Origin: a virus
Taxonomy: Duplodnaviria; Caudoviricetes
Virus record (IMG/VR): IMGVR_UViG_3300049781_000059
Location: 1 to 64,000 of that record
Direction: 5' to 3' (one strand)
DNA: 64,000 nucleotides
The translations under genes were made by a program, and so were the position numbers. This document shows, in pieces, positions 1 to 64,000 of the stretch (position 1 is its first letter; each line of letters begins with the position of its first letter). Under the pieces are notes generated by a model. The model did no database searches, had not been told where the DNA came from, and was given only the letters and a program-made list of their open reading frames with translations.

Positions 1-392
1 CGGACGAAGAAGTCGCCGTGGCCCGACCGGCGCGCGCAGTAGCCCCTTCACCTCATGCAACCAACGCATCGTTCCAGGTCAGACCCAAGGGGATCGACGG
101 ACCTATTGCCGAGCCACCCCGGGAGCACCCTTGCGGCACCTTCGTAGAACCTGGGCGGCGGTGAGGCTCGCCCCCTAAATATCCCCTAACGAATCGCAGC
201 ATCGTTGCACGTCAGAAGCCAGACGACCCCCCGCTATCCCACACTTAGCAAGGGTGCGGGGGGCCGCCCCGGGTGCCGGTCCCCGTCACCGAGGGGGGGC
301 TAACCACTGGTGACGGGCCGGCACGTCTTTGGTGTCTCGACCTTCCGTATTGCCTAACGGATGCAGGTCTAGGCGGTGGTTCACTCGAAAGA

Positions 393-408
393 GGGAACAC
401 GCGTTCGA
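393..408. promoter_or_regulatory. SOS (LexA)-box-like site GAAC-ACGC-GTTC-GA
   Basis: Matches GAAC-N4-GTTC core of the actinobacterial SOS box, in intergenic DNA upstream of an XRE gene. Confidence 0.55.
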
Positions 409-572
409 ATCTTGCACACTACAGACGGCCTCGCGTCGGAACCATCCCGGCGCGGGCCTGACGCAGGCCGTCGACCCGCGGTCAGCAGTGTGACGGCTGG
501 CTCAATCCATGATCAAATAATGCCGCAGATTTGCTGCTGACATATGATCATGGTCGGTAAATCGTTGCTCGG

Positions 573-803
573 GTGCCAGCCGATCAACCGCAGTGGATCG
601 TCGACGCCCGCCAGGCCGTCGGTGACCGCATCCGCGTGCGCAGGCTGCACCTGAACATGACCCAGGAGATGCTCTCGCACGCAGCCGACGTCAACCGCAG
701 CACCATCCAGCGGATGGAAGGCGGGGGCGAGATGAAGTTGTCGCATCTCTTCCACGTCGCTGCTGCACTGCGAGTGCACGTCACCGACCTCCTGCATGGC
801 TGA
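573..803 (+). CDS. XRE-family HTH transcriptional regulator
   Basis: IRVRRLHLNMTQEMLSHAADVNRSTIQRMEGG is a typical HTH_3 pattern. Confidence 0.9.
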   Translation: MPADQPQWIVDARQAVGDRIRVRRLHLNMTQEMLSHAADVNRSTIQRMEGGGEMKLSHLFHVAAALRVHVTDLLHG

Positions 804-960
804 GGGCGGCAGCTGGCCGCATCCTGACCTTGGCTACCGAATCGACTCAAAGTCAACAACATGTTGAGCTGGGACGGAAGGGTGCGGTCCGCACTCGTGG
901 GCTCACTCTCGGCGTGCGGGGTGTGAAGACCTGCCGCTGCGTTACGTCATGGCCCAAGCC

Positions 961-1263
961 CTATGCGGCTCCTCCGGCGAGCCGGCGGAATGCTCCGTCG
1001 CTCGCCGCCACCCACGCCCGGTACAGGTCACCGGCGGTCTCACATGCCCCGGCGTCGACGTCGCAGCAGACGCGGCAGGCGAGGAAGTGCACGGTGTACG
1101 CGGACCACGCCTCCTGTGGGGGCGTGAGGTCGGTGTGGGCGGCGACTAACCGCGGCCTACTGTCGGCGGCGGGTTGGGGGTCTCTACGCTCGTCCACGTC
1201 GACGGCTCCTTCGTCGGCCAGCCCCGGGGTCGGTCGCACGGCCGCCGGGGCACCTGCGTGCAA
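961..1263 (-). CDS. hypothetical protein (Cys cluster; start uncertain)
   Basis: C-terminal half HFLACRVCCD..GAC looks like real protein; divergent from GntR gene. Confidence 0.5.
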   Translation of the reverse strand: MHAGAPAAVRPTPGLADEGAVDVDERRDPQPAADSRPRLVAAHTDLTPPQEAWSAYTVHFLACRVCCDVDAGACETAGDLYRAWVAASDGAFRRLAGGAA

Positions 1264-1292
1264 TTGCAGGGTAGCGGTGCTTGTATCGACCT

Positions 1293-1312
1293 GTCTCTGT
1301 ACGTCTCTGCAC
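1293..1312. promoter_or_regulatory. tandem 10-bp direct repeat GTCTCTG(T/C)AC, candidate GntR operator
   Basis: GTCTCTGTAC GTCTCTGCAC in the divergent intergenic region before the GntR gene. Confidence 0.35.
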
Positions 1313-1358
1313 GTAGCTCGAAGTGCTGGCTTGTAGGGGCTTGCCTAGCGTCGAGATC

Positions 1359-1625
1359 ATGGCCATTGATCCGGATGCGGAGATCGATCACGAGGGGCCC
1401 GTCACCCCGTACCGGCAGCTCGCCGAGATCCTGAAGGCGCGGATTGCGCGCGGCGACTGGGCGGAGGGGCGACCGATCGCGTCGGAGACCAGGCTGGTGC
1501 AGCAGTACGGGATCGCGCGGACGACGGTGCGGCGAGCCCTGGACGTGCTCGTCGACGAGGGCGTCGTGTGGAAGGTGCAAGGCCGCGGTACCTACGTCGG
1601 CCAGCCGCCCGCCGAGAGCTCATAG
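1359..1625 (+). CDS. GntR-family winged-HTH regulator (DNA-binding domain only)
   Basis: PYRQLAEILKARIARGDWAEGRPIASETRLVQQYGIARTTVRRALDVLVDEGVVWKVQGRGTYV. Confidence 0.9.
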   Translation: MAIDPDAEIDHEGPVTPYRQLAEILKARIARGDWAEGRPIASETRLVQQYGIARTTVRRALDVLVDEGVVWKVQGRGTYVGQPPAESS

Positions 1626-1632
1626 CCCGCTG

Positions 1633-1872
1633 TCAGGCCTCGTCATTGCTCGAGGGCATCGTGACGGCCGGGGCCAGCTTGGCGCGGATGCGGGCGAGAG
1701 CGGTCCGCACCTCCTCGGCGCCCGGCTCATTGCGGGCAGCCCACTCCTCTTCAAGGGCGACGCACTCCCAGTGGACGTCCCTGAGCGTGCGCAGGGCGAG
1801 TAGGCCCGCCCCTTTGGTCGCTTTCGCTGCTGCTTGCTGGAGTCGCTCGTAAGCACTCTGGCCGTCTGACAT
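1633..1872 (-). CDS. hypothetical protein
   Basis: MSDGQSAYERLQQ... with GAAGGAAGG RBS; 3-prime part of ORF 1633..2391. Confidence 0.6.
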   Translation of the reverse strand: MSDGQSAYERLQQAAAKATKGAGLLALRTLRDVHWECVALEEEWAARNEPGAEEVRTALARIRAKLAPAVTMPSSNDEA

Positions 1873-1960
1873 GGCGTTCCTTCCTTCGGAGGTTCCGTCG
1901 CCCTGTACGGACGACGCAACTCCTAGGCGCCTGTCAGACCCCGCCGATACGATCAGCGAT

Positions 1961-2140
1961 ATGTCCTCCACTCCCCCGCCTCCGGGTGCTTCGCGGTCTG
2001 CTGCGGTCGTGGATGCGGAGATCCGCGCGCTGTTGGAGGCGACGGGCGGCTGGTTGTGGGGGCCGACGCGGGCCCGGTATGAGGAACTGCGGGACGAGTG
2101 GGTGGCCGCCGTCCGCGAAGAGATCACGGCGGCGGCGTAG
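1961..2140 (+). CDS. hypothetical protein
   Basis: MSSTPP...VDAEIRALLEATGGWLWGPTRARYEELRDEW; followed by hairpin. Confidence 0.6.
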   Translation: MSSTPPPPGASRSAAVVDAEIRALLEATGGWLWGPTRARYEELRDEWVAAVREEITAAA

Positions 2141-2149
2141 AGTGCACGG

Positions 2150-2184
2150 CGAAGCCCCGGCCACTGATCCTGGCCGGGGCTTCG
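2150..2184. terminator. stem-loop between convergent genes
   Basis: CGAAGCCCCGGCCA / TGGCCGGGGCTTCG perfect 14-bp stem. Confidence 0.75.
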
Positions 2185-2194
2185 TTGCGTTCTG

Positions 2195-2425
2195 CTACTT
2201 GCGGTTGGCTCGGATGATGGCGAGGCAGTCCGGGCACCAGCGCTCGCCCGGCTTGTCCAGGCGCAGCGGCACGTCCTGTTTTGGACCCGGCGCGACGATC
2301 CCCTCGGTGTCGCTGCATGCAATGGGATGGAAGTCGCACTGTCCGTCGCAGCGACCGACGGACTTGTGCCAGACCAGGACGGTCTTGCCATCTGCGGCTC
2401 GGACTCGCTCCTGTGTCGCCAGCAT
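2195..2425 (-). CDS. small Cys-containing hypothetical protein
   Basis: MLATQERV...RCDGQCDFHPIAC...WCPDC; GGAGAGG RBS. Confidence 0.6.
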   Translation of the reverse strand: MLATQERVRAADGKTVLVWHKSVGRCDGQCDFHPIACSDTEGIVAPGPKQDVPLRLDKPGERWCPDCLAIIRANRK

Positions 2426-2427
2426 GG

Positions 2428-2730
2428 TCACCTCTCCTTGTGGGGCTTGGCTTCGTGGTTGCGCACGCTGGTCGGGGCTCCGGCGTATCCGCACCCGAGG
2501 GAGCATTCGACCCATCCGGATGCCAGGGCGGCGGCGCGAACCGACACTTCGGCATCGGGTCCGAAGTCGTTGTCGGCGAGCAGGCGGGCGACGGAGCCGC
2601 CATGTCGCGCAGCGATGAACGCAGCTTCGGCGATCTTGTCGTGGCCTCGGGCGAAGAAGCTGCCGATGCCGGTTTCGGCGCCGCAGCCGCACCAGCAGAA
2701 GCCGGTGGGGAGGAGGCGTTCGCCGCTCAC
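2428..2730 (-). CDS. hypothetical phage protein with CxCxC and C2H2-like motifs
   Basis: TGFCWCGCG...GHD...ECSLGCGY...RNHEAKPH. Confidence 0.7.
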   Translation of the reverse strand: MSGERLLPTGFCWCGCGAETGIGSFFARGHDKIAEAAFIAARHGGSVARLLADNDFGPDAEVSVRAAALASGWVECSLGCGYAGAPTSVRNHEAKPHKER

Positions 2731-2897
2731 TTTCCACCCTCCAGCAGCGCGCCGATCGCGGCCACGACGTCGGACACGGCTTGGTTGTAGGCCTCATCTT
2801 CGGGGGTGCCGGTTTCGTCGTGCAGGTACTCGCCGCGTGCGGCTTCGATGGCTTCTTGGAGGGCGGCTGAGCGGGCTTCACTCTGGGCTTCAGTCAT
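2727..2897 (-). CDS. hypothetical protein
   Basis: MTEAQSEARSAALQEAI...; 4-bp overlap with next gene. Confidence 0.6.
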   Translation of the reverse strand: MTEAQSEARSAALQEAIEAARGEYLHDETGTPEDEAYNQAVSDVVAAIGALLEGGK

Positions 2898-2927
2898 GCC
2901 CCCAAGATAGCCAATCAAGAACGGCAA

Positions 2928-3197
2928 TCAAGATGTACGTAGGGAAAATACGCCCCGACACGTAGACGGGCCTGCACCCGGAAGGCGCGAACCGCCGACG
3001 TAGGATCCCCGGGTGGCACACACCTTCGAAGATCTTGTGAACCTGGAGCGGCAGGCCGAGGCCGCGTGGTGCTCGTGCCCGTTGCTGTCGGTCCCCCGCC
3101 ACGTTGGGTCCGGCTCAGGCAGGTTCGAGTGGACCCATTCGCCGTCGCTCTCGAACTCCAGGGTGCCGTCCTGAAGCACAAACTCCTGCGTGGCCAT
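2928..3197 (-). pseudogene. possible truncated or chimeric ORF
   Basis: First ~45 aa (MATQEFVLQDG...GHEHH) look protein-like with RBS; remainder looks out of frame. Confidence 0.3.
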
Positions 3198-3484
3198 CCG
3201 ATCCCTCCCTATGCGGCGGGCCCCGTCTGCGTGACCAGACGGGGCCTTCAGCCACAACAAACCCGACTTGCTCGTCGGATCGATAGGACGAGTCTACGAG
3301 GGGTCGCTGACAGTGCCGGGGCGTCGCGTCGACAGCACGTACACGCCCGGCTGGCCCTGCGGCTGGCGGGCATCGGGCAGCAGATGAACCGGCAGCCAGC
3401 CGTCATGGCGGCGCATCACCTGCCGCAGCGCACGATCACGGGACGGGAACGGGCGGACGCTCATGGCGGCAGCATGGCAGAAGA

Positions 3485-3682
3485 TCACGGACGCTCTGGC
3501 CACTCCGTCAACCGCTCCCCCGTCTCCTCATCCACAAGGGTGACGCGGGCGCCGGACCGGCTGCCGTGCTCGCCGACCCATGACGCGAACTTGCGGCGGG
3601 CCACGGCCTCGTCATTCCACCAGCCCTGGAGTAGCGGCTGTCCGTCGGTGGTGACGGTCACCTGATAGCGGCCGGCGGTCAT
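3485..3682 (-). CDS. hypothetical protein
   Basis: MTAGRYQVTVTTDGQPLLQGWWNDEAVARRKF...EWPERP. Confidence 0.65.
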   Translation of the reverse strand: MTAGRYQVTVTTDGQPLLQGWWNDEAVARRKFASWVGEHGSRSGARVTLVDEETGERLTEWPERP

Positions 3683-3701
3683 GGGAGCCTCATGCAGGTC
3701 A

Positions 3702-3920
3702 TCATGCGAGCCGGATTCCGCGCGGCTGGTGCGGCTCGCGGACGATGGCGCCCTTCGCCTCCAGCTCCCGCAGTTGGTAGTGCACCGACGACCAGGACCG
3801 CAGCCCGACCCGTTCGGCGATCTCGGCGACGGTTGGGGCGACGCCCTCGTCGGTGATGGCCTGCCGGATGACGTGGAGGATCGTCTCCTGTCGTGGGGTG
3901 AGGTAGTCGACGCGGCGCAT
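3702..3920 (-). CDS. LexA N-terminal DNA-binding-domain-only protein
   Basis: LTPRQETILHVIRQAITDEGVAPTVAEIAERVGLRSWSSVHYQLRELEAKGAIVREPHQPRGI matches LexA NTD; no peptidase domain. Confidence 0.85.
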   Translation of the reverse strand: MRRVDYLTPRQETILHVIRQAITDEGVAPTVAEIAERVGLRSWSSVHYQLRELEAKGAIVREPHQPRGIRLA

Positions 3921-3928
3921 GCCCCCAG

Positions 3929-3944
3929 TAGAACCCGTGTTCGA
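3929..3944. promoter_or_regulatory. SOS (LexA) box TAGAAC-CCGT-GTTCGA
   Basis: Near-consensus TCGAAC-N4-GTTCGA in the 45-bp gap between divergent genes. Confidence 0.65.
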
Positions 3945-3965
3945 ATATGGGTGCAAGCTGGAGGC

Positions 3966-4304
3966 GTGACCGACCTGCCACCTGACCTGCCGCGACTCCG
4001 CACCCTGGAGACCTGGCTCGCCCTCACCCTCGACCAGGTGCGGGCCGCCATCAGAATGGCCGAGCAGCGCGAGGCTGAGCAGCAGCGCGGCGAACGGGAC
4101 CGGCCCACGCCGCCCGACTGGCTGCTGGAACTGGGCCTCAACCGGGACAGCCCGCCCGTCCAGGTACACGTCGGCGACTGCTGGAACAAGGGCAAGCGAA
4201 CCCGCGGCATCAGCCTCGACGAAGCCCGGCGCGCGATCACCGAAGGCGTGAAGCCGTGCGGCGCGTGCCGGCCAGACTCGGCGCTCGGCTTCCTGGACAG
4301 CTAG
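3966..4304 (+). CDS. DUF6233-like protein
   Basis: W.LE......VH.GDC...G......EA..A....V.PC..CRPD..LG pattern (recalled family). Confidence 0.75.
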   Translation: MTDLPPDLPRLRTLETWLALTLDQVRAAIRMAEQREAEQQRGERDRPTPPDWLLELGLNRDSPPVQVHVGDCWNKGKRTRGISLDEARRAITEGVKPCGACRPDSALGFLDS

Positions 4305-5206
4305 GCGGACTTCCGTGGCTTCCGGGCCGTCTTCTTCGCCGCGGTCTTCTTCGCCGGCTGCTTCTTCGCGGCCCGCTTCTTCGGCATCTCGTGGACGTCC
4401 GCGTGCTCGCCGGTGTCTTCGCCGCGGGACTCCTTCGCCTTCGACACGGACTGCTGGAGGGCGGCCATGAGGTCGACCAGCTGTCCCGACTCGGCGGCGG
4501 GCTCGGGCGCGGCCGGGGGCTGGCGGTGCTCGCGCTTCGCTTCGATCAGCTCGGCGACGGCCTCCGTGTACGTGTCGCGGAAGTCGGGGGCGTCGAGGTC
4601 GTCTCGGGTCATCGTGTCCATGAGGGCGAGCGCCCCATCGATCTCCTCGTCGGACAGTTCGACGGGCGGCGGGGTCAGCGAGGAGGGGTCGCGGATCTCG
4701 TCGGGCCAGCGCATGGCGTGCAGGACGATGGCCTCGCCGCGGACCCGCAGCAGGCCGAGGCGCTCCCGGCCGGACCAGGCGTACCGGGCCACGGCCACGC
4801 GGCTGCTGCGTTCGAGGGCCTGGCGGAGCAGGACGTAGGGCTTCGCGGCGACCTGCCCGTCCGGCGCCAGGTAGTAGCCGTCACCGATCCGGATCGGGTC
4901 GATCGACTCCCACGGCATGAACGCCACGATTTCGATGGCCTTGGCCGTCGGTAGGGGCAGGTCCCGCAGTTCCTGATCGGTGATGGGGATCACGGTGTCT
5001 CGGGAGATCTCGTAGCCCTTGCCGATCTCCGAGGTGGCGACCTCGCGGTCCTCCAGCTCGCACACCTTCCGGGTCCGCACCCGGGCCATGTCCTCCAGGT
5101 GCACCCGGTGGAAGTGGAACGAGTGGTCCTCGGTGGCGCTCACCACATGGATGGGGACGGTGACCAGGCCGAACGAGATGGCGCCGGACCAGATGGTGCG
5201 GGGCAT
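4301..5206 (-). CDS. ku: Ku DNA end-binding protein (NHEJ)
   Basis: MPRTIWSGAISFGLVTVPI...KGYE...KPYVLLRQAL...RERL...MRWPDEIR; basic Lys/Ala tail. Confidence 0.95.
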   Translation of the reverse strand: MPRTIWSGAISFGLVTVPIHVVSATEDHSFHFHRVHLEDMARVRTRKVCELEDREVATSEIGKGYEISRDTVIPITDQELRDLPLPTAKAIEIVAFMPWESIDPIRIGDGYYLAPDGQVAAKPYVLLRQALERSSRVAVARYAWSGRERLGLLRVRGEAIVLHAMRWPDEIRDPSSLTPPPVELSDEEIDGALALMDTMTRDDLDAPDFRDTYTEAVAELIEAKREHRQPPAAPEPAAESGQLVDLMAALQQSVSKAKESRGEDTGEHADVHEMPKKRAAKKQPAKKTAAKKTARKPRKSA

Positions 5207-5354
5207 GACGAACCTCCGTAGCAGCCCCGAGCATAGCCAGCCTACGAGGAGCACACCCACACCGCTACGCACATACCGCCACAGAACGGGTGAATGGGGG
5301 CACATGCCGGGGGCACTCCGTCCCGTGGATCCCCCACAGGAACGGAGCCACGCA

Positions 5355-5606
5355 ATGATCGTCAAGAAGCTGCACGAGAAGGGCGTCAAAAGCGAGCACG
5401 CCTACCTCGCCGCCTTCGCCTCCATCGGCCTCACCGTCGCCGCCTGGGCCACCAGCCTCAAAGCCGAACCCGGCGTCAACATCGACCGCGCCGACCGATG
5501 GGGCCTCTTCGTAGGCGAATGGGCGCCCACCTTCTTCGGCCTCGGCCTCGCCCTCTCCCACTACGAACAGCACGACGGCAGCCTCGCCCACATCCACGAG
5601 GACTGA
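5355..5606 (+). CDS. small membrane protein
   Basis: Two hydrophobic segments; RADRWGLFVGEWAPTFFGLGLAL. Confidence 0.75.
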   Translation: MIVKKLHEKGVKSEHAYLAAFASIGLTVAAWATSLKAEPGVNIDRADRWGLFVGEWAPTFFGLGLALSHYEQHDGSLAHIHED

Positions 5607-5705
5607 GCCCAGTCGGCCACAGCAGGGCAGCGTCCGCCTCTGGCAGAAGGGGCGGACGCCGCCACACCCCGCGCCGTTGTCAGTGCCACCAGGCATGATG
5701 CGGGC

Positions 5706-5888
5706 ATGGCGATCACGATGCAGAGCTACAGCTTCACCTGGACCGACCCCGACGGCACCCCGCGCGCCTCCGCCGTCGCCTACGACCGAACCAGCGCCGA
5801 CCGGCGACGGAAGGAACTGGAGAAGGCCGGGGTGACGGAGATCGTCGAGGTGCCCGTCAAGCCCGGGGAACTGCCCACCACAGGCTGA
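5706..5888 (+). CDS. hypothetical protein
   Basis: Protein-like composition and high-GC codon usage. Confidence 0.55.
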   Translation: MAITMQSYSFTWTDPDGTPRASAVAYDRTSADRRRKELEKAGVTEIVEVPVKPGELPTTG

Positions 5889-5995
5889 ACGCAGAAGCCC
5901 TATCGTCACGAACGAATGACATCTACCCCGTAGCTTCACAACTCCTCCACGGTGCCGCTACCGTCAACGCTTCAACAGCCACCTCGGGGGGGATC

Positions 5996-6463
5996 ATGGC
6001 CAACCCTTTTACGCCGCCAGCAGCAGGACGACCCGCACCCAAGTGGGCGCGGAAACGCTACGTCGGGCCCGCCATCGCTCTCGCCTTCCTCCTCGGCATC
6101 GGAGCCGGCGCCAGCGACACGCAGCCGAAGGACGACGCGAAGACCGTCTCCGCCAAACCGCAGCCCACCGTGACCGTCACCGCCACAAAGACCGCGACCG
6201 CTACCGCGGACCCCGAGCCGGCGCCCACCGTCACGGAAACCGTCGAGGTTGAAGTCACGGAAACCGTCACCGCCGAACCCGCCTACGACGACAACAGCGG
6301 CGGAGGAAGCGACAGCGACGACAACAGTGGTGGTGGCAGCGTCTACTACGAGAACTGTGCCGCAGCCCGCGCCGCCGGAGCCGCACCCGTCCACGCTGGA
6401 GAGCCCGGATACGGCCGCCACCTCGACCGCGACGGCGACGGCACAGGCTGCGACTGGGGATAG
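5996..6463 (+). CDS. membrane-anchored Excalibur calcium-binding domain protein
   Basis: N-terminal TM, Thr/Pro linker, YYENCAAARAAGAAPVHAGEPGYGRHLDRDGDGTGCD. Confidence 0.9.
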   Translation: MANPFTPPAAGRPAPKWARKRYVGPAIALAFLLGIGAGASDTQPKDDAKTVSAKPQPTVTVTATKTATATADPEPAPTVTETVEVEVTETVTAEPAYDDNSGGGSDSDDNSGGGSVYYENCAAARAAGAAPVHAGEPGYGRHLDRDGDGTGCDWG

Positions 6464-6484
6464 GCCACAGCGTCAGACGCGCGA

Positions 6485-6517
6485 CCGCCCCGTCTCCCAC
6501 AGCGGGGAGCGGGGCGG
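6485..6517 (+). terminator. stem-loop after Excalibur gene
   Basis: CCGCCCCG / CGGGGCGG inverted repeat. Confidence 0.5.
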
Positions 6518-6689
6518 AAGGCTGGACGACTCCGGGGGTCGCAACCACCTCAAGGGTGGAGGGATCCAGTTGCCTGGTTCCGACCTGATCCCGGCAGACG
6601 CTGGCCCGCCCGGCTATCAACCGACACAATCTCGGGCGCCCCGGTTTCCCGCGAGCAGACGAGCGTGACCACCACCAGAATGCCAGAGA

Positions 6690-6719
6690 CCCCGTCGCGA
6701 CGGGGGATGCGCGACGGGG
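6690..6719 (-). terminator. stem-loop after recombinase operon
   Basis: CCCCGTCGCG / CGCGACGGGG perfect 10-bp stem. Confidence 0.55.
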
Positions 6720-6745
6720 CCGAGTCCAGTCTGGCACGGTGAGCG

Positions 6746-7075
6746 TCAACGGCGGCGCCAACCGGGTTTGCCACCCATCGGGATGCTGCCTGTCGTCCAG
6801 GTGCGAGATCCCTTGCTCAGCTCCCGTCGCTCCGCCCGGAAGCCTTCGTACTCTTCCAGCGCGTACTCCTGGATCTCCTCGAACGTGTCGGCGTAGCCGT
6901 GCCACTCCTTACCCGTCCCCATCACGCTCCAGATGGTGAACTCCCAGCAAGGTGTCTCGCCGTCAGCCACCTCCCTGTCGCTGAGCTTCTCAGGGTGAAC
7001 TACGCCGATGCGCTCATCGCCGTCGTAGAGGTCGAAGCGATCTGGTTCGTCGGTGGTGCGGAACTCCAAGGTCAT
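6746..7075 (-). CDS. hypothetical protein coupled to recombinase
   Basis: MTLEFRTTDEPDRFDLYDG...; 4-bp overlap with recombinase stop. Confidence 0.7.
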   Translation of the reverse strand: MTLEFRTTDEPDRFDLYDGDERIGVVHPEKLSDREVADGETPCWEFTIWSVMGTGKEWHGYADTFEEIQEYALEEYEGFRAERRELSKGSRTWTTGSIPMGGKPGWRRR

Positions 7076-8091
7076 AGTCCGATGTCCTCCGATGCGGCGT
7101 CGGTCCACTTGTCGGCTTCGCGGATGTAGCCCCAGAAGGCGGGGCTGTTCTCGGCGTGGCCGGACTGTTCGCGGATCTTCTCCTCCCGCTTGCCTGCACG
7201 TCGAGAGGTGGTGATGAATCCAGCTCGCATCGAGTGCCCGGTGAGGCGGACGGTGAGGCCGGCGCGTTCGGCGTTGCGGGCGATGATCTCGCGGACGGCT
7301 TCTGGTGAGAGGGCGTGGCCGCCGAGGCGGCCGTGGACGGTGATGGGCAGGAAGGCTGGCCCGGTGGTGATGCCTGCGGCGGCGCGCCAGGTGAGCCAAG
7401 CGCGGACGGGGCAGGTGTCGGGGTTCTTGCCGTAGCCGACAACGACGTCTCGGGGTGGCCGTCCCTTGACGGCGGGGACGTGGACTTCGAGGCCCTGGCT
7501 GACGTGGACGATGCCCTCTGCTCGGAGGGCGGCGACTTCGGCGGAGCGTCCGGAGATGCCGAAGGCGATGAGCCAGAGGGCCCGGTCTCGGAGTCCGGCG
7601 AGCGAGTCGGGTATGGCGGCGGCCATCTGGCGCAACTGCTCGGGGGTTGCGGCTGGGGCCTTGCCGCGTCCGCGTGCTTGCCGTTCGGGGTCGTTTTTCA
7701 GCGGCTTGAGGGCTTGCCGGGCGGCGACGGTGGCGGCCTTGGGTACTTCGACGCCGTGCTCGTTCCGCGCGGTGACGGTGACGCCGGTGATCCGGCGGTC
7801 GATCGAGTTGGGCGCGGCGAGTTTGATGGTGTCGAGCCAGACGACGAACCCGACGAGCGTGCCCTTGGTGACGGCGGTCAACGGCAGCGGCTGCCCGGTG
7901 CGCTCCCCCAGCCAGCCGTGGAACTCCTCCCACAGCGCCCAGTCGTTGGCGTAGCCGCGCTTCGTGTTGTGGGGGCGGATGGCATCGAGGTGCTTCTCGG
8001 CTGCCTCTTCCATGGCGGCCAGGACGGCGAGCGTCGCAGCGTCGTAGACGGCGGGGATGGCGTCCGGCTGGCGAGGGGCGAGGTCGGTCAT
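7072..8091 (-). CDS. tyrosine recombinase, Cre/Xer-like resolvase type
   Basis: NTKRGYANDW core-binding helix; RDRALWL...GRSAEV (R), VKG (K), GHSMRAG (HxxR), SGH...FWGY (H,Y). Confidence 0.9.
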   Translation of the reverse strand: MTDLAPRQPDAIPAVYDAATLAVLAAMEEAAEKHLDAIRPHNTKRGYANDWALWEEFHGWLGERTGQPLPLTAVTKGTLVGFVVWLDTIKLAAPNSIDRRITGVTVTARNEHGVEVPKAATVAARQALKPLKNDPERQARGRGKAPAATPEQLRQMAAAIPDSLAGLRDRALWLIAFGISGRSAEVAALRAEGIVHVSQGLEVHVPAVKGRPPRDVVVGYGKNPDTCPVRAWLTWRAAAGITTGPAFLPITVHGRLGGHALSPEAVREIIARNAERAGLTVRLTGHSMRAGFITTSRRAGKREEKIREQSGHAENSPAFWGYIREADKWTDAASEDIGL

Positions 8092-8118
8092 GGGGTCTCC
8101 GATCGGGTACGGTACGGG

Positions 8119-8153
8119 CGATGCCCCGGCTGCTTGCCTCAGCCGGGGCATCG
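8119..8153 (-). terminator. stem-loop after PAPS-reductase-family gene
   Basis: CGATGCCCCGGCTG / CAGCCGGGGCATCG perfect 14-bp stem. Confidence 0.7.
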
Positions 8154-8164
8154 TTACGGGCGGG

Positions 8165-8968
8165 TCATGCGGCGTTGGTGAAGCATCCGCAACCGCCCCA
8201 GTCGTCGCCGTCGATGACGTCGAGCAGCGTGGGCTGGGCGGCCTTCTGGTTTTCGATGCGCTCGCGGAGCGCGGCCAGCGTTAGCGGCTTCGTCGTTCCG
8301 CCGCGCCGGTCGCGGAGTATGGACACGTCCTTGCCGAGCAGTGTCCGCATCTTGATCTCGGCGGCCTCCGCGCGGGCGTACCTCTCGGGAAAGACGTCCA
8401 GCAGCCGCGCCCACTGCGCCTGGCCACCCTTCACGCACGCACCCCCGCAGTTGTTGTGCGCGAAGCCCAGGTCGTAGAGGCGGGGGCGGCGCAGACCAAC
8501 GGCGGCGGCCTCAGCGAACCACTGATCCTTGTCGCGGTACGGCGGCTGCGTTAGCGGGAACTCGACCTGCCACGGCGCCCACCCAGACCGGACGGCGGGG
8601 ATGCGGTGGGTCTCGGTCCAGTCGATGCCGACGTACAGCACGGTGTCAGCCGGGTCGGTGTTGGCGGTCAACCAGTCGCGGCACGGCTCTTGCTTCAGCG
8701 CGTGAGAGCACTGCGCGACACGCGTGTTGCCGAGCCACCGCTTGTCCTCGAACACCTGCCACGGGTCACGCTCCCGCGCGTCGGCGACACGGATCAGGTC
8801 CATGCCGAGCTGGGCGGCCGCCTCACGGTTCCAGCGGTGCAGGTCTTCATCTTCTGCGTTGGTGTCGGCGAACAGCAGGACCGTGCTGGCCGCGCCGTGT
8901 TCGGCGATGACGTGCCGGGCGGTGGCCCAGCTTGTGATCCCACCGGACCACATCACTACATGCTTCAT
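8165..8968 (-). CDS. PAPS-reductase / PP-loop adenine-nucleotide alpha-hydrolase family protein
   Basis: VMWSGGITS PP-loop, LLFADT, QCSHALK, GFAHNNCGGACVKGG, terminal GGCGC. Confidence 0.85.
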   Translation of the reverse strand: MKHVVMWSGGITSWATARHVIAEHGAASTVLLFADTNAEDEDLHRWNREAAAQLGMDLIRVADARERDPWQVFEDKRWLGNTRVAQCSHALKQEPCRDWLTANTDPADTVLYVGIDWTETHRIPAVRSGWAPWQVEFPLTQPPYRDKDQWFAEAAAVGLRRPRLYDLGFAHNNCGGACVKGGQAQWARLLDVFPERYARAEAAEIKMRTLLGKDVSILRDRRGGTTKPLTLAALRERIENQKAAQPTLLDVIDGDDWGGCGCFTNAA

Positions 8969-8988
8969 GGGAACCTCCTGATCTAATC

Positions 8989-9028
8989 GTAAGGGGACCC
9001 CTTACACATGTCAACCCACCCCTTACAC
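8989..9028. promoter_or_regulatory. operator: palindrome GTAAGGGG-A-CCCCTTAC plus repeated ACCCCTTACAC half-site
   Basis: Perfect 8-bp arms at 8989-9005; ACCCCTTACAC at 8997-9007 and 9018-9028, in a divergent intergenic gap. Confidence 0.65.
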
Positions 9029-9035
9029 TGAGTCC

Positions 9036-9323
9036 ATGACGAACCCGCCGAGCCCATTCGAGAACCTCAAGCATCTCGCCGAGCAGGGCGACGCCACACG
9101 GCGCGCCAAGGATGTAGGCGCGGCATTGCAAGCCATCCCCGACTTGCAAAAGTGGCTGCGCGAGATCCGACACGAAGCCGTGCGGGAGATGCGCGACGAC
9201 GGGCTCAGTCATGCTCAAGTTGCCGCCGAACTCGGCATCAGCAGGGCGCGCGCTCAGCAAATCGCCGAGGGTCGAACCACCGGCAAGCGGGCCGACGAAG
9301 AGTCGGACAATCACCCCAAATAA
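9036..9323 (+). CDS. HTH DNA-binding protein
   Basis: DGLSHAQVAAELGISRARAQQIAEG. Confidence 0.85.
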   Translation: MTNPPSPFENLKHLAEQGDATRRAKDVGAALQAIPDLQKWLREIRHEAVREMRDDGLSHAQVAAELGISRARAQQIAEGRTTGKRADEESDNHPK

Positions 9324-9324
9324 T

Positions 9325-9352
9325 GCCCGCGATATGGCATGTTATCGAGAGT
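9325..9352. other. candidate dif/lox-like recombination site (11-6-11)
   Basis: GCCCGCGATAT-GGCATG-TTATCGAGAGT: inverted CGATA cores, 6-bp spacer, 1.2 kb from tyrosine recombinase. Confidence 0.45.
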
Positions 9353-9407
9353 CCCGCAGCCCAACCGAGCGCGACTGCTGAAGCGTTGAGGCCCACCTCT
9401 GGACGCG

Positions 9408-9456
9408 ACGACTACGCCCCGCACCGCCGCCGAAGCGGGATGCGGGGCGTAGTCGT
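9408..9456. terminator. stem-loop between convergent genes
   Basis: ACGACTACGCCCCGCA / TGCGGGGCGTAGTCGT perfect 16-bp stem. Confidence 0.75.
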
Positions 9457-9765
9457 TCAGGCGGATTCGTCCTCGGCGATCTGCGCCGCTTCGAGGAAGG
9501 CTTGGTGGCGTGCCGTCCCTGCTGGATGCCGGCGGGCTGCCGCCCGCAGCTCGTCGGCCACCTTCCTCCGGGTCTGGGCGGCGTCCCAACCTTCTTCCGT
9601 GATGCCCAGCTCCTTAGCCAGATGGACGGTCAGCGCACCGATGATGGGAAGGAGGAGCTTCTCGTCCGGGTCGCCGATCTGCCACGTTGAGCGCCCGAGA
9701 CCTTCGCGGGCTGCGGCGAGCATGGCATCGAGGATGGGGCGCACGTCGCGCTGGGAGTCGCTCAT
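9457..9765 (-). CDS. hypothetical protein
   Basis: Helical protein-like ORF with high-GC codon usage. Confidence 0.6.
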   Translation of the reverse strand: MSDSQRDVRPILDAMLAAAREGLGRSTWQIGDPDEKLLLPIIGALTVHLAKELGITEEGWDAAQTRRKVADELRAAARRHPAGTARHQAFLEAAQIAEDESA

Positions 9766-9984
9766 GCCAGGCGAGCCTACGACTCTTTACCGGGCAAGCG
9801 GCAACGCGCAAGGGAACGTTATGCGCTACCTCTGCCCCCGGGACATGGCGACGCCCCCGCCGCTGGGGTGCGGTCGGGGGCGTGGCGTCAGTCGTCGTTG
9901 CTGTCGTCGGGTGGCCAGTCGGGTTCGATGAAGGGGCGGGGTGACAGCCAGAACGGCGGCTCCTCCTCGGGCATGACGAGTCTC

Positions 9985-10653
9985 CTATCCGTATTGGCGA
10001 CGGTTGGGGTCGAGGGCCAGGGGCTGTGGGCTGTCGTCGCCGGGCTCGGGTTGGGGGGCGGCGTCCTTGCGGCACACCAGCGCTTCGGGGTCATACGACG
10101 GGGTTTGCAGGCTGTACCCGTCGGGGCAGGCCGGTCCGGGCGGGCCTTGCTCGCCTCGCGCGCCCGTCTCCCCTTGGGGCCCCGGTTCGCCTTGGGGTCC
10201 GGGCGGGCCCGGCTCTCCTTGCGATCCGGGTGGCCCGCCCGGTCCTGCCGGGCCGGTCGCCCCAGCCGGGCCCGGTTCGCCGGCCGGGCCGTCGGTTCCG
10301 CTGGCGCCGTCGCTGCCCGGTGCGCCGGACGGTCCCGGTGCGCCGGACGGGCCAGGCGGCCCTGTCGGACCGGGCGCCCCCAGGTCTCCTTGCGGACCTC
10401 GTGGTCCGGCGACGCTCTCACCGGGTTCTCCTCTGCTGCCCGGGGGGCCAGCGACAGGGCTCGCCCCGAGGTCTTGCACCTGTGAGGCGAGAGCGTCGCG
10501 AGCCTGGTTCGCCGACCGCAAGTCATGGGAGAGCGCGATGACTTGGATGGCGAGCCAGCCCAGTAGGAGCAGGACGACCGCGCCGGTCAGGCCGATGAGC
10601 CACTCGGCGCGCGGGAGACGTAGGCCGCGGCGTTTCTGGCGGGTGCCGGTCAT
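9985..10653 (-). CDS. membrane-anchored collagen-like protein of the lysis cassette
   Basis: N-terminal TM, coiled coil, long Gly-X-Y run, C-terminal CPDGY...LVC. Confidence 0.85.
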
Positions 10654-11000
10654 TTCGCGACCACCGCCCAGATCGCGACGGCGGCGGCGAGCAACCCCAT
10701 CAGGACGGGCACGATCGCCTGGTAGAGGCGGGCTTGTCGGTCCTTTTCGCGGCGGTCGCGTTCGTCGAGCTGGTACTGCTCGAATGCGGCTTCAACGGCT
10801 TCGCGGGTGCTGATCTCTTTCTGTAGGTCTTGTGACAGGGCGGTGATGCGCTGGTCGGTGTGAGCCGACTGGAGGGCGTACACCTCGGCCGACACCAGCC
10901 TGTCGAGGCGGCTGTTGATGGACGCCATGCCGTCGCGGAACTCGTGGCGCATGGCGTCCACCGTGCGCCCGAGTTCGCCGACGCTCAGCTCGTCGGGCAC
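10650..11000 (-). CDS. coiled-coil protein with C-terminal TM (lysis cassette)
   Basis: Coiled coil then [21 protein letters not shown]; overlaps collagen gene. Confidence 0.75.
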
Positions 11001-11020
11001 GGGCTGCTCCGTTCAGAGGG

Positions 11021-11377
11021 TCAGACGCTGCGTGACGGTCTGGCGGTGGCGGGCGTGGTGGTCGGGGAGACCTGGCCGCGGGTGAGGAGGCTGAGGACGG
11101 CGAGGACGACTGCGTTGAGGGCGCCGATCTTCTCCGGTCCGAGTTCCAGGCCGTAGGCGGCGAGGAGTGCGGCGACGGCGGCGACGAGTCCGGTGAACGC
11201 CGACGGGGCGATGGGCCGGGTGACAGCGGCGGTGGCGGCGGCGAACACGGCGGAGATGACGGCGACGATCGCGCCGGCCTGTTCGGCGGAGAGGCCGAAC
11301 TGGAAGGTGACGAGCAGGCTCAGGCCGGCGCTGATCGCGGAGATGACGAGCGCCGGCTCTCTCCCGAAGATCTTCAT
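11021..11377 (-). CDS. holin
   Basis: MKIFGREPAL...; four hydrophobic helices; LTRGQVSP tail; directly after endolysin. Confidence 0.8.
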   Translation of the reverse strand: MKIFGREPALVISAISAGLSLLVTFQFGLSAEQAGAIVAVISAVFAAATAAVTRPIAPSAFTGLVAAVAALLAAYGLELGPEKIGALNAVVLAVLSLLTRGQVSPTTTPATARPSRSV

Positions 11378-11382
11378 GGTGG

Positions 11383-12399
11383 CTACTTCCAGTAGAGGCC
11401 GCGCACGGTGGCGCTGCTGACGGTGATGGGGGCGGTGTCGTCGGGCGTCGCCGGGTAGTACACGACTTCGAGCCGCACCTTCTCGGCGCGGACGATGGAG
11501 CCCTTGTTGTGGAAGTCGGCGAACGTGTTGCCGTCCGTTGCGGGGCGCTCGAGGAGTGGGCCTGTCCAGCGGGTGTTGTCTGCCCGCAGGTGGTAGAACC
11601 GGCCCTGGAGTGTCGACCCGGGCGGGAGGACGGCGGTGATCTGCGCCATGGCGTCGTAGGCGACGGCGCCCGTGAGCAGGTCGGTCGTCTCGATGGGGAT
11701 CGTCGTCCACTTCCCCGGGGTGAGCTGCCGGGGCGTGGTGTCGTGCCGGCCGATGGGGTGTGGCATGTCGTCCTCCTGCTCGGGTGTGTCAGGGTTCCAG
11801 CCGGCGGGGTGTTGGAGGCGTTCGTGGACCCGCTCCCGCATCGACGCCATGGTGAAGCCGCGTGGGTCGACCTTTCCGGGCTGCCATTCGAGGTGGCCGA
11901 TGACGCTGCGTTCGTTCCAGCCGTGGTGGCGGCACACCGCGGCGGCAGCACGCTCGATCGCTTCCAGTTGGGCGGCGGGCCATGGATCTTCGCCGTCGCC
12001 GAGGTTTTCGCATTCGAAGCCGTAGAAGTGCCGGTTGCCGTCGGTGTTCGCCTCGTTGTCCGGGGGCAGGGCCTGCTCCCCGACGACGGCGCGCAGGACG
12101 TCGTCGTCGCCGAGCCCGGCGTGGTTGGCGCGGCCGTAGCCGACCAGGTGCACGCGGCCGTCCTTGGTGATGACGCCGTGGCAGAGCGGGCCGGGCAGGT
12201 CGCTGTGTCCGGTGCGGCAGATCTCCACCGTGCGGGCCGTGCCCCGGGTGACGGTGTGGTGGATCATCACGCCGTTCACCGGACCGAAAGGGCCCTTGTG
12301 GTTGCGGTTGTGGTTGCGCCAGTCGCCGACCTCGACGACCGTGAGGCCCTCAGCGCGCAGCGCCTGCAGGAAGCTGCCGGCACCCATCGGGTCGGCCAT
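11383..12399 (-). CDS. endolysin, N-acetylmuramoyl-L-alanine amidase (Amidase_2)
   Basis: VMIHHT, GRANHAG, YGFECEN, VIGHLEWQPGKVDP zinc-amidase motifs. Confidence 0.93.
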   Translation of the reverse strand: MADPMGAGSFLQALRAEGLTVVEVGDWRNHNRNHKGPFGPVNGVMIHHTVTRGTARTVEICRTGHSDLPGPLCHGVITKDGRVHLVGYGRANHAGLGDDDVLRAVVGEQALPPDNEANTDGNRHFYGFECENLGDGEDPWPAAQLEAIERAAAAVCRHHGWNERSVIGHLEWQPGKVDPRGFTMASMRERVHERLQHPAGWNPDTPEQEDDMPHPIGRHDTTPRQLTPGKWTTIPIETTDLLTGAVAYDAMAQITAVLPPGSTLQGRFYHLRADNTRWTGPLLERPATDGNTFADFHNKGSIVRAEKVRLEVVYYPATPDDTAPITVSSATVRGLYWK

Positions 12400-12701
12400 C
12401 AGGCCACCACCGGCGGTTCGTTGTCGTCCGGCTGTGTCCAGTACCCGGACAGTCGTCGGGCCGTGGCGTCGGGGATTCCGGCTGCGATCAGATCGTCGTA
12501 AGCGTTGTGCGCCTGCTGCTCGTTCTCGAGTCGCGTCTGCTCGCGGACCGTCTCTCGTGCGGCTTCGGCCGCGTCCATCTCGGCCTGATACGTCTCGGCG
12601 GTCACCACTTCCGCGCCTTCAGGCAGCTGCGGTTCGACGCCGTCGCTGGTCTCGGCCATGACGAGGCTGCCGGTCGCGGTTCGGTAGTAGATCGTGGGCA
12701 C
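12399..12701 (-). CDS. small tail-fibre-associated protein
   Basis: GTG start with AGGAG RBS; MPTIYYRTATG...AGIPDATARRLSG. Confidence 0.6.
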   Translation of the reverse strand: MPTIYYRTATGSLVMAETSDGVEPQLPEGAEVVTAETYQAEMDAAEAARETVREQTRLENEQQAHNAYDDLIAAGIPDATARRLSGYWTQPDDNEPPVVA

Positions 12702-12709
12702 GATGCTCC

Positions 12710-13549
12710 TTAGAGGATGATCCCGAAGGCGCGGATGAACGACTGGACCTTGTTGTATTCGGCGCCGCCGAACCCGGCCCCCGCCTGCACGAGCAGGTTC
12801 TGCGTCGCCGACGCGCCGGGCGCCACGGTGAAGTTGAAGACCTTCGTGAGCTGGGTGTGGATGTCGCGCAGGGTGCCGCTTCCGGTGTTTGCGACGCGCT
12901 GCATCTCGTCGCCGGTGATGCCCCACGTTGCGCCGCTGTTGGGTGGCAGGTCTATGTCGACGTCGATCTCTTCCTCGCAGATCACGAACATGGGCCTGCA
13001 CGGGTCCGGGTTTGTGATCGTCAGGGCGTGGTGTGCGATCTCGGTGGGGTATGCGGCCGGGACCAGGGTCGGGTCGTTGTTGTCGGTCGTCGACTGCTGC
13101 TGGAAGAACGTTCGGCCGCGCGGCAGTGTCCGCAGGCGGCCGGTGCTGTCGCAGTAGAGGTCGCCGCCTTCGGTGTCGAGGTTGCAGGTGAACGGCCATG
13201 TGCCGGTCGGGACGACGAGTGGTGTTCCGGTGCTGCCGTTGCCGTTGAGGCCGCAGCCGGAGACGACGGTTGCGCCGCCGCCTGCAGGCACCATCAGCCC
13301 GTCCGGTCCACACACGGCCGCGTTGGCAGGATCAGGGTCGAGGCGTAGCCCGGCAGCCAGCGGTGACGCGGTCGTCCCAGACCCTGCGAGCGTCACGCAC
13401 GAGTCATCGTTCGCGACTTCGAGCGGAGGCGGCGGATCGGCGCTGACGACGACGGGGACGCCCGGCGAGCCGTTGCCTTCAAGAGTGATGCCGGGGCCAG
13501 CAACGAAGGAGCAATTGCAGCGGTCTGTGCCGCATCCGCATCGAGCCAA
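12710..13549 (-). CDS. minor tail / fibre protein
   Basis: TTG start after repeated motif; MARCGCG; G.GS...P.V repeats shared with 24512..25636. Confidence 0.65.
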   Translation of the reverse strand: MARCGCGTDRCNCSFVAGPGITLEGNGSPGVPVVVSADPPPPLEVANDDSCVTLAGSGTTASPLAAGLRLDPDPANAAVCGPDGLMVPAGGGATVVSGCGLNGNGSTGTPLVVPTGTWPFTCNLDTEGGDLYCDSTGRLRTLPRGRTFFQQQSTTDNNDPTLVPAAYPTEIAHHALTITNPDPCRPMFVICEEEIDVDIDLPPNSGATWGITGDEMQRVANTGSGTLRDIHTQLTKVFNFTVAPGASATQNLLVQAGAGFGGAEYNKVQSFIRAFGIIL

Positions 13550-13581
13550 GGTGATCAACCCTCGAAACTGGGTTCTTGGCT

Positions 13582-13613
13582 CGGCCCACAACCAGCAGCT
13601 AGCACACAGGATA
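13582..13613 (-). promoter_or_regulatory. late-gene leader motif copy 1 (TATCCT-N11-GCTGGTTGTGGGCCG)
   Basis: One of 8 conserved copies upstream of structural genes. Confidence 0.75.
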
Positions 13614-13646
13614 CCCACCGGTCGTCGGCTGCCAGGCGCCTCGCGG

Positions 13647-14369
13647 TCAGCCGTAGAGTTCCAGCATGACGAGCCCGGTGCCGCCAGCGGCGCCATCGTT
13701 GCGGTTACCGCCGATGGACGCCGCGCCGCCTGCTCCGGCTCCGTAGCCGCGCGGCAGTGTGCCGACGCCGTCATTTGAGCGGGCGAAGCCGCCGTAGCCG
13801 AAGCGGGAGTCGCCACCACCGCCGGACACGCCAAGGCCCCCCGACAGTCGGAACGCCGTACCTCCGGCGCTGCCACCGTATGCGAGCTGCCCTGTCCCCG
13901 CTCCCGGGCCCGGCACGCCGACCTGCGTGTTGAGCGTGGTCCCCGACGTCATGTTCGCCGGGGAGCCATCGCCGCCGTTCGCGAGAACAATGCCGGCGAA
14001 GCTGCTGCTACCTCCGGCGCCTCCGGCGTTGTTGCCCTCCCCGCCCGCGCCGCCGGCACCGACAGCGATCGTCTCGACGTCACCGAGCAGGTCCGCCTCA
14101 AGGAGCGACATGGAGTAGCCGCCGCCCGCGCCGCCGGGCCGCGTGATCGCCTCGTCGTTCGCTGCGTCCGCGCCGGCCGATCCCCCGCCGCCGCCCTGCA
14201 CCTGTACGCGGATCCTGGCGAGCCACGGGTAATCCTCTTTGCGGAACTGGTAGGTGCCGGGCTCCTTGAAGACGAGGATCTCACGGAGTCCCATCGTGCC
14301 CGGATTGAGGCACAGTTCACCGGCGTCATTCACGTTGAAGTACTCGCCACAGGCGCAGACACTCGCCAC
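13647..14369 (-). CDS. glycine-rich minor tail protein
   Basis: QVQGGGGG...GGAGGGY...ITVGAGG-type Gly-rich fibre domain; MASVCACG start. Confidence 0.75.
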   Translation of the reverse strand: MASVCACGEYFNVNDAGELCLNPGTMGLREILVFKEPGTYQFRKEDYPWLARIRVQVQGGGGGSAGADAANDEAITRPGGAGGGYSMSLLEADLLGDVETIAVGAGGAGGEGNNAGGAGGSSSFAGIVLANGGDGSPANMTSGTTLNTQVGVPGPGAGTGQLAYGGSAGGTAFRLSGGLGVSGGGGDSRFGYGGFARSNDGVGTLPRGYGAGAGGAASIGGNRNDGAAGGTGLVMLELYG

Positions 14370-14394
14370 AGCACACCCCGTCCTCGGGAAGTCT

Positions 14395-14429
14395 GCCCGG
14401 CCCACAACCAGCGGCTAAGGGGAAGGGTA
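14395..14429 (-). promoter_or_regulatory. late-gene leader motif copy 2 (TACCCT-N11-GCTGGTTGTGGGCCGGGC)
   Basis: Conserved motif 26 nt upstream of the start at 14369. Confidence 0.8.
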
Positions 14430-14448
14430 GCGCCCGTGTTGCTGCTCG

Positions 14449-15003
14449 CTAGGGGGCTGTGGGCGGCTCCGTCGGTGCCGGCTCGTTGACGGGTGGCGTC
14501 TGGGGCAGTGGCACGGCCGTGCAGTGGACGGTGATTCCGGGTCCGGCAGGGATGGTGGGGAGCAGTCCGAGACCGAGAAGGGGGCGGGTGCGCCAGACCT
14601 GCAGGACGGCGGCCTCGGTTGTGACGTCGAGCAGTGTGACGGTGAGGCTGGTGTTGTCGTCGGGTTCGGTGTCGACTGGCAGTGCGGAGATCACGGGGGG
14701 TGAGGTGAGTGGTGCGGGGAACGTCCACAGGGCGCGGCCTGCGTTGTCGGTGACGGTGAGGCCTGCGAGTGGTGGCGTGCCGGGTGGTCCGGCCGGCCCG
14801 GGCTCGCCCTGGGGTCCGGGGGGTCCGGGCTCGCCGGGTCGTCCTGTGTCGCCCTGGGGGCCGCGCTCGCCGGGTGGTCCGGGTGTTGCTGCTCGCGTCC
14901 GTGCCGATACTTGAGCTGCTCGTGCCTGTTGCCGTACTTCCCGTAGTACGCCCGCCATGGGGCTGTCCGGGTTGCGGCGGGCGGCTGATCCTCGCACTGC
15001 CAT
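14449..15003 (-). CDS. collagen-like minor tail protein
   Basis: [34 protein letters not shown] followed by a beta-rich domain. Confidence 0.75.
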
Positions 15004-15004
15004 G

Positions 15005-16012
15005 TCATCCCCCTGCCGGGGCGAGGTGCACGGCGACGGTCTCGCCCGTGCTGTCTTCGGTGACCTTCAGACCGTTGATCTTCATCGACTGGTTGATGGT
15101 GCGGCATGTCCGTGTGGTGGTGACGTCGACGCACCAGCCGGGCACGAGCGATTCGAGGTTGATCGCGGCGTCGGGTGACAGCGTCGCCTCTTGCGAGGAG
15201 ATGAACACCGGCGCCGGAAGTGCGCCGCGGCGTCGTGAGCGTGCCGCGGCGTCCGCCGACGCCTGATCAAGGATCGAAGTCTCTTCGACGTACTGCTCGA
15301 GTAGCCCGTAGTACGGGTCTTTGCCGCCCGCGATGCCGAGGGCGCCGTCGCGGCCTTCGACGATCCAGCGGGTTCCGAGGGCGGTGCCGTCCTCGGACAC
15401 GGTGAGCCCGTCGGGGAAGTCGGCGTCGGTGAGCCGTCCGACGCGCGCCTGGTGGTCCTCCGGCATGAGTAGGATGCGGCGGCCGACGGTGGTGAAGTCG
15501 ATGCCTGTTTCGGCGAGTTTCCGCAGGTGATCGCCGGTTTGGCCGATGCTCTGTTCGTACTCGCGGTCGCCGAGGATGCGGGCCCGGCCGATGATTTGGA
15601 CTTCGTGTCCGGGGTCGTCCGGTGCGAAGCCGTCGCGGATGAGCCAGGCCGCGATCTCTGTCAGGTCCCGTTGCGTGAAGTGGATCGATTCGTGTGGGAC
15701 GCGGCGGTCGAGCCAGCCGAGCACGTCGACGGCTTGGATTTCGACGCCGTCCGCTGTCCAGTCCGGCAGGATGATGGGCCCTTCCCACACGAAGTGGCCG
15801 TTGCGGTAGATCATCAGGTTGTGTCGCCAGGTGCGGACGTTGGCGAGCGCGGCGCAGCAGCCGCGGTCGGGTTGGATTGTCACGCGGGCTGAGCTGAGGT
15901 CGTCCAGGACTCGTGTCCATTCGACTTTGGTCAGCACGTCCGCCGTGGTGATCGTCGCGCCGTCCCGGTCGACGATCCGCGCCGTGTGTGAGCCGCAGCC
16001 GAGTGTCGTCAT
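15005..16012 (-). CDS. minor tail protein (baseplate hub / Tal-like)
   Basis: Position two genes after TMP; W.R.LDD.S.A.V, RNG..VWEGPI, LE...E motifs of Sipho ReqiPepy6-type hubs. Confidence 0.75.
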
Positions 16013-16038
16013 GCCGGGCCGTCCCTTTCCCTGTGCGT

Positions 16039-16071
16039 GCCCGGCCCACAACCAGCGGCGTGGCAAGTCTA
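16039..16071 (-). promoter_or_regulatory. late-gene leader motif copy 3 (TAGACT-N9-GCTGGTTGTGGGCCGGGC)
   Basis: 27 nt upstream of the start at 16012. Confidence 0.8.
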
Positions 16072-17508
16072 GAGTCCTGGCCCGTACTCGAGTCCTGTGA
16101 GCGCGAGCCGGATCGTCGCATCGTCGGCCGGAGTGAAGATCGCGTCGGCGTGGATTGCGACGCAGTACGAGGCGCAGTCGAGCAGCGGGAACGTGAGGGG
16201 TGCGCCGTTGCGGCCGTAGGCGTCCGGTGATCCCTCGCAGACGCCGCCGCACTCGACGATCGCCCGGCCGATCTGCCCGTCGAGGCGGAGTGTGCCACCG
16301 GCTGGCACATAGGCGATCTCGTAGACGCTGTGCGGGTTGCAGCGCTCGGCGTCGACTACGTCTTCGCACGTCATGCCTTCGTGGTTGTCCGTGCGCTCGT
16401 AGATCTCGACGGTGATCCGGCGCAGGGCCTGACTGCCGGCATAGATTTCGATCATCGGTGCGGCGCCGAACCACCGCGGCCACGCCTCCAGGTCGAGTTC
16501 GAGGTACGTCGAGTTCACGGCGATCGCCCGGCAAAAGCACGTGTCCGGTTCCGGAGGGGCCGGTGGTGTCGGTGTCTGACACCTCGGATCCGCGCACCGT
16601 TCCTGCGGGTCCGGGCATGCGGCGAGCCGGCACGTCTGGTCGCAGGGGGCGTCGCGGTCCAGGACGGACCAGGACACCGCGCAGTCGGCATCGTCCACGA
16701 CCGGCGCCGTCACCGAGTCGGCCGTGCACGCCGCGTCCGGCTCCAGACAGACAGGGCTGCTCGGTGCGGTCGGGCTGCGGTGTACACACCAGGTGATGCA
16801 CTCGGCGCCGTCATCGGTGGGCAAGGCCAGGTCCAGGGTCGGTATGGGGTCGGACCACTGCCACGGGGATGCTGCGGTGAGAACGAATTCGACGGTGATG
16901 ATGTCGGCGCCGGAGCTGCATTGGCCGCTGGTGCAGCCGTCGCCGGAGCGGCTCGTCACCCGCGGCCCGTCGATCAGTGCGACGCGGCGCAGTGTCCGCC
17001 GGTGCCGCGCCGCGAACTCGTCTGGGGTGAGGCCCTCGCCGGGACAGCAGTTGTAGATCGTCATGCAGTCGTCGCTGCAGGGGCCGCCGCAGCCTGCGAG
17101 TGCCTGTCGTAGCCAGCGCAGCCCGTACTCGGCGCCGCAGCACGAGGCGCCGAGCAGGAGGCCCGTCACGGTGACGGTGAGGGGTTGGGGGACGGCAGGG
17201 CCGATGACGGCGCCTCCGGCAGCGGACTGCGTCACCGTCCGGGAGACGGGGTTGTCGTCGAGCCCTTCGACGGTGAGGACCAGCAGTCCGGCGAACTCGC
17301 CGGACTCCGGCACGTCCGGGTCATACCAGGGGGCGTTGTCCTCAGCCGGTGTGGTGTAGGGCTCGTCGCCGACGAGTTGCGCGGTGAACGTTTCGCACGC
17401 GCAGACGCCGATGCTGTCGAGCGGTGACCCGACCGTCTGGAGATACGTCTCGAGCCGGGCCGAGTTGGCGATCTCGACATCGCCGAGCGCGAGGTAGCCG
17501 TCGAGCAT
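16069..17508 (-). CDS. distal tail protein (Dit-like), Cys-rich
   Basis: First gene after TMP; MLDGYLALGDVEIANSARL, PWYDPDVPES.EFAG. Confidence 0.75.
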   Translation of the reverse strand: MLDGYLALGDVEIANSARLETYLQTVGSPLDSIGVCACETFTAQLVGDEPYTTPAEDNAPWYDPDVPESGEFAGLLVLTVEGLDDNPVSRTVTQSAAGGAVIGPAVPQPLTVTVTGLLLGASCCGAEYGLRWLRQALAGCGGPCSDDCMTIYNCCPGEGLTPDEFAARHRRTLRRVALIDGPRVTSRSGDGCTSGQCSSGADIITVEFVLTAASPWQWSDPIPTLDLALPTDDGAECITWCVHRSPTAPSSPVCLEPDAACTADSVTAPVVDDADCAVSWSVLDRDAPCDQTCRLAACPDPQERCADPRCQTPTPPAPPEPDTCFCRAIAVNSTYLELDLEAWPRWFGAAPMIEIYAGSQALRRITVEIYERTDNHEGMTCEDVVDAERCNPHSVYEIAYVPAGGTLRLDGQIGRAIVECGGVCEGSPDAYGRNGAPLTFPLLDCASYCVAIHADAIFTPADDATIRLALTGLEYGPGL

Positions 17509-17531
17509 GGGCGAGCCCTTCAGGATGAGTG

Positions 17532-17571
17532 GCCCGGCCCACAACCAGTCGGCAGCTGTTTGGCAAGTCTA
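17532..17571 (-). promoter_or_regulatory. late-gene leader motif copy 4 (TAGACT-N16-ACTGGTTGTGGGCCGGGC)
   Basis: 24 nt upstream of the start at 17508. Confidence 0.75.
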
Positions 17572-17600
17572 GGCAGCCGGAAGTCCCAGCCTGTCGGCGT

Positions 17601-20600
17601 CTACATTCCGTAGGCCAGCGCCATGCGGTGCATGACACGGCGGGCCGTCGCGTCGGGGTCGCCGACCGCCGCCATGTTGAAGACGGGGGCGATCGTCACT
17701 GTCTGCGCGCCACTGCCGCTCCCAGAGGGTTCGGCGCCGATGATGCCCATCAGCCCGGACTGGGCGACGAGCTGCCGCGCCCGCTTGGGTTTCGTCAACG
17801 GGATGATCACCTCGGGTCCGGCCTCGCCGACGAGTGCGTGCGTGGGCCCCCACACCATGCCGCCCTCCGCGAACGGCAAGTACTTTTTCACGGCGTCGGG
17901 CAGCCCGCTCTTGATCGAGGACATGATCCGCCCGCCGATGTCCCCCAGAGCACCGATGATCTTCCCCGGGAGTCCCGTGAAGAGGCCGACAATCCCGGAG
18001 ATCAGACTGGACACGGCGCTCTGCACCCCTCCGACCGCGCTTGTGAAAGCACTGGAGATCTTCGATCCGACCGACGACAGCGCCGATCCGATCTTGCCGG
18101 GCAGTCCCGAGAAGAACGACACGACGGACGAGCCGAAGCTGCGCGCCGCGCCGAGCGCCTGCGTACCGGCCGACGTGACAACCGAGGTGATCTTTCCGGG
18201 CAGCGCCGAAATCGCGGACGCAGCCCGCCCGGGGAGCTGCTGGAAGAACGACGCCGCCGACGACAGGAACCCCGAGATTGCGGAGGTCGCCGTCGAGAAC
18301 GCCGAACTGAGGACGCCGAGCAGCGCCGCGCCCAGCGACTGCAGGGCCGACACGATCCGGCCGGGCAGCTCGGTGAAGATGAACACCACGGCCGCGATCG
18401 CCGTCAGCAACGCGATCGCGAGTCCGGCGATGGCTTGGACGAACAGATCGACGAGCAGGCCGGGCAGTGCCTGGAGGACGGCGAGGATCTGCCCTGGCAA
18501 GCCCGTGAAGAACGTGATCACCGTCGTGAACGCCGTCGTGATCCACGTGCCGATCGTCGTCACGAGCGTGGAGAAGAACACCGAGATCGTCGACCCCAGG
18601 CTCGACAGCGCCCCGACGATCATCGTCGGCAGGTTCGTGATGAACGTGACCGCGCCGGTCAGGAAGCCGAGCAGCCCGGACAGGACCCCCACCACGGCGG
18701 AGATCACCGGCACGACGGCCTGGATGATCAGCCACGACTCGAAGGCGATCGCCGCCTGGAGCAGCGGCGCGACGATCGAGAGGATCTGCCCGACGAGCGG
18801 CGCCAGGCTCGCCACGAACTCGGCGATCGGCGGGACCAGCGGCAGGATCGCGTCGACCAGCGCCAGGAACACCTGGATCAGCGACGGCAGGATCGGCAGC
18901 AGCGCGCCGATGATCTGGTTGATCAGCGGCAGGAACGCGTTGACGACCTGGATCGCCGCGTCCGCGAGCGCCGTCAGCAGCGGCGCCAGCCCGGTGATCA
19001 CGGACGCGAGCGCCCCACCGAGCGCGGCAGCGAGCGGCAGCAGAGCTTGAGCCACCCGCGCGAAGGCGTCCGCGAGGGGCGGCAGGACCGGCATCAGCGC
19101 GCCGACCAGGGCGGCGATGATCGGCTGGAACAGTGTGACCAGGTTTTGCAGGACCGGCGCGAGGACCGTCGCCAGCGACGCAACGAGCTGGCCGACGAGC
19201 GGCAGGATCGGCGCCAGCGCGGTGATCACTCCGCCGATCGCCTCACCGACCGGGCCCAAGCTGGGGCCGATGACGGCGAAAGCGTCGGCGAGGCCCTGCG
19301 CGACCGCGGACAGGCTCGGGGCGATCGCGGCCAGCGCCGGGCCCAGGGCGTTGACGACGCCGACGATCGCCGGGCCGATCGTCGTGAAGATCGGCATGAG
19401 GGCCGGGGCGATCGCGCCGACCTGCTGCACAAGCGCGGACAGGATCGGCCCGAGCTGCTGCGCGATCGTCCCGACCGTGCGGAAGATGTTGCCGATCGCG
19501 TCCTGGCCGGCGGCGGAGTTGACGAACTCGGCGAACTGGCCGGTGATCCGCTGCAGGTTCGCGAGGAGCCCGCCGCCGGACGCGTTCGCGGCCTGGAAGA
19601 CGCCGGAGAGGATCTGCCCGACGTTCGACGCGATCGCGCCGAGTTGCCGGAACACATCGAGCGCCCCGCGGACCTCCTCGACGGCCTGCCCGGACGCGGC
19701 GAGCGTCGACAGCCAGGTTCCGAACTCGGCGCCGATCTGGGCGATGCTCGCGCCGACCTGCGGGCCGAACGCCTCCAGGACGGCGGCGGCGATGTCGAGG
19801 AGACCGGCGGCGACCGGCACGATCGCCGCCTGCAACCCGGAGGCGGCCTGCGTCGTACCCTGAATGATCGTCCGCAGCGGCACGAGTGCCTGCTGTGACG
19901 CGGCGAACTTGAGGCCCTCGCTGGCTGCCTTGCCGAACTCGGCGGACAGCGCCGCCAGTTCCGTGCGCAGCGGTAGCAGGTTTCGCAGCGCCCCTTCGAC
20001 CTGCCCGGCGAATTGGGCAAAGAACGACTGCTGGATCGCCTGCTGAACGGCCTGGAGTTCGGGCGCCAGCTCCCGCACCGCGCGGACTGCGGTCTGCGCG
20101 GCCGGGGCGAGCTTGTCGAGCGCCTCCTGGAACTCCTCGGCGCTGCCCGTCAACGCCGCCGACAGAGCGTCGGATACGCCGAGGACGGCGAGCCGCAGCG
20201 TGTTGATGGCGACCTGCGCTCCGGCGACGGCAGCGGGCAGCGCGGCGACGATGCCGGCGGCGGGGGCCAGCGCAGCGACGAGCCCGCCGACCGCGGAGGC
20301 GGCGCTCGCCGCGGCGATCCCCACGGCGCCCAGTACGAGAAGCTGCTGCAGCGCCCCGGCGACACGGCCGGCGATGCCGCCGAGGCCGCCCAGCGCACGC
20401 GTCAGCCGGTCCGAGTCGACATCGACGTCCGCCCGGACCGTGACATCCGGCGGCCGGTAGCCGCGGATGCGCCGGTCGAGGTCGTCGAGGTCCGGGACAA
20501 CACGGATCGAAACCTCTTCGCCGGCGAGCGCCGCGCGGATCCGGTCGACGAAGCCGGTCAGGTCCGGGGCGACCGGCAGGTTGATCGAGCCGAGGCCGCG

Positions 20601-20849
20601 GAGCCCGTCGAGGACTTGGGCGTCGAACCGGGACAGGTCCGGGTCGACACGGACGGACACGGCGGCGGCGTCGAGGCCGCGTTGAATGTTCCGGCGGATC
20701 TGAGTGCCTGCGTCACGCGTCGCACGGTCCAGGGCGCGTTTGATGCGGAGGCCGACGTCACGGGCGTCAGCGACCGCATCACTGTCGTCGAGCGTGATCG
20801 TGATGCGCGCGGAGCCGTAGTCCTCGCTGTCACCGGCTGGGGTGGTCAC
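17601..20849 (-). CDS. tape measure protein
   Basis: 1082 aa Ala/Leu-rich helical repeats; C-terminal LPFAEGGMVWGPTHALVGEAGPEVIIPL. Confidence 0.95.
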   Translation of the reverse strand: MTTPAGDSEDYGSARITITLDDSDAVADARDVGLRIKRALDRATRDAGTQIRRNIQRGLDAAAVSVRVDPDLSRFDAQVLDGLRGLGSINLPVAPDLTGFVDRIRAALAGEEVSIRVVPDLDDLDRRIRGYRPPDVTVRADVDVDSDRLTRALGGLGGIAGRVAGALQQLLVLGAVGIAAASAASAVGGLVAALAPAAGIVAALPAAVAGAQVAINTLRLAVLGVSDALSAALTGSAEEFQEALDKLAPAAQTAVRAVRELAPELQAVQQAIQQSFFAQFAGQVEGALRNLLPLRTELAALSAEFGKAASEGLKFAASQQALVPLRTIIQGTTQAASGLQAAIVPVAAGLLDIAAAVLEAFGPQVGASIAQIGAEFGTWLSTLAASGQAVEEVRGALDVFRQLGAIASNVGQILSGVFQAANASGGGLLANLQRITGQFAEFVNSAAGQDAIGNIFRTVGTIAQQLGPILSALVQQVGAIAPALMPIFTTIGPAIVGVVNALGPALAAIAPSLSAVAQGLADAFAVIGPSLGPVGEAIGGVITALAPILPLVGQLVASLATVLAPVLQNLVTLFQPIIAALVGALMPVLPPLADAFARVAQALLPLAAALGGALASVITGLAPLLTALADAAIQVVNAFLPLINQIIGALLPILPSLIQVFLALVDAILPLVPPIAEFVASLAPLVGQILSIVAPLLQAAIAFESWLIIQAVVPVISAVVGVLSGLLGFLTGAVTFITNLPTMIVGALSSLGSTISVFFSTLVTTIGTWITTAFTTVITFFTGLPGQILAVLQALPGLLVDLFVQAIAGLAIALLTAIAAVVFIFTELPGRIVSALQSLGAALLGVLSSAFSTATSAISGFLSSAASFFQQLPGRAASAISALPGKITSVVTSAGTQALGAARSFGSSVVSFFSGLPGKIGSALSSVGSKISSAFTSAVGGVQSAVSSLISGIVGLFTGLPGKIIGALGDIGGRIMSSIKSGLPDAVKKYLPFAEGGMVWGPTHALVGEAGPEVIIPLTKPKRARQLVAQSGLMGIIGAEPSGSGSGAQTVTIAPVFNMAAVGDPDATARRVMHRMALAYGM

Positions 20850-20877
20850 CGGGCACCCTCACGAAGTCGTGAATGGT

Positions 20878-20910
20878 GCCCGGCCCAGAACCAGTCGGCG
20901 GCGGCAGCTA
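20878..20910 (-). promoter_or_regulatory. late-gene leader motif copy 5 (ACTGGTTCTGGGCCGGGC; weak -10 TAGCTG)
   Basis: 29 nt upstream of the TMP start. Confidence 0.65.
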
Positions 20911-20932
20911 CTGCGCTGTCGCGATCTCCAGA

Positions 20933-21304
20933 TTATCTGCTACGTGCGCTTCCGAGGCGTGCGTCCTCGTTGGCGACCTGGGACATGAGTGCCTGCGCGG
21001 CGGCAAGGTCAAGGCGCGGCTTGGCCTGCCGTGCCCGGCCCTCACTCGATCTGCTGCCGCGTGCGTGGGGTGGCGGCGCGTACAGTTTCGCCCTGTTGCG
21101 CTGCCGTGCGGTGTCGTCCTCGGCTGCCGCGTCCATGGCGGCTTCGGCCGCGTTCAGCAGACGTTTCAGCGTCCACGTGTGCGGGTCGACGCCTTGGAGG
21201 GCGAGACTCCCGTCGAACGCCTCCCAGCTTGCGGCGAGGCTGTCGCAGATCCGGAAGACGGCATAGTAGGGCGGTTCCCGCCCCCGAACAGTTCGACGAC
21301 CCAT
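20933..21304 (-). CDS. tail assembly chaperone, downstream (frameshift) ORF
   Basis: Overlaps upstream chaperone in the -1 frame, lacks a good own RBS, directly precedes TMP. Confidence 0.7.
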   Translation of the reverse strand: MGRRTVRGREPPYYAVFRICDSLAASWEAFDGSLALQGVDPHTWTLKRLLNAAEAAMDAAAEDDTARQRNRAKLYAPPPHARGSRSSEGRARQAKPRLDLAAAQALMSQVANEDARLGSARSR

Positions 21305-21702
21305 TCGAGGAGTTCGACGATCACGCGGCTCGGCAGTCGCAGCGCGTCGACGACGCGTGCGCCTTCGTGCTGGTCGGCGAAGGCGCCCGCCTCGTCGAAG
21401 TCCTGGAAGGAGTCGAGGATCTTGCCGCCTTGGACGACGTCGAGGCGGGTGAAGAACTCGGCGGACTCGGCGAGCATCTGCCGGGCGAGGAACACGCGCA
21501 CGGCGCGCATCGTCCGCCGCAGATCGTCCGTGTCGGCAGCGGTCAGGTTCTCCAGGTCGACGCCCTTCGCCTGCTGCGACTGACGCAGTTCGGCGTAGGC
21601 GTCCATGAAGTCGTCGCCGAACACCTCAGGCTCGAACAGGAGCTGGTGTTCGCCGATGGCGGCGACGTGGGGTTCTGTGTTGAGGGCGAACGTCTTCTGC
21701 AC
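21166..21702 (-). CDS. tail assembly chaperone
   Basis: Position before TMP; low-complexity tail after ELFGGGNRPT. Confidence 0.75.
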   Translation of the reverse strand: MQKTFALNTEPHVAAIGEHQLLFEPEVFGDDFMDAYAELRQSQQAKGVDLENLTAADTDDLRRTMRAVRVFLARQMLAESAEFFTRLDVVQGGKILDSFQDFDEAGAFADQHEGARVVDALRLPSRVIVELLEWVVELFGGGNRPTMPSSGSATASPQAGRRSTGVSPSKASTRTRGR

Positions 21703-21729
21703 AGGTCTGGTCCCTGTCTCCCGTTCCTC

Positions 21730-21764
21730 GCCCGGCCCACAACCAGCGGCTTGTACGTAGGGTA
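21730..21764 (-). promoter_or_regulatory. late-gene leader motif copy 6 (TACCCT-N11-GCTGGTTGTGGGCCGGGC)
   Basis: 28 nt upstream of the start at 21702. Confidence 0.8.
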
Positions 21765-21788
21765 TCTGGCTGGGCCGCTGACCCGGGT

Positions 21789-22166
21789 TCAGCGCCCGAG
21801 TCGCAGGGCGCGCTGCAGGAATGGGTTGGGCCGGGTGCCGGGGTGGCGGACGAGTCGGGTGAAGACGACGTCGCCGCCGACCTGGAAACGGAGGGCCTTC
21901 GCCCGGCGGGGACGGATGAGGTGGGGCCTCGTCCCGTCGATGACGAATCGGACGGCCGGGTGGTCGCAGGTGATGACACCCTGCAGCCCGCGTGGCCCTT
22001 CGGTCACCTGCCAGTCGATGTACTGGCCCATGCTCCCAGGCGCCTCATCCTGCGCGATCCTCGCGACGCGCTCAGTGCGCTGGCTCATCCGCCGGTGGGC
22101 GGCGCCTCCACGAGCGCGTAGCAGGCGTGCGATACGGCCCGGGTCCACGGTCACCTCGACGCTCAC
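21789..22166 (-). CDS. HK97 gp10-like tail completion / neck protein
   Basis: FVIDGTRPHLIRP...LRF...VRHPGTRPNPFLQRAL. Confidence 0.8.
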   Translation of the reverse strand: MSVEVTVDPGRIARLLRARGGAAHRRMSQRTERVARIAQDEAPGSMGQYIDWQVTEGPRGLQGVITCDHPAVRFVIDGTRPHLIRPRRAKALRFQVGGDVVFTRLVRHPGTRPNPFLQRALRLGR

Positions 22167-22747
22167 GGTGTCACTCCCTCTTCTGGGCACTTGCAGCCGG
22201 GCAGGGCGACGGTGACGCGCTGCTCCACGCCGACGCAGCCGCCTTCCGGGCCGAGGATGCGGGAGGGGCCGAGGACGAACTTCCGTCCCCGTCGGCTGGT
22301 GCTCGTCGCTGGGAGGCAGCACAGCAGCGCATTCGCGATGACCGCCGTGTCGATGTGGACGGTGCGGGCGGCTGCCGCCTGTTCGTCGCATGATGGCGGG
22401 CAGCCTCGGTCGTCCGGCAGTGGCGCGCACCGCAGCAGCGTGACCACGTATTCGACGGCGGTGACGGGTGGTGGGGTGCAGCCGCGCACGCCCTGCACCT
22501 CCGCGTCCTGCGCCGGGAAGGTGGACGAGGGGTACATGCGGGCGACGGACACCGACAGCTGGCCGCCGGTCTCCCCCGTACACGGGTCAGCGCACGAGTC
22601 CCAGGCAGGCAGGCCGGGTACGACGCACGCCCGGCAGGGGCAGCCAGGGTAGTCGTCGACCTCGGCGGCGGTTTCGTCGAGTGCAGCGCACACGCAGCCG
22701 AGGATGGCCTGGGCAAGGTCGTGTACGGCGAGGGCCTGCAACGCCAT
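22163..22747 (-). CDS. putative tail terminator / connector, Cys-rich
   Basis: Position between adaptor and gp10-like gene; CPCRACVVPG..AWDSC. Confidence 0.6.
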   Translation of the reverse strand: MALQALAVHDLAQAILGCVCAALDETAAEVDDYPGCPCRACVVPGLPAWDSCADPCTGETGGQLSVSVARMYPSSTFPAQDAEVQGVRGCTPPPVTAVEYVVTLLRCAPLPDDRGCPPSCDEQAAAARTVHIDTAVIANALLCCLPATSTSRRGRKFVLGPSRILGPEGGCVGVEQRVTVALPGCKCPEEGVTP

Positions 22748-22756
22748 GAGGGCTCC

Positions 22757-23566
22757 TTACGGCCAGATCTGCGAGCGGGGCCGCCGGTAGTCGGGGCTGA
22801 AGACGCGGCTGGGCGAGGTGAGCCGGTGGGGGTTCGCTGACATGAGCCATAGATCTACGCCGGGCAGGCCGGTGCGCATCTCGGTGTAGAGCAGCGTCGG
22901 GTCTGTGAACTCCTGGTCGACGCCTTGGCGGGAGAGGCGGGTGACGTTCGCGGGCATTTTGCAGCCGCAGGCGCCGCCGCCGTTGCACCCTTTGAGGAGG
23001 TGGCAGACGAGTTCGCTGTAGGCGGCGATCGCGGCGTCGTCCAACGGGAGCCCGATGCGGTAGTGCACGCCGAATGTGCCCGGCTCGCCCAAGGGAGCGT
23101 CGAGTTGCTGGCAGTCGGGCCAGCAGCCGCCGTCGGTACGCACCAGCAGCCCCGGTGAGTCGACGCGGTACGCGGTCTCGGGCAGGGTGACGCCGTCGAC
23201 TTCGACGCCGAGGATGTCGTACACAGGGCCTTCGAGACGGACCTCGCACAGCTCGGTGCAGGAGCAGTCCGAGGCGCAGCCGCACACGGATGCGTTACGC
23301 CACTGCCCGTCGGAGCCGATATAGGGAATCCACGGTGACCCGTTCGACCAGGACGAGGCGAGCGGCAGGCCGTCGAGGCATCGGCGGCGGCAGGGCCGCA
23401 CCGTGTACGGGCAGGAGGGGCCCCAGCGCCGGCCGGACAGGTTGAACAGGATCGTGGTGGCGACCCGCTTCCAGCGTTCCAGGACCGCGTCGTCGGCACC
23501 CTCGGCCGCGGGGCAACACGAAATATCGAGTGGCCAGGGCTCACAGAGGGGCCGTTGTAGGGCCAC
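22757..23566 (-). CDS. head-to-tail adaptor
   Basis: ATTILFNLSGRRWG..C..TVRPC, VTRLSRQGV, TGLPGVDLWL..NP resemble cluster-B-type adaptors. Confidence 0.7.
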   Translation of the reverse strand: MALQRPLCEPWPLDISCCPAAEGADDAVLERWKRVATTILFNLSGRRWGPSCPYTVRPCRRRCLDGLPLASSWSNGSPWIPYIGSDGQWRNASVCGCASDCSCTELCEVRLEGPVYDILGVEVDGVTLPETAYRVDSPGLLVRTDGGCWPDCQQLDAPLGEPGTFGVHYRIGLPLDDAAIAAYSELVCHLLKGCNGGGACGCKMPANVTRLSRQGVDQEFTDPTLLYTEMRTGLPGVDLWLMSANPHRLTSPSRVFSPDYRRPRSQIWP

Positions 23567-23597
23567 GACGTCTCCTAACGGCGGGCGGGGCGGGGGT

Positions 23598-23640
23598 GTG
23601 CGGTGGCCGGACGGGGAACGGGTCCGTGCGGCCACCGCAC
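23598..23640 (-). terminator. stem-loop after major tail gene
   Basis: GTGCGGTGGCCG / CGGCCACCGCAC 12-bp stem. Confidence 0.65.
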
Positions 23641-23667
23641 GATCAGGGGCGCTGACAGCCGGGGCTG

Positions 23668-24354
23668 TTACGGCACCGGGACGGGCACCGCCGCGTAGTC
23701 ACACGACGGGACCGGCGGCGGTGTGGTCGTGACGAATGTGCGGCGGTGGCAGGAGCTGTCGAGCGGAGTGAGCATCGGGCCCGGGGTGCCGGCGGCGTCG
23801 GTCGGCTGGACGTTGTAGGGGCCGACGCCCCAGGCACCTCCGGCGCGCGTCGAGCCGGTGATCTGAAGTGTCACCGCCTCCGATCCGATCTCCAGGTCGC
23901 CGAGGAGACCGTTCGTCACCCACGGCAGCAGGAAGTAGATCCACTGTCCTTCGGCGCCTTCGACGCACTCTTCGCCGAGGACTTCCGCCCACAGTTCCAG
24001 GGCGAAGCCGGTGTCGCAGCGGACGCTGCAGGTGTCGAAGCCGATGGGGTTGCCGTCGTAGCCGAGGACGACGGGGTTGCCGGTGAGGATTTCGATCAGC
24101 TCCGGGGACACGCTGTAGACGTTCATCTCCAGGTCGAAGCCTCGGAAGGTGGGGCATCCGCGCTTGAAGCCGCAGACCCTCCCATTCGCCGCCTTGTACT
24201 CGATGTCTTCGCCTTCGTCGCTGTTGTTGTTCATGGCGAGGCTGGCGAAGCAGTCGAAGACGAAGCCGTTGTCGACGCCGGGGATGGGGTTGCCGCACTG
24301 GTCGAGCCGGGTGACGCGCATGACGTCGGCGTTGGCTATCAGTGGACAGGACAT
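23668..24354 (-). CDS. major tail protein
   Basis: MRVTRLDQCG, KAANGRVC, GFALELWA, YFLLPWV resemble cluster-B-type tail tube proteins; own leader motif. Confidence 0.8.
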   Translation of the reverse strand: MSCPLIANADVMRVTRLDQCGNPIPGVDNGFVFDCFASLAMNNNSDEGEDIEYKAANGRVCGFKRGCPTFRGFDLEMNVYSVSPELIEILTGNPVVLGYDGNPIGFDTCSVRCDTGFALELWAEVLGEECVEGAEGQWIYFLLPWVTNGLLGDLEIGSEAVTLQITGSTRAGGAWGVGPYNVQPTDAAGTPGPMLTPLDSSCHRRTFVTTTPPPVPSCDYAAVPVPVP

Positions 24355-24380
24355 TGGCCGTAGCTCCTTTGCGTACAGGA

Positions 24381-24413
24381 GCCAGGCCCAAAACCATCGG
24401 CGTAATCAGTCTA
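24381..24413 (-). promoter_or_regulatory. late-gene leader motif copy 7 (TAGACT-N9-GATGGTTTTGGGCCTGGC)
   Basis: Degenerate copy 27 nt upstream of the major tail start. Confidence 0.7.
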
Positions 24414-24511
24414 GCTAGCGGGTGCCGCAACTGGCATGCCGCGTCCGGAGAGGGGCTGGGCGGCGTCTTCACCTTGGGCGTCGCTTGTCGGCACCGTGGC
24501 CTCCTTGACGC

Positions 24512-25636
24512 TCAGTCGGAGATCTTGTGGAGGGACAGTTCGTACTGGTACGGCTGGCTGACGCCGATGTTGTTCGGGATGCCGTTGTAGACCTGGTCGC
24601 CGGTGACGACGTCGCCGACGTTCAGGAGGATCCGCTTCGTGATCGTGTTCGACGTGGCCGTGGGGCCCATCACGAGTGTGGTGGTGCCGTTGATGTCCTG
24701 AGCGTCGTAACCCCACACCATCAGCTCCTGGACCTTGACCGGGGTCCCGTTGACGAGCATCCGGTGATCTGCGTCGATGCTGGCGCTGTGCGTGCCCGCG
24801 GCGGCTCCCGTGGTTTGTACGCCGATGCTGCCGGTCTGCTGGATCTCGTACACGCCGGCTTCCGTTGCGGTGAACGTCTGGACTCCGTCGGCCCACTGGG
24901 GTGAGAGGCGGGCGCCCACGTTGAAGGTGTCCGCCGGTCCTTCCGTCACGTCGATGTCGACGCTGCGGCCGGTGCCTACCGGCGCCGGGCCGCTCCCGGC
25001 CACTGGCGCCACCACAGTCGTGTCGGGCTCAGCGATCGAGTGGACCACGTATGGGTCGCTGGCCGTGCCGGTACCTGTCACGGTCGCTGTAGTGCCGTCG
25101 CCCTGAACGATGGTCGCCGTGCCGCCGCCGGAGCTGGTCGCGTATAGGCGGCCGTCGCTGCCGACGGTCAGCGCGTTACCCGCGTCCGCGGACGGGGCGA
25201 CGAGGAGGCCTGTGCCGGCCGCTTCCAGGCCGTTCGGTTCCGGCGCCACGATGACGTCCGCCGTGATCGGGCTGCCGCTCGTGCCGTCACCCGACAGGTT
25301 CACGGTTGGCGTGTCGTTGGCGACGATCGGTGCCACGCCCGCGGGGACACTGAGGACCGCAGCGGTGATCGGGTTGGCGGGCGTACCGTCGCCGGACAGG
25401 TCGACCGTCGGCGTGTCCTGCGTCGCTACCGCCGTCAGACCGCTCCCGCCGCCGCCCGTACCCGGAATCCATGCGGTCCCGTTCCAGACGAGCGTGTTAC
25501 CCGCTGCCGGCGGGGTCGTGCCAGTGTCGACGTCCCCCAGCGCGTTGATCGAGCAGCCGCCGAGCTGTGTACATGCGAACGTGCCGCCGCTGGCCGTACC
25601 CGAGCCACCGCAGCAACCCCAAGCTTTGGCCCCCAT
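24512..25636 (-). CDS. fibre-like structural protein
   Basis: LGDVD...GNTLVWNGTAWIPG fibre motif; repeated DTPTVxLSGDGT..PITA; C-terminal beta domain. Confidence 0.7.
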   Translation of the reverse strand: MGAKAWGCCGGSGTASGGTFACTQLGGCSINALGDVDTGTTPPAAGNTLVWNGTAWIPGTGGGGSGLTAVATQDTPTVDLSGDGTPANPITAAVLSVPAGVAPIVANDTPTVNLSGDGTSGSPITADVIVAPEPNGLEAAGTGLLVAPSADAGNALTVGSDGRLYATSSGGGTATIVQGDGTTATVTGTGTASDPYVVHSIAEPDTTVVAPVAGSGPAPVGTGRSVDIDVTEGPADTFNVGARLSPQWADGVQTFTATEAGVYEIQQTGSIGVQTTGAAAGTHSASIDADHRMLVNGTPVKVQELMVWGYDAQDINGTTTLVMGPTATSNTITKRILLNVGDVVTGDQVYNGIPNNIGVSQPYQYELSLHKISD

Positions 25637-25662
25637 GGGGCTACCTCCTTTGTCGTGGTCTT

Positions 25663-25698
25663 GGGTAGCGGCGCGGCCGACGAGCCGCGCCGCTACCC
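25663..25698 (-). terminator. stem-loop after giant modular gene
   Basis: GGGTAGCGGCGCGGC / GCCGCGCCGCTACCC perfect 15-bp stem. Confidence 0.7.
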
Positions 25699-25706
25699 AC
25701 AGCCCG

Positions 25707-28700
25707 TTACGCGCTGGCGCAGCTGCGCACGGTGCCGAGGGGCGTGTAGTCGTTGCCTTGCAGGTCGGTGTCCCTGGTCACGACCGTCCCGTCCAGGTCC
25801 TGCACCCAGCGGATGAACGTGCCCGCGTCATCGCAGAGGGTGATGGGCTGTTCCTGCTTGCACGGGATGATCCGGGTCCCGTCGGGCAACGTGTCGTGCC
25901 GGTTCTCGAACTGGTCCAGGTAGTAGACGTCCCCGGAGCAGCAGACCATCTTCGTCCAGCTGGCCTGCCCTGGGACGGCGTAGGTGAGGATGAAGTGCGC
26001 GATCACGCCCGCACCGTTGCTGGCGTCCGGCTGCGAGGCGTTCTCATTTACCTCGAAGTACAGGAAGTTCTCACCAGCGACGGCGCCCGTGAGGGGGACT
26101 GGGGCCTGCTTGTACGGTGTCGCCGTCGAGTAGAAGCCGCCGCCGTTCACCCAATCACCGTCGTTGATGCGGTAACGCACCGGCACTTGGTCGGCGTTCA
26201 ACGTGGTGATTTCCATCTTGACCGTGCTCAGGTCGGCGGCGGCCGGGATCGTGAACGACGACCGGGCCCACCAGTTCGATGGGTTCGCGATCTGCGGGCC
26301 CTCGCCCGGCAGGCCCGTGCTGACGACCATGGCACCCGCGTGGGGGGCTATCCATCCGGCCGTGGGCGAGTTGGGTTGGCCGTTGTTGCGGGTCGCAGAG
26401 TCCGCGGTCTGCCAGGCAGTGCCGGGGTACTTCTTGTTGTACATCGGGTACCAGGTGGTGACCGCAGACGGGTCGCTGCCTCCGCCCGAGGGTGCCCACG
26501 TGAAGGTGTCCGCCTCCGTCCCGTCGTCCCGCTTTTCCGGGTTGGACACGAACTGGACTTCGCCGGTCGCGCGCGGCGTGACGCAGATCTGTACCGGTTC
26601 GCAGCACGGCTCGGGTTGGCACAGTACGGCCGCGCCGCGTGGGGTGTAGCTGGTGGCCCCGTCCATCAGGGTGTCGATGACGGCCGTGACCGACCCGTCA
26701 CACCCGTGGCAGATGCGCCGCATGAATTGGCCCGGGGGCGTCATCTCGATGGCACCCAGCCACAGAGTGCGCTGTACCCCGCAGACGTCGTGCGTGGCCG
26801 TACCAAGCCAGTCCACGATGACCGATGTGGTGAGGCTGGTGGTGCGCAGCCGTGCGGCCCGCAGCCGGGTCGGGTTGGCCATGTCCGCGCAGATGTTCGC
26901 CTGGTCCTGCTGCGCCGTGACACACAACAGGCCGGTCACTGGGTCGAACGTGTATCCGCTGGGCAGCTCGACCGGTTCCACCGTGGTCGGAAGCTGGACG
27001 CAGTTGCCGGTGGCGCCCGGCGTGTCGTCGTAGGCCAGGTGGATGCTGAACTCGATCGTCACCGGGACGGACGCGCCGATGGTGTACGCAGTACCCACCG
27101 TGTTCGGCGCAGGCTCGCCGTTGCCCCACCACGCGCCGTCAGCGTTGGCGATCTTGCTCTGCACCGCCCCCGCCGGACCTGCCGCGTCCCCGCGCACGGT
27201 GTAGACCACGCCGTTGCTGAGTGTCTGTGTGGACGCGTTCAGGATACGGATGGTGGCCGGATCGTCCCCACCGTCGTCGCACAGGACGATCGTTTCGCAG
27301 TCGCTGCACGACGACGTGTCGGGGCACAGGCCGACCACGCCCGACGGGGTGTAGACGGCCGAGCCGTCGAGGGTGGTGTCCCGGACGGACGTCACCTCAC
27401 CGTCACAGTCCCGGCAGATGGTCCGCAGGAAAGGCACCGACGGCACCGTGCTGATCGAACCGGTCCACGATGTGCGGAACGAGCCCTGGAAGGCGTAACG
27501 GCCGCCGAGCCACGTTGTGGTGAACTCGGACACCGGCCCCAGAGTCCGGAAGCGCGGCGAGTGGGCCAGATCGGGGCTCGCCATGAGAGCCGTCTGTTGT
27601 GCCACCGTGAGGCCGTGGTCTGGGCCCACGGTGACGCGGGACGTGGCGGCGTCGAACGTCCAGCCGGGCGGCAGGAAGACCGGCGTGACGTTCGGCGGAA
27701 GCTGCATCGTGTTGGCGGTCGGACTGGACGCCTGGTAGATGAAGAACACACTGAACTCGGTGACGGTGGGACGAGCCAACGTGAACCGATACGGAAGAAC
27801 CTGTGTCAGCGGGAACGACTCGGGGTTGCCCCACCAGGCACCGTCGGTGTTGCTGATTTCCGACGTGACGGGCGAGCCGAACGAGGACGTAGCGCCACTG
27901 GTCGATGTCCATCCGATGCCGTTGGACATGGTGCCGCTGCTGACGTTCGCGCCGTAGATCGTGGCCTCGTCGTCGGACTGGCCGTCGCACAGGATCTGCG
28001 ACTCGCAGTCGCCGCAGTCTCTTGCCGTCGGGCAGTTGCCGACCGTGCCGAGTACCTGGTACGCCGTGACACCGTCCGGCAGGTAGTCGAGCGTGGTGTC
28101 CGGCAGTCCGTCGCAGCCGTAGGTGATGGCGCGCACGAACGGAACGACTGTGATCAGCGTGGACGTCACCGTCTCAGGACGCACGAGAAGGTCACGCGTG
28201 GTCCCGGCATTCGTTGTCCAGTCGGAGACGCGAATGGTGACCGTGCCGGACGACGGCGCCGTGAACGCGAGCGGCGCCCGGAATCCCAGCGGCCCACTCG
28301 CAGTACTGCCGTTGGACAGGTTCTCGATACGGCTGGCGATGACGGCACTACCGTCAAGGATCTCCAGCAGGTACATGGCCTCAGGCAGCGGCGTGACGCC
28401 CCCGCCGTTACCGTTCCACCCGGCCTGATAGTTGAACTCATACGGCTGGCCCGGCACCACACTGGACACGGTTCCCGTGGCCACACCGTTGACCGGCGTC
28501 TGCCCCTCGGAGAAGACGAGCGTGCCGCTGCTGTTGTAGACGCTGCCCGTCAGCGTGAAGCCGCCGCCCGGTGTGGGGATCGGTGGCTGCTGCGGCGGGA
28601 CCGTGTCGCACAGTTCGATCAGTTCCGTGTCGCCGCAGTCGGGCTCGGCCGGGCAGTCGATCGGGTTGGCCGGGATGTAGGGCTGCGTGAAGTCCCCGTC

Positions 28701-29756
28701 GAGCCACGTTCCGAGGAGCGTCGGCGGGGTGTCGCTCGTGGTGCTCACGGCCCACAGCTCGATGTACCGGTTGATGACCGTACTGTCGCCGTTGACGTCG
28801 TCGCAGCCACAGCGTTCGACGACCTGCCGGGCACTCGCCGTGTCGCCAGTCGGGCCGCAGGCGCCGATCTCGCCTTGCACGGCGTAGATGGTGGTGCCGT
28901 CGAGGGTGGTGTCCGTGACGGCGGCAGTGCCGGTGCAGGTGCGGCAGATCGTCCGGAGGAACGGCACGGCCTGTGTCTCGTCGGTCCCGGGCACGCCCGG
29001 CCCGAGGAGGGAGACGTCGTCAACGAGGGCGTCAATGAAGTCGCCGCCCACTTGATCGCTGAAACGGACCGTCATCTCGGTGTCAGTGGCGACGATCGGC
29101 GCGGGGCCGACCACGCCGTCGGCCGGCCACTGCGGGCCGCCGCTCGTTTCCACGGGGGCGACGGTCTCGGAGTAGAGGACCGCACCCGACCCGTCGACCA
29201 CCTCCACGAGGACGCTTTGGGGAGTGGTCCCGCCCGTGCCCCAGATACCGATGCGGGCCGACAGGGTGTAGGTCAGGCCGGGGGTGACGGTCACCGTCTG
29301 CTCGGCCGACCCTGCCGGGTTGTTGTCCGCTGACAGGTCGAGGAACCCAACCGACCCGTCCGGGCTGCTGGACGGGACGTATCGCGCGCCCCCGGTCAGC
29401 GTCCACCCCGAGGTGTCCGCCGCGAAGTTGCCGTTGGTGATGCGCTCGGGGGTCTCACCCGGCGTAGAGGCCGTGGTGACGTCGCACAGGAGCAGCGTCT
29501 CGCACGTGCACGAGTCGGGCGGCGGGCAGGCCTGCAGGGTGCCTTGCGGCACGTAGACGGCTCCCGTTGCGGGGTCGACGGTGCGCGTGCCGATACGGTC
29601 GCCGCTGCTGGCGTCGTAGACCGGCTCCACGAGCACGGTGGCGGCCACGGTGCCGTCGGCGAGGACGTCGCACAGAACGACCGGTTCGACGTCAACGCGC
29701 GCACTGGCCGCCGGATTACTCAACAGGACTGGCTGGCCGCAGCCGCATCCGCTCAC
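25707..29756 (-). CDS. 1349-aa modular Cys-scaffold protein with inserted carbohydrate-binding-like passenger domains
   Basis: GTG start overlapping upstream stop; repeated ExxxLCD...PFLRxICxxCDG...DTxLDG..Y...G.C units; NGNF...GW...DDVSL CBM-like insert. Confidence 0.85.
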   Translation of the reverse strand: MSGCGCGQPVLLSNPAASARVDVEPVVLCDVLADGTVAATVLVEPVYDASSGDRIGTRTVDPATGAVYVPQGTLQACPPPDSCTCETLLLCDVTTASTPGETPERITNGNFAADTSGWTLTGGARYVPSSSPDGSVGFLDLSADNNPAGSAEQTVTVTPGLTYTLSARIGIWGTGGTTPQSVLVEVVDGSGAVLYSETVAPVETSGGPQWPADGVVGPAPIVATDTEMTVRFSDQVGGDFIDALVDDVSLLGPGVPGTDETQAVPFLRTICRTCTGTAAVTDTTLDGTTIYAVQGEIGACGPTGDTASARQVVERCGCDDVNGDSTVINRYIELWAVSTTSDTPPTLLGTWLDGDFTQPYIPANPIDCPAEPDCGDTELIELCDTVPPQQPPIPTPGGGFTLTGSVYNSSGTLVFSEGQTPVNGVATGTVSSVVPGQPYEFNYQAGWNGNGGGVTPLPEAMYLLEILDGSAVIASRIENLSNGSTASGPLGFRAPLAFTAPSSGTVTIRVSDWTTNAGTTRDLLVRPETVTSTLITVVPFVRAITYGCDGLPDTTLDYLPDGVTAYQVLGTVGNCPTARDCGDCESQILCDGQSDDEATIYGANVSSGTMSNGIGWTSTSGATSSFGSPVTSEISNTDGAWWGNPESFPLTQVLPYRFTLARPTVTEFSVFFIYQASSPTANTMQLPPNVTPVFLPPGWTFDAATSRVTVGPDHGLTVAQQTALMASPDLAHSPRFRTLGPVSEFTTTWLGGRYAFQGSFRTSWTGSISTVPSVPFLRTICRDCDGEVTSVRDTTLDGSAVYTPSGVVGLCPDTSSCSDCETIVLCDDGGDDPATIRILNASTQTLSNGVVYTVRGDAAGPAGAVQSKIANADGAWWGNGEPAPNTVGTAYTIGASVPVTIEFSIHLAYDDTPGATGNCVQLPTTVEPVELPSGYTFDPVTGLLCVTAQQDQANICADMANPTRLRAARLRTTSLTTSVIVDWLGTATHDVCGVQRTLWLGAIEMTPPGQFMRRICHGCDGSVTAVIDTLMDGATSYTPRGAAVLCQPEPCCEPVQICVTPRATGEVQFVSNPEKRDDGTEADTFTWAPSGGGSDPSAVTTWYPMYNKKYPGTAWQTADSATRNNGQPNSPTAGWIAPHAGAMVVSTGLPGEGPQIANPSNWWARSSFTIPAAADLSTVKMEITTLNADQVPVRYRINDGDWVNGGGFYSTATPYKQAPVPLTGAVAGENFLYFEVNENASQPDASNGAGVIAHFILTYAVPGQASWTKMVCCSGDVYYLDQFENRHDTLPDGTRIIPCKQEQPITLCDDAGTFIRWVQDLDGTVVTRDTDLQGNDYTPLGTVRSCASA

Positions 29757-31198
29757 AGTCGTACTCCTTGCGTGTAATTGACGATGACGGTGCCGTCGGT
29801 GGCGGTGATGGTCAGGGGGCCGGTGAGGGAGGCGTCGCCGTCGTGGACGAGGCTCCACGTCGCCGTCTCGCCGTCTCGGAGGGTGCTGGTTCCGTCCGCT
29901 GTCGTGATCGCCCCGGTGCCGTCGTGCGCAATGGCGGTGACGGAGTGGATCAAAGGGGTGGAGGCGGCGTCCCAGGACTGACCCGGGGCGAGTTCCCGGC
30001 GGCGGACCTGCGCACCGAATGCCGCGGGCGCCCCCTGGTCGTCGTCGGCGTCGCAGTCCACCGGGTTCAGAGGGGTGTACGGGCCGCTGAGATCGCACAG
30101 GTAGGTGCCGAGGGTGCTGACCGTTCCCTGGCAGTCGACGCCGAGCAGCTCGATGTACCAGGTGTCGGCGATGCCGTCCCCGTCGGTGTCGTCGCAGCGG
30201 TCGGCCTGGATGATGTTCTGGGCGCCGCAGTCGCCGTCGCAGAAGCCGACGGTGCCAGCCACCGGGTACGTGCTGCCGTCTGGCGTGTAGTCGGTGTGCC
30301 CGGTGATCTGGCCGTTCTCGTCGCGGGCGTAGTCGCGGAGGAAGCGGCGCACGCTGCCGTCGGCGAGCGTGTCACACAGCACGACAAGGTCCTTCTCCGG
30401 CTGTGTGACACCGGCCGGGCAGGTCGTGATCTCGCCTTGTGGTGTGTACGTCTGGCCGGTAGCGGCGTTGATGAGGCGCACCCCGGATACGCTGCCGTCC
30501 GAGTTGTACGTGTACTCGATCAGGACGAGCCCGAATACGGTGCCGCTGGCAGGGTCGATGTCGCAGAACGTGCCGCCAGTCGACACGCTGCGCGGTTCAC
30601 CGCACGCGACCGTGCCCACTGGCGGCTGCCCGGCCGAGAAGACACCGCTGACCAGGTTCACCCAGCCTTCTTGCCGAACGATGCCGTCGCAGTCGCGGGT
30701 GACGATGGCCGCGATGGGGGTGCCGTCGGCGAGGCACAGGCCGAGCGTCGCCAGCGGCGCCCGCTGATCGGCGCAGTCGGAGCCGCCGTCGCAGGAGCGG
30801 ACGTCGCCGACGACGAGGTGCGGTGTCTCCCCGTCGACTTCCACGTCGACGTAGGCGGCGGTGCCGTCGGACAGGAACGTGAACTTCCGCAGGAACGGGC
30901 GGCCGGAGTCGTCGCAGAGCATCTCGGTGTGGCACTGCATCGTGCCCTGCTCGCAGTCGACCGGTGCGACCGGCGTGTACGGCGTCGACGGGTCGTCCTG
31001 GTAGATGACGACGAGTTGGCTCGTGCCGTCCTGCTTGATGCACCACAGTTCGCTGTAGGTGGTGTCGGGCTGGCCGTCGCCGTTGGTGTCGTCGCAGCGC
31101 AGGACACACGTGGTGGTGACGCACGTCGGCGGGCACTCGCATTCCCCGCCGCCGCCTCCCCCGGCGCCGCAGGTGCAGCCGCTGTAGGAGATGGCCAT
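29753..31198 (-). CDS. 481-aa Cys-scaffold repeat protein (no passengers)
   Basis: Same LCD/FLR/Y..G..C and RCDDxxGD...ELW...PYxPxxPxDC units as the neighbour. Confidence 0.85.
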   Translation of the reverse strand: MAISYSGCTCGAGGGGGGECECPPTCVTTTCVLRCDDTNGDGQPDTTYSELWCIKQDGTSQLVVIYQDDPSTPYTPVAPVDCEQGTMQCHTEMLCDDSGRPFLRKFTFLSDGTAAYVDVEVDGETPHLVVGDVRSCDGGSDCADQRAPLATLGLCLADGTPIAAIVTRDCDGIVRQEGWVNLVSGVFSAGQPPVGTVACGEPRSVSTGGTFCDIDPASGTVFGLVLIEYTYNSDGSVSGVRLINAATGQTYTPQGEITTCPAGVTQPEKDLVVLCDTLADGSVRRFLRDYARDENGQITGHTDYTPDGSTYPVAGTVGFCDGDCGAQNIIQADRCDDTDGDGIADTWYIELLGVDCQGTVSTLGTYLCDLSGPYTPLNPVDCDADDDQGAPAAFGAQVRRRELAPGQSWDAASTPLIHSVTAIAHDGTGAITTADGTSTLRDGETATWSLVHDGDASLTGPLTITATDGTVIVNYTQGVRL

Positions 31199-31596
31199 CA
31201 GCTATCCCCCTTGGGGTGGGCTTGGCGGCGGTGGGTGTTCCGGCCGCGTTCGGTGGGGAAGGTGCGCGGGCACAGATCGCAGGCGTAGACGCCGCTGCCG
31301 TCGTCGTCGGGGGTGGGTGCGTCCTCGAGCGGCGCGAAGTCCGGGGCGGGAGCGTTCGGGGTGAACGCCTCTTCGGTGGCCACGCCCAGCAGGTCCCGGC
31401 CCTCGTCGTCCTGGGGTGACACGTACCGGTGCCCGTCGACGAGCGACCCGATCAGCAGCTCTTCCGGCATGTGCGTGAACATGCCTGGGGGGACGGCGAA
31501 CTCGCTGTGGGAGCACGTCTCGACCTGCGGGCTCTGGGCGGTCGCCCACCGGGCGAATGCCGCCCGCCGGTCAGGCGCGGGCCGCACTTTGATCAT
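31198..31596 (-). CDS. hypothetical protein with C-terminal C2H2 zinc finger
   Basis: YACDLCPRTFPTERGRNTHRRQAH. Confidence 0.7.
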   Translation of the reverse strand: MIKVRPAPDRRAAFARWATAQSPQVETCSHSEFAVPPGMFTHMPEELLIGSLVDGHRYVSPQDDEGRDLLGVATEEAFTPNAPAPDFAPLEDAPTPDDDGSGVYACDLCPRTFPTERGRNTHRRQAHPKGDS

Positions 31597-31598
31597 CG

Positions 31599-32435
31599 TC
31601 AGCAGCACGTCGAGATCCTCACTGCCGCCGCCTCACAGCACGCCACCTCGATCACAGAAGTGCGCTCGGCGAGGACGTACCGGTCATTCAGGCGGGTATC
31701 GATACTCCCGGCCTCGGTGGGCGGGTTGATGTCGAGCGGCCCGCGGCGCACCCGGACCGGGCCCGTCACGTACAGCCACGCCTCCCCGTCGGCGGGCGCC
31801 ATGCACGTGGCGCCGCCCACGTTCGTGGCGTACCCGGCGCCGAAGACGACGCCGTTGCCCATGAGGGTCTCCGGGCATTGGGTGTCGCGGGTGCGGGTGG
31901 CGATGTTGCAGCAGCCGAGCAGTGCCGCCGCCCCGGCAGGAATGTGCAGGATGCCTTCGCCGCCGTACTGCTCGGCCAGCCAGCCTTCGAGCGCGGCGAC
32001 GCCCTGCGCGGCCGGGAGCGCCCCCGAGCCGGGGGTGAGGTCGTTGCCTTCGGCCATCGTGCACAGGGCGTTCAGCATGAACCAGGATTCGAGGGCGCGC
32101 TGCTCGCCCATGCGGAGGGTTTCCGCAGCATGCTCTACGGCCTCGTCGTAGGTCATGCCGAACGTGGAGCACGTCGACCCGGCATACACGGTCACCGGGT
32201 CGAACTCGCACACCCCGGGCCGGTCGAAGATCTTCGATGCCGGGTTCGGCACGGTCGGGGGCGGACAGTCCCGCTCCCACGTGTGCGTTTCAGCGCACGA
32301 CAGCGGCACGAACTGGGTGCCGTTCAGTTCGTGCATGTCGGTAACGTCTACGACCTCTACGCACCCGCCGAGGAGGCCGTAGGGGCTGGGATTGCCACGG
32401 ATGGGGTCTACGGTTTTGCGCATCCCTGCCGCCAT
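31599..32435 (-). CDS. second capsid-like protein (putative major capsid pentamer protein)
   Basis: Follows MCP; PYGLLG, F.PVTVYAG..C, GEQRALE, V.ALEGWL, GN.VVFGAGY, AERT pattern recalled from cluster-B pentamer proteins. Confidence 0.65.
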   Translation of the reverse strand: MAAGMRKTVDPIRGNPSPYGLLGGCVEVVDVTDMHELNGTQFVPLSCAETHTWERDCPPPTVPNPASKIFDRPGVCEFDPVTVYAGSTCSTFGMTYDEAVEHAAETLRMGEQRALESWFMLNALCTMAEGNDLTPGSGALPAAQGVAALEGWLAEQYGGEGILHIPAGAAALLGCCNIATRTRDTQCPETLMGNGVVFGAGYATNVGGATCMAPADGEAWLYVTGPVRVRRGPLDINPPTEAGSIDTRLNDRYVLAERTSVIEVACCEAAAVRISTCC

Positions 32436-32460
32436 CTGCCTCACGCCCTCTCAAGTCCGG

Positions 32461-32495
32461 GTGCAGCCCCGGCCGGCAGATGGCCGGGGCTGCAC
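32461..32495 (-). terminator. stem-loop after major capsid gene
   Basis: GTGCAGCCCCGGCC / GGCCGGGGCTGCAC perfect 14-bp stem. Confidence 0.7.
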
Positions 32496-32506
32496 GCACG
32501 GGTAGG

Positions 32507-34153
32507 TCAGGCGACGGGGCAGGCGGCCGTGGCGCGCGGTCCGACAGAGCCGTCAGCGCAGACCGGGATGGTGATGGCTCGCGCCTGCGGCCCGCGGTAG
32601 ATGAGGGCGTTGCAGGACTCGAAGAACAGGGCGGTCATGTCGTTGGTGCGGAGCAGGGTGCTGTCGTGGATGACCCCGAGGTTGATCTCCGGGCCGCGGC
32701 CCATCTGGAACGCGCCGGCCGGGTAGAGCAGGGCCTGCATGGTGGCTGGCCAGGCGGTGGCGGGGGTGGTGCCGCCGATGTTGGCGGGGACGGCCGGGGG
32801 GAGGCCCTTGACCCACTGGACGCGGACGCCGAGGTCGGCGAACGCGTTCTCGACGCAGTTCTGGTTGAGGGTGCAGACGTCGACGCCGTCGCGGCGGGCG
32901 ATGTCGGCGAGGAACATGTTCTTCGCCCAGTACGGCAGGACCAGCTCGAGGCCGATCCGCTCGCAGAGGCTGAACCGTTCGGTCATGTCGGCGATCTGCA
33001 GGGCGAGCGCCCCGTACACGGCGGAGAACGACGCGAACGACGGTGCGGTGGTCACTGCGGTGGCCTTGGTGAGGGCCTGCTGGTACATGGCGGCCTTGAG
33101 ACGCATCTCGTAGGCGACCATGGCACGCCGGATGTAGAAGGCGTTCAGCTCGGGGAAGAACCGCTGGGAGAGGATGCCGGCCTGGATGCAGGCGCCGTAG
33201 GCGGTGCAGCGGACTTCGACCGGGTCCACACAGGGGATCTTGAAGCAGGGCTTCGTCGGGTCGCCGTCGACCGCGCTGATGTCGTCGGCTTCGGTCCAGA
33301 TCCACGACATCGCGGTGACGTCCAGCTCGGGCGTCATGTAGTAGCGCAGGCCACCACGCGACAGGTTGAGCTCGGGCAGGTCCCACAGGTTGTCGGGACA
33401 CGAGATCTCGGTGAAGTCGTACACCGTCTCGGAGGGGGCGCACCAGCCGCCGGATGCGACGAGGTCGCCGCCCTTGAGGCGCCGCTGGTCGGCGGCCTTG
33501 AGGACCTTGGTGGTGCCCTCTTCCGGGGAGCCCGCATCGTTGATGATCAGGTCCTGCGGGAACGGCAGCTGGTAGGACGCGGCGAGGGCCTTGCCGCCGT
33601 TCGCGACCAGGTTCGCGACCTTGGTGACGGACTCGGTCAGCCCCTCCATGTTCAGCGGGGCGCCCAGGGTGGCGCCGGGGACCTCGGCGGAGGCGACGAT
33701 CGTGACGGCCGGGGTGCCGGAGTTCGGCATCGGCTGCCGCGGCTGCCGCTCACGCACGGTCGCCAGGCTGATGATCGGGCGGCGCACGACAGCAGAGGAC
33801 GCGGCGACTTCCTCGACGGCCGGCTCTTCCGCTTCGGCGGCCGGCTCCTCCTCGTCGACGGCCACGGTCTCGTCGCTGTCGCTGTCGGTGGCGGTGTCTT
33901 CGCCGAGTACCTGCACGGCGAGTTCGTCGAGTTCGGCGACGGCGGCCTGTGCGGCTTCGACGCGGGTGGCCTGCTCGCTGCGCAGGGCTTCGATGCCGGT
34001 GGCCAGCTCGCGCAGGGCGGGCAGGTCGTCGGTGGTGAGGTTCGGGTCGGCACGCCGGGCCTGGAATGCCTCGGTCGCCTGGGTGATGTGAGCGTCGAGG
34101 TCCTCGGCGCTCAGGCTGCTGAAGTCTGTGGGGAGCTCGTAAGGCTCGGCCAT
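32507..34153 (-). CDS. major capsid (hexamer) protein with N-terminal scaffold-like domain
   Basis: LVASGGWCAPSETVYDF, LPELNLSRGGL, KPCFKIPC, RFFPEL as in cluster-B MCPs; acidic coiled-coil N-terminus. Confidence 0.9.
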   Translation of the reverse strand: MAEPYELPTDFSSLSAEDLDAHITQATEAFQARRADPNLTTDDLPALRELATGIEALRSEQATRVEAAQAAVAELDELAVQVLGEDTATDSDSDETVAVDEEEPAAEAEEPAVEEVAASSAVVRRPIISLATVRERQPRQPMPNSGTPAVTIVASAEVPGATLGAPLNMEGLTESVTKVANLVANGGKALAASYQLPFPQDLIINDAGSPEEGTTKVLKAADQRRLKGGDLVASGGWCAPSETVYDFTEISCPDNLWDLPELNLSRGGLRYYMTPELDVTAMSWIWTEADDISAVDGDPTKPCFKIPCVDPVEVRCTAYGACIQAGILSQRFFPELNAFYIRRAMVAYEMRLKAAMYQQALTKATAVTTAPSFASFSAVYGALALQIADMTERFSLCERIGLELVLPYWAKNMFLADIARRDGVDVCTLNQNCVENAFADLGVRVQWVKGLPPAVPANIGGTTPATAWPATMQALLYPAGAFQMGRGPEINLGVIHDSTLLRTNDMTALFFESCNALIYRGPQARAITIPVCADGSVGPRATAACPVA

Positions 34154-34180
34154 GACCGTGTCTCCTGTGACTGCTAGGAG

Positions 34181-34214
34181 ACCCGGCCCACAACCAGCGG
34201 TCGAAAGAATCTTA
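34181..34214 (-). promoter_or_regulatory. late-gene leader motif copy 8 (TAAGAT-N10-GCTGGTTGTGGGCCGGGT)
   Basis: 28 nt upstream of the MCP start. Confidence 0.8.
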
Positions 34215-34221
34215 GCTGTAT

Positions 34222-34252
34222 GGGCGGCTGTGGGGTGGGGCCACAGCCGCCC
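34222..34252 (-). terminator. stem-loop upstream of the MCP promoter
   Basis: GGGCGGCTGTGG / CCACAGCCGCCC 12-bp stem. Confidence 0.65.
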
Positions 34253-34261
34253 GTGCAGCGG

Positions 34262-34573
34262 TTAGCGGGACTTGCGCTTGCGTGGGGCGGGGGCGTCGCT
34301 GGAGTTCGGGGCGGTGGCCGTGTGGTCGGTGCCCGGTTCACCGTCGGTCTCGGTGGTGTCTGCTGCCTCCAGGGTGGCGGCCGGGGCCGCGTCCGGGTCC
34401 GGGGGGACCAGGGTGCTGCCGGGGTAGTTGTCGCGGACGCGCCGCGCGAGGGGCAGGTCGTGTGTCTGGAACGCGGTCCGGCCGTTGCCGCCGTCGAGTA
34501 CGACCTGGTAGAGGGTTCGGGCGACTGTTCCGCTGCGCGCCAGGGTGCGTGACGAGCAGGCGCCGCACGCCAT
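34262..34573 (-). CDS. hypothetical head-region protein (MACGAC...)
   Basis: TGATG coupling to the upstream small gene. Confidence 0.6.
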   Translation of the reverse strand: MACGACSSRTLARSGTVARTLYQVVLDGGNGRTAFQTHDLPLARRVRDNYPGSTLVPPDPDAAPAATLEAADTTETDGEPGTDHTATAPNSSDAPAPRKRKSR

Positions 34574-34728
34574 CAGGCGCCGCCCTTCGCGACCTCGCGG
34601 ACCTCGCCCTGGTGGCGGACTGCCATGGCGTCGGCAGTCGTCTTGTACGGGGTCGGCCCGAACACGCGGGTGCCGTCCTTGACGACCTCGTACTGGATCC
34701 GGTTCTTGGAACCACAGTTGCAGCCCAC
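34573..34728 (-). CDS. small MGCNCG-type head-region protein (51 aa, not in ORF track)
   Basis: GTG start with AGGAG RBS; MGCNCGSKNRIQYEVVKDGTRVFGPTPYKTTADAMAVRHQGEVREVAKGGA. Confidence 0.7.
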   Translation of the reverse strand: MGCNCGSKNRIQYEVVKDGTRVFGPTPYKTTADAMAVRHQGEVREVAKGGA

Positions 34729-34730
34729 GG

Positions 34731-37700
34731 TCAGGCTCCTTCCTGCTGCGGTGCAGCACTGGCGGTCAGGGCGAGGCTGGTCGGTTCGACCAGTGCTGAG
34801 AGGGCTTCGAGTTCGGCGCGTACCTGGGCGCGTTCGGTCTGCCGCTGTGCGAAGGCGTCAGCGAACCGGTCAAGGAACGCGGGGCTGATCAACAGGTCGG
34901 AGGCAGCCTGCACGACATCGGTGACGGGAGCGGTGTCAGGTGCGCGCCCGTGCGAGGGTTCGGGTTCACCGGCCTGTTCGGGGACCGTCTCGTGCTCGGT
35001 GTCGAGTGTCGCAGCGGCAGCGGTGAGCGCGAGGTTGGATCGCTCGACAACCGCGGTCGCTGCCAGATGCGCGGCGGCGGCAAGCCGGTACTCCGGATTG
35101 AGCGGCGAAGAGTGACCAGGCACCGGCACGGACAGCACCGCCCGCAACTGCCAGCGGCCGTCGCCTGCCTGCGTCATGTGATAGCTGGGCTGGCAGGCAC
35201 GGAACACAGACAGGTCCCAGGACGACAACCAGGGTGCTGCGGCGCCGGAGAACCACATGCCGCCGCTGTTCATGCCGACGGTGACGATCCCTGCAACGGT
35301 CCGGGTGTCGTCGAACTGGCAGCTGGCGGTTTCGCATTCGGCGCCGTCGCGGTGGTGGCCGACGTTCATGGTGATCGCGCCGACTGCGATCTCCGAGCCG
35401 TCGTCGAGGGCGAACCGGGCGCGCAGGAAGTGGCTGGTGTCGATCTGCCCCAGCTTGTCGATCATCACCTTGCGGCCGTGGACGGCATGCGGCACACCGG
35501 CCTGAGCGACCCAGCCGTAGATTCGTCCGTCCTTGTAGTGGACGCCGCCACTGCCGGACGGGAGTTCCTCCTCGGTCGGTTCGGTGAACCAGTCGGCGGG
35601 CATCGGATCCGACTGCTGCATGACCTGCCAGGCGGAGGCTTCCAGCTCACTCATGTCGTCGCCGTCGCTGCTGTCGTCGCCCCACGGGGGCTGGATGCTC
35701 GAGTCGTCGAACGCCGTGGCCAGGCTTTCGTACAGGTCATCGACGCGTTCGCGGATCTGCTCCTGCTCGTCCTCGGGAATGTCGACGCCGCCACGCGCCC
35801 CGGACAGGGCACCGGCGACGGCGTACACGCCACTCGCGACAACCTCCAGCCGCTGGCCGTCACCAGTGTCGAAGACGTCGGCGAAGCCCAGCTTGTACGC
35901 GGCGAGAGTCGCTGGATCGGCGTCCGGATCGCGGTAGAGGAACGCCCGGCCGAGCCCGTCGGCATCGACCGTTCCGTCGTCGGCGGTGGCCCAGTCGAGG
36001 ACGCGGGAGGCTGCGGCGTCGCCGTCCCACTCGACGTCACGGTCGGCATGCACCGGCAGCTCAAGGTCACCGGAGGCCGCCGCTACCATCTCCCCCTCCG
36101 GGATCGACGACGGAGCGGTGTACAGGCCACGGCCGATACGCAGAACCCGGCCCTCACGGACGGCGGTGCGCAGGTGCCGTTTCGTCGTCGACACGGTCAG
36201 GCCGAGGGCTTCGGCGACCTCGCGGGCGCCGACCGGTACCGGTGATGTGCAGACGTGTCCGATGACCCGCTCAAGGTCGTCGCCCGCAGCCGCGGCCACT
36301 TCCGTGACCGGCTCTTCCTCGTTGGCCGGCTGCTCGGCGGTGGGGTCGGCGTCGAGGACGATGCGGGCCTTGTCGTAGGCAGGCATCGCGACGAGGGTGG
36401 CGCCGCGGACACGGGCGCGGGTGATGCGGATCAGGTAGTCGCCAGCGTGCTCGGTGTGGACGACGGTGCCCGACTGAGGGTTGTCGGGGTCACCGGCCGC
36501 AGCGGTGAGCGCGCCGGGAAACAGGGTGCGGGCGGTGGTGGCGGGGATGCGTCCGCCGGGCCCGGAGATGATGGACGTTGTCCGGGTGCTGCGCTGCATT
36601 GCGGCGCCGGAGGCGGTCCACTCGGGGGCACTGCTGGCAGTGATCATCCACGCGCCGTCGCCCAGCGACAGGACGGATGCGCGGGCATAGGAGGCTGCGG
36701 CGAGGACAAGGTCGTCGTCCTCGCCCTCGACTTCTTCGCCGCTCGTGTTGTCGCGGAGTTCGATGTCGACGTCGTCGAGGTCGACGGACACGCCGAGCGG
36801 GGCGCCCTGCCGGAGCAGCATCGCCGCCTCAGCACCTGCACGCTGCATCAGGTACAGGACACCGGAGCCGGTGAGGCGCGGGCCGTCGACGCTCATCTCC
36901 TGGATGGCGCCAGCGAGTTCCGCACCGTCGTGGCCGGCTCCCATCTCGTCGGCGTACTGCAGGGGCCAGGGCCCGCCCTCCCAGTAGAGGGAGCCTTCGG
37001 CGAAGACTCTGCCGTCACCGGTCTGCTGCCCGATGAATGCGAGGGCGGCGTCACCGGGGGTGGACCACGTGAGGATGGGTGGCGGGCCGTCCGCCGCGGC
37101 GGCGGTGGTGTGGGATTCGCGCACAGAGCTTCCCTCTCCTGCTGGGCTGGTGGCGTCTCTCTGCTCGGTGCCGGCTCGTGCGAGGGCGAGGACGCATCGG
37201 CAGTTGACGGTGAGAGCGGGCGGGGCGGTGGGGTCGCCGGGGTATGCCATGTCGGTGCCGTCGACGGTGAAGGGGTCGTCGAGGAGTTGCAGTTGGGCGT
37301 CGGTGTCGGCGTGCGCGTCGCGGACACGCTGGTCGTGGCGGGTGATCCACTGTTTGACGAGGGGCCGGTCCGGGCCGGACAGGTCGCGGGCGGCGGCGAG
37401 CGTGGCCGCGTTCCAGGCGCGGGTGGCTTCGGTGCGGGCGATGCGTTCCTCGCGGGTCTCCCCCAGCTGAGTGCCGTCGGCGGCGAACAGGGCCCGCAGT
37501 CGGGCGCGGAGGGCTTCGGTGTCTTCGCCTGCATCCAGGCCCTCAACCAGGGCGGCAACAGCGGCTTCGGTGAGCCGGTCACCGACGGCGCGCAGCAGGT
37601 GCTCGGTCTGCTCGGCGTAGTCGCCCAGGGCTGGCGGGAGGGTGTCGTCGTCGTACCGGCTAGGCAGATCATCCCAGCCGTCGGGCAGCTCGACGTCGAC

Positions 37701-37940
37701 ATCGGTCGCGGCCCGGCCGCTGGCAGTCTGGGCGACCCGGAACAGGCGGCGCATGATGCGCGGCACCCGCTCCGACCACATTGTTGCGATACGGCTGAGA
37801 GAGAACCGGGCAGCAACGATTTCCGTTGCATCCTCCAGCTCTGCGGCGATCTCTTCGGCGAGCTCGTCGAGGACCGCGCGGATCTCGTCGGCTACCTGCT
37901 CCTCGGCGGTCTGGAGGAGCTGCTCCAGGTCGTCATCCAC
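34731..37940 (-). CDS. MuF-like minor capsid / capsid maturation protease fusion with internal wHTH
   Basis: RIARTE, KQWIT..D.RVR.AH, PGDP..PPALTVNCRC (MuF); TGDGR, GHDGA (protease-like); HTH insert. Confidence 0.85.
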   Translation of the reverse strand: MDDDLEQLLQTAEEQVADEIRAVLDELAEEIAAELEDATEIVAARFSLSRIATMWSERVPRIMRRLFRVAQTASGRAATDVDVELPDGWDDLPSRYDDDTLPPALGDYAEQTEHLLRAVGDRLTEAAVAALVEGLDAGEDTEALRARLRALFAADGTQLGETREERIARTEATRAWNAATLAAARDLSGPDRPLVKQWITRHDQRVRDAHADTDAQLQLLDDPFTVDGTDMAYPGDPTAPPALTVNCRCVLALARAGTEQRDATSPAGEGSSVRESHTTAAAADGPPPILTWSTPGDAALAFIGQQTGDGRVFAEGSLYWEGGPWPLQYADEMGAGHDGAELAGAIQEMSVDGPRLTGSGVLYLMQRAGAEAAMLLRQGAPLGVSVDLDDVDIELRDNTSGEEVEGEDDDLVLAAASYARASVLSLGDGAWMITASSAPEWTASGAAMQRSTRTTSIISGPGGRIPATTARTLFPGALTAAAGDPDNPQSGTVVHTEHAGDYLIRITRARVRGATLVAMPAYDKARIVLDADPTAEQPANEEEPVTEVAAAAGDDLERVIGHVCTSPVPVGAREVAEALGLTVSTTKRHLRTAVREGRVLRIGRGLYTAPSSIPEGEMVAAASGDLELPVHADRDVEWDGDAAASRVLDWATADDGTVDADGLGRAFLYRDPDADPATLAAYKLGFADVFDTGDGQRLEVVASGVYAVAGALSGARGGVDIPEDEQEQIRERVDDLYESLATAFDDSSIQPPWGDDSSDGDDMSELEASAWQVMQQSDPMPADWFTEPTEEELPSGSGGVHYKDGRIYGWVAQAGVPHAVHGRKVMIDKLGQIDTSHFLRARFALDDGSEIAVGAITMNVGHHRDGAECETASCQFDDTRTVAGIVTVGMNSGGMWFSGAAAPWLSSWDLSVFRACQPSYHMTQAGDGRWQLRAVLSVPVPGHSSPLNPEYRLAAAAHLAATAVVERSNLALTAAAATLDTEHETVPEQAGEPEPSHGRAPDTAPVTDVVQAASDLLISPAFLDRFADAFAQRQTERAQVRAELEALSALVEPTSLALTASAAPQQEGA

Positions 37941-38133
37941 GGCGGACCTCCGGGTCGTCGGGGTCGTCGCAGATGATGCAGCCGGTGACGGTGCCGACGA
38001 CCGTGACACCGTCCGCGCCGATGGCCAGCACGTCGGCAGTGAAGGCGGTGTACGCCTTGCAGACGGCGCACCACAGGTCGCCCTGGACGTTGGCCACGTC
38101 CAGACTGAGGGTCGCGGTCTGTCGCCTGTTCAT
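37933..38133 (-). CDS. small CxxC...CxxC protein
   Basis: LWCAVCK...GCIICD; overlaps both neighbours. Confidence 0.6.
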   Translation of the reverse strand: MNRRQTATLSLDVANVQGDLWCAVCKAYTAFTADVLAIGADGVTVVGTVTGCIICDDPDDPEVRRG

Positions 38134-39830
38134 GCCGCGCTCGCCTGGCACGGGTTGCGCATGATCCGGGCGGTGTCCGCGAAACTGTGCGGCTGGCGGG
38201 CGGCGACCAGGTCGCGGGCGTAGTCGTCGAGCTGCCGCGTCAGACAGTCCGCGTCGAGCCCATACCGGGCGGCGATCTCCGGGACCCGCACCCACGCACC
38301 GTCGAACAGGCGCCACTCGTCGACCAGCGCCGGGTCCACTGGGAACACCGTGTGAAGCTCGGCGGGGACGATCTCCCGGGCGCGGGCCCGCTCCGAGCGC
38401 GGGCAGACGGGACGATTCCGCAGACGGGTACCGGCAGCGTAGAGGGCACTCCAGATGATGCCGTCGACAGCAGCGAGGACGTCAGCCGGAAGGTCCAGCG
38501 GGGCGGGGACTGCAGCCGCCGGCAGGGTGTCGGGCAGGTCTTGGGTTTCGCTCACGGGCAGACTCGTCACGGTGCGGTCCTCGTTGTCGGTCGCTTCGCT
38601 GTCGGCGGCGGGGCTGTTGGGGGCGTCGGTTTCGGAGAAGCCGGTTTCGCGGCGGGCAGCGACGTCCGAGATCAGGCCGGCTTGGAAGGCTTCGAGGGCG
38701 GTCGCGGCACGGTTGGCCTGTACGCGGAGCTGGCTGGTGTCATGCCAGACAAGCCACTCCGCTGCATCGGTGACGCCCTGGGCCTCGAGGAGGGGGCGTA
38801 GCCACTGTGTGGTGAGGGCGTTCGAGACGAGGGTGAGGCGTGGCTCGACGCCGAGACGAACACCCTCAGCGGATGCGAGCCAGGCCCCCCAATGGTTGAG
38901 GCTGCCCATCCCCAGAAGCACTTCTGGAGGGGTCTCCAAGCCGGTGGCGAAGCGGCGGATGCATTCGTCCCGCAGCTTGATCGCGATCTCGTCGAAGTCC
39001 GACTCGAACTTGAGGTGCTGGATCTGCCCGATCATTTCCCCGGGGATCTGCAGGATGATCGGCACCGTGGCCGCCGCGGACTCGGGTTCGCGGTAGGCGG
39101 TGGATGCGACTTCCATGAACACGTCGACGATGTCGTCCTGCGCCTCCTGGCCGGGCGCGGTGGGGAAGGAGACACCGTTCGGCATGAACACGACGCCGCG
39201 GCCGACGAGCCGGGAGCGGGCAGCAGCGGCCACTGCGGCGTTGAGGAGCCGGAGTTCCTCAAGAACAACCAGTGAGGACCGGACCGGGCTGTCGGCTTCG
39301 ATGTGACGGCGGGGATGCGGATCCCACACGCGGATCGCGACCGGAGTGTCGGGGTCGACGGCGGCGTCGGCGTCGTAGGGCGGGATCTCGACTTCGGCGC
39401 CGTCGATCTCCGCGGTCATGGTGCCCTGCTGCTGCTTGACTTCCGCGACGGACAGCACCCTCCAGTCCGCTTCGCCGGTGTCCGTCGGGCGGATGATGAT
39501 CCAGGCTTCGCCTGCGACGACGAGGTGCGGGCCGAACTCGGCGAGGAACTGGGACTGGCCGCCGGCTCCGCCCGCGACCTGGGAGACGATCTCTGCTGCC
39601 GGGTGGCCGTCCGGGGCCTTCTCGACGGTGCCGTCTTCGAGGCGCCGGCCGGCGTAGAGGCGGGCGCCGCCCATGGCGTTGCCGATCCAGGTCGCGGCGA
39701 ACCGGACTTCGGGGATGACGCCGAAGAGGTCCCAGGCGTTCTCCTGCCAGCCGCCTCCGGTGCTGGTGGTCTGCCTGCCGAGTTTGCGGGAGGTGAACCG
39801 GGCCGCGGCGGCCGTGAGTTGGCGGATCAC
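38130..39830 (-). CDS. portal protein
   Basis: WQENAWDLFGVIPEVRFAATWIGNA, HLVVAGE, WDPHP..DSP.R, RSRL.G.G, NHWGAW; position after terminase. Confidence 0.85.
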   Translation of the reverse strand: MIRQLTAAAARFTSRKLGRQTTSTGGGWQENAWDLFGVIPEVRFAATWIGNAMGGARLYAGRRLEDGTVEKAPDGHPAAEIVSQVAGGAGGQSQFLAEFGPHLVVAGEAWIIIRPTDTGEADWRVLSVAEVKQQQGTMTAEIDGAEVEIPPYDADAAVDPDTPVAIRVWDPHPRRHIEADSPVRSSLVVLEELRLLNAAVAAAARSRLVGRGVVFMPNGVSFPTAPGQEAQDDIVDVFMEVASTAYREPESAAATVPIILQIPGEMIGQIQHLKFESDFDEIAIKLRDECIRRFATGLETPPEVLLGMGSLNHWGAWLASAEGVRLGVEPRLTLVSNALTTQWLRPLLEAQGVTDAAEWLVWHDTSQLRVQANRAATALEAFQAGLISDVAARRETGFSETDAPNSPAADSEATDNEDRTVTSLPVSETQDLPDTLPAAAVPAPLDLPADVLAAVDGIIWSALYAAGTRLRNRPVCPRSERARAREIVPAELHTVFPVDPALVDEWRLFDGAWVRVPEIAARYGLDADCLTRQLDDYARDLVAARQPHSFADTARIMRNPCQASAA

Positions 39831-40150
39831 TCCGCATCCCACGTGTTGTCGCGCCGGTTGAGCAGGGCTTGGAGGCCGGCGACGGCGAACCAGAGCAGCC
39901 CGAACTGGATGATCGGGTTGTCGCGCCAGAACCACCAGGCGGTGAGGACAGCTCCGGACAGCCAGAAGCCGAGGCAGTAGATGCAGGAGATGAGCTGCAT
40001 GAGGAGGCTACGCGGCTTGCTGTCGATCTTGTTGGCGTGCCAGGTGGCGAGGCGGTGGCGGGCGGGGTCGAGGATGGTGTCGTGGACGCCGAGTTGGGTG
40101 GCGCGGTAGGACGCAGCGCCGAGGAGCGCGAGTTCCGGGAGTGAGATCAA
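39827..40150 (-). CDS. DUF1360-like membrane protein
   Basis: R.TQL...D.I.DP.R...LISCIYCLGFW pattern. Confidence 0.75.
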   Translation of the reverse strand: MISLPELALLGAASYRATQLGVHDTILDPARHRLATWHANKIDSKPRSLLMQLISCIYCLGFWLSGAVLTAWWFWRDNPIIQFGLLWFAVAGLQALLNRRDNTWDAE

Positions 40151-40257
40151 GGCCGCCCCCTGGTGGAGATCCTCCGGTGTCGGCGCCCACTATAAGCCTA
40201 TGGCCGGAAAACCTTCTCTCACAGGCCCCTTGAGCAGGAATATCTTCACGACGGGGG

Positions 40258-41631
40258 TTACTTTCCGAAGACCGGCCGCGCATAGCGCGACGCCGCCGCC
40301 GAACCCCCCGACGCGCGCCTGGCAGGCGACTGCACACGCCCCTCCCCCACCAGGTCCACCGCGGCGACCATGTACCGCATCGCGTCCATGCCGTGGTCAT
40401 CCTTCTTCAGCGGCTGCTCCTTCAACCCCCCGGCCGCGCCCGGCTTGACCGCCCACACATAGCCGTTGATTTCCTGGGCGGTGGACGTCGGCTTGCCCGC
40501 GTCGGCGAGGTCCTGGTCTCGGTCGACTACGGAGTCCCGCAGGATGAACAGGCGCGGCTTGCCGTCACCGGCCGGGCGGATCCGGGTCTGCACGGCCTGA
40601 ATGCCTGGGGAGACCGTCTTCTTTGCGGCGGTCGTGACGAAGCCCGAGTGCCTTTCGAAGGTGGCCCGGTCTTCGGCGTCGTGGTCGCAGACCACCACGA
40701 CGGGGTGCGGTTCGCCGGTCTCGCCGATGATCCGCTTTACCTGCTTGGCGTGATCCTCGGCGAGCACTCGTGTCCTGTAGATCTCCCGGTACAGGTACAG
40801 GCGCCCATCCCCGTCTTGCGCCCACCACTGGATCACCATGGGGTTCGTGAAGCCGAAGTCGATCGACATGTACCGCTGCCAGGCATCCGGGATGTCAAAG
40901 CGTTCGATGATGTGGACGGCGTCCTGCCACTCGTCGTAGATCACACCTTCGGCACTGACCCAGTTCCCCCAGCGCAGCCGCTGGTAGCGCGGCCCGGTGA
41001 GGCTGTCCAGGCGCTCCAGGTAGGCCTGGCCGTACTCGGTCCATTCGCCGTTCTGGTAGAGACGCGGGTTGTCCTCGTGCCGGCTGTAGAGGATGCGGCA
41101 CCGGCCGGCGTCCGCCCTCAGTTTCAAGTGGTGGCTGGGAGGGCCGGGGTTGGTACACATGATCAGCCGCTGGAGTGGGAGAACTCCATTGCGGAGGCGG
41201 GAGATGATCGTGTCGAGGTCTTCGGCTGTTACCTCGATCGCTTCATCGACCAGCACAAGATCGAACTCGGTGGACAGTAGCTTGGTTGGTCGATCAAGAC
41301 CGCCGACCACGATGACGCTGCCGTTGGCGTACCGGTAGCTGGCGGGCTCCTGCGCCGACCCGCCAAAGAAGTGCAGCAGACCTGCGTCGATGGCCTCCTT
41401 CGCGACCTTCTCCCGAAAGCTGACGAGCGTCGACGAGGTGAGAGACGCATGGGTTTTACGCACGATCAACGCGCGGGATTTCGGATTGCCGAGGCACTGC
41501 AGGTGCACGTACATGAGCGCGCCCACACTCTTGCCGGTGCCGGCCGCGCCAGAGAGCAGCACTTCGGTGTCCGTGGATCGGAAGAGTTCCCGGACGGCTC
41601 CCCGGGCCTCGAATGTGACGGTGTCAGCCAT
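40258..41631 (-). CDS. terL: terminase large subunit
   Basis: Walker A SGAAGTGKS, Walker B LVLVDEA, TNPG, SIDFG and DDHGMDA nuclease motifs. Confidence 0.95.
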   Translation of the reverse strand: MADTVTFEARGAVRELFRSTDTEVLLSGAAGTGKSVGALMYVHLQCLGNPKSRALIVRKTHASLTSSTLVSFREKVAKEAIDAGLLHFFGGSAQEPASYRYANGSVIVVGGLDRPTKLLSTEFDLVLVDEAIEVTAEDLDTIISRLRNGVLPLQRLIMCTNPGPPSHHLKLRADAGRCRILYSRHEDNPRLYQNGEWTEYGQAYLERLDSLTGPRYQRLRWGNWVSAEGVIYDEWQDAVHIIERFDIPDAWQRYMSIDFGFTNPMVIQWWAQDGDGRLYLYREIYRTRVLAEDHAKQVKRIIGETGEPHPVVVVCDHDAEDRATFERHSGFVTTAAKKTVSPGIQAVQTRIRPAGDGKPRLFILRDSVVDRDQDLADAGKPTSTAQEINGYVWAVKPGAAGGLKEQPLKKDDHGMDAMRYMVAAVDLVGEGRVQSPARRASGGSAAASRYARPVFGK

Positions 41632-42118
41632 CGCTTGCGTCGTCTGCGAGGCCGATGATCTCGTATCGGACTCCGCCGGATACGTCGATCTTCTTTCGGG
41701 CGTCGAGGCCGAAGAGGCGCCGGTAGCTTTCGCGTACCTTGACGAGCCGGTCGATCGCGGCGAGTTTCGGGCCGTCGTCGCGTAGCGGGGTGCCGTCGTC
41801 GTCGGTGACGATGCGGCCGTGGGACACCATGACGTGATCGCGGTTCAGGATGTCCAGGGCTTCCTCGTAGAGACTGTCGAGGCGGGCGGCTTCGTGTTTG
41901 ATGAGGGCTTCGGCGGGGCCTTGGACGATGTCGCGTAGGGCGCGTTGGATGGCTTGGCGGGCGCTGGATTTGTCGGTGTAGCCGAGTTCGTCGGCGATGT
42001 CTTGCAGTTTCCAGCCTTGTGCGCGGAGTTCGGCTGCGCGGGCGTCGCGTTCTGCGGTTTCGGAGGTGCGTATGTAGCGGCCTTTGCCGTCTCGGGCATT
42101 GTCGGGCGGTGGTGTCAC
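41624..42118 (-). CDS. terminase small subunit (HTH)
   Basis: GWKLQDIADELGY HTH; D..R.RLFGLDA; overlaps terL. Confidence 0.75.
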   Translation of the reverse strand: MTPPPDNARDGKGRYIRTSETAERDARAAELRAQGWKLQDIADELGYTDKSSARQAIQRALRDIVQGPAEALIKHEAARLDSLYEEALDILNRDHVMVSHGRIVTDDDGTPLRDDGPKLAAIDRLVKVRESYRRLFGLDARKKIDVSGGVRYEIIGLADDASDG

Positions 42119-42243
42119 GGTGCCGCCTCCGCTCAGGGGTTACTGGCTGATCACCTCAGATGGTAACGACCCCGGTTCTGGGCGCGGAGTACGCCATGCG
42201 TGAGGGCCCGCACCTGGCACAGTGCAGGCCCTCGGCGGGGCGG

Positions 42244-42555
42244 TCACTTCTCGGTGGCGCGGTCGGCTGACGGCTGGAAACCGCAGGAGCAGAGCGCGCC
42301 CTCGCGGACGTAGCAGCCCTTGTGGTGACCGGCGAACACGTCGTTCGCGGTCGACTCGATAGCGTCGGCGAGTCCGAAGAGGCTCAGGGCGATCGTCCCG
42401 GACCACGTGTGGGCCTCCCTGCGAACAACCTCGGCGTCGCCGCGTGCGACGGCTTCGCTGAGGTATTCGCGCACGCGGTCTGCATCCCATGCCGGTAGCA
42501 GGATCAGGTTCTCCTGTACGACGCGGATGGCCTCTGTCACGGTCGGGGTGCTCAT
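42244..42555 (-). CDS. hypothetical protein
   Basis: ORF with RBS; terminal H.GC...CSCG. Confidence 0.6.
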   Translation of the reverse strand: MSTPTVTEAIRVVQENLILLPAWDADRVREYLSEAVARGDAEVVRREAHTWSGTIALSLFGLADAIESTANDVFAGHHKGCYVREGALCSCGFQPSADRATEK

Positions 42556-42565
42556 GGTCGATCTC

Positions 42566-42667
42566 CTACTCCTCGTCGTCTTCCTGCTCGCTGCGCCAGG
42601 TGTCGCACCCCTGGCAGTGCTCGTCGTGCTCCTGGTTTTCAGTCCCGCAGGACTCGCAGGTCCACAT
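42566..42667 (-). CDS. 33-aa RanBP2-type zinc-finger microprotein (not in ORF track)
   Basis: MWTCESCGTENQEHDEHCQGCDTWRSEQEDDEE fits W-x-C-x2-C-x3-N-x6-C-x2-C; GAGG RBS; fills the intergenic gap. Confidence 0.7.
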   Translation of the reverse strand: MWTCESCGTENQEHDEHCQGCDTWRSEQEDDEE

Positions 42668-42678
42668 GGCGGGTGTCC

Positions 42679-42948
42679 TCACTTCTCGATGGCGTGGTTG
42701 GTGGCAAGGGGCAGCACGGCGGCGAGGACCGCGCGGACGCTGTCGGCGGAGAGCGCTCCTGCGGCACGCACCCCAGCCATGACGAGATCGTGCGGAACGT
42801 CCTCAGGGCGCATCTGCTGCGGCCTGGGCTGGGAGGCGGGCGCGGAGGCCAGGAGAGCGTCCAGATTGGCGTGAGCCCTGGGCGTACTGAGTCCGGCCTG
42901 GGTCAGGTATCCAATCAGGCGGGCGCGGTGCGCCTCGTAGTCGCTCAC
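42679..42948 (-). CDS. hypothetical protein
   Basis: Tightly packed early-type ORF with RBS. Confidence 0.55.
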   Translation of the reverse strand: MSDYEAHRARLIGYLTQAGLSTPRAHANLDALLASAPASQPRPQQMRPEDVPHDLVMAGVRAAGALSADSVRAVLAAVLPLATNHAIEK

Positions 42949-42950
42949 GA

Positions 42951-43199
42951 TCAGTCCCCTTTCTCGTCTGCGTTCTGGATGCCGATGACGGCGATGTCGC
43001 CCCGGCTGATCTGGTACCGACACCCGTCGACTTCGGCCGTGATCCCGTCGGGGCCCGCTTCGGTGATCTCATAGACGCGGTCCCGGTCCTTGCGGGTGGC
43101 GGCGCGCGGGAACCGCACCCCGGCGCCCACGGCGTAGCGGCGGCCGTCGATCTCGAACACGGATACCTCCGTGGACCGGCCAGTGTGGAGTGCAGTCAC
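42951..43199 (-). CDS. hypothetical protein
   Basis: Tightly packed ORF, beta-rich. Confidence 0.6.
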   Translation of the reverse strand: MTALHTGRSTEVSVFEIDGRRYAVGAGVRFPRAATRKDRDRVYEITEAGPDGITAEVDGCRYQISRGDIAVIGIQNADEKGD

Positions 43200-43420
43200 T
43201 TCCGGGCGTCCCCGATCTCGATGACTTCGAGCTGCTTGTCAACGGGGAGTTGGTGGAGGAACGCTGCATCCCCGTAGGCCGCCTCCTTGGAGGCATGGGC
43301 CTCCTCGGCGGTCGTGGCGGTGAAGGCAATCCAGGAGGCGGTGCACCACGGTTCGTCGCCAGCGTTGAAGTGGTGCATGATGCCGTGGCTGAAGCACCAG
43401 GCGTAGATGGTCTTGCGCAT
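43196..43420 (-). CDS. hypothetical protein
   Basis: MRKTIYAWCFSHG...WCT; 4-bp overlap. Confidence 0.6.
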   Translation of the reverse strand: MRKTIYAWCFSHGIMHHFNAGDEPWCTASWIAFTATTAEEAHASKEAAYGDAAFLHQLPVDKQLEVIEIGDARK

Positions 43421-43422
43421 GA

Positions 43423-43608
43423 TCAGTCCTCGTCTTCCAGTTCGTCGAGGAAGACGCCATAGCTGTTCTGGCACTCGTTCTTGGCCTCGTCCATTGGTCC
43501 GTCCTCGTCTCGGTCGAAGTGTGCGCGGTCGGCGGCAGCCGCCTCAGCGGGCGACTCATCCCAGACGGGGCCAGGCTCGACCAGCGGACCGTCAGGCAGG
43601 GGGGTCAC
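43423..43608 (-). CDS. acidic hypothetical protein
   Basis: Packed ORF. Confidence 0.5.
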   Translation of the reverse strand: MTPLPDGPLVEPGPVWDESPAEAAAADRAHFDRDEDGPMDEAKNECQNSYGVFLDELEDED

Positions 43609-43823
43609 GGCAGCTCGTTTCGCTGGAGGTCGAAGCTGAGCATCACCGCGTCGGCGAGGTACGGGCTGACTTCGACGACTTGGCGGCGGATCTCGGTCAT
43701 GGCATCGAAGCGGCTCATGCCCGGCGTCGGTGTCCAGTGGCCGTTGCGCTCCTGTGCACTCAGGCCGACCGCGTTGTGTGTCAGGAAGGACATGTGCCAG
43801 AAGTGGGATCCCTGCTCTGTCAC
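43605..43823 (-). CDS. hypothetical protein
   Basis: MTEQGSHFWHMSF...SFDLQRNEL; overlaps neighbours. Confidence 0.6.
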   Translation of the reverse strand: MTEQGSHFWHMSFLTHNAVGLSAQERNGHWTPTPGMSRFDAMTEIRRQVVEVSPYLADAVMLSFDLQRNELP

Positions 43824-44047
43824 GGTGTCTCCTTGGGGATCTCGTCGGCGGTCACGGTTTCGAACCAACGCCAGAGGCCGTTCTCCCACTGCTCCACCTT
43901 TGCGGTGCAGGCGGGGCTGTCGAAGATGACGGGCAGGTCGGTGCGGATGAACGCGTAGGTCTTCGCCTCGCTGGTGAACGAGTACGTGGCCTGGGTCTCC
44001 AAGGTCGAGACGATCACCCGCCACGGCTTACGCGGCTTCGCGGTCAC
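43820..44047 (-). CDS. hypothetical protein
   Basis: Packed ORF; VEQWENGLWRWF. Confidence 0.6.
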   Translation of the reverse strand: MTAKPRKPWRVIVSTLETQATYSFTSEAKTYAFIRTDLPVIFDSPACTAKVEQWENGLWRWFETVTADEIPKETP

Positions 44048-44310
44048 GGCTGCGGCTCCTTGGGCGTCTCTTCGCGGATGACGATGATCGCGGCGCGGTG
44101 GTTTTCCATCCCGGCTTCCCGGTCGGTGGCCCGCTTCGACGACATGTCGATGACGTAGCCGCCGATGCTCCAGCCCCGGTGCCGCTTGTCGGGACTGTCG
44201 TCGAAGATGGCGGTGTCGTAGTAGTCGGCGGCGATCCGGATCGTGGAAACGGTGAGCTGCTTATCGCCGTAGATGACGGGACGTTGGGCGACGATCTGGG
44301 GTACGGCCAC
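44044..44310 (-). CDS. hypothetical protein
   Basis: Packed ORF with RBS. Confidence 0.6.
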   Translation of the reverse strand: MAVPQIVAQRPVIYGDKQLTVSTIRIAADYYDTAIFDDSPDKRHRGWSIGGYVIDMSSKRATDREAGMENHRAAIIVIREETPKEPQP

Positions 44311-44320
44311 GGTGGGCCTC

Positions 44321-44581
44321 CTATCGGGTCAGGCTGGGCAGGTCGGCCCAGCGGACGGCAAGTCGGGGATCGTGCGCGGCCAGCACCTTCGACGCGCGGG
44401 CGAGCCGCTGGTGCAGCAGTTCGCGGGCTTCCGCGTACTGCGGGCCGGTGCAGCGGGTGAGCAGCCGGCCCGCCTCCGCCGCATCAGCCACCGCAGCCTG
44501 CACCTGGGGCGGGAGCTGGGCGGCGACCCGGTCCGCGATGCCGTTTGGGACCGGGACGCCGGTGCGCAGCGGGGTGATCAC
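44321..44581 (-). CDS. hypothetical protein
   Basis: Packed ORF. Confidence 0.55.
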   Translation of the reverse strand: MITPLRTGVPVPNGIADRVAAQLPPQVQAAVADAAEAGRLLTRCTGPQYAEARELLHQRLARASKVLAAHDPRLAVRWADLPSLTR

Positions 44582-44796
44582 TGGGTTCCCTCTGGGACGA
44601 CGGTGACGGTCTCGTCCATGTGCAAGGTCTGGCGGCTGTCGTCGCCTCTGCGGTCCCAGCCGAGCACGAGATGGGCGACGCCCGCCTGCCAGTCACGATC
44701 GATGGCGGTGATGTACATGACCCGCCCGTAGCTGACGATGCGGTCCGTGCGAATGAGCTGACTGACCTGCTTTGTGGTCATGGTCTCGTTGGTCAC
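44578..44796 (-). CDS. hypothetical protein
   Basis: Packed ORF. Confidence 0.55.
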   Translation of the reverse strand: MTNETMTTKQVSQLIRTDRIVSYGRVMYITAIDRDWQAGVAHLVLGWDRRGDDSRQTLHMDETVTVVPEGTQ

Positions 44797-44829
44797 GGGG
44801 ATCTCCGGCCGGTAGTGAGAGGTGGGTGG

Positions 44830-45195
44830 TCAGGCGATGTAGTGCGGGATTCGGGACTTGCAAGCGGGTCGACCGTGTTCTCCTTCGCGGAGGAGGGCGA
44901 AGTCGGCGCCTGGACGGCAGGCGGGGTGGTGGTGGCGGCATTCAGCGTTGTTGCCGACCGTGACAACGGGTCCGGTGATCTGTTTCCAGCAGCTCCAGCA
45001 CACTTCATCGGGGACATGCCAGGTCCCGAAGGTGGGGTGTACGTACTCGGTCGGGATGCCAATGAACGCGGCCTCGTATGCCCAGGCGTCGGCGCGGGAG
45101 GTCCAGGCATCGGCGTCGGCCACTCGGTCGCCAGCCATCCGGGCAGCGTCCATGAGGTCGCTGACGTGCCGGTGGAGACGGTAGGGGTCCGGCAT
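44830..45195 (-). CDS. hypothetical protein with CxxC motif
   Basis: MPDPYRLHR...CWSCW; AGGAG RBS. Confidence 0.55.
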   Translation of the reverse strand: MPDPYRLHRHVSDLMDAARMAGDRVADADAWTSRADAWAYEAAFIGIPTEYVHPTFGTWHVPDEVCWSCWKQITGPVVTVGNNAECRHHHPACRPGADFALLREGEHGRPACKSRIPHYIA

Positions 45196-45203
45196 CAGAT
45201 CTC

Positions 45204-45542
45204 CTAGGCGGCGAGCGACAGTCGGGCGGCGGCGAGTTTGAACTCCATCCGGCGCGGGCGGTAGGCGGCGGCGATCACCGCGACCTGCATGGGCGTGTAC
45301 CGCTGACAGTCCCGCATGCGCTGCCCGCGGTGGATACGGCCCGGGATGCCGACGACACCAAGCTTGGCGGCGACCTTGCGGAGGGTGCCGACCATGCTGC
45401 GGGCGTCGCGCGGGGCGAGGCCCTGGGCGATGGCGTGGGAGGCGAGGGTGCCGGTGCCGCGACGGTTGATGCGGGCCCGGGCGCGGGTGGTGCGGGTCCG
45501 GGCTTTGAGTGTGGCGCGGCGGACGCGGTTCGAGGTGATCAT
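45204..45542 (-). CDS. basic hypothetical protein
   Basis: Arg-rich ORF; TLASHAIAQGL...YRPRRMEFK. Confidence 0.6.
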   Translation of the reverse strand: MITSNRVRRATLKARTRTTRARARINRRGTGTLASHAIAQGLAPRDARSMVGTLRKVAAKLGVVGIPGRIHRGQRMRDCQRYTPMQVAVIAAAYRPRRMEFKLAAARLSLAA

Positions 45543-45602
45543 GCGGGTCCCCCTTGGTGTGGATCTGCGGTGGATCGGTGGGCCCGGCCTCCCCCGGGCG
45601 GG

Positions 45603-45950
45603 TCAGGCGGGGATGACGCAGATGTCGCTGCCGCCGAGGAACCGGGTGTCGGCGGCCGTGGTCCGGACGATGCGGAGCGGCTGGCCGTCGCGGTTGGTGA
45701 CGTGCCATTCCTCGACGGTGCCGCCCTCGGCGAGGGTTTCGGCAATGTCGGCCTCGGCCTTGGTGATCGTGTGGTGGCCCCACGGGCTGCCGTAGCAGTC
45801 GTAGTTGGCGACGACGGCGGGCTCCGGCTCGGGCTCGACGACCGGGGCGGGGGTGGGGGTGTTGAGGTCGCGGATCGGCTGCGGGTCGATCGGGGCGAGG
45901 ACGATCGCCGTTCCGATGATGGTGGCGGTGGCGAGTTCGTAGGTGTCCAT
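45603..45950 (-). CDS. hypothetical protein
   Basis: First gene of the leftward small-ORF operon; GGGAG RBS. Confidence 0.6.
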   Translation of the reverse strand: MDTYELATATIIGTAIVLAPIDPQPIRDLNTPTPAPVVEPEPEPAVVANYDCYGSPWGHHTITKAEADIAETLAEGGTVEEWHVTNRDGQPLRIVRTTAADTRFLGGSDICVIPA

Positions 45951-46085
45951 GTGCGCTCCCGTGTTGGCTTCTTGGCCATCAGTGCCGACTGGCAACTCAC
46001 TAGCGATCATGTGTTGCGCTGCCGACACCTCAGACAGTAGCGCTGAGGCATGGGCACCGCAACCCTCTTGCGATACATTGATGTC

Positions 46086-46367
46086 ATGACGTCGACCCCG
46101 CCCACCCTCGAAGAGATCGCCGCAGCTGGCACGCGCCGACAACGCGACGCCGACCGACTCAAGAAGTCCAGCGACGAACTGCGCGAACTCGTCCTCGCCG
46201 CCCTCCGCGAGGGCCACCTGAAACCCACCGAGGTCGCCAAAGCCTCCGGCTGGACCGGCGCGCACGTCCGCAAGATGGCTCGCGACGCCGGAATCGAGCC
46301 GGACGAGCGGTACAGGGAGCGGGCAGAGCGACTCCGCAAAGCCCAAGCAACAGAGGAGTCCGCATGA
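46086..46367 (+). CDS. HTH DNA-binding protein
   Basis: GHLKPTEVAKASGWTGAHVRKMARDAG; divergent from small-ORF operon. Confidence 0.8.
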   Translation: MTSTPPTLEEIAAAGTRRQRDADRLKKSSDELRELVLAALREGHLKPTEVAKASGWTGAHVRKMARDAGIEPDERYRERAERLRKAQATEESA

Positions 46368-46717
46368 TCGACGGCCTACCCGAGTGGCTGACCACGCAGC
46401 TCGACATCGACGAGGCGAAGGCCCGCGCCTGCTCCGGCAACGGTGAGTGGACGGCGCGCGACATCGCAGTCTTCGGCGCTGACCTGTCCCCCGGAGTGCG
46501 CGAGCACATGGCCGCCCACGATCCGGCGCGGGTGCTGCGCGAGATCGACGCCAAGCGGCAGATCATCGACCTGCACCGCAGCGGCCAGCACCATCAGTGC
46601 CGCACGGGCGAGCATGACGACGGATACGCGAAGTGGGTCGGCATCTGTACGACACTGCGCTTGCTCGCCCTGCCCTACGCGGACCGGCCCGGCTACCGCA
46701 ACGAGTGGCGCCCGTGA
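46364..46717 (+). CDS. DUF6221-like protein
   Basis: HDPARVLREIDAKRQII...LRLLALPYADRPGYRNEWRP. Confidence 0.85.
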   Translation: MIDGLPEWLTTQLDIDEAKARACSGNGEWTARDIAVFGADLSPGVREHMAAHDPARVLREIDAKRQIIDLHRSGQHHQCRTGEHDDGYAKWVGICTTLRLLALPYADRPGYRNEWRP

Positions 46718-46845
46718 CCGCAATCTACCTGCCCGACTCGGGGAGTCTCCCGCCGTGGGTGGGCATCGTCGTCGGCACGGTCGTCCTGGCGCTGGCCGGG
46801 CTGCGCGTGTACCGGCTGTGGCGGGCATGGCGGCGCCGCAGGTAG
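46714..46845 (+). CDS. small single-pass membrane protein
   Basis: One TM then RRRR; 4-bp overlap. Confidence 0.55.
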   Translation: MTAIYLPDSGSLPPWVGIVVGTVVLALAGLRVYRLWRAWRRRR

Positions 46846-46899
46846 CCGGCTTCCCCCAATCCTGCCCCGCCCACCTTCCGGGCGGGGCAGACTGCTGTC

Positions 46900-47091
46900 A
46901 TGGCGATCCGGGTGAGCGTCCAGGCGGCGACCGAGGACGAGTGCGTCGAGGGCTTGGCCCGCCTGGTCGATGCCGGGTTCCAGCCGGTGATGATGCCCCG
47001 GTACATGACCGACGGACGGTGGATGGCACGCGCGGTGCCCACGGCGAAGGCCCCGGCCGGGGATGGTCGGGGCCTCGGCGTCGCCGACTAG
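46900..47091 (+). CDS. hypothetical protein
   Basis: MAIRVSVQAA...GRWMARAVP. Confidence 0.6.
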   Translation: MAIRVSVQAATEDECVEGLARLVDAGFQPVMMPRYMTDGRWMARAVPTAKAPAGDGRGLGVAD

Positions 47092-47112
47092 TACAGGGCA
47101 GGGGCCGGAACG

Positions 47113-47463
47113 CTACTGCTGGCTGGCCGTCGTCGACTCGGTGTGCGTCCACTCCCGGTGCTCTTGCCGCGCGTAGCCGATCGGGTCTTCGATCCAGTGG
47201 GCTGGCGGAATGGGGCCGAGGCCGGTGCCGTGTACGAGGTCGTGATCGACGAGTTCGCGGGCGTACAGGGCGGCGTAGATGATTTGGTCGCTTACCCAGT
47301 CGGGTTGGGTGGGGTGTTCGGATAGGCGGTCGATCACGGCCGCCCGGCGGATCAGGAATTCGCGTTGCAGGGACTCGCCGTCTGGCTCCAGCCTGAAGAT
47401 CTCCAGCCGTTGCACGGCGTACAGCTCAGTCAGCAGGTGCACGATCTGACAATTGCCTTCCAT
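47113..47463 (-). CDS. hypothetical protein
   Basis: LIRRAAVIDR...DP.GYARQE..W pattern. Confidence 0.6.
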   Translation of the reverse strand: MEGNCQIVHLLTELYAVQRLEIFRLEPDGESLQREFLIRRAAVIDRLSEHPTQPDWVSDQIIYAALYARELVDHDLVHGTGLGPIPPAHWIEDPIGYARQEHREWTHTESTTASQQ

Positions 47464-47560
47464 GGGGGTGATCCTCTCGCGGGTGCGCCCCGCCCCATAT
47501 GTTCGCGGGGCGGGGCGTCTCGAATGTGCTGGTCGGCGGTCTACTGCAGGAGAGTTGCTG

Positions 47561-47770
47561 TTAGCCGATGCGGCGGGCGCTGGATCGGACGATCCGGCCG
47601 GCCTTCATCTCGGGGTGCTTGCTGATGATCATCCCTTTTGCTTCGGCGATCAGGTCGGCCTCCGTGGGCAGCGATCCGCCCCCTCCGGTGACGCTGATCG
47701 TGTCGTTGTATTCGGCGAAACGATCGCCTTTCTCCATGCGGACGTGCACGGCCCAAGTCGTGTGCTGCAT
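47561..47770 (-). CDS. hypothetical protein
   Basis: GGAGGG RBS; protein-like. Confidence 0.6.
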   Translation of the reverse strand: MQHTTWAVHVRMEKGDRFAEYNDTISVTGGGGSLPTEADLIAEAKGMIISKHPEMKAGRIVRSSARRIG

Positions 47771-47910
47771 TTTTCCCTCCGGGTGGTTTGTACGGTCATG
47801 GTTTCGCGGTGCAGGGTTGTCGTCGGGGCCGCAGGACCCGACGGGGCGTGATGGCGGTCACATTCCGCCCCTTGTTGGCTGCGGCCACTAGGCGGACTCG
47901 GGTCTCGGCT

Positions 47911-48072
47911 TCAGTCGCCAACCATGCCCGCGGCGTTGAAGCGGTCGGTGACCGCGCCAAGCTGGACGATCGCGTCCAGGCCGACCGCCGCGGTTGGTGC
48001 GTCGGCGATGAAGGTAACTGCGTCGCCGAGCTGGCGGATGAGGTCGACAGCGGTGACCGCCCCGGGGGGGCA
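47911..48072 (-). pseudogene. small ORF apparently frameshifted in a C7 tract after the ATG
   Basis: TGATG-coupled start; removing one C gives MPPGAVTAVDLIRQLGDAVTFIADA...GD*. Confidence 0.45.
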
Positions 48073-48375
48073 TCAGTCCCACACCCAGTTCTCGCCGGCC
48101 TTCGCAGCGCGCTGTGCCGCGCTCGCGAGGAGGTTTGCGAACTGGCCCCACTCGGGGCCCATCGTCCGGCTGCGGGCCGCCTTGGCCAGGAGGACGGCGA
48201 CGCGCCCAGCCTGCGCGGGCGGAGTGTGGACGGGTGTGTACAGCCGCCCGTCGAAGAGGTAGGCGACCTCCCGCCACTCGGCACCGGTGAGGGCGTGAGC
48301 GAGATGCTGACCGAGGTTGGCGATGGTGAGCGCGGACCGGGTGGACGGCACTCCGTGGCTGATGCTGATTCCCAT
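48073..48375 (-). CDS. hypothetical protein
   Basis: MGISISHG...W...A.LLASAA.RAA.AGENW.W. Confidence 0.65.
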   Translation of the reverse strand: MGISISHGVPSTRSALTIANLGQHLAHALTGAEWREVAYLFDGRLYTPVHTPPAQAGRVAVLLAKAARSRTMGPEWGQFANLLASAAQRAAKAGENWVWD

Positions 48376-48599
48376 CAGAGCCCCCTCTTTGCGGCCTTCT
48401 TGAAACGCTTCGGGAGCTGGCTCTCGGTGTCGATGACGGCCTGGTTGAGCCGCTGGTACTCGGCGGTTTCGTGGATGATTCCGGCTGCGGCTTCGCGGGC
48501 CGTGTTCTCGGCGAGGGCGGCCGACGCCTGGTGGTGGGCGGCGATGAGCCGGTTCTCGTCGGCGTACACGTTGAGCTCTTCGGGGGTGGGCTTGGGCAT
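48375..48599 (-). CDS. hypothetical protein
   Basis: Packed ORF. Confidence 0.6.
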   Translation of the reverse strand: MPKPTPEELNVYADENRLIAAHHQASAALAENTAREAAAGIIHETAEYQRLNQAVIDTESQLPKRFKKAAKRGL

Positions 48600-48607
48600 G
48601 GCTTCTC

Positions 48608-48820
48608 CTATCGGGTGGGGACGTGCTTCTGGTTGGGGTCGTGTTCGGCGTGGTAGGAGGCTGCGGTGACGGCTCCGAAGGAGCTGTTGTAGGGCGTGTT
48701 CTGGAGGTCGGGGCAGCCGGAGCAGATGACGCGGTATTCGTCGGCCTCGTAGTCGGCTTGGGCGTAGACGAAGCTCCCGTCGGGCGCTTCGAGGATCCGG
48801 CTGATGCGTTCGAAAGCCAC
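48608..48820 (-). CDS. hypothetical protein (CxxC...H)
   Basis: GTG start with AGGAG RBS; VICSGC...YHAEH. Confidence 0.55.
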   Translation of the reverse strand: MAFERISRILEAPDGSFVYAQADYEADEYRVICSGCPDLQNTPYNSSFGAVTAASYHAEHDPNQKHVPTR

Positions 48821-48827
48821 GGGTCTC

Positions 48828-49328
48828 CTACTGGCTGCGAGTGTGGGCGTGGCGGGCGGCGCGGTCGAACGCGCGGAGGGCGGGGCTGGCGCTGGCCTGC
48901 TGCGCGTTCCAGCTGGGGATCGTCTCCGCGTGGGCGAACTGGTCCTGGATGGCGTCAAGGAGGGCGACGCACGCGTCGTGGGCGAGGTCCCGGTCGCCGC
49001 GGGCTTCGAGCCGGATGGCCTGGATGGGGCAGACGGCGCCCGTCTCGTCGAACACGGCGTCGCGACACCAGCCGACCGTCTCGATCCGCAGCCGGGCCCG
49101 GTGGAGCAGGTCGGCCAGCGGTGCCCGGTACGGGGACGGGGCGGCGTCCGGCGTGGGCAGGGTCTCGGCGATGTGCGGGATGGGGTCGGCTCCGGGCAGG
49201 TGCGCCGTGTTCACCTCGAAGGCGACCGACGCCTCGGCCAGGCGCACGCTCATGGCGGCTTCGACCAGGGCGAGCCGGGCGTCGAGGTCGAGGACGGGCG
49301 CCGTGGGTGCGATCGTCGCCGTACTCAT
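48828..49328 (-). CDS. DUF6197-like protein
   Basis: L.RAR.RI...GWC......GAVC...AI...IPSWN pattern. Confidence 0.65.
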   Translation of the reverse strand: MSTATIAPTAPVLDLDARLALVEAAMSVRLAEASVAFEVNTAHLPGADPIPHIAETLPTPDAAPSPYRAPLADLLHRARLRIETVGWCRDAVFDETGAVCPIQAIRLEARGDRDLAHDACVALLDAIQDQFAHAETIPSWNAQQASASPALRAFDRAARHAHTRSQ

Positions 49329-49510
49329 CGGCGGGCCTTGCCGTTGTCGCACTTCTTGGGGCAGGGCACCCGACGCTGCACCCCGCCGAACGCGGTGAAC
49401 AAGACACCGTTCCCGCGGCAACACCAGCACAGGCGGCGGGCCTGGACTTGCTCGGGTGAGAGGCGGCCGTTCTGCGCCTCCCATTCCTGGTCGGTCATGG
49501 TCTGGGGCAT
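49325..49510 (-). CDS. small zinc-binding protein
   Basis: LCWCCRGNG...VPCPKKCDNG. Confidence 0.6.
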   Translation of the reverse strand: MPQTMTDQEWEAQNGRLSPEQVQARRLCWCCRGNGVLFTAFGGVQRRVPCPKKCDNGKARR

Positions 49511-49600
49511 GATGAGGGTCTCCTCGTCGATCTTCGGGTGGGCGTGGGGACCGGGGCGCCCCTGTGGCTGCCAGGCTGTGAAGGGGCGCCCCGGGCGTAG

Positions 49601-50014
49601 TCAGACGCGCCAGACGCCGGGGCGCCGCCGGGTCTTCGGGTTGGAGGTCTGCCGGGCCTGCTTCTCCAGACCGCGCAGCTCCGCCTCGTCCAAGATCCCC
49701 TCGTAGTCGTCGTTGCCGAGCGGGCCGGCGACCTGGGGGGCCCGGTCGCCGATGTAGCGGGCGCCGCGGGGCGGCTCGGTGTAGACCGTGCCGCAGTTGC
49801 TGAGCAGCGTCGTCGGCGAGTAGTGGCCGGTGGTCCAGTTGGCGCTGCCCCAGGACCGACCGGTGAACGTGTGCTTGTTGTAGACGCGCTCCGACCCGAG
49901 GCCCCAGTCGCGGCCCTCGGCGACCGTGTACACGGTGGTGCCCTTGCCGCGCCGGTTCAGGTAGCGGGTGAGGTCCCGGGCGCCCCTGTTGTTGGGCTCG
50001 AACTTCTCAGACAT
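49601..50014 (-). CDS. hypothetical protein
   Basis: Protein-like ORF with RBS. Confidence 0.65.
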   Translation of the reverse strand: MSEKFEPNNRGARDLTRYLNRRGKGTTVYTVAEGRDWGLGSERVYNKHTFTGRSWGSANWTTGHYSPTTLLSNCGTVYTEPPRGARYIGDRAPQVAGPLGNDDYEGILDEAELRGLEKQARQTSNPKTRRRPGVWRV

Positions 50015-50059
50015 GCGATGATCTCCATTTCTGGTTTGTGGTGGTTTGTTCCTATTGGG

Positions 50060-50773
50060 TCAGATCGCTTGGCGGCGTTGAGCTACCGAGGGCCGCGCCG
50101 TTCGGCGCCTGGTTCTCCGGGGCGGGCGCCGCTCAAGCAAGTCGGCCAACGTCTCCTGGAGCGCGTTGAGACGAAAGCCGCGGACTCTGGGCTGCCCATC
50201 GACGAGGGTCAGTTGTGCCACCGGAACGTCGATCACTTCTTCGGCCATGGCGGCAGCGAGAAGCTTCCCGACTCTGCATGAGTAGAGGTGGTCACTCTCT
50301 CCGTCGACGCGCACATACGCCTGGTCGACGGTGGCCATGTAGGCAAAGACTTCCCGCTTCGTGACGTTCCCCCGGCCGGTCAACTTCGCGGCGTCGATCA
50401 GGTGGTTGATCAGCATCTTCTTGCCGGTCAGGTAGGTGATTTGTGGCGCTACGTAGTCGTGCTCAGCGTCCGCTCTCTCGGCGTGGGTCACGTAGCCCAT
50501 CAGCACAGCGGCAGACGCGACGACCGCGGCGGGGTTCTCGTCGCCGAAGTCGAACCATTCGCCGTGGATGCGGTAGGGGGCGAACCGCTTATGCAGATCG
50601 CGCTCTAGCGACTGCCCGCCGCGTGTCTTCCAGATGAGGTACAGAGGCAACGGTGAGCCGGTCTGCAGCTCGGCTATCCGAGATTCCACGGTGCTCGCGA
50701 CGCCGATCTTGACCGGCCGAGCCCCCAGGGTCCCGACTAGGTAGACCCACCGACTCTCCTGACTGCTTTCCAC
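50060..50773 (-). CDS. GIY-YIG / T5orf172-family nuclease domain protein
   Basis: WVYLVG...VKIGVA..VESRIAELQTGSP...LERDLHKRF..YRIHGEWF. Confidence 0.85.
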   Translation of the reverse strand: MESSQESRWVYLVGTLGARPVKIGVASTVESRIAELQTGSPLPLYLIWKTRGGQSLERDLHKRFAPYRIHGEWFDFGDENPAAVVASAAVLMGYVTHAERADAEHDYVAPQITYLTGKKMLINHLIDAAKLTGRGNVTKREVFAYMATVDQAYVRVDGESDHLYSCRVGKLLAAAMAEEVIDVPVAQLTLVDGQPRVRGFRLNALQETLADLLERRPPRRTRRRTARPSVAQRRQAI

Positions 50774-50980
50774 TCTCTCCTCCAGGGAGCGTTTTGTGAC
50801 ACTTTGAGCACGTGCTAGCCGCTGCTCATCCTCAAGAACTTGCAGGTCAGCGCTGCTGAGCCATTCGCTGGGCTGCCGCTATCGAGCAGCGTCATAGCTT
50901 CGACCCAGCGGCACCCTTAGCGACGCCGACCTGCGGTGATGCGACGTCGAGCAGCCCTTAGCGGGGGGATACTCTTCGCA

Positions 50981-53212
50981 TTACGGGCGCAGATGGACCG
51001 CCAGATCGTCTCGCCTGTAGCCACGTGGATTCGACATCCCGTCCCAAGCGCCAAGCTGAACTGGCTTGCCGACGGTCTCGGCGAGGGCACTCTTCAACGT
51101 CTCTCCATCCATGCCCCCGTGAGCGTCCGGAGCGTGCTCAGCCAGGGCCGCGGCGAGTACTTCTGTGCGCATTCGGTCCACGCCTCGCTTGTCCATCACG
51201 TCGACCGCGTCGCTGATGAGTTCCATGACTTCGTCGGCGTCCGACCCGGCGGGCGGCTCGGCGTCGCACAGGCGCAGCAGTTGCTCCCATGTGAGGAGCG
51301 AGACGGGTGCGGGCCTCTTCAGGTCGCCGTTCTTGTCGAACTCGGCCTCCACGTACTCGGGCAGGTCGACGCTCCGCATCCCGTCGAGGCTGTCCTGATC
51401 GGGGTCGAGCAGTCCGGCCTCCAGTCGTTCGGCGGCGAGCTTCCGCAGCACATCGGACGGCGCTTCGTGGATGGCGTACTCGATCGGCTCGTCGGGCATC
51501 CCGGGCACGCCCTGGATGAAGATGTGGCCGGCATCCTTGGGGTCGGTGTCGGTGGCGGGACTGAGCTTGTGCGGCAGGTAGCCCGCACGGACTGCGTCGT
51601 CGCCGAACACGGCCCGGGTGTCGCCGACCTTGCACGGGCCGACAGCGGTGAGGGCCATCATCTGGGCCATGTTCTCGCCGAGGTAGCGGGTGGTGCCGCC
51701 CTGTGAGGCGTACTGCACCTGGATCAGTTCCTTGCGGCCAACCAGCATCAGGTCGAAAGCGAGGAGCTTGCCGAGATCGGACAGCTTCGGAAACTCGTCG
51801 ATGAAGATCGTGACGGCGGGGCGTTCGACGCTGGGCTTCCACGTCTTGCCCATGCCGAACTTCTTACGCAGCCGGGCCCTCACCTTCGACATGACCAGGA
51901 AGAACAGCAGGACCGATTCGATCTGCTCGTTGGAGCGGGCAGTGATCCGGACGGCATCCCCGAGGTCTTCGAGGCCGTCACCGTGCGGGTCGCAGTCGAT
52001 GGTGATGTTGTCCCGGCAGGCGGTAACGCCCTCGCCGAGGGCCTGGAGGATGCCGGTCTTGCCGCCGCCGGACGCGGCAACCCACAGGCCCATGACGCCG
52101 GCCAGGGACACTTCGAGCGGGTCGCCGCCGACGCTGGTGCCGATCCGGAACCGGTCGGTGATCGACAGGGACTTGGGGGCGCGGTACGGCAGGCCGGGGG
52201 CGGTGGCGAACGGATCACCGTCGACGAGGCGGAGGATGGCGCAGGCCCGGCGGGCGCGGATCGGCTGGGGGCGGACGCCGTTGGTGGGCAGGTCGAACTT
52301 GGTTTCCAGCGCACCCGACTTCGCAATGATCGTCTCGGGCGTGCCTTCATCGACGCGGACGACGCACTGCCAGCCCCACGGCTGCCGCTGCACGTCCGCC
52401 ACCTCAACGATCGGCACACCCTCGGCACGGGCAGCGAGAAGCACGCATTCAGCGAGCTGCTGCGGCGTGGACACGTTCCGGAGCGGGAACGGCTTGGCGC
52501 CTTCGGCGAGCTGCTCGACGTTCATGACGACGTGCGATCCGACGCTCATCGCTCCCCCGGCCTGCATCGGATCCGCCAGGAACGTGGCGGGCAGGCTGGC
52601 CGGGGCCTCCCCGAAAGGGGCATCGGCCTGACGCGGCTGGAACGGACGAGAGATCAGGTACCAGGCGAAGCCGGCCGCAGTGCTGGCCGCAAGCAGGAGC
52701 AGCGGCTGACCGGTCGCGGCCTGCTCAATCACGGTACCGAGCACGGGCATGGTGGCGACGCCGCCACCGGCAACCGCAGCGGCCCGGCCCATCTTCTTGC
52801 CGCTGCGCGCCGCGTTGATCTCACGGTCGGTGGGCGGCAACACGATGGTCGCCTGAAGCGCGGCGAGCTTGGCCTCCTCCTGGGCGGCACGCCCGGCGAG
52901 GCTGGACAGGGTGGCGGCGCTGACGTTGTCCCCCTGCATCTTGGCGTACTCGAAGCGTCCGTGGGCTTCGGCGACGATCCGCTGCTGCTGGGCGACCTTG
53001 TCGGCGTGCTTGCGGTTCTTGCGCTCGGTGGCGGCCTGGATGATGTCGACGTGGTCGAGGTCGTTGCCGGCCAGCCAGTCCTTCGTGCGGGCCGACGCAT
53101 GTGCGCGCTGCTCGGCGAACGCTTCCTTGATTCGCTGCTTGCGCGGGACGGTGGGCGGCTCGGTGGGCATGGGTGGGATCTGCTGCTCGACGGGCTCAGT
53201 CTCGGTGGCCAC
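50981..53212 (-). CDS. FtsK/SpoIIIE-family TraB-like conjugative DNA translocase
   Basis: N-terminal coiled coil and TMs; Walker A AASGGGKT; Walker B IFIDEF; GRKE; C-terminal winged-helix-like domain ending RGYRRDDL. Confidence 0.85.
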   Translation of the reverse strand: MATETEPVEQQIPPMPTEPPTVPRKQRIKEAFAEQRAHASARTKDWLAGNDLDHVDIIQAATERKNRKHADKVAQQQRIVAEAHGRFEYAKMQGDNVSAATLSSLAGRAAQEEAKLAALQATIVLPPTDREINAARSGKKMGRAAAVAGGGVATMPVLGTVIEQAATGQPLLLLAASTAAGFAWYLISRPFQPRQADAPFGEAPASLPATFLADPMQAGGAMSVGSHVVMNVEQLAEGAKPFPLRNVSTPQQLAECVLLAARAEGVPIVEVADVQRQPWGWQCVVRVDEGTPETIIAKSGALETKFDLPTNGVRPQPIRARRACAILRLVDGDPFATAPGLPYRAPKSLSITDRFRIGTSVGGDPLEVSLAGVMGLWVAASGGGKTGILQALGEGVTACRDNITIDCDPHGDGLEDLGDAVRITARSNEQIESVLLFFLVMSKVRARLRKKFGMGKTWKPSVERPAVTIFIDEFPKLSDLGKLLAFDLMLVGRKELIQVQYASQGGTTRYLGENMAQMMALTAVGPCKVGDTRAVFGDDAVRAGYLPHKLSPATDTDPKDAGHIFIQGVPGMPDEPIEYAIHEAPSDVLRKLAAERLEAGLLDPDQDSLDGMRSVDLPEYVEAEFDKNGDLKRPAPVSLLTWEQLLRLCDAEPPAGSDADEVMELISDAVDVMDKRGVDRMRTEVLAAALAEHAPDAHGGMDGETLKSALAETVGKPVQLGAWDGMSNPRGYRRDDLAVHLRP

Positions 53213-53276
53213 GGGCCGATGTCCTTCCGGGGTCGGGGGGCGGGGCCCCGGTCGGGGCCCCGCGGGTGGGCGTGGC

Positions 53277-53870
53277 CTAGAAGCCGGACCAAACGTTGCC
53301 GAGGCCGACGCCGACGGATCCGCCGAGCTGCTGAACGAGGGGGCCGACGAACGTCGGGGCGAGGTACACGCCGAGGGCGATGCATGCGGCGGCCTGCACG
53401 AACTTCATCGAACCCCGCTTGATCATGACGATCACGCCGATCAGCAGGCCGACGCCGACGGCGACCGTGACGCCGATGGCCCCGCCACCGGCCTGGGTCT
53501 GGTACTGCTGCTGGGTTCCGGCGGGCATCTGCTGCTGCGGGTTGGTCAGCTGCGCACCGGTGCCGCCGTCGGGGGTGAGCCCGTTGGTGATGCCATCACT
53601 GCTGCCGGGCTCGGTGTCGGCCCGGAAACCGGCGACGACGGCGACCTGCTTGTCGGTGGCGTGGTGGCCGTAGCCGCCCATACCGCTGATCCGGATCGTG
53701 CGCCCGTCCGGCATGGTGACCGGCGCGGTCACGGCCCGCTCGACGACCGACTCGGAGACGGCAGCGGACGCCGGCGACGGGGCGGCCAGGGTGACGGTGG
53801 CGGCACCGCCGAGGACAGCAACCGCGGCACTGCCCGACACGGCGATACGACGAAGGGTGCTGGTGGTCAT
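53277..53870 (-). CDS. secreted/membrane protein, Spd-like
   Basis: Signal peptide plus two C-terminal TMs; directly upstream of the TraB-like gene. Confidence 0.65.
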   Translation of the reverse strand: MTTSTLRRIAVSGSAAVAVLGGAATVTLAAPSPASAAVSESVVERAVTAPVTMPDGRTIRISGMGGYGHHATDKQVAVVAGFRADTEPGSSDGITNGLTPDGGTGAQLTNPQQQMPAGTQQQYQTQAGGGAIGVTVAVGVGLLIGVIVMIKRGSMKFVQAAACIALGVYLAPTFVGPLVQQLGGSVGVGLGNVWSGF

Positions 53871-53881
53871 GATGATCTCTC

Positions 53882-54109
53882 CTAGCCGTGAAGGGTGAAG
53901 TCGGACGCTTGAGCGGAATGGATCGGGATGCCGATCTGGCGGGCGCAGTAGACGCGCATCTCCTCGAGCACATCCACGCCGGTGCGGGTGTCGCCAGGGG
54001 CGACGTTGTAGGTGCCGTTGCACGGCCAGCGACCGTTGCCGGCTTTGCGCACGGTCAACGTCCAGCGGTAGATGCCAGGCGGCAGAGGCTTGTTCATGGG
54101 GTACGACAC
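53882..54109 (-). CDS. hypothetical protein
   Basis: Packed ORF in transfer operon. Confidence 0.55.
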   Translation of the reverse strand: MSYPMNKPLPPGIYRWTLTVRKAGNGRWPCNGTYNVAPGDTRTGVDVLEEMRVYCARQIGIPIHSAQASDFTLHG

Positions 54110-54127
54110 GGGGTGTCTCCTGGTTGG

Positions 54128-55465
54128 TCAGTCGGTGGTGGGGGTTTCCGCCCTTACCGCGTCGCGGAGGCGGATGGCGTATTTGGTGCGGCAGCCGACG
54201 GCTTCGCGGACGTTGCGCGCGGAGAGCCGGTCGGTTCCGCCGAGGGCTTCAGCGAGGGCGCGAACCTTGATCAGGTCGGCTTCTTCGAGGGGGCGATCCG
54301 AGTCCGGATCGACGGCGAGGCGAGGGGCCCGCTTCCCTTTACCCACAAGGGTTGTGGGGGCTTCGCGGCGCTTGCTGGAGCGAGCCCGTGACCCTCCCCC
54401 CGCAGGGCCGCCCGAGGGGCCTTCTGTGGGCGTTCCAGTGGGTCCGTCGTCACCGTTGTTCGGGCCGAGCAAGTCCGCGAGAAGCAGGCCGACGGCAACA
54501 CTCTCGGGGCTGGTGTCGTAGTCCTCCAGCACCGTGGCGACAGCCTCTCGGGCGGCCTCCTTCGACGCGAGAGATTCAGCCGTGATCGACAACGGCAGGG
54601 CGTGCACCGTGTCCCACGCCTGGGCCCACGCAGCCTCCCGGCTGATCGCCCCCGTCGGGTAGGCAGCCATGATCCGCCGGTACTCGTCGAACTCCGGCTC
54701 GAACAGCTCCTGCCGCAGCTCGTCCTCGGCCTGCTCGACCGCCTTCCGCTCCCGCTCCGCCTTCGCCTGCTCCCGTGCGGCTCGTCGGTCGCGGGCGCGC
54801 TGCTTCAGGTCGCGTCCGTCCTCGGCGGCCTTGGTCTCCAGGAACTGGCGGACCTCGGCGAGGAGCGGGCCGATCATCGAGGTGGCGGCGAGGGCGTAGC
54901 CGGCGACCGACCCGAACTCGGTGACGCCGTGCGCGTAGTTGATCCATCCGGCGATCGACGCGAGCGAAGCGGTCAGCAGCCAGAACGGCCAGCGCGGGAG
55001 CCCCTTGCGGTGCGCCCACCGGGTGCCCATGACGCCGACCCAGGCGAGGAGTTCGAGGAAGAACGGGACCGGGGCGAGCGTCCAGGCGGGGCCGGCGTCC
55101 TTGTCGGTCTTGTGGTGGAGGCCGAGGAAGTAGGAGATCTGGGCGGGGAGGGCGGCGAGCAGACCGAGGGCCATGACGACGTTGACGAGGATCTTGAAGG
55201 TGGTGCCGTCGTCGTCGCGCTTCTCCCGACGCTTCGCCTTGCGGGCGGCCTTGTCGTCCTTCGCGGCCTCGGCCACTGCGGCGAGCTGGTTGCGGAGCTT
55301 GGTCTGCTTGAGCTGCTCGGCCAGCTTGGAGGTCTCGGTTGCGGCGGCTGCGGTCTCGGCGGCCTTCGCGGCAGCCGCGGCTTCGGCCTTGATCCGGGCG
55401 GTCTCGGCCTTCGTCTTGGCTACGTCGGCGTCACGCTCCTCCCAGGAACGGTATCCGCTGGTCAT
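54128..55465 (-). CDS. DUF2637/SpdB-like multi-TM spread protein
   Basis: Coiled coil, 4 TMs with INYAHG motif, coiled coil, C-terminal HTH-like SARNVREAVGC...AIRLRD. Confidence 0.75.
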   Translation of the reverse strand: MTSGYRSWEERDADVAKTKAETARIKAEAAAAAKAAETAAAATETSKLAEQLKQTKLRNQLAAVAEAAKDDKAARKAKRREKRDDDGTTFKILVNVVMALGLLAALPAQISYFLGLHHKTDKDAGPAWTLAPVPFFLELLAWVGVMGTRWAHRKGLPRWPFWLLTASLASIAGWINYAHGVTEFGSVAGYALAATSMIGPLLAEVRQFLETKAAEDGRDLKQRARDRRAAREQAKAERERKAVEQAEDELRQELFEPEFDEYRRIMAAYPTGAISREAAWAQAWDTVHALPLSITAESLASKEAAREAVATVLEDYDTSPESVAVGLLLADLLGPNNGDDGPTGTPTEGPSGGPAGGGSRARSSKRREAPTTLVGKGKRAPRLAVDPDSDRPLEEADLIKVRALAEALGGTDRLSARNVREAVGCRTKYAIRLRDAVRAETPTTD

Positions 55466-55518
55466 GGCTGTCCTTCCAGGACTCGGTGGGGGTGACTGTG
55501 GGTGGTGCAGTGGGGTTG

Positions 55519-55710
55519 TCAGCGCCGCCGGCGGGTGGAGCGGTAGCCGAACGGGCCGGGCAGGTCGTAGCTGGTGGTTGCCTGGCCGGTGCTGGACCAT
55601 GTGCGCTTGGGTCCGCCCTTCGGTCCAACGGTGATCGACCAGGACCGGCGGTTGATGTTGATGCGGACGCCGGGCAGGATCCGGAAGCTCCTGCGGAACG
55701 TGATCGGCAC
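55519..55710 (-). CDS. DUF4236-like small protein
   Basis: MPITFRRSFRILPGVRININRRSWSITVG...LPGPFGYR. Confidence 0.75.
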   Translation of the reverse strand: MPITFRRSFRILPGVRININRRSWSITVGPKGGPKRTWSSTGQATTSYDLPGPFGYRSTRRRR

Positions 55711-55715
55711 GGCGG

Positions 55716-55904
55716 TCACGCCTTCCAGAGCTGGATGTTGGTGACGGTGAGGCCCTGCTGGGAGTAGCGGGCCTGGACGATGCGGCGCGCCCCGGTGTGG
55801 CCCTCGGAGCTGCCGACGGTCACGTCGCCCTCGCGGACGCTGGTCCGGTCGGTGCTGAGGTCGATCACATCGGCCGTGTAGCGGTACGTCGTGGTGTAGC
55901 TCAT
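55716..55904 (-). CDS. hypothetical protein
   Basis: MSYTTTYRY...; RBS. Confidence 0.55.
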   Translation of the reverse strand: MSYTTTYRYTADVIDLSTDRTSVREGDVTVGSSEGHTGARRIVQARYSQQGLTVTNIQLWKA

Positions 55905-55991
55905 AAGGTTCCTTCCGGTCGGGTGGGTGGTGCGGAGTGCCCCGGGCCGGTTCCGATCCGGCAGCGTCACGCCGGGGCCGGGGCTGAGGGG

Positions 55992-56159
55992 TCAGTGCTT
56001 CTTGCACTTGCCTCGGGCGCAGCGAGTGCAGCCGGTGTCGATCTGGCGGCGGACGGGGGCGATCACCGCGTTGGCGACGGAGTCCCCGGCCTTGCCTCCG
56101 ACCTTGTGGAGGGCAGCGGCTGCGTTGTCGAGCTTCTCGGCGGCCTTGCGTCCGAACAT
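55992..56159 (-). CDS. small hypothetical protein (not in ORF track)
   Basis: MFGRKAAEKLDNAAAALHKVGGKAG...CTRCARGKCKKH; GAGGAA RBS. Confidence 0.6.
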   Translation of the reverse strand: MFGRKAAEKLDNAAAALHKVGGKAGDSVANAVIAPVRRQIDTGCTRCARGKCKKH

Positions 56160-56473
56160 GGCGTTCCTCTCGGTTGGTGAGTGGTGGTCGGTGCGCGCCC
56201 TGGCCTGCTTCGAGGCGGTAGACCCGTGATCGGCCGACCAGGACTGGGTGCCGGGCGCGGCGGGGGTTTCCGCGCCCGGCAGTCTCGAGGTGGCGTGTCA
56301 CCACCAGATCGACTCCTTCTTCGGGACGATCTGGCCGCCGTGATCACCACCCATGTGGGCCACACACTGCGGACAGTCCTCGCGCGGGCCGAGCCTGCGG
56401 TGAATATCCGGGTCATAGGCGTGGGTCCAGCACTGGCGGCACTCGCCCGGCGGCACCGGGCGACGCAAAGCCA

Positions 56474-56707
56474 TCAGGCGGCGGCCGGGTAGTCGAAGCC
56501 GTCGAGCTGGTCGAGGAGGTCCCGGTCGCGGCCGGCGGCGAGCTTGATCTCCGCCATGCGGACCCGGTTGCCGGCCTGGCGGGCGGCGGCGTAGTCGGCG
56601 AACAGGTCGGAGATCGACAGGACCGGCAGGTCGACGACGAGCGTCGCAGCGCGGGCGGCACCACCGTCACGGACGGCGTGATCGGCGGAAAACAGAAACG
56701 GAGACAT
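56474..56707 (-). CDS. hypothetical protein
   Basis: MSPFLFSADH...LLDQLDGFDYPAAA. Confidence 0.6.
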   Translation of the reverse strand: MSPFLFSADHAVRDGGAARAATLVVDLPVLSISDLFADYAAARQAGNRVRMAEIKLAAGRDRDLLDQLDGFDYPAAA

Positions 56708-56875
56708 GACGGTGCCCTTTCAGGGGTGCAAGAGGTGGGTGGGGGTGGAATGCCGCGGCCGGCGGGACGGGGGTTGGACACCGCCGACCGCGGCGGTCTA
56801 GAGGGCTTCAGCCCTGAGGGTGAGGGCGAGGCGGCCTGACGGGCAGAGGCTCCTTGGCCCGCTCGTGCTCGGCCA

Positions 56876-57040
56876 TCACGCGGCCTGGTGCAGGTGCTGG
56901 CAGCGGTCCCGCCAGTTCAGGTGGATCGGGCAGGTCACCCGCTGGTCGACGGGTGTCTCCCGGGCCGTCTCCTGGTACAGACGCAGCAGCAGGTCGTCGG
57001 AGGCGTCCGCGGGAATGGCGGCGATCGTCGAGTTCGCCAT
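56876..57040 (-). CDS. small hypothetical protein (not in ORF track)
   Basis: MANSTIAA...CPIHLNWRDRCQHLH; TGATG coupling. Confidence 0.55.
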   Translation of the reverse strand: MANSTIAAIPADASDDLLLRLYQETARETPVDQRVTCPIHLNWRDRCQHLHQAA

Positions 57041-57312
57041 CACACGCCCCCATCCCGGAGGAAGGCTTCGAAGTCGCGCACCACGTCTTCGATGTCGGCG
57101 TCGTCCACGGCCGGCAGCCCCGACGCGTCACCGTTCAACCGGTCGGTGATTCGCTTCAGGTCCGCCTCGGACAGCCACACGTCGCCGACGTACCGGCCAT
57201 CCGAGAGGCGCAACGTCACCATCCCGGCCCGGTCACCGTCGTTCGGGGACGTGGCCACCAACGCGTGATACAAGGCGAAGACCAGCAGGTCCCGCTCGCC
57301 GGGGGCGGCCAT
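57040..57312 (-). CDS. hypothetical protein
   Basis: TGATG-coupled ORF. Confidence 0.6.
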   Translation of the reverse strand: MAAPGERDLLVFALYHALVATSPNDGDRAGMVTLRLSDGRYVGDVWLSEADLKRITDRLNGDASGLPAVDDADIEDVVRDFEAFLRDGGV

Positions 57313-57617
57313 CACGCGCCGCCGATCAGGTCGAGCCGGCCCGCCTTGGCGAGGACCGCGTGCGCGGCGGCCATGACGTCCTCGGCGTCCGCCAACGACC
57401 GGGCATCCAGATCCGACATGCGACCGGACTCGGCAAGCCCGGCGAGCTGCGCGGCGTGCACGGCAGCCGTCTCGTACTCGGCAACCGCCTGCACCAGCGG
57501 GAAGTGCGGCAGCGCCTTGGCCAGCGCGGCGGCGGCCTTCGGCGGCAGCGGGGCGGTCGGCGTTGCGACCGCGTGGTCGGCGCGCGTCTGCGCACCGATA
57601 AGATCGGTGGTAGCCAC
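57312..57617 (-). CDS. hypothetical protein, first gene of transfer operon
   Basis: GTG start with AAGGAG RBS. Confidence 0.6.
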   Translation of the reverse strand: MATTDLIGAQTRADHAVATPTAPLPPKAAAALAKALPHFPLVQAVAEYETAAVHAAQLAGLAESGRMSDLDARSLADAEDVMAAAHAVLAKAGRLDLIGGA

Positions 57618-57747
57618 AGGATCTCCTTCGTAGAACCTGGTGGTTAGGCCCTGGCCAGGGAGTGGAGTCCCTGAGCTGGGGCCGTCTTCGTTTGTGGGTG
57701 CTGGTGGAGCAGCACACGTGTCCCAGCCGAGCCGGTGGAGCGACTCA

Positions 57748-57796
57748 GTGGCACTCCACTCAAGGTAGCGCCAACCCTGGCGCGTGGCAATCCACT
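57748..57796. promoter_or_regulatory. direct repeats GTGGCA(C/A)TCCACT, candidate RHH operator
   Basis: 13-bp copies at 57748-57760 and 57784-57796 in the divergent promoter region. Confidence 0.5.
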
Positions 57797-57812
57797 GTGG
57801 GACTCTTCTTTC

Positions 57813-58019
57813 ATGCCAGCCGGAATCCACCTCAAGACAGCCCGCACCTTCCGCCCCGACAGCCCCGAGCTGTACGAGAAGGCGAAGGCTGCCGTCGGCG
57901 AGGTGGGCTCGACGATGAACGAGCACATCAACGGCTTCCTGCGCTGGCTCACGCACGAGACGGACGAACTCCCCTCCCGCCCGCCGGCCAAAGCCAAGCA
58001 GGGGGAGAAGTCGCCGTGA
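57813..58019 (+). CDS. ribbon-helix-helix-like regulator
   Basis: RTFRP strand then ELYEKAKAAV..GSTMNEHINGFLRW helices. Confidence 0.65.
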   Translation: MPAGIHLKTARTFRPDSPELYEKAKAAVGEVGSTMNEHINGFLRWLTHETDELPSRPPAKAKQGEKSP

Positions 58020-58190
58020 ACTGCTTCCGCGAGAACCTTCATGCCGTCCAGCCAACGCCCAACGCGCGCGCGGCAGAAGGTCACGCCGAGGACACCAACA
58101 CGCCATAACTGCCCCGCCCCGACACGGCGGTGACACCAGCCTGTCGCCGCCCCGCCAGACCCGAGCGCCACGAGCACGGGAGCCGTCACA

Positions 58191-58829
58191 GTGGACGTCG
58201 TAGAGACCTGGACCGGAAGATCCGCATGCCTCCTACAGCAGGCGATGCGGATGACGAACGAGGCGTTCGCCGAACACCTCGGCATCTCGGAGCGCACCAT
58301 CAGCCGGTGGCACGCCAGCCCCGAGATGGTTCACCGGACCGAGGTACAGCAGATCTTGGACATCGCGCACAGGGAGGCGAAGGACGACGTGAGACACCGC
58401 TTCGCGCTCCTGCTGCGCCCGCCCGCACCGCGCATCGAGGCGCAGGCGCTGCGGGTAGCCATAGCGGTCGTGGTCCGCGGTGATGACATCCTGCTGGTGT
58501 GCCGTCGCGGCGACGGCGAGCTGCGCTGGCAGTTCCCTGCGGGCATGGTCAAGCCGGGTGCAGCGCCTGAGACGGTCGCAGTGCAGGAGACGCACGGTGA
58601 GACCGGGGTGCACTGCACGATCCGCGAGCAGCTCGGCGAACGCGTCCACCCGGTCACAGGCGTTGTGGCCTCGTACTACCTAGCTGATCATCTGGCGGGC
58701 GACGCCTCCAACCGGGACCCGCTCGAGAACGTGGACGTCACCTGGGTGCCGCGCGCGGCCCTGACCCGCTTCATCCCCGCAGACCAGATCTTCCCGCCCA
58801 TCCTCAGCGCCCTGGAGGCCATCGCATGA
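58191..58829 (+). CDS. HTH-Nudix fusion with degenerate Nudix box
   Basis: TNEAFAEHLGISERTISRW HTH; box GMVKPGAAPETVAVQETHGETGV lacks key Glu/Arg residues. Confidence 0.85.
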   Translation: MDVVETWTGRSACLLQQAMRMTNEAFAEHLGISERTISRWHASPEMVHRTEVQQILDIAHREAKDDVRHRFALLLRPPAPRIEAQALRVAIAVVVRGDDILLVCRRGDGELRWQFPAGMVKPGAAPETVAVQETHGETGVHCTIREQLGERVHPVTGVVASYYLADHLAGDASNRDPLENVDVTWVPRAALTRFIPADQIFPPILSALEAIA

Positions 58830-59239
58830 CGACCGAGACCACCACCGAGAAGCCCGGCATCTCCGCCGCCATCATCGTCCAGGACGGCAAGGTGCTCATG
58901 GTGCGCCGCCGGATCTCCGAAGGCGAGCTCATGTGGCAGTTCCCGGCGGGCGCGATCGAGGACGGCGAGGTCGCAGAGGAGGCTGCGGTGCGGGAGACGG
59001 TCGAGGAGACCGGCCTGGTCGTCACCGCCACGAAGCTGCTCGGTGAGCGCGTTCACCCGAAGACCGGCCGGTTGATGTCGTACACGGCCTGCACGCCGGT
59101 GCAGGGTGAGGCGCGCGTGGCGGACGAGGACGAGCTGGATGCGGTCGCCTGGGTCGCCCACTCGGAGATCAGCGACTACGTGCCCTACGGCCTGTTCGGG
59201 CCCGTCCAGGAGTATCTCGACGCGGTCCTGCCGCACTAG
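58826..59239 (+). CDS. Nudix (MutT-like) hydrolase
   Basis: Intact box GAIEDGEVAEEAAVRETVEETGL. Confidence 0.92.
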   Translation: MTTETTTEKPGISAAIIVQDGKVLMVRRRISEGELMWQFPAGAIEDGEVAEEAAVRETVEETGLVVTATKLLGERVHPKTGRLMSYTACTPVQGEARVADEDELDAVAWVAHSEISDYVPYGLFGPVQEYLDAVLPH

Positions 59240-59346
59240 CGGGCACCGCTTTCGCGCCAATGATTCGATCTTGCCCGCCAGTGCTCGACGACCCCAAAAC
59301 GGACCTAACGTCCCGGGTCTCTTACTTCCGCCGGGGAAAGTAGAAG

Positions 59347-59371
59347 CTAACGGAGCAAGTGATTCCGTTAG
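59347..59371. promoter_or_regulatory. inverted repeat CTAACGGA-N9-TCCGTTAG in AT-rich intergenic region
   Basis: Perfect 8-bp arms; extra CTAAC/GTTAG half-sites at ~59305 and ~59377. Confidence 0.5.
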
Positions 59372-59552
59372 ACGTGTTAGCTCTCATCCGTATGTTGTCG
59401 GTGCTACGGCGGCCGGATAGCAACGCCGTGCACCGACGGCTACGTTGTGCCTCACCCCACCTGAAACGCGAACGGCCGGGCGGTGGCGACCGCCCGGCCA
59501 GTTCGACCAGCGAGTGGCGACTCGCTGACCTGTAACCCCGACCCCGTCAAGG

Positions 59553-59858
59553 ATGGAGTTCTCCATGAAGAGTAGCGGCACCGCGTCGTTAACGCGCGCC
59601 TCTTTGTCGACAGATCACCTCATGAACGCCCCGCTCGACGACCTCCTCGCGGAGTACGACGTAGACCTGGTGGTGATCGAGGCGGACCCGGGCTTCACGG
59701 GCGGCACCTTCGCCCGCCCGGACGGCTCGCTGCTGTTCGTGCGCCCTTCGGGCCGGCCTGAGGTGGAGTGGGAGATCACGGCGCGGGCTCTGCTGGGTCG
59801 GGCGTTGCGGGTGGCGTTGCCGCCGCTGCCGGCGCCGTTCGAGGTGACGGAGCTGTAG
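59553..59858 (+). CDS. hypothetical protein
   Basis: Protein-like ORF after the regulatory region. Confidence 0.6.
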   Translation: MEFSMKSSGTASLTRASLSTDHLMNAPLDDLLAEYDVDLVVIEADPGFTGGTFARPDGSLLFVRPSGRPEVEWEITARALLGRALRVALPPLPAPFEVTEL

Positions 59859-59912
59859 GTCGTCCATGCGATCGGCCCGACAGGGATTCGCCTGCCGGGC
59901 CGATCGCCGTCT

Positions 59913-60788
59913 CTACCGCCGCCAGACGTTGACCTTTTCCGTCGATAGGAGCGGTGCCCCCTCCGGGCCCTTCACGTGCGAAGGCACCCACGTCTGTCTG
60001 CGCAGCGTCCGGGCAGGGCCGTAGGGCTGGTTCCGCCAGTGCCCGGAGACGATCCACCTGTGCTTGTAGTGCCGACCGCTGCCCGCCTCGGGGTCGCGGT
60101 CCTGCGGCGTGTACTGGCGGCGCAGGTCAACGACGGTCACATCGGGGGTGGGCAGTCCGTCTCGGGCGTCGGCGCGCGCCGTGGGCTTGTCGGCATGTTC
60201 TCTGGTGCGGTCGATGAGCAGCGGCTGCTGCATGAGGAGCCAGGCGGAGGCCAAGGCGGCAACGACGGTCTGAGGAAGCTGATCGTCGATCTCCGCGAGG
60301 GACAGGGGTTCGTCGGTGATCGGGATTGTGCTCCCGTAGATCGGAAGCAGGGGCGGCATGCGGGTCTCGTCCAGCGTGTACAACTGGGCGAGCGGCTGCA
60401 TCTCCGCGACCAGTCGCGCCCGCGACATCAGCAGCCACAGCATCATCTCTCCGTCATGCGGGCCCCACGCGCACGCCTCGACCGGGATCTGCACTCCCTG
60501 GGCGTCCATGTGGCCGACGCCACCCTGCCAGTACAGCAGCCCACAGGGGGCCGGCCGGTCTGAGGTCGCCCAGCGTGCCGCTGCGAGCTGCTGCCCGGCG
60601 TGCACGGCGAGGGCGCCCATGTCTTCCTGAACCCAGAACAGGTCGCCGACTTCCAGGATGGAGGCCAGGGCGTCCAGGCCGGGCGCGACTGCCGGGCTGG
60701 TCTTGGAGCGCAGGGAGGACTCCGAATCCCGAAGGTGCCGCAGCGTCTGCCGCCGCACCTTCGGGAGCTGGGAGGGGCGCAGGGTCAC
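59913..60788 (-). CDS. conserved-looking phage hypothetical protein
   Basis: C-terminal V.VVDLRR...HRWIVSGHWRNQPYGP...W.P.H.KGP motif. Confidence 0.75.
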   Translation of the reverse strand: MTLRPSQLPKVRRQTLRHLRDSESSLRSKTSPAVAPGLDALASILEVGDLFWVQEDMGALAVHAGQQLAAARWATSDRPAPCGLLYWQGGVGHMDAQGVQIPVEACAWGPHDGEMMLWLLMSRARLVAEMQPLAQLYTLDETRMPPLLPIYGSTIPITDEPLSLAEIDDQLPQTVVAALASAWLLMQQPLLIDRTREHADKPTARADARDGLPTPDVTVVDLRRQYTPQDRDPEAGSGRHYKHRWIVSGHWRNQPYGPARTLRRQTWVPSHVKGPEGAPLLSTEKVNVWRR

Positions 60789-61441
60789 TTGCCGCTCTTC
60801 TCGTAATCGTCGAGACGCCGCGCGATCAGGGAACGGCCCTTGTCGGCAATAGCCTTGACCGTGGGCTCCTTGATCTCGACCCTCTTGGCCAGCACCGCCT
60901 GCCCGCCACGCCCCCAGGAGTCGATCATCTTGGCGAAGGCGATCTGTCGGCGCTGAGTGGCCTGCTGGTAACTCTCCTCGGCCTTACTGAACTGCTCGTG
61001 CGCCCACTCCGCGGCGATCAGACGCGCGGTGTGGTTCCTGCTGGCGCCGTCGTACATCTCTTTGGCGGAGATGCCGTCGACGTCGGTCTCGTCCCAGATG
61101 GGGAGCTCTTCACCTTCCTCGTCGTAGGACGGCATGGCACCGGCCGTGGCGCCGCGCACCCACTCCTCGTAGGCGGCGATGGCCTCGTCGAGGTCGTCGG
61201 TGTCCTGGAAGTCGCACTCACTGGGGCCGCTGTCGAAGATGATCCAACGGTGTTCGCCGTTGGGGTCGGTGTAGGGCATCACGGCAAGGTGGTATTCCTT
61301 CTGCCCGATCTCGTCGAGGCTGAAGGTTTCGCGCACCTCGTCGCGGCGGCCGAGGGCGGCGTCGATGGCGGCCTCGAAGTCGTCTTCCTGGTCGGCGTCG
61401 ATGTCGATGCCCTGGATGCTGGAGCGGATGACGCGGAGCAT
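60785..61441 (-). CDS. acidic protein with C-terminal HTH-like segment
   Basis: GGQAVLAKRVEIKEPTVKAIADKG; 4-bp overlap. Confidence 0.65.
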   Translation of the reverse strand: MLRVIRSSIQGIDIDADQEDDFEAAIDAALGRRDEVRETFSLDEIGQKEYHLAVMPYTDPNGEHRWIIFDSGPSECDFQDTDDLDEAIAAYEEWVRGATAGAMPSYDEEGEELPIWDETDVDGISAKEMYDGASRNHTARLIAAEWAHEQFSKAEESYQQATQRRQIAFAKMIDSWGRGGQAVLAKRVEIKEPTVKAIADKGRSLIARRLDDYEKSGK

Positions 61442-61490
61442 GGTGCCCCCCCCTTCTTCGGGTGGGCTGTTCCCTCCCGACACCCCAAAC

Positions 61491-61529
61491 TTAGCACCCC
61501 CCTAACCCGTAAGGCAAGGGGGGTACTAA
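61491..61529. promoter_or_regulatory. inverted repeat TTAG(C/T)ACCCCCCT-N13, candidate operator
   Basis: 13-bp arms with one mismatch upstream of 61441. Confidence 0.5.
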
Positions 61530-61689
61530 GAATGCAGCTCCAACCCCGCTGCGCCACCTCGTTGGGGCGCCTGGTGCCCGCGGGGCGCCCGCCGTTCTGT
61601 GGCCCCGCCCACATTGCCCGCATCCGGCTTGCCGTACTGCCCGGTACCCCAGGAGCCTGCTGCCCCCAACGCCGCACCCGGGGGACGCC

Positions 61690-62013
61690 GTGATCGCCTG
61701 CCCGTCGCCGAAATGCTCCTCACCGAACGTCGCCGACCTGCCGCACTACTGGCAGTCGCTGCCCGCCGAGTCACCGTTGAAGGCGAAGTACGCACCGCCG
61801 GCCCGGCCGAAGGTGTCGTACTGGGCGGCGCTGGCCGCGGTCGCCGTCGGCATCCTGGTCCTCGTGGAGGGCGGCGTCCTCCTCGGCCTGCTGCTCGTCG
61901 TGGGCGGGGCTGGCTGGGCCGCGGTCGTGTACAAGGCGGTGCAGTGGGCGGAGGCGCAGCGGGCGGCGTGGGAGCAGTCGCACGTCTGCCTCGCCTGCAC
62001 CGGCACGTTCTGA
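61690..62013 (+). CDS. two-TM membrane protein with terminal CxxC-type motifs
   Basis: N-terminal CPSPKC, two TMs, C-terminal CLAC. Confidence 0.7.
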   Translation: MIACPSPKCSSPNVADLPHYWQSLPAESPLKAKYAPPARPKVSYWAALAAVAVGILVLVEGGVLLGLLLVVGGAGWAAVVYKAVQWAEAQRAAWEQSHVCLACTGTF

Positions 62014-62157
62014 CCTGTCGAAGCCCCGCGCCTTTCCGCATGGGTGACGAGGCTTTGCTGGCGGTGACGGTTTGTGACGTGTTGGTGGCGGGTGCGTGAT
62101 ATCTGTACTCGTGCGGGCTCGATTGGCCGCTCCGTCTGCGTCCTTGTGGGGGTTTCT

Positions 62158-62748
62158 GTGCGTAGGTTCGCCGTGTCTGTTGCTGTTGCTGCCGCTGTCG
62201 GGTTGCTTGCCGGGTGCGGCGGTGACGGGGACGCTGACGCGAAGGGCGGCGGCTCGGCCGCGAAGCCGGACACGGCGGCGTGCGAGAAGGCTGTGACGGA
62301 GCAGGTGAAGAAGTCGATGGGCGGGGACAAGACGGCGAAGGATGCCGACTTGCCTGCGTCGTGCGCCGGGTTGGACAAGGCGACGAAGGAGAAGATCGCG
62401 GAGCGGGCGGCGGCTGCTGCGGTCGGGGATGCGCTGAGTGGTGGGGAGAAGGAGTCGTCGGAGGAGCCGGACGCGAAAGCCGATGTGAAGGTCACCGGCT
62501 GTTCGAAGGACGAGTTCGGCTATCCGGTGGCGAAGCTTGAGGTCGTCAACTCCACGGCGAAGAAGCAGGACATGAATGTGCAGGTGTCCTTCAATGGCCC
62601 GGACGGTACGCGTCTGGCGGAGGGCGGGACGGTCGTGACCGCGCTGGAGCCGGGGCAGAAGGCGAAGGAGGACGCGATGGGGCTGAAGGAGGTTTCGGGC
62701 AAGTTCACGTGCAAGATCAGCAACGTGGACCGCTGGGAATCCCAGTAA
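62158..62748 (+). CDS. lipoprotein with FxLYD-like C-terminal domain
   Basis: Lipobox LLAG-C; VVNSTAKKQD.NVQVSF.GPDG.RL...LEPGQKA. Confidence 0.85.
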   Translation: MRRFAVSVAVAAAVGLLAGCGGDGDADAKGGGSAAKPDTAACEKAVTEQVKKSMGGDKTAKDADLPASCAGLDKATKEKIAERAAAAAVGDALSGGEKESSEEPDAKADVKVTGCSKDEFGYPVAKLEVVNSTAKKQDMNVQVSFNGPDGTRLAEGGTVVTALEPGQKAKEDAMGLKEVSGKFTCKISNVDRWESQ

Positions 62749-62767
62749 ACGGACCGTGGTCCGCATA

Positions 62768-62802
62768 CAGCTGCGCCCCCACCAAACGGCGGGGCGCTGC
62801 TG
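62768..62802. terminator. stem-loop between lipoprotein and tRNA-like element
   Basis: CAGC.GCGCCCC / GGGGCGC.GCTG imperfect stem. Confidence 0.5.
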
Positions 62803-62816
62803 TGTTGCGGCGGTCG

Positions 62817-62927
62817 GGTGCGGGGCCGGATTTGAACCGGCGACATGCGCCAAGGGGGTGCCACGTGCCGTGAGGCGGGCCTCGATCCCTACTCCCTGGA
62901 CAGCTCTGGCCGCTGAGCTACCCGCCT
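62817..62927 (-). ncRNA. tRNA-like RNA with expanded (~57 nt) anticodon arm
   Basis: TAGCTCAGCGGCCAGAGC D-arm; GCCGG-TTCAAAT-CCGGC T-arm; 5-bp acceptor helix GCGGG/CCCGC; no 7-nt anticodon loop; no CCA. Confidence 0.7.
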
Positions 62928-62946
62928 CAGCAGGATGGCATGGCCG

Positions 62947-63174
62947 TCAAGCCGGGCGAGGGTTGTACTCGTAGTGTTCGATGGACCCCTCCGGAAGCTC
63001 TGCTATCTCTCTCGCCGCCTGCTCCGCGCGCTGCTTGGCCTTCTCCTTGGTGCGGGCGAAGCCGCTGCGGGTGCCACGTCCGGGGAGGGTGGCCATCCAA
63101 AACCAGTGCCAGCCGCTGATCCAGTCGGTGAGGTCCTTGTTGGTGCGTTCGACGATGGTGATCCGAGCGGTCAC
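62947..63174 (-). CDS. hypothetical protein
   Basis: GTG start, AAGGAG RBS, 4-bp overlap. Confidence 0.6.
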   Translation of the reverse strand: MTARITIVERTNKDLTDWISGWHWFWMATLPGRGTRSGFARTKEKAKQRAEQAAREIAELPEGSIEHYEYNPRPA

Positions 63175-63629
63175 GACTGCTCCTTCGGCTGGTGCTGGCC
63201 GATGGGTGCGATGGCGTCGTGGGCGGGCCAGGTGAGCGTGCCGTCTCGGTGCCGCCCGTCGTGGCCGACAGGCAGGGTGCAGCACTCGTCTCCTAGGGCA
63301 TTGAAGGCACTGCTGCCCGCCTGACATGGGGTGGGCACGGGCTCGTAAGTTGCGCAGAAGATGTCGTCTCGGCAGGGATAGAACTCGCCCGCGACGCCCT
63401 TGATGATCCAGTCGTCGAGGCCGGCGGTCATCGTTCCTTCGAGGGTGCGGATGCTGATCGAGTGCGGGGTGTCGCCATCGTGTTCTGCGCAGCGGTCGGG
63501 GTTCGAGCAGGTGTAGCTCGCGGTCGCTCCGTGGCTGAGAATCCAGTCGATGATGCGGGTGGCGCCTTCTGCGGTGCCGTCCCACTGCGCGGCTTCGATC
63601 TCGACGGGCTTCTTGCGGAACTTGGGCAT
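63171..63629 (-). CDS. widespread phage protein (KFRKKPV...IIKGVAGEFYPC..DIF type)
   Basis: Recognisable motif series plus C-terminal CxLPxGH.G.H. Confidence 0.8.
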   Translation of the reverse strand: MPKFRKKPVEIEAAQWDGTAEGATRIIDWILSHGATASYTCSNPDRCAEHDGDTPHSISIRTLEGTMTAGLDDWIIKGVAGEFYPCRDDIFCATYEPVPTPCQAGSSAFNALGDECCTLPVGHDGRHRDGTLTWPAHDAIAPIGQHQPKEQS

Positions 63630-63631
63630 GG

Positions 63632-63976
63632 TCACTGCTCCTTGGTCTGGTCTGCGGGCGGCCGGATCGCGTTGTGAAGTTCGACGAGCCGGGCGTCCCA
63701 CCAGCGGGCGATGCTCGCGCCGAGCGGTGGCGGGCCGGCTTTCACCCACCGCTCGTACAGGGCGATGACGCGACTCACGTCCTGCTCGGCGGATCGGTGG
63801 AGTGCGGCGAAGACACGGGTGGTCTTCTCGGCCTCGGTCGCTTCGGTCGTCTCCGTCTGGTCGTGGCCGGGGCAGTGGACGGGGTTCATGCCGGGCTGCG
63901 GCTCCCAGTCGTGCGGCGGATGCGGCTGGCGGAGCGTGGCAGTCGAGCAGGGCAGGCTGGTCGGGAGGTCGGTCAT
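63632..63976 (-). CDS. hypothetical protein
   Basis: H.PH.W...CPGH N-terminus; KAGPPPLG...RWWDARL..LH..I. Confidence 0.65.
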   Translation of the reverse strand: MTDLPTSLPCSTATLRQPHPPHDWEPQPGMNPVHCPGHDQTETTEATEAEKTTRVFAALHRSAEQDVSRVIALYERWVKAGPPPLGASIARWWDARLVELHNAIRPPADQTKEQ

Positions 63977-64000
63977 GCTGCGCTCCTGGGCTGGTCGGGC

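Follow-up and report, generated by a model that had tools for sequence, protein, structure and literature searches.

A covarying leader hairpin upstream of virion genes in actinomycete phages, a candidate RNA control element

In phage Mu, the Com protein acts on a translation-inhibition stem in the mom mRNA, at one site and for one gene. The lambda nut boxB/N and HK022 put elements (put is ~65–70 nt with two stems) head long operons, with one or two occurrences in a genome, and are under no constraint in their distance from the next start codon. Stoperators, as in mycobacteriophage L5 and other Cluster A phages and in R4-like Streptomyces phages, are bound as double-stranded DNA by the immunity repressor, and they vary from one immunity group to another. 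Unexplained asymmetric intergenic repeats occur in Microbacterium clusters EC (5'-TAGaCTATaGGTgTaAgC), EI and EG, and SAS/ESAS sequences in cluster EF and in Cluster K mycobacteriophages; the function of these repeats was called unclear by the authors (Jacobs-Sera et al. 2020, PMC7302621).

The element described here was examined in a window of 64000 nt from a Streptomyces phage (positions 1 to 64000 of IMG/VR record IMGVR_UViG_3300049781_000059). Like the actinobacteriophage repeats, it is oriented, located in short gaps 21–30 bp before start codons and upstream of the RBS, present in many copies and conserved within a group, and the EC motif begins with TAGACT (PMC7302621). However, the sequence and the phage groups differ, most EC repeats are located among non-structural genes, SAS overlaps the RBS but the box is 12–18 nt upstream of it, and the covarying RNA structure present in the box has not been reported for those repeats (PMC7302621). 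No paper or Rfam family describing the element was found, and the leader hairpin is apparently an undescribed control tag.

A search of the window with the consensus (G)CCGCTGGTTNTGGGCCGGGC, allowing up to 3 mismatches, identified eight matches (positions 13579, 14395, 16039, 17532, 20878, 21730, 24381 and 34181), all on the minus (coding) strand, where 0.17 were expected by chance; none of 100 shuffled sequences reached eight. A covariance model (CM) run over the 74-kb record did not find copies beyond these. The oriented copies reported in the initial annotation were thereby confirmed, as were their intergenic placement (8/8) and the identity of the virion gene that follows each one, though the box-to-start distance, given there as 24–33 nt, is 23–29 nt when measured from the end of the 20-mer. 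The leader hairpins are:

34179–34203, minus strand, MCP gene (32507–34153), CM 34.7 bits, sequence verified, A1-U21 variant
24379–24403, minus strand, major tail gene (23668–24354), CM 34.0 bits, compensatory A5-U18 pair
21728–21752, minus strand, chaperone-like gene (21166–21702), CM 37.2 bits
20876–20900, minus strand, tape-measure (TMP) gene (17601–20849), CM 28.1 bits, 2-nt bulge (GA) variant
17530–17554, minus strand, phrog_838 (Dit-like) gene (16069–17508), CM 31.4 bits, 2-nt bulge variant
16037–16061, minus strand, minor tail gene (15005–16012), CM 38.7 bits
14393–14417, minus strand, fibre gene (13647–14369), CM 36.7 bits
13577–13601, minus strand, 279-aa fibre-like gene (12710–13549), CM 36.9 bits, compensatory U3-A19 pair

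The box, initially annotated as a linear sequence motif, was found to be a structured RNA hairpin of 21–25 nt with the layout G1C2C3-(G4 bulge)-C5-(U6 bulge)-G7G8-[U9 U10 N11 U12 G13 G14 G15]-C16C17-G18-G19G20C21. Repeated independent compensatory changes were seen at four pairs, counted over 296 units having a hexamer: 1-21 (GC 280, AU 4, UA 1, GU 2), 2-20 (CG 280, UG 8, UA 8), 3-19 (CG 224, UG 52, UA 11) and 5-18 (CG 293, AU 2, UA 1), with C-A absent from both 2-20 and 3-19. The compensatory variants precede at least 4–5 identified gene families in different contigs. Among 106 distinct boxes, 84.1% of cells were pairing, compared with 44–51% when the register was slid by one, and both-sided change was seen in 6 of the 8 pairs; the observed covariation score was matched by 0 of 500 shuffles. 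RNAalifold recovered the hairpin de novo in 6 of 8 gene-family alignments, and loop positions 10 and 13 also covary (UG 288, GA 8, no mixed combinations). No variation was seen in bulges G4 and U6, in the inner GG/CC pairs or in most of the loop; judged from these patterns, pairing alone is required in the outer stem, while the other parts have a fixed sequence. Wobbles occur as U.G and solely on the sense strand, and their template strand equivalents would be A/C mismatches, indicating that the RNA is the folding strand. At the level of sequence comparison, the covariation and the sense-strand wobbles show that the box acts as a folded single strand, which supports the earlier placement of the motif inside the transcript, directly downstream of a -10-type hexamer. 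The hairpin is very probably a functional transcribed RNA element.

An alternative is that each late promoter has a repressor or activator site at +1 to +25, with the box recognised as double-stranded DNA in the way that the repressor gp71 of L5 recognises its stoperators or LacI recognises O1. The many asymmetric, one-orientation sites in late-region intergenic gaps are like the Cluster A and R4-like stoperators, and one of the module's genes encodes a C2H2 finger protein. However, variation in the box obeys RNA pairing rules, with U.G tolerated 52 + 8 times and C/A never, an asymmetry that recognition of double-stranded DNA does not predict. Moreover, the same sequence is found in phages with unrelated immunity and early regions, where operator specificity would normally diversify, and in lytic Woodruffviruses. 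As the box is a structured RNA hairpin, the DNA-binding activator or repressor proposed in the initial annotation is disfavoured, and this reading is considered highly improbable.

A TAnnCT hexamer was found 5–11 nt upstream of the hairpin in ~76% of ~300 units, this being the distance to the first paired base. TANNNT was present 7–12 nt upstream in 189 of 248 pooled contexts (background 0.56 per position), and the enrichment at this fixed place was 50–100 fold. T-12, A-11 and T-7 were required by the TANNNT search pattern; 91% had C at position -8 and 57% had G at position -14. In the window, the hexamers TATCCT, TACCCT (twice), TAGACT (three copies, not two as first reported) and TAAGAT lie 7–9 nt upstream of the 20-mer, except for a distance of 14 nt at 17532; the earlier value of 9–11 nt reflects a slightly different motif boundary. 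By unit, the hexamers are:

34209–34214, minus strand, TAAGAT, -10-type hexamer of the MCP unit, 8 nt upstream of the 20-mer
24408–24413, minus strand, TAGACT, major tail unit
21759–21764, minus strand, TACCCT, chaperone-like unit
20930–20935, minus strand, TAATCT, TMP unit, 32 nt upstream of the box, TAA being the stop codon of the preceding ORF
17566–17571, minus strand, TAGACT, phrog_838 unit, 14-nt spacer
16066–16071, minus strand, TAGACT, minor tail unit, TAG being the stop codon of the preceding gene
14424–14429, minus strand, TACCCT, fibre unit
13608–13613, minus strand, TATCCT, 279-aa gene unit

For the TMP copy, the weak TAGCTG (20905–20910) noted previously is probably not the promoter; TAATCT at 20930–20935 probably is, and the equivalent in phage TurkishDelight is TAGTCT, which precedes its TMP box by 31 nt. 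The hexamer is likely to be a promoter, and the transcription start predicted from it would leave the hairpin 0–4 nt from the 5' end.

Instead of a promoter, the single-stranded UAnnCU could be a site in a long transcript that is cut by RNase E, RNase J or a phage nuclease, leaving hairpin-capped messages much as T7 RNase III sites do. The repeated, oriented, intergenic units of an AU-containing hexamer with an adjacent stem, and the lack of a -35 element, are consistent with such processing. However, the hexamer shows the signature of a -10 element of the sigma-70 family (T-12, A-11 and T-7 being set by the search pattern) and G is enriched at -14, an identical hexamer without the hairpin is found 35–45 nt before Woodruffvirus late genes, and terminator-like GC hairpins abut some hexamers, making a processing signal very unlikely.

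A stem-loop this close to the 5' end could also act without any factor, shielding late messages from 5'-end-dependent decay (RNase J, RNase E, RppH) and raising expression. The predicted single-stranded overhang of just 0–4 nt, the location of the Woodruffvirus hairpin before the MCP and major tail genes, whose products are the most abundant, and the fact that no reader is required are in agreement with this. However, a stem alone would suffice, yet three bulged or loop segments are invariant across phages with ~50% identical proteins. In addition, the stem is weak (~-5 kcal/mol), and the TMP units and tandem pairs place the hairpin ~25–30 nt from the predicted 5' end. A simple stabiliser is thus quite unlikely.

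The eight units cover ~25 genes, which supports the motif as a mark of separate late transcription units but not the proposal that each virion gene has its own promoter. Strong hairpins had been reported between several units, and one was found directly before the MCP promoter; however, most unit boundaries in the window have none, and two others are inside the MCP unit:

34222–34252, minus strand, 12-bp GC hairpin, terminator-like, lacking a U tail, immediately before the MCP promoter
32461–32495, minus strand, 14-bp GC hairpin inside the MCP unit, directly following the MCP stop codon, no promoter or box after it
25663–25698, minus strand, ~16-bp GC hairpin inside the MCP unit, after a large Cys-rich gene

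The main rival explanation is a tag for processive antitermination or anti-pausing, comparable to boxB/N, HK022 put, LoaP or TAR: as the 5' hairpin emerges, it would modify the RNA polymerase transcribing it, by itself or together with a small protein, so that GC hairpins and Rho sites in long late units are read through. As in nut boxB and put, the RNA is promoter-proximal, with a covarying stem and fixed unpaired bases (the invariant bulges and most of the loop), and is phage-specific and lacking in the host. The terminator-like hairpins at 32495–32461 and 25698–25663, with no promoter after them, are also as expected, and fit antitermination as well as they fit an RNA operator. No boxA, N-like protein or conserved early gene was found in the hairpin-bearing phages compared, and the lack of a host regulon and of a conserved early protein fits a factor-free, cis-acting, put-like element. 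However, there is one element per short unit here, and some units that begin with the hairpin are very short or consist of a single gene, with the next promoter right after (fibre gene, 13647–14369), so that there is nothing to read through. The distance from the box end to the start codon peaks at 28 nt and is tightly held at 23–30 nt, which antitermination signals do not need. The element is also shorter than put, and its competition in the TMP leader with a helix masking the SD is a translational feature. Antitermination is therefore considered unlikely, and we lean slightly towards control being post-transcriptional.

The hairpin is best explained, with a probability of about 0.5, as an RNA operator in the 5' leader, common to the late messages and co-regulating their translation and/or stability. 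Each of the eight units would be transcribed separately from a host-type promoter consisting of a -10 element only (TAnnCT, often with G at -14, without -35), with transcription starting 0–4 nt before the hairpin. The hairpin would end 23–30 nt ahead of the start codon, where the ribosome-binding region begins, and a putative trans-acting factor, most likely a protein encoded within the conserved virion module or alternatively part of the host RNA machinery, may bind the invariant bulges and loop to coordinate virion-message translation and/or stability.

In the TMP leader, an alternative helix was identified:

20849–20883, minus strand, alternative helix, fold z = -4.2, conserved in 25–33 orthologous leaders

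The box's 3' strand together with the adjoining ACC (20883–20875) pairs with GGGUGCCCGG (20858–20849), which spans the SD and GUG start of TMP, and this helix and the box hairpin are mutually exclusive. Pairing between the box and the SD region is generally just ~1.2 kcal/mol above controls, and is clear for TMP only. By analogy with Com in phage Mu, stabilising the hairpin in this leader may open the ribosome site, and the direction of the effect is inferred. The likeness to Com/mom lies in a small phage RNA hairpin just upstream of the ribosome site, its exclusivity in the TMP leader with a helix masking the SD and start codon, and a small phage-encoded zinc-finger protein, for which RNA binding is here a candidate role. 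However, there are 8–11 sites heading a whole virion module, most leaders have no conserved masking helix, and there is no sequence or family relationship.

The virion module was the sole part common to the hairpin-bearing phages, and no early genes were shared by the window phage, the G001 and G002 prophages and TurkishDelight. This excludes a conserved early regulator as the reader, and excludes the element's HTH and RHH proteins, suggested previously, as a general one. Two candidates are encoded nearby:

31198–31608, minus strand, candidate reader 1, 136-aa protein, ferredoxin-like domain at the N terminus, then an acidic linker and, at the C terminus, a canonical C2H2 zinc finger
34573–34728, minus strand, candidate reader 2, 51-aa M-x-C-x-C protein, upstream of the MCP unit

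The zinc-finger protein is a doubtful candidate, and the small CxC protein has an equally modest chance. No informative structural relative was found for either, and as both are in the same module as the hairpin, co-occurrence is weak evidence. In Woodruffviruses and L213, an Arg-rich tail replaces the zinc-finger tail, and the L213 box is still canonical; in Gordonia phages, the gene at this position encodes no zinc finger and has no evident similarity. A paralogue of the 51-aa protein is encoded at 34262–34570, between its gene and the MCP promoter, and each of the hairpin-bearing groups examined, Gordonia phages included, has a member of the M-x-C-x-C family just before the MCP unit.

Hundreds of copies of the element were found across related actinomycete phages, including at least 58 IMG/VR contigs, with a variant form in Woodruffvirus and Gordonia Wizardvirus. 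Before orthologous genes with 50–60% amino acid identity, the box is kept and the flanks have wholly diverged. Every strong pattern or CM match in two Streptomyces chromosomes was inside one prophage, on one strand; by the initial annotation's own test, the motif is phage-specific rather than a host motif. Woodruffviruses carry the hairpin solely before MCP, major tail and TMP, and a bare TAGACT before many late genes, suggesting that the hairpin supplements late promoters and is unlikely to be the temporal late-gene switch first envisaged. TurkishDelight carries 10 copies, some of them in tandem, which suggests a role for binding-site number.

A consensus search of the window, which spans the initial 64 kb of a 74,198 bp IMG/VR record, identified exactly eight box matches, all on the minus (coding) strand, against a chance expectation of 0.17. 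The initial annotation had reported eight copies of a leader motif on this strand, always intergenic and shortly before start codons, and the same picture was obtained here, as all eight boxes are intergenic and end 23–29 nt before the start codon. The boxes and the genes that follow them are:

34181, minus strand: major head protein (MCP; phrog_777)
24381, minus strand: major tail protein (phrog_792)
21730, minus strand: chaperone-like protein (phrog_12617)
20878, minus strand: tape measure protein (TMP)
17532, minus strand: phrog_838 protein
16039, minus strand: minor tail protein (phrog_837)
14395, minus strand: fibre protein
13579, minus strand: 279-aa protein without family

The data described here strongly support a real RNA element, structured and with a defined role in the genome, that heads late transcription units in a large family of actinomycete siphophages. 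The element is apparently undescribed. No Rfam covariance model (4227 families) matched either strand of the window between 12000 and 36000 at E ≤ 1, and no account of the box element, or of the phage TurkishDelight that carries it, was found in full-text literature searches; the TAGACT matches in the phiJoe paper proved to be primers.

Six of the window boxes have a TANNNT hexamer 7–9 nt upstream, and a seventh has one at 14 nt. The earlier observation of a -10 hexamer ahead of the motif therefore stands for these copies, but the weak TAGCTG assigned to the tape measure copy is probably not a promoter. A proper TAATCT is found 32 nt upstream of that box, and the TMP box of TurkishDelight has TAGTCT 31 nt upstream. 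Among 248 pooled distinct contexts, 189 carry TANNNT 7–12 nt upstream (background 0.56 occurrences per position). Anchoring on the hexamer gives TAnnCT as the signal; C occupies -8 in 91% and G occupies -14 in 57%, and there is no -35 element. In its fixed place and extended -10 features, it corresponds to sigma-70-family promoters of the actinobacterial TANNNT type that have only a -10 element. A generic consensus scan found no TTGACA/TATAAT-type promoters, as expected for promoters of this kind, and the scan for classical terminators and sigma-70 consensus promoters stayed at background level. Resemblance of the element to sigma-54, ECF or T-loop sequences was judged by eye, and neither the spacing nor the key bases fit. 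In two window units, the hexamer takes its first three bases from the TAG or TAA stop codon of the preceding gene:

16066–16071, minus strand: TAGACT overlapping a stop codon
20930–20935, minus strand: TAATCT overlapping a stop codon

The 248 contexts delimit a 21-nt box with sharp edges (G1 C2 C3 G4 C5 U6 G7 G8 U9 U10 N11 U12 G13 G14 G15 C16 C17 G18 G19 G20 C21), with unconserved flanks and a Shine–Dalgarno (SD)-like G run downstream. Counts for the variable pairs, drawn from 296 hexamer-bearing units, are:

Positions 1 and 21: GC 280, CC 8, AU 4, GU 2, UA 1, CU 1
Positions 2 and 20: CG 280, UG 8, UA 8; C/A never
Positions 3 and 19: CG 224, UG 52, UA 11, GG 8, AG 1; C/A never
Positions 5 and 18: CG 293, AU 2, UA 1

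CCGA/CCGT variants account for the eight GG cells at 3-19 and for the eight CC at 1-21; with a 2-nt bulge, they can adopt the same helix. Aligning 106 distinct boxes gave pairing in 84.1% of cells, compared with 44–51% when the register is shifted by one, and both sides have changed in six of the eight pairs. The observed covariation score was reached by none of 500 shuffles. As the compensatory variants precede several different gene families on different contigs, they represent repeated events. Loop positions 10 and 13 also covary perfectly (U/G 288, G/A 8), and RNAalifold recovered the hairpin in six of the eight gene families when the leaders of each were run separately.

The tolerated wobbles are U.G when read on the sense strand, whereas the template strand would carry A/C at these places, indicating that it is the sense strand that folds, and the simplest reading is that the folding strand would be RNA. 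This variation obeys the pairing rules of RNA, with U.G tolerated, C/A never found and Watson–Crick double changes present, which contradicts a reading of the box as a double-stranded DNA operator. The pairing-independent sequence conservation of stoperators and operators was likewise not seen in the box. No variation is seen at G4, at U6, in the G7G8/C16C17 pairs or in most of the loop, a pattern typical of a hairpin bound by a specific partner. A hairpin acting simply as a message stabiliser would leave the invariant bulges and loop unexplained.

The first paired base is 5–11 nt, most often 8–9 nt, downstream of the hexamer, and transcription in actinobacteria usually starts 6–7 nt after the -10 element. 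On that basis, the hairpin is predicted to begin 0–4 nt from the 5′ end of the transcript. This does not hold for the TMP units, whose hexamer is ~31 nt upstream, or for the second hairpin of each tandem pair in TurkishDelight. A 5′ end generated by cleavage at an RNA processing site is less likely, given that the hexamer has the features of a -10 element.

An exact 17-mer of the element was found in 97 stretches of IMG/VR sequence, which come from no fewer than 58 contigs and frequently include more than one per contig, and in many Streptomyces, Kitasatospora and Embleya genomes, while single matches in unrelated phyla were at the level expected by chance for 596 Gb. Orthologous virion genes in other contigs retain the box at only ~50–60% amino acid identity, and the distance from box to start codon peaks at 28 nt. 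That the motif might be equally frequent in host DNA, named in the initial annotation as a ground for rejecting its reading, was not borne out by pattern and covariance-model searches of two whole Streptomyces chromosomes (7.3 and 9.6 Mb), which place the element in one prophage in each. Matches with 0–1 mismatches are confined to one strand of one 25–50 kb region per chromosome, except for two 1-mismatch matches elsewhere in one of them (G002), and 2-mismatch matches occur in both at the same rate as a reversed-pattern control. When 150 first-pass candidates per genome were scored with the covariance model, 8 and 11 copies were inside the prophages and one borderline match was elsewhere.

TurkishDelight, a cultured temperate phage of S. 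scabiei, has 10 box copies at the same gene positions. Tandem hairpin pairs, 1–15 nt apart, precede its major tail and TMP genes (L239; coordinates 18511–18574 and 22902–22952), and tandem pairs ahead of TMP recur in several prophages (L104, L105 and L029). In the lytic Woodruffviruses Xkcd426, TP1604 and Mischief19, the hairpin has a variant loop, CGUUAGG, and precedes only MCP, major tail and TMP. Many other Woodruffvirus late genes have a bare gTAGACTgg ~35–45 nt before the start codon, without the hairpin. It has the look of a late promoter typical of phages, made up of a -10 element alone and a fixed discriminator. This sequence is highly conserved, at no fewer than six late genes per genome in Xkcd426 and Mischief19. 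The Gordonia Wizardviruses Bakery and Twister6 have the same stem and bulges with the loop CCGAGGG, downstream of TACAGT, TATCCT or TATTCT and ahead of MCP, major tail, TMP and, in Twister6, also the lysin gene. This distribution indicates that the hairpin is an add-on to late promoters and not the late switch itself.

All proteins of the 74-kb record were compared using tblastn with the prophage regions of the two chromosomes (G001 and G002; 100 kb each), Xkcd426/Mischief19 and TurkishDelight, and what they share is limited to the virion module, which runs from portal to lysin. No early genes common to the four hairpin-bearing genomes were found at E values of 1e-3 to 1e-4, at which a very short Arg-rich peptide could escape. 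As only the virion module is shared, a conserved early regulator cannot be the factor that reads the hairpin; apart from virion genes, the search returned one weak 78-aa HTH match to TurkishDelight gp71. The large terminase (window 40258–41631, minus strand) is shared with Xkcd426 at 48% identity but not with the two prophages, which do share the rest of the module, so that a mosaic joint falls between this gene and the DUF1360/portal genes. The MCP (window 32507–34153, minus strand) has an N-terminal extension of ~123 aa over which Xkcd426 alone aligns among the tblastn hits listed, a pattern suggesting a fused scaffold or delta domain.

Little is known of how actinobacteriophages control their late genes. 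Oriented intergenic repeats before start codons are listed as unexplained in one comparative paper after another, and for one such repeat, sequence data alone reveal an RNA structure that starts separately promoted virion messages and is part of the virion module rather than of a regulatory region. The element offers a concrete and easily tested handle on the timing and amounts of structural proteins in Streptomyces and Gordonia phages, and bears on why mosaic exchange of early regions leaves late expression undisturbed. The compact promoter and hairpin unit could also find use in Streptomyces engineering, as an expression part. The closest published counterparts are the SAS/ESAS elements and the oriented intergenic repeats, likewise unexplained, that lie 21–30 bp ahead of start codons in Microbacterium phage clusters EC, EI and EG (PMC7302621). 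SAS/ESAS (Cluster K/EF) is a conserved 13-mer in the position of the ribosome-binding site and complementary to the 3′ end of 16S rRNA, whereas the box ends 23–30 nt before the start codon and is followed by a separate SD-like G run.

The favoured reading of the element is a shared 5′-leader RNA operator that sets the translation and/or stability of virion messages. It is preferred because there is one copy per short unit, single-gene units included, at a fixed distance from the start codon, because copies occur in tandem, because a competing helix masks the SD in TMP leaders, and because the hairpin is added to selected genes in Woodruffviruses. The main rival is processive antitermination of the boxB, put, LoaP or TAR-like kind, which would account for the missing conserved early protein and for the GC hairpins inside the MCP unit, the second and third of the following:

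34252–34222, minus strand: strong GC hairpin before the MCP promoter
32495–32461, minus strand: strong GC hairpin directly after MCP, inside the MCP unit
25698–25663, minus strand: strong GC hairpin after a large Cys-rich gene, inside the MCP unit

Set against the boxB of N/nut antitermination, the hairpin is close to the promoter and its loop is fixed; in sequence, and in a shape with two or three bulges, it departs from boxB. No N-like early protein was found by tblastn in the four genomes, nor a boxA beside the box, as its flanks are not conserved. The put RNA of HK022, which acts in cis on RNA polymerase, is a two-stem structure of ~65–70 nt, whereas the box is a single hairpin of 21–25 nt with unconserved flanks.

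In all TMP leaders, the 3′ strand of the box and the next bases pair with the SD and GUG start in a conserved long helix, and this helix and the box hairpin are mutually exclusive. In the window (fold z -4.2), its arms are:

20883–20875, minus strand: first arm of the alternative TMP-leader helix
20858–20849, minus strand: second arm of the alternative TMP-leader helix

In the Mu Com/mom system, a protein-binding hairpin lies beside, and competes with, a stem masking the SD and start; such a competing stem is seen here in the TMP leaders and is not evident in the other seven gene families. Over all genes, pairing of the box with the SD region exceeds that in shuffled or reversed leaders by only ~1.2 kcal/mol, in samples that are not independent; general SD masking by the 3′ half of the box was therefore rejected, and this reading is retained for TMP alone. 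A trans-acting antisense RNA was also rejected, as the rest of the 74-kb record contains no complement of at least 10 nt, and a tRNA-like RNA at 62818–62929 forms no convincing duplex.

A more specific proposal, to which we give roughly one chance in four, is that the hairpin is the RNA operator of a hitherto unrecognised late-gene control system of actinomycete siphophages, travelling with the virion module, in which a module protein would bind the 5′ hairpin of every virion message, coupling capsid and tail synthesis to the state of assembly. If so, the whole structural regulon would be under autogenous translational control, independent of the early circuitry of the phage. The binder would be either a C2H2/Arg-tail protein encoded two genes past MCP or a tiny CxC protein encoded before MCP. 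Both are leads only, tied to the hairpin by the shared module.

The first candidate is a 136-aa protein (31198–31608, minus strand) whose N-terminal domain is modelled with confidence as ferredoxin-like and is followed by an acidic linker and a C2H2 finger of canonical form (C-x2-C-x12-H-x4-H). Its homologues number at least 140, all in Streptomyces (prophages), and in Woodruffviruses an Arg/Lys-rich tail replaces the finger. Fold searches gave only generic ferredoxin-like matches (Z < 5), and in Pfam the finger matches mostly generic C2H2 families, with the dsRNA-type JAZ finger in 6 of 52 members. In Mu, Com is a small zinc-finger protein that binds the RNA; RNA binding by this C2H2 finger protein of the virion module is putative. 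The type of tail does not strictly track the type of loop, as L213 combines an Arg-rich tail with the canonical box and the G002 prophage mixes loop types. The finger itself, C-x2-C-x-R-x-F-x-T-E-R-G-R-D-T-H-R-R-Q-x-H, is of eukaryotic style, inside a phage virion module.

The second candidate, a 51-aa M-x-C-x-C protein (34573–34728, minus strand), is encoded upstream of the MCP unit; a paralogue (34262–34570, minus strand) separates it from the MCP promoter. The candidate's modelled small beta-beta-alpha-beta domain gave no informative match in fold searches, and the ESM Atlas and Pfam returned only a sub-threshold match to DUF7196. A member of this family adjoins the MCP unit upstream in every group examined, in both Streptomyces and Gordonia, and further members are:

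L239 (TurkishDelight), 12464–12883
L225 (one of Xkcd426/Mischief19), 14460–14639
L241, 11498–11644

Family members are 48–62 aa, with the N-terminal M-x-C-x-C followed by the beta-beta-alpha-beta domain. The family is present as a tandem duplicate in the window and as a fused two-repeat protein in TurkishDelight and the G001 prophage.

Follow-up and report, generated by a model that had tools for sequence, protein, structure and literature searches.

The analyzed stretch of DNA, referred to as the window, comprises 64,000 nucleotides of a virus (Duplodnaviria; Caudoviricetes; IMG/VR record IMGVR_UViG_3300049781_000059). The genome is that of a soil phage of Streptomyces type, cluster-BG-like (Woodruffvirus-like). 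Two adjacent genes, A and B, were studied together with their neighbors:

23668-24354, major tail gene (phrog_792)
24512..25636, minus strand, downstream gene, 374 aa (translation; position next to A)
25707..29756, minus strand, gene A, 1349 aa (open reading frame, unit HMM, phrog_18824)
29753..31198, minus strand, gene B, 481 aa, six small cysteine-bounded beta units, then a C-terminal jelly-roll domain
31198..32444, minus strand, two upstream genes of 281 aa (phrog_779) and 136 aa (phrog_30321)
32507-34153, major capsid gene (phrog_777)

Open reading frames and translations confirmed A and B at the coordinates given in a preliminary description of this DNA, and the PHROG matches confirmed their placement between the major capsid and major tail genes. 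Gene A starts with GTG at 29756, which overlaps the TGA of B as GTGA and is preceded by AAGGAG 7 nt upstream, and the ATG of B overlaps the stop codon of the preceding gene as TGATG. The phrog_779 and phrog_30321 genes are chained to B and A by such overlapping start and stop codons, and they adjoin the capsid gene in all relatives, phages devoid of A and B included. The minor tail and fiber genes of the window follow the tape measure gene. A and B occupy 5.5 kb in a genome of 74 kb, and no hydrophobic signal stretch was visible at either N-terminus when the sequences were read by eye. In the downstream 374-aa product, a GCCGG motif stands at the N-terminus; a Gly-rich linker, two copies of the repeat TPTV(D/N)LSGDGT..PITA.V, and a globular part at the C-terminus follow. 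The product had no match in Pfam or PHROG. Relatives of 285-873 aa stand after A-like genes in many loci; judged from its position only, it possibly belongs to the same accessory module.

Both proteins are built from a unit of ~50 aa with the pattern xLCD..PFLR..DTxLDG..Y.P.GTVGxC. An HMM of 51 positions was derived from 151 uninterrupted units, mostly of other proteins. In A, it matched in full length at aa 25-77 and 1304-1346, in agreement with the earlier proposal of a repeat unit that is empty at both ends of the protein. Only the C-terminal half (HMM positions 12-51, E 1e-7 to 2e-13) was matched at aa 261-300, 536-575, 773-811, and 1009-1046. N-halves (..C..C.....LCD) were found 154-184 aa upstream of these four matches, and the inserts of the four split units measured 154-184 aa. 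Besides two empty units and one unit of a second type, gene A thus encodes four split units that are confirmed and one that is degenerate:

29526..29693, minus strand, empty unit 1, aa 22-77 (HMM positions 2-51, E 0.006)
28857..29507, minus strand, split unit 2, aa 84-300 (C-half HMM positions 12-51, E 6e-12): N-half aa 84-92, insert 1 aa 93-264 (28965-29480), C-half aa 265-300
28653..28817, minus strand, type-2 unit, aa 314-368 (motif RCGCDDVNGD...PYIPANPIDC)
28032..28631, minus strand, split unit 3, aa 376-575, with insert 2 at aa 385-538 (28143-28604; C-half E 3e-10)
27324..28016, minus strand, split unit 4, aa 581-811, with insert 3 at aa 592-775 (27432-27983; C-half E 2e-13)
26619..27308, minus strand, split unit 5, aa 817-1046, with insert 4 at aa 828-1010 (26727-27275; C-half E 9e-8)
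25860..26606, minus strand, aa 1051-1299, ~210-aa domain (25944-26579) between degenerate flanks, an unconfirmed split unit
25719..25850, minus strand, empty unit 7, aa 1303-1346, C-terminus (HMM positions 2-51, E 6e-11)

When an insert was removed in silico, a full-length unit match was obtained again with a gain of 5-7 bits. This gain exceeded that of all 20 controls in units 3, 4, and 5; in unit 2 it did not. Five split copies had been proposed, and four of them stand, with insert coordinates that had been placed correctly within about 30 nt. The fifth could not be confirmed: the flanks at aa 1051-1299 resemble the unit halves only in ICV, DTLPDG, and a terminal cysteine, and the HMM scored 1 bit whether the sequence was spliced or unspliced. 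In the ESM Atlas, the ~210-aa domain between these flanks found unnamed clusters only, with a PA14 lead supported by 13% of one cluster's members. A-like proteins keep the N-terminus [VM]SGC(G)CGQ.PV, and empty unit 1 shares 72-80% identity with distant A-like proteins.

Protein B was resolved into the following parts:

30953..31099, minus strand, aa 34-82, type-2 unit RCDDTNGDG...PYTPVAPVDC (motif; strands 26-36, 46-55, and 60-66 with pLDDT >90)
30791..30931, minus strand, aa 90-136, uninterrupted type-1 unit (HMM E 7e-15, positions 2-51)
30419..30739, minus strand, aa 154-260, two units of divergent sequence (LCLADG...GTVAC and FCDIDP...GEITTC), beta-meanders in the model
30239..30391, minus strand, aa 270-320, uninterrupted type-1 unit (HMM E 9e-23, positions 1-51), the best copy in the window
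30053..30199, minus strand, aa 334-382, second type-2 unit RCDDTDGDG...PYTPLNPVDC (motif)
29756..30028, minus strand, aa 391-481, C-terminal jelly-roll without cysteine (pLDDT >93)

The first of the two divergent units was recognized by eye only and the second by the HMM (E 0.0095, positions 19-51); both are kept across 60 homologues. B had been described as consisting almost entirely of empty units and the second unit type. This holds for its six units, but the last ~90 aa form the jelly-roll domain, which according to the consensus of 60 homologues is conserved in most B-like proteins. Its fold matches to cupins and Ena endospore-appendage subunits (VIA, Z 6.6-7.0) are at a generic level. 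The AF2 model of B (pLDDT 82, pTM 0.33) depicts beads on a string.

The profile of PHROG 18824, a cluster of unknown function, matched B with E 4.1e-175 (residues 6-322) and A with E 4.3e-64 in five stretches; 79 homologues of B and 50 long ones of A were collected. At E <= 1e-3, 766 cluster representatives were retrieved with the unit profile; single proteins carried as many as 15 copies. In 264 relatives, 981 whole and 359 split units were counted, with one split site throughout, and the HMM start positions of the units were bimodal (1-7 or 10-15). These numbers support the idea of a self-sufficient unit that hosts passengers at one fixed loop. No Pfam family matched the unit at E <= 0.01 in A and B or at E <= 1e-3 in 22 relatives (~39,000 residues), and nothing was found in NCBIfam at E <= 0.1; a sequence profile search of the PDB gave chance hits only (E > 0.3). 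The view that the unit is absent from the repeats described in Pfam was thereby upheld. The type-2 unit (RCDD..GDG..ELW..PYxPxxPxDC), rightly said to be common to B and the giant protein A, occurs twice in the former and once in the latter, as well as in 160 of the 264 relatives. Its profile is weakly related to that of type 1 (hhalign probability 51%, E 1.6e-4).

Exchange of passengers is evident from the homologues. Proteins with 63-90% identical flanks hold unrelated inserts, the joints lying exactly after LCD and before PFLR. P0103 and P0090, for example, show 80% and 77% identity in the flanks of unrelated inserts, joined exactly after LCD and before QFMR, and the pairs P0083/P0092 and A/P0100 likewise carry unrelated inserts between conserved flanks. 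At the position of split unit 2 of A, homologues carry other insert families. Different inserts at the same position had been predicted, and this proved correct. The passengers can indeed be called swappable, but the repertoire is narrower than that word implies: four large families, two of them mutually related, and about a dozen rare ones. As judged by hhalign, the insert families are unrelated with the exception of families 2 and 3. Insert 3 belongs to the second largest family (117 members). Units 4 and 5 of A share 41% identity over the whole unit, so that inserts 3 and 4 are paralogues, as had been noted.

Insert 1 had been likened to CBM4 and DUF642 beta-sandwiches. It matched CBM_4_9 (PF02018) with 20.8 bits (E 5e-4; gathering cut-off 25.9 bits, not reached), choice-of-anchor C with E 2e-4, and DUF642 with E 0.014. 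All three matches lie under the curated cut-offs. In the homologue P0084, a CBM_4_9 match of 29.8 bits, above the Pfam cut-off, falls at the position equivalent to insert 1; judged from these profile scores, the family of insert 1 is probably CBM_4_9-like, with the copy in the window below the cut-off. The insert 2 family is related to that of insert 1 (hhalign probability 95%, E 2e-8). No relation to CBM_4_9, DUF642, or choice-of-anchor C was seen for inserts 3, 4, and 5. The modeled sandwich of insert 3 weakly resembles lectin, CBM, and adhesin domains at a generic level (Z 5-7), with Z 7.1 to the Sgo0707 adhesin, Z 5-6 to CBMs, and Foldseek E > 1e-3. Together, the CBM_4_9-like family, the P0084 match, and the sandwich fold weakly suggest that the inserts may bind glycans, as had been proposed.

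Structure prediction (AF2) of A aa 570-815 returned a compact unit plus a beta-sandwich (pLDDT 89.6, pTM 0.79), with strands at 14-22 in the N-half and at 206-213, 219-225, and 239-241 in the C-half. The two halves are thus predicted to form a single compact body together with the insert. Neither this model nor that of B contains helices, and the units were modeled confidently as monomers.

The chain had been thought to be stapled by disulfides or metal, and its cysteines do behave as staples. In 138 split units, C-6 and F+5 were both cysteine in 66 cases, neither in 68, and discordant in 4; C-9 and F+8 were both cysteine in 104 cases, neither in 11, and discordant in 23. These counts were drawn from related sequences and are less independent than the numbers imply. 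The register of the pairs is antiparallel across the insert base and agrees with the modeled strands. All four cysteines were present in 51 of the 138 units and the pairs occurred singly in 68 others (C-9/F+8 in 53, C-6/F+5 in 15). One further pair within the insert is likewise present or absent jointly, and the number of cysteines is even in 287 of 328 split units, with counts at 2, 4, 6, 8, and 10. Because cysteines are gained and lost pairwise and their counts are even, disulfides are favored over zinc. A Cys4 zinc site, in which a CxxC before LCD and a CxxC after PFLR would clamp the insert base, appears less likely to us. The exact array C..C.....CD ... FLR..C..C is present in 49 of the 138 units, four cysteines at the end of a beta-ladder are compatible with zinc, and synthesis of the proteins takes place in a reducing cytoplasm. 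However, the pairs are lost independently, the two cysteines that then persist are too few for a Cys4 site and yet conserved, empty units hold just the two closing cysteines, and the joint behavior of the intra-insert pair and the even counts are also at odds with zinc. Disulfides are thus preferred, and the family offers a clean case in which their topology can be deduced from sequence through paired gain and loss.

The module is optional, as related phages of cluster BG do without it: YDN12 and Bakery have an empty slot, and in YDN12 a 140-aa gene is followed directly by the major tail gene. In TurkishDelight, a glycosyltransferase occupies the same slot; therefore, the slot contents are not all structural. 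Phage Xkcd426 has an extra segment of >6 kb (PMC5511901), which covers gp17 and gp18, the two genes of this phage that bear units. In ~35 loci and one unrelated lineage, the genes are placed between those for head and tail. The 941-aa family member of Saccharomonospora phage PIS 136 is located among tail genes, preceded by the tape measure gene and two genes of tail-tip size. The literature searched contained no paper characterizing the family and no proteomics or imaging placing any member in a virion.

Taken as a whole, these observations are best explained, and with somewhat better than even confidence, by A and B being accessory multivalent adhesin strings, encoded as optional late proteins of the structural operon. 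Both are built as flexible strings of ~50-aa beta-meander units, each of which would be closed by the cysteine that follows strand 1 (LCD) and another at the unit end. The socket is the hairpin loop that joins strand 1 (xLCD) to strand 2 (PFLR); in about one quarter of the units, a beta-sandwich domain of 150-200 aa takes the place of this loop, and its base may be clamped by an additional one or two pairs of cross-strand cysteines. Passengers are swapped between phages through recombination at the two joints, and whole units are also gained and lost, resulting in arrays of varied lectin- or CBM-like putative binding domains. We infer that the proteins are carried on the released virion, where they would become oxidized outside the cell; gene order favors the head or neck as the attachment site. 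By binding to polysaccharides on the host or in its environment, those of the cell wall included, they would aid adsorption rather than act as the essential receptor-binding device.

The same passengers and downstream repeats could be read differently. A and B might be side fibers, if not main receptor-binding proteins, that sit on tail or baseplate even though their genes stand upstream of the major tail gene. The lectin-like passengers, the fiber-like repeats of the 374-aa gene, and the position behind the tape measure of the PIS 136 member, which matches the split unit of the window structurally (BFVD E 3e-12), point in this direction. We nevertheless consider it unlikely: cluster BG phages with the same capsid and tail gene set are viable siphoviruses without the module, minor tail and fiber genes of its own are present in the window, the ~35 loci and the unrelated lineage show the position between head and tail, and the units model well as monomeric, helix-free beads. 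Less probable still is that A and B lie outside the particle, as slot cargo that is freed at lysis as multivalent lectins directed at debris, matrix, or neighboring hyphae, or that is expressed from prophages. The empty or differently filled slots and the many homologues in Streptomyces, Nonomuraea, and Planomonospora genomes would fit. Against this stand the overlapping codons that tie both genes to two conserved post-capsid genes, the constant position within virion gene sets, the 5.5 kb spent on them, and N-termini that are strongly conserved while the remainder is mosaic, as in particle-docking proteins. A and B thus probably form a sticky appendage that the virus particle can do without, built on an undescribed scaffold. 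The more specific picture of an actinophage loop-display system, with a disulfide-closed ~50-aa universal socket, unrelated binders recombined at two invariant joints, and combinatorial lectin arrays on head or neck that would tune adsorption to the diverse glycans in the cell walls of Streptomyces and related bacteria, is tentative, and we would not yet bet on it. If display on the virion and glycan binding hold true, a large block of what are now "orpham" genes in phages and prophages of Streptomyces would be explained, and an accessory layer would be added to host recognition by actinophages. The unit would then also supply a compact natural scaffold that tolerates insertions of 150-200 aa and is of interest for protein engineering.

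Among known systems, Hoc-like capsid proteins are dispensable, monomeric strings of Ig-like beads that would mediate weak multivalent adhesion. On the basis of genes and models, A and B resemble them in their dispensable beads-on-a-string build, whereas their beads are smaller, of a putative disulfide type, have putative binding domains nested inside, and match no Ig-like Pfam family. The PHROG 18824 members Xkcd426 gp17 and gp18, Mischief19 gp18, and PIS 136 PIS_002 are true homologues (43-45% identity to B), all annotated as hypothetical; the PHROG itself is an automatic cluster without description of unit, socket, or passengers. The jelly-rolls of CBM_4_9, DUF642, and choice-of-anchor C are matched weakly by insert 1 and, via profile comparison, insert 2. 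A close parallel is found in lactococcal and streptococcal siphophages, which carry CBM modules on evolved Dit, the neck passage structure, and extensions of the major tail protein (Hayes et al. 2019, PMC6669499). A and B share with these carriers, as far as genes tell, the use of known or putative carbohydrate-binding beta-sandwich "bricks" that are reusable in structural-operon proteins; some of the described modules also lie in loops of a host domain or sit at the neck instead of the tail tip and provide accessory host-specific binding. A and B matched neither Dit nor the neck passage structure in PHROG or Pfam, there was none among the matches listed by the fold searches, no fiber PHROG was matched, and both genes stand upstream of the major tail gene, unlike that of Dit, which follows the tape measure gene. 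The described carriers in phages of Gram-positive bacteria are ordinary, known virion parts, whereas here the host is a dedicated, tiny, cysteine-closed repeat with up to 15 copies and one socket, belonging to a sizeable and wholly unannotated family with clear cassette exchange.

The virion genes of the window (G+C ~69%), which belongs to a 74,198-bp IMG/VR virus record (complete by CheckV), all lie on the minus strand. The closest isolated phages are those of Streptomyces cluster BG/Woodruffvirus, whose capsid protein is ~50% identical. The 1349-aa protein (A) and the adjacent 481-aa protein (B) are encoded as follows.

34731-38009, minus: MuF/protease fusion
32507-34153, minus: major capsid protein (phrog_777)
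between the capsid and 136-aa genes, minus: 281-aa gene (phrog_779)
31198-31608, minus: 136-aa gene, directly upstream of B (phrog_30321)
29753-31198, minus: B
25707-29756, minus: A
24512-25636, minus: 374-aa gene, downstream of A
23668-24354, minus: major tail protein (phrog_792)
22757-23635, minus: head-tail adaptor (phrog_783)
17601-20849, minus: tape measure protein
beyond the tape measure gene, minus: minor tail and fibre genes, then endolysin

Overlaps of the form TGATG and GTGA, each with a Shine-Dalgarno sequence, link the 136-aa gene to B and B to A. A frameshift fusion of B and A was set aside because the GTGA overlap and the strong Shine-Dalgarno sequence indicated ordinary translational coupling, and an open reading frame on the plus strand (25110-29333) was taken as a high-GC artefact. 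Across the compared loci, the reading frame of the 136-aa gene ranged from 139 to 498 aa when measured from stop to stop, which leaves real size variation unproven.

A and B contain 41 and 25 cysteines, respectively. Their type-1 unit is a Cys-closed repeat of ~50 aa (xLCD..PFLR..C). An HMM of 51 positions was built from 151 distinct uninterrupted units of B and its homologues, following the pattern xLCD(2-14 aa)FLR...C. Full-length matches were obtained at both ends of A. Four internal sites matched by the C-half only (positions 12-51, E 1e-7 to 2e-13), and a ..C..C.....LCD motif was located 154-184 aa upstream of each. In silico removal of the inserts brought back a full-length match with a gain of 5-7 bits, which in three of the four split units exceeded all 20 controls with a scrambled N-half. 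The preliminary description had assigned five split units to A. Four of these (units 2-5, carrying inserts 1-4) are borne out by the C-half matches and upstream LCD motifs, whereas the fifth (unit 6, with the ~210-aa insert 5) scored 1 bit only with the unit HMM and is unconfirmed as a split unit. B had been taken to consist almost wholly of units. Six were indeed found, namely two canonical, two divergent, and two of type 2 (RCDD..GDG..PYxPxxPxDC), but a Cys-free C-terminal jelly-roll of ~90 aa had been overlooked. Judging from an in-register hhalign alignment (probability 51%), type-2 units are probably divergent versions of type 1. The D-D-T-(N/D)-G-D-G-x-x-D stretch of the type-2 units (30953-31099, 30053-30199, and 28653-28817, all minus) resembles calcium-binding loops of the DxDxDG type.

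The cysteines were analyzed by position relative to the LCD cysteine (C0) and to the phenylalanine of PFLR (F). Positions C-6 and F+5 were both cysteine in 66 units, neither in 68, and discordant in 4; for C-9 and F+8 the corresponding numbers were 104, 11, and 23. Paired positions satisfy i + j = -1, as in an antiparallel ladder, and the strands in the model of A unit 4 imply the same register (residues 12 + 215, 15 + 212, and 21 + 206 each add up to 227). None of the four extra cysteines was present in 220 of 304 empty units, while the invariant C0 and the terminal cysteine were kept. Within the family of inserts 3 and 4, an internal pair (DPC ... A.CG) was gained or lost jointly, and the cysteine count was even in 287 of 328 split units. 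Because the pairs appear and vanish independently of each other, disulfides are favoured over a Cys4 metal site; however, the sequences are related by descent, and we consider disulfides only moderately likelier. Disulfides would imply that the proteins function outside the cell, after lysis. Inspection by eye revealed no N-terminal signal-type hydrophobic stretch in A or B, and a lipoprotein or secreted protein was set aside for lack of a signal sequence ahead of the N-terminal Cys motif.

AlphaFold2 modeling of B with 60 homologues (pLDDT 82, pTM 0.33) gave every unit as a confident three- to four-stranded beta-meander, the mutual orientation of the units being undefined. A unit 4 with its insert, modeled with 30 homologues (pLDDT 89.6, pTM 0.79), formed a single compact body, in which one strand of the N-half (14-22) and three of the C-half (206-213, 219-225, and 239-241) flank the insert (25-205), a beta-sandwich. 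Fold matches of this model were modest and confined to the insert. The top one was the N-domain of the Sgo0707 adhesin (Z 7.1), followed by CBM29, CBM22, CBM61, CBM62, and CBM32 (Z 5-6); antigen I/II V-regions, the Kgp adhesin domain, and part of lambda gpJ fell into a similar range. When the split unit was compared with the PDB by Foldseek, no match reached E <= 1e-3, the best being the PrgB adhesin domain (E 6.5e-3). The whole B model matched only beta-propeller enzymes in the PDB (TM ~0.1), which is uninformative and attributable to the beta-meander blades. Queries with either protein, the unit, or the split unit gave chance matches only in PDB sequence and profile searches. In BFVD, the split unit had one strong match, a 941-aa protein that by its length is most likely PIS_002 of phage PIS 136; a SPRY-domain protein ranked second. 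The scaffold unit remained unmatched in every structure library searched. For insert 5, the ESM Atlas returned unnamed clusters only, with a PA14 lead from 13% of one cluster.

A (29730-29756), B (31150-31198), and the 374-aa protein (25590-25636) each open on a short Cys motif, with Gly or Pro coming next (MSGCGCGQPV in A, MAISYSGCTCGAGGGGGGECEC in B, and MGAKAWGCCGGSG in the 374-aa protein). In A-like proteins from ~30 loci, an N-terminal [VM]SGC(G)CGQ.PV is nearly universal. The motif may be a common docking or cross-linking tag. The C-terminal jelly-roll of B (aa 391-481; 29756-30028, minus) gave Z 6.6-7.0 to cupins and Ena subunits, a generic level. Its likeness to Ena, the disulfide-linked appendages of Bacillus endospores, is suggestive only in view of the N-terminal Cys tags of these proteins. 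The 374-aa gene had no match in Pfam or PHROG; with its Gly-rich linker and two TPTV(D/N)LSGDGT..PITA.V repeats, the product looks like a short fibre. In many loci, a relative of 285-873 aa is encoded downstream of the A-like gene.

Searches within set length ranges found 79 homologues of B and 50 of A in genomes of Streptomyces and related actinomycetes and in soil metagenomes, all annotated as hypothetical. With a 44-unit profile, 766 cluster representatives (clustering at 50% identity) matched at E <= 1e-3, and 228 did so at E <= 1e-30; a single protein has up to 15 unit copies and up to 2,627 aa. Nonomuraea, Streptosporangium, and Streptomyces are among the named hosts. Among 264 family members, whole units numbered 981 and units matched by the C-half only numbered 359. 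HMM start positions in them were bimodal (1-7 or 10-15), which points to one insertion site, the LCD-PFLR loop. The length distribution of the inserts has a sharp peak at 150-200 aa. Four large insert families (125, 117, 45, and 27 members) and ~13 rare ones were distinguished, among which profile-profile comparison related only the two CBM-like families (95% probability). As the preliminary description had anticipated, homologues carry different inserts at one position. The homologous proteins P0103 and P0090 are 80% and 77% identical in the flanks, including CPDCQTFILCD and QFMRHLCR.CDG, and unrelated inserts of ~190 and ~173 aa, respectively, are joined exactly at these junctions. Unrelated inserts between conserved flanks were also seen in P0083/P0092 (73% and 90%) and A/P0100 (72% and 63%), and in B-like proteins the unit at the equivalent position is missing, empty, or insert-bearing.

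Searching 50,697 phage genomes by tblastn gave no match for A and three phages for B. Single-sequence, genome, and metagenome searches yielded two, three, and two loci, respectively; the useful yield came from the alignment-based viral scan. In ~35 viral or prophage loci, the order is MuF/protease, capsid, 281-aa-like, 136-aa-like, B-like (550-1,970 aa), and A-like (940-2,180 aa; stop-to-stop lengths), often followed by a small gene with one unit and a variable gene resembling the 374-aa one, then major tail, adaptor, and tape measure genes. A Nonomuraea prophage is ordered likewise. The small gene (164-320 aa, stop-to-stop) lies just downstream of the A-like gene in most relatives (loci L006, L009, L010, L012, L016-L020, L028, L030, L037, and others) and is missing from the window. 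The exception in gene position is PIS 136, whose family member lies downstream of the tape measure gene. A 57.5-kb Logan contig (SRR12487026; L045) encodes a 1,850-aa, 15-unit protein (9326-14878) between head and tail genes, ahead of the tape measure gene. This phage represents an unrelated lineage (Terminase_6, 2,670-aa tape measure protein), so the scaffold has spread past the BG-like lineage.

The module is dispensable. In YDN12 (L041) the 140-aa gene adjoins the major tail gene directly, and the module is also missing at that junction in the more distant Gordonia phage Bakery (L043). In TurkishDelight (L042, 12000-14036), the gene for an annotated 678-aa glycosyltransferase separates the major tail gene from the small genes that follow the capsid gene. 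With this enzyme in one phage and nothing in the other two, the post-capsid slot looks like a general cargo site of a widespread actinophage virion operon. According to the cluster BG announcement (PMC5511901), an orpham insertion of >6 kb at ~17.8-24 kb explains the extra size of Xkcd426. Both unit-bearing genes of Xkcd426, gp17 and gp18, lie within this segment; Mischief19 (gp18) is another isolated phage with the module. The literature search retrieved no paper describing the family, and only that announcement notes the additional 6 kb of orphams in Xkcd426.

The architecture and mode of evolution of the A/B family are well supported. We infer that A and B constitute an optional, probably virion-borne, multivalent adhesin with putative lectin/CBM-like binding heads, alongside the phage's ordinary tail-tip apparatus. 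The closest described concept is that of the CBM 'bricks' on the necks, tails, and evolved Dit proteins of lactococcal siphophages (PMC6669499). Unlike these, A and B use a dedicated miniature scaffold whose socket is fixed and stapled, and this is the new element.
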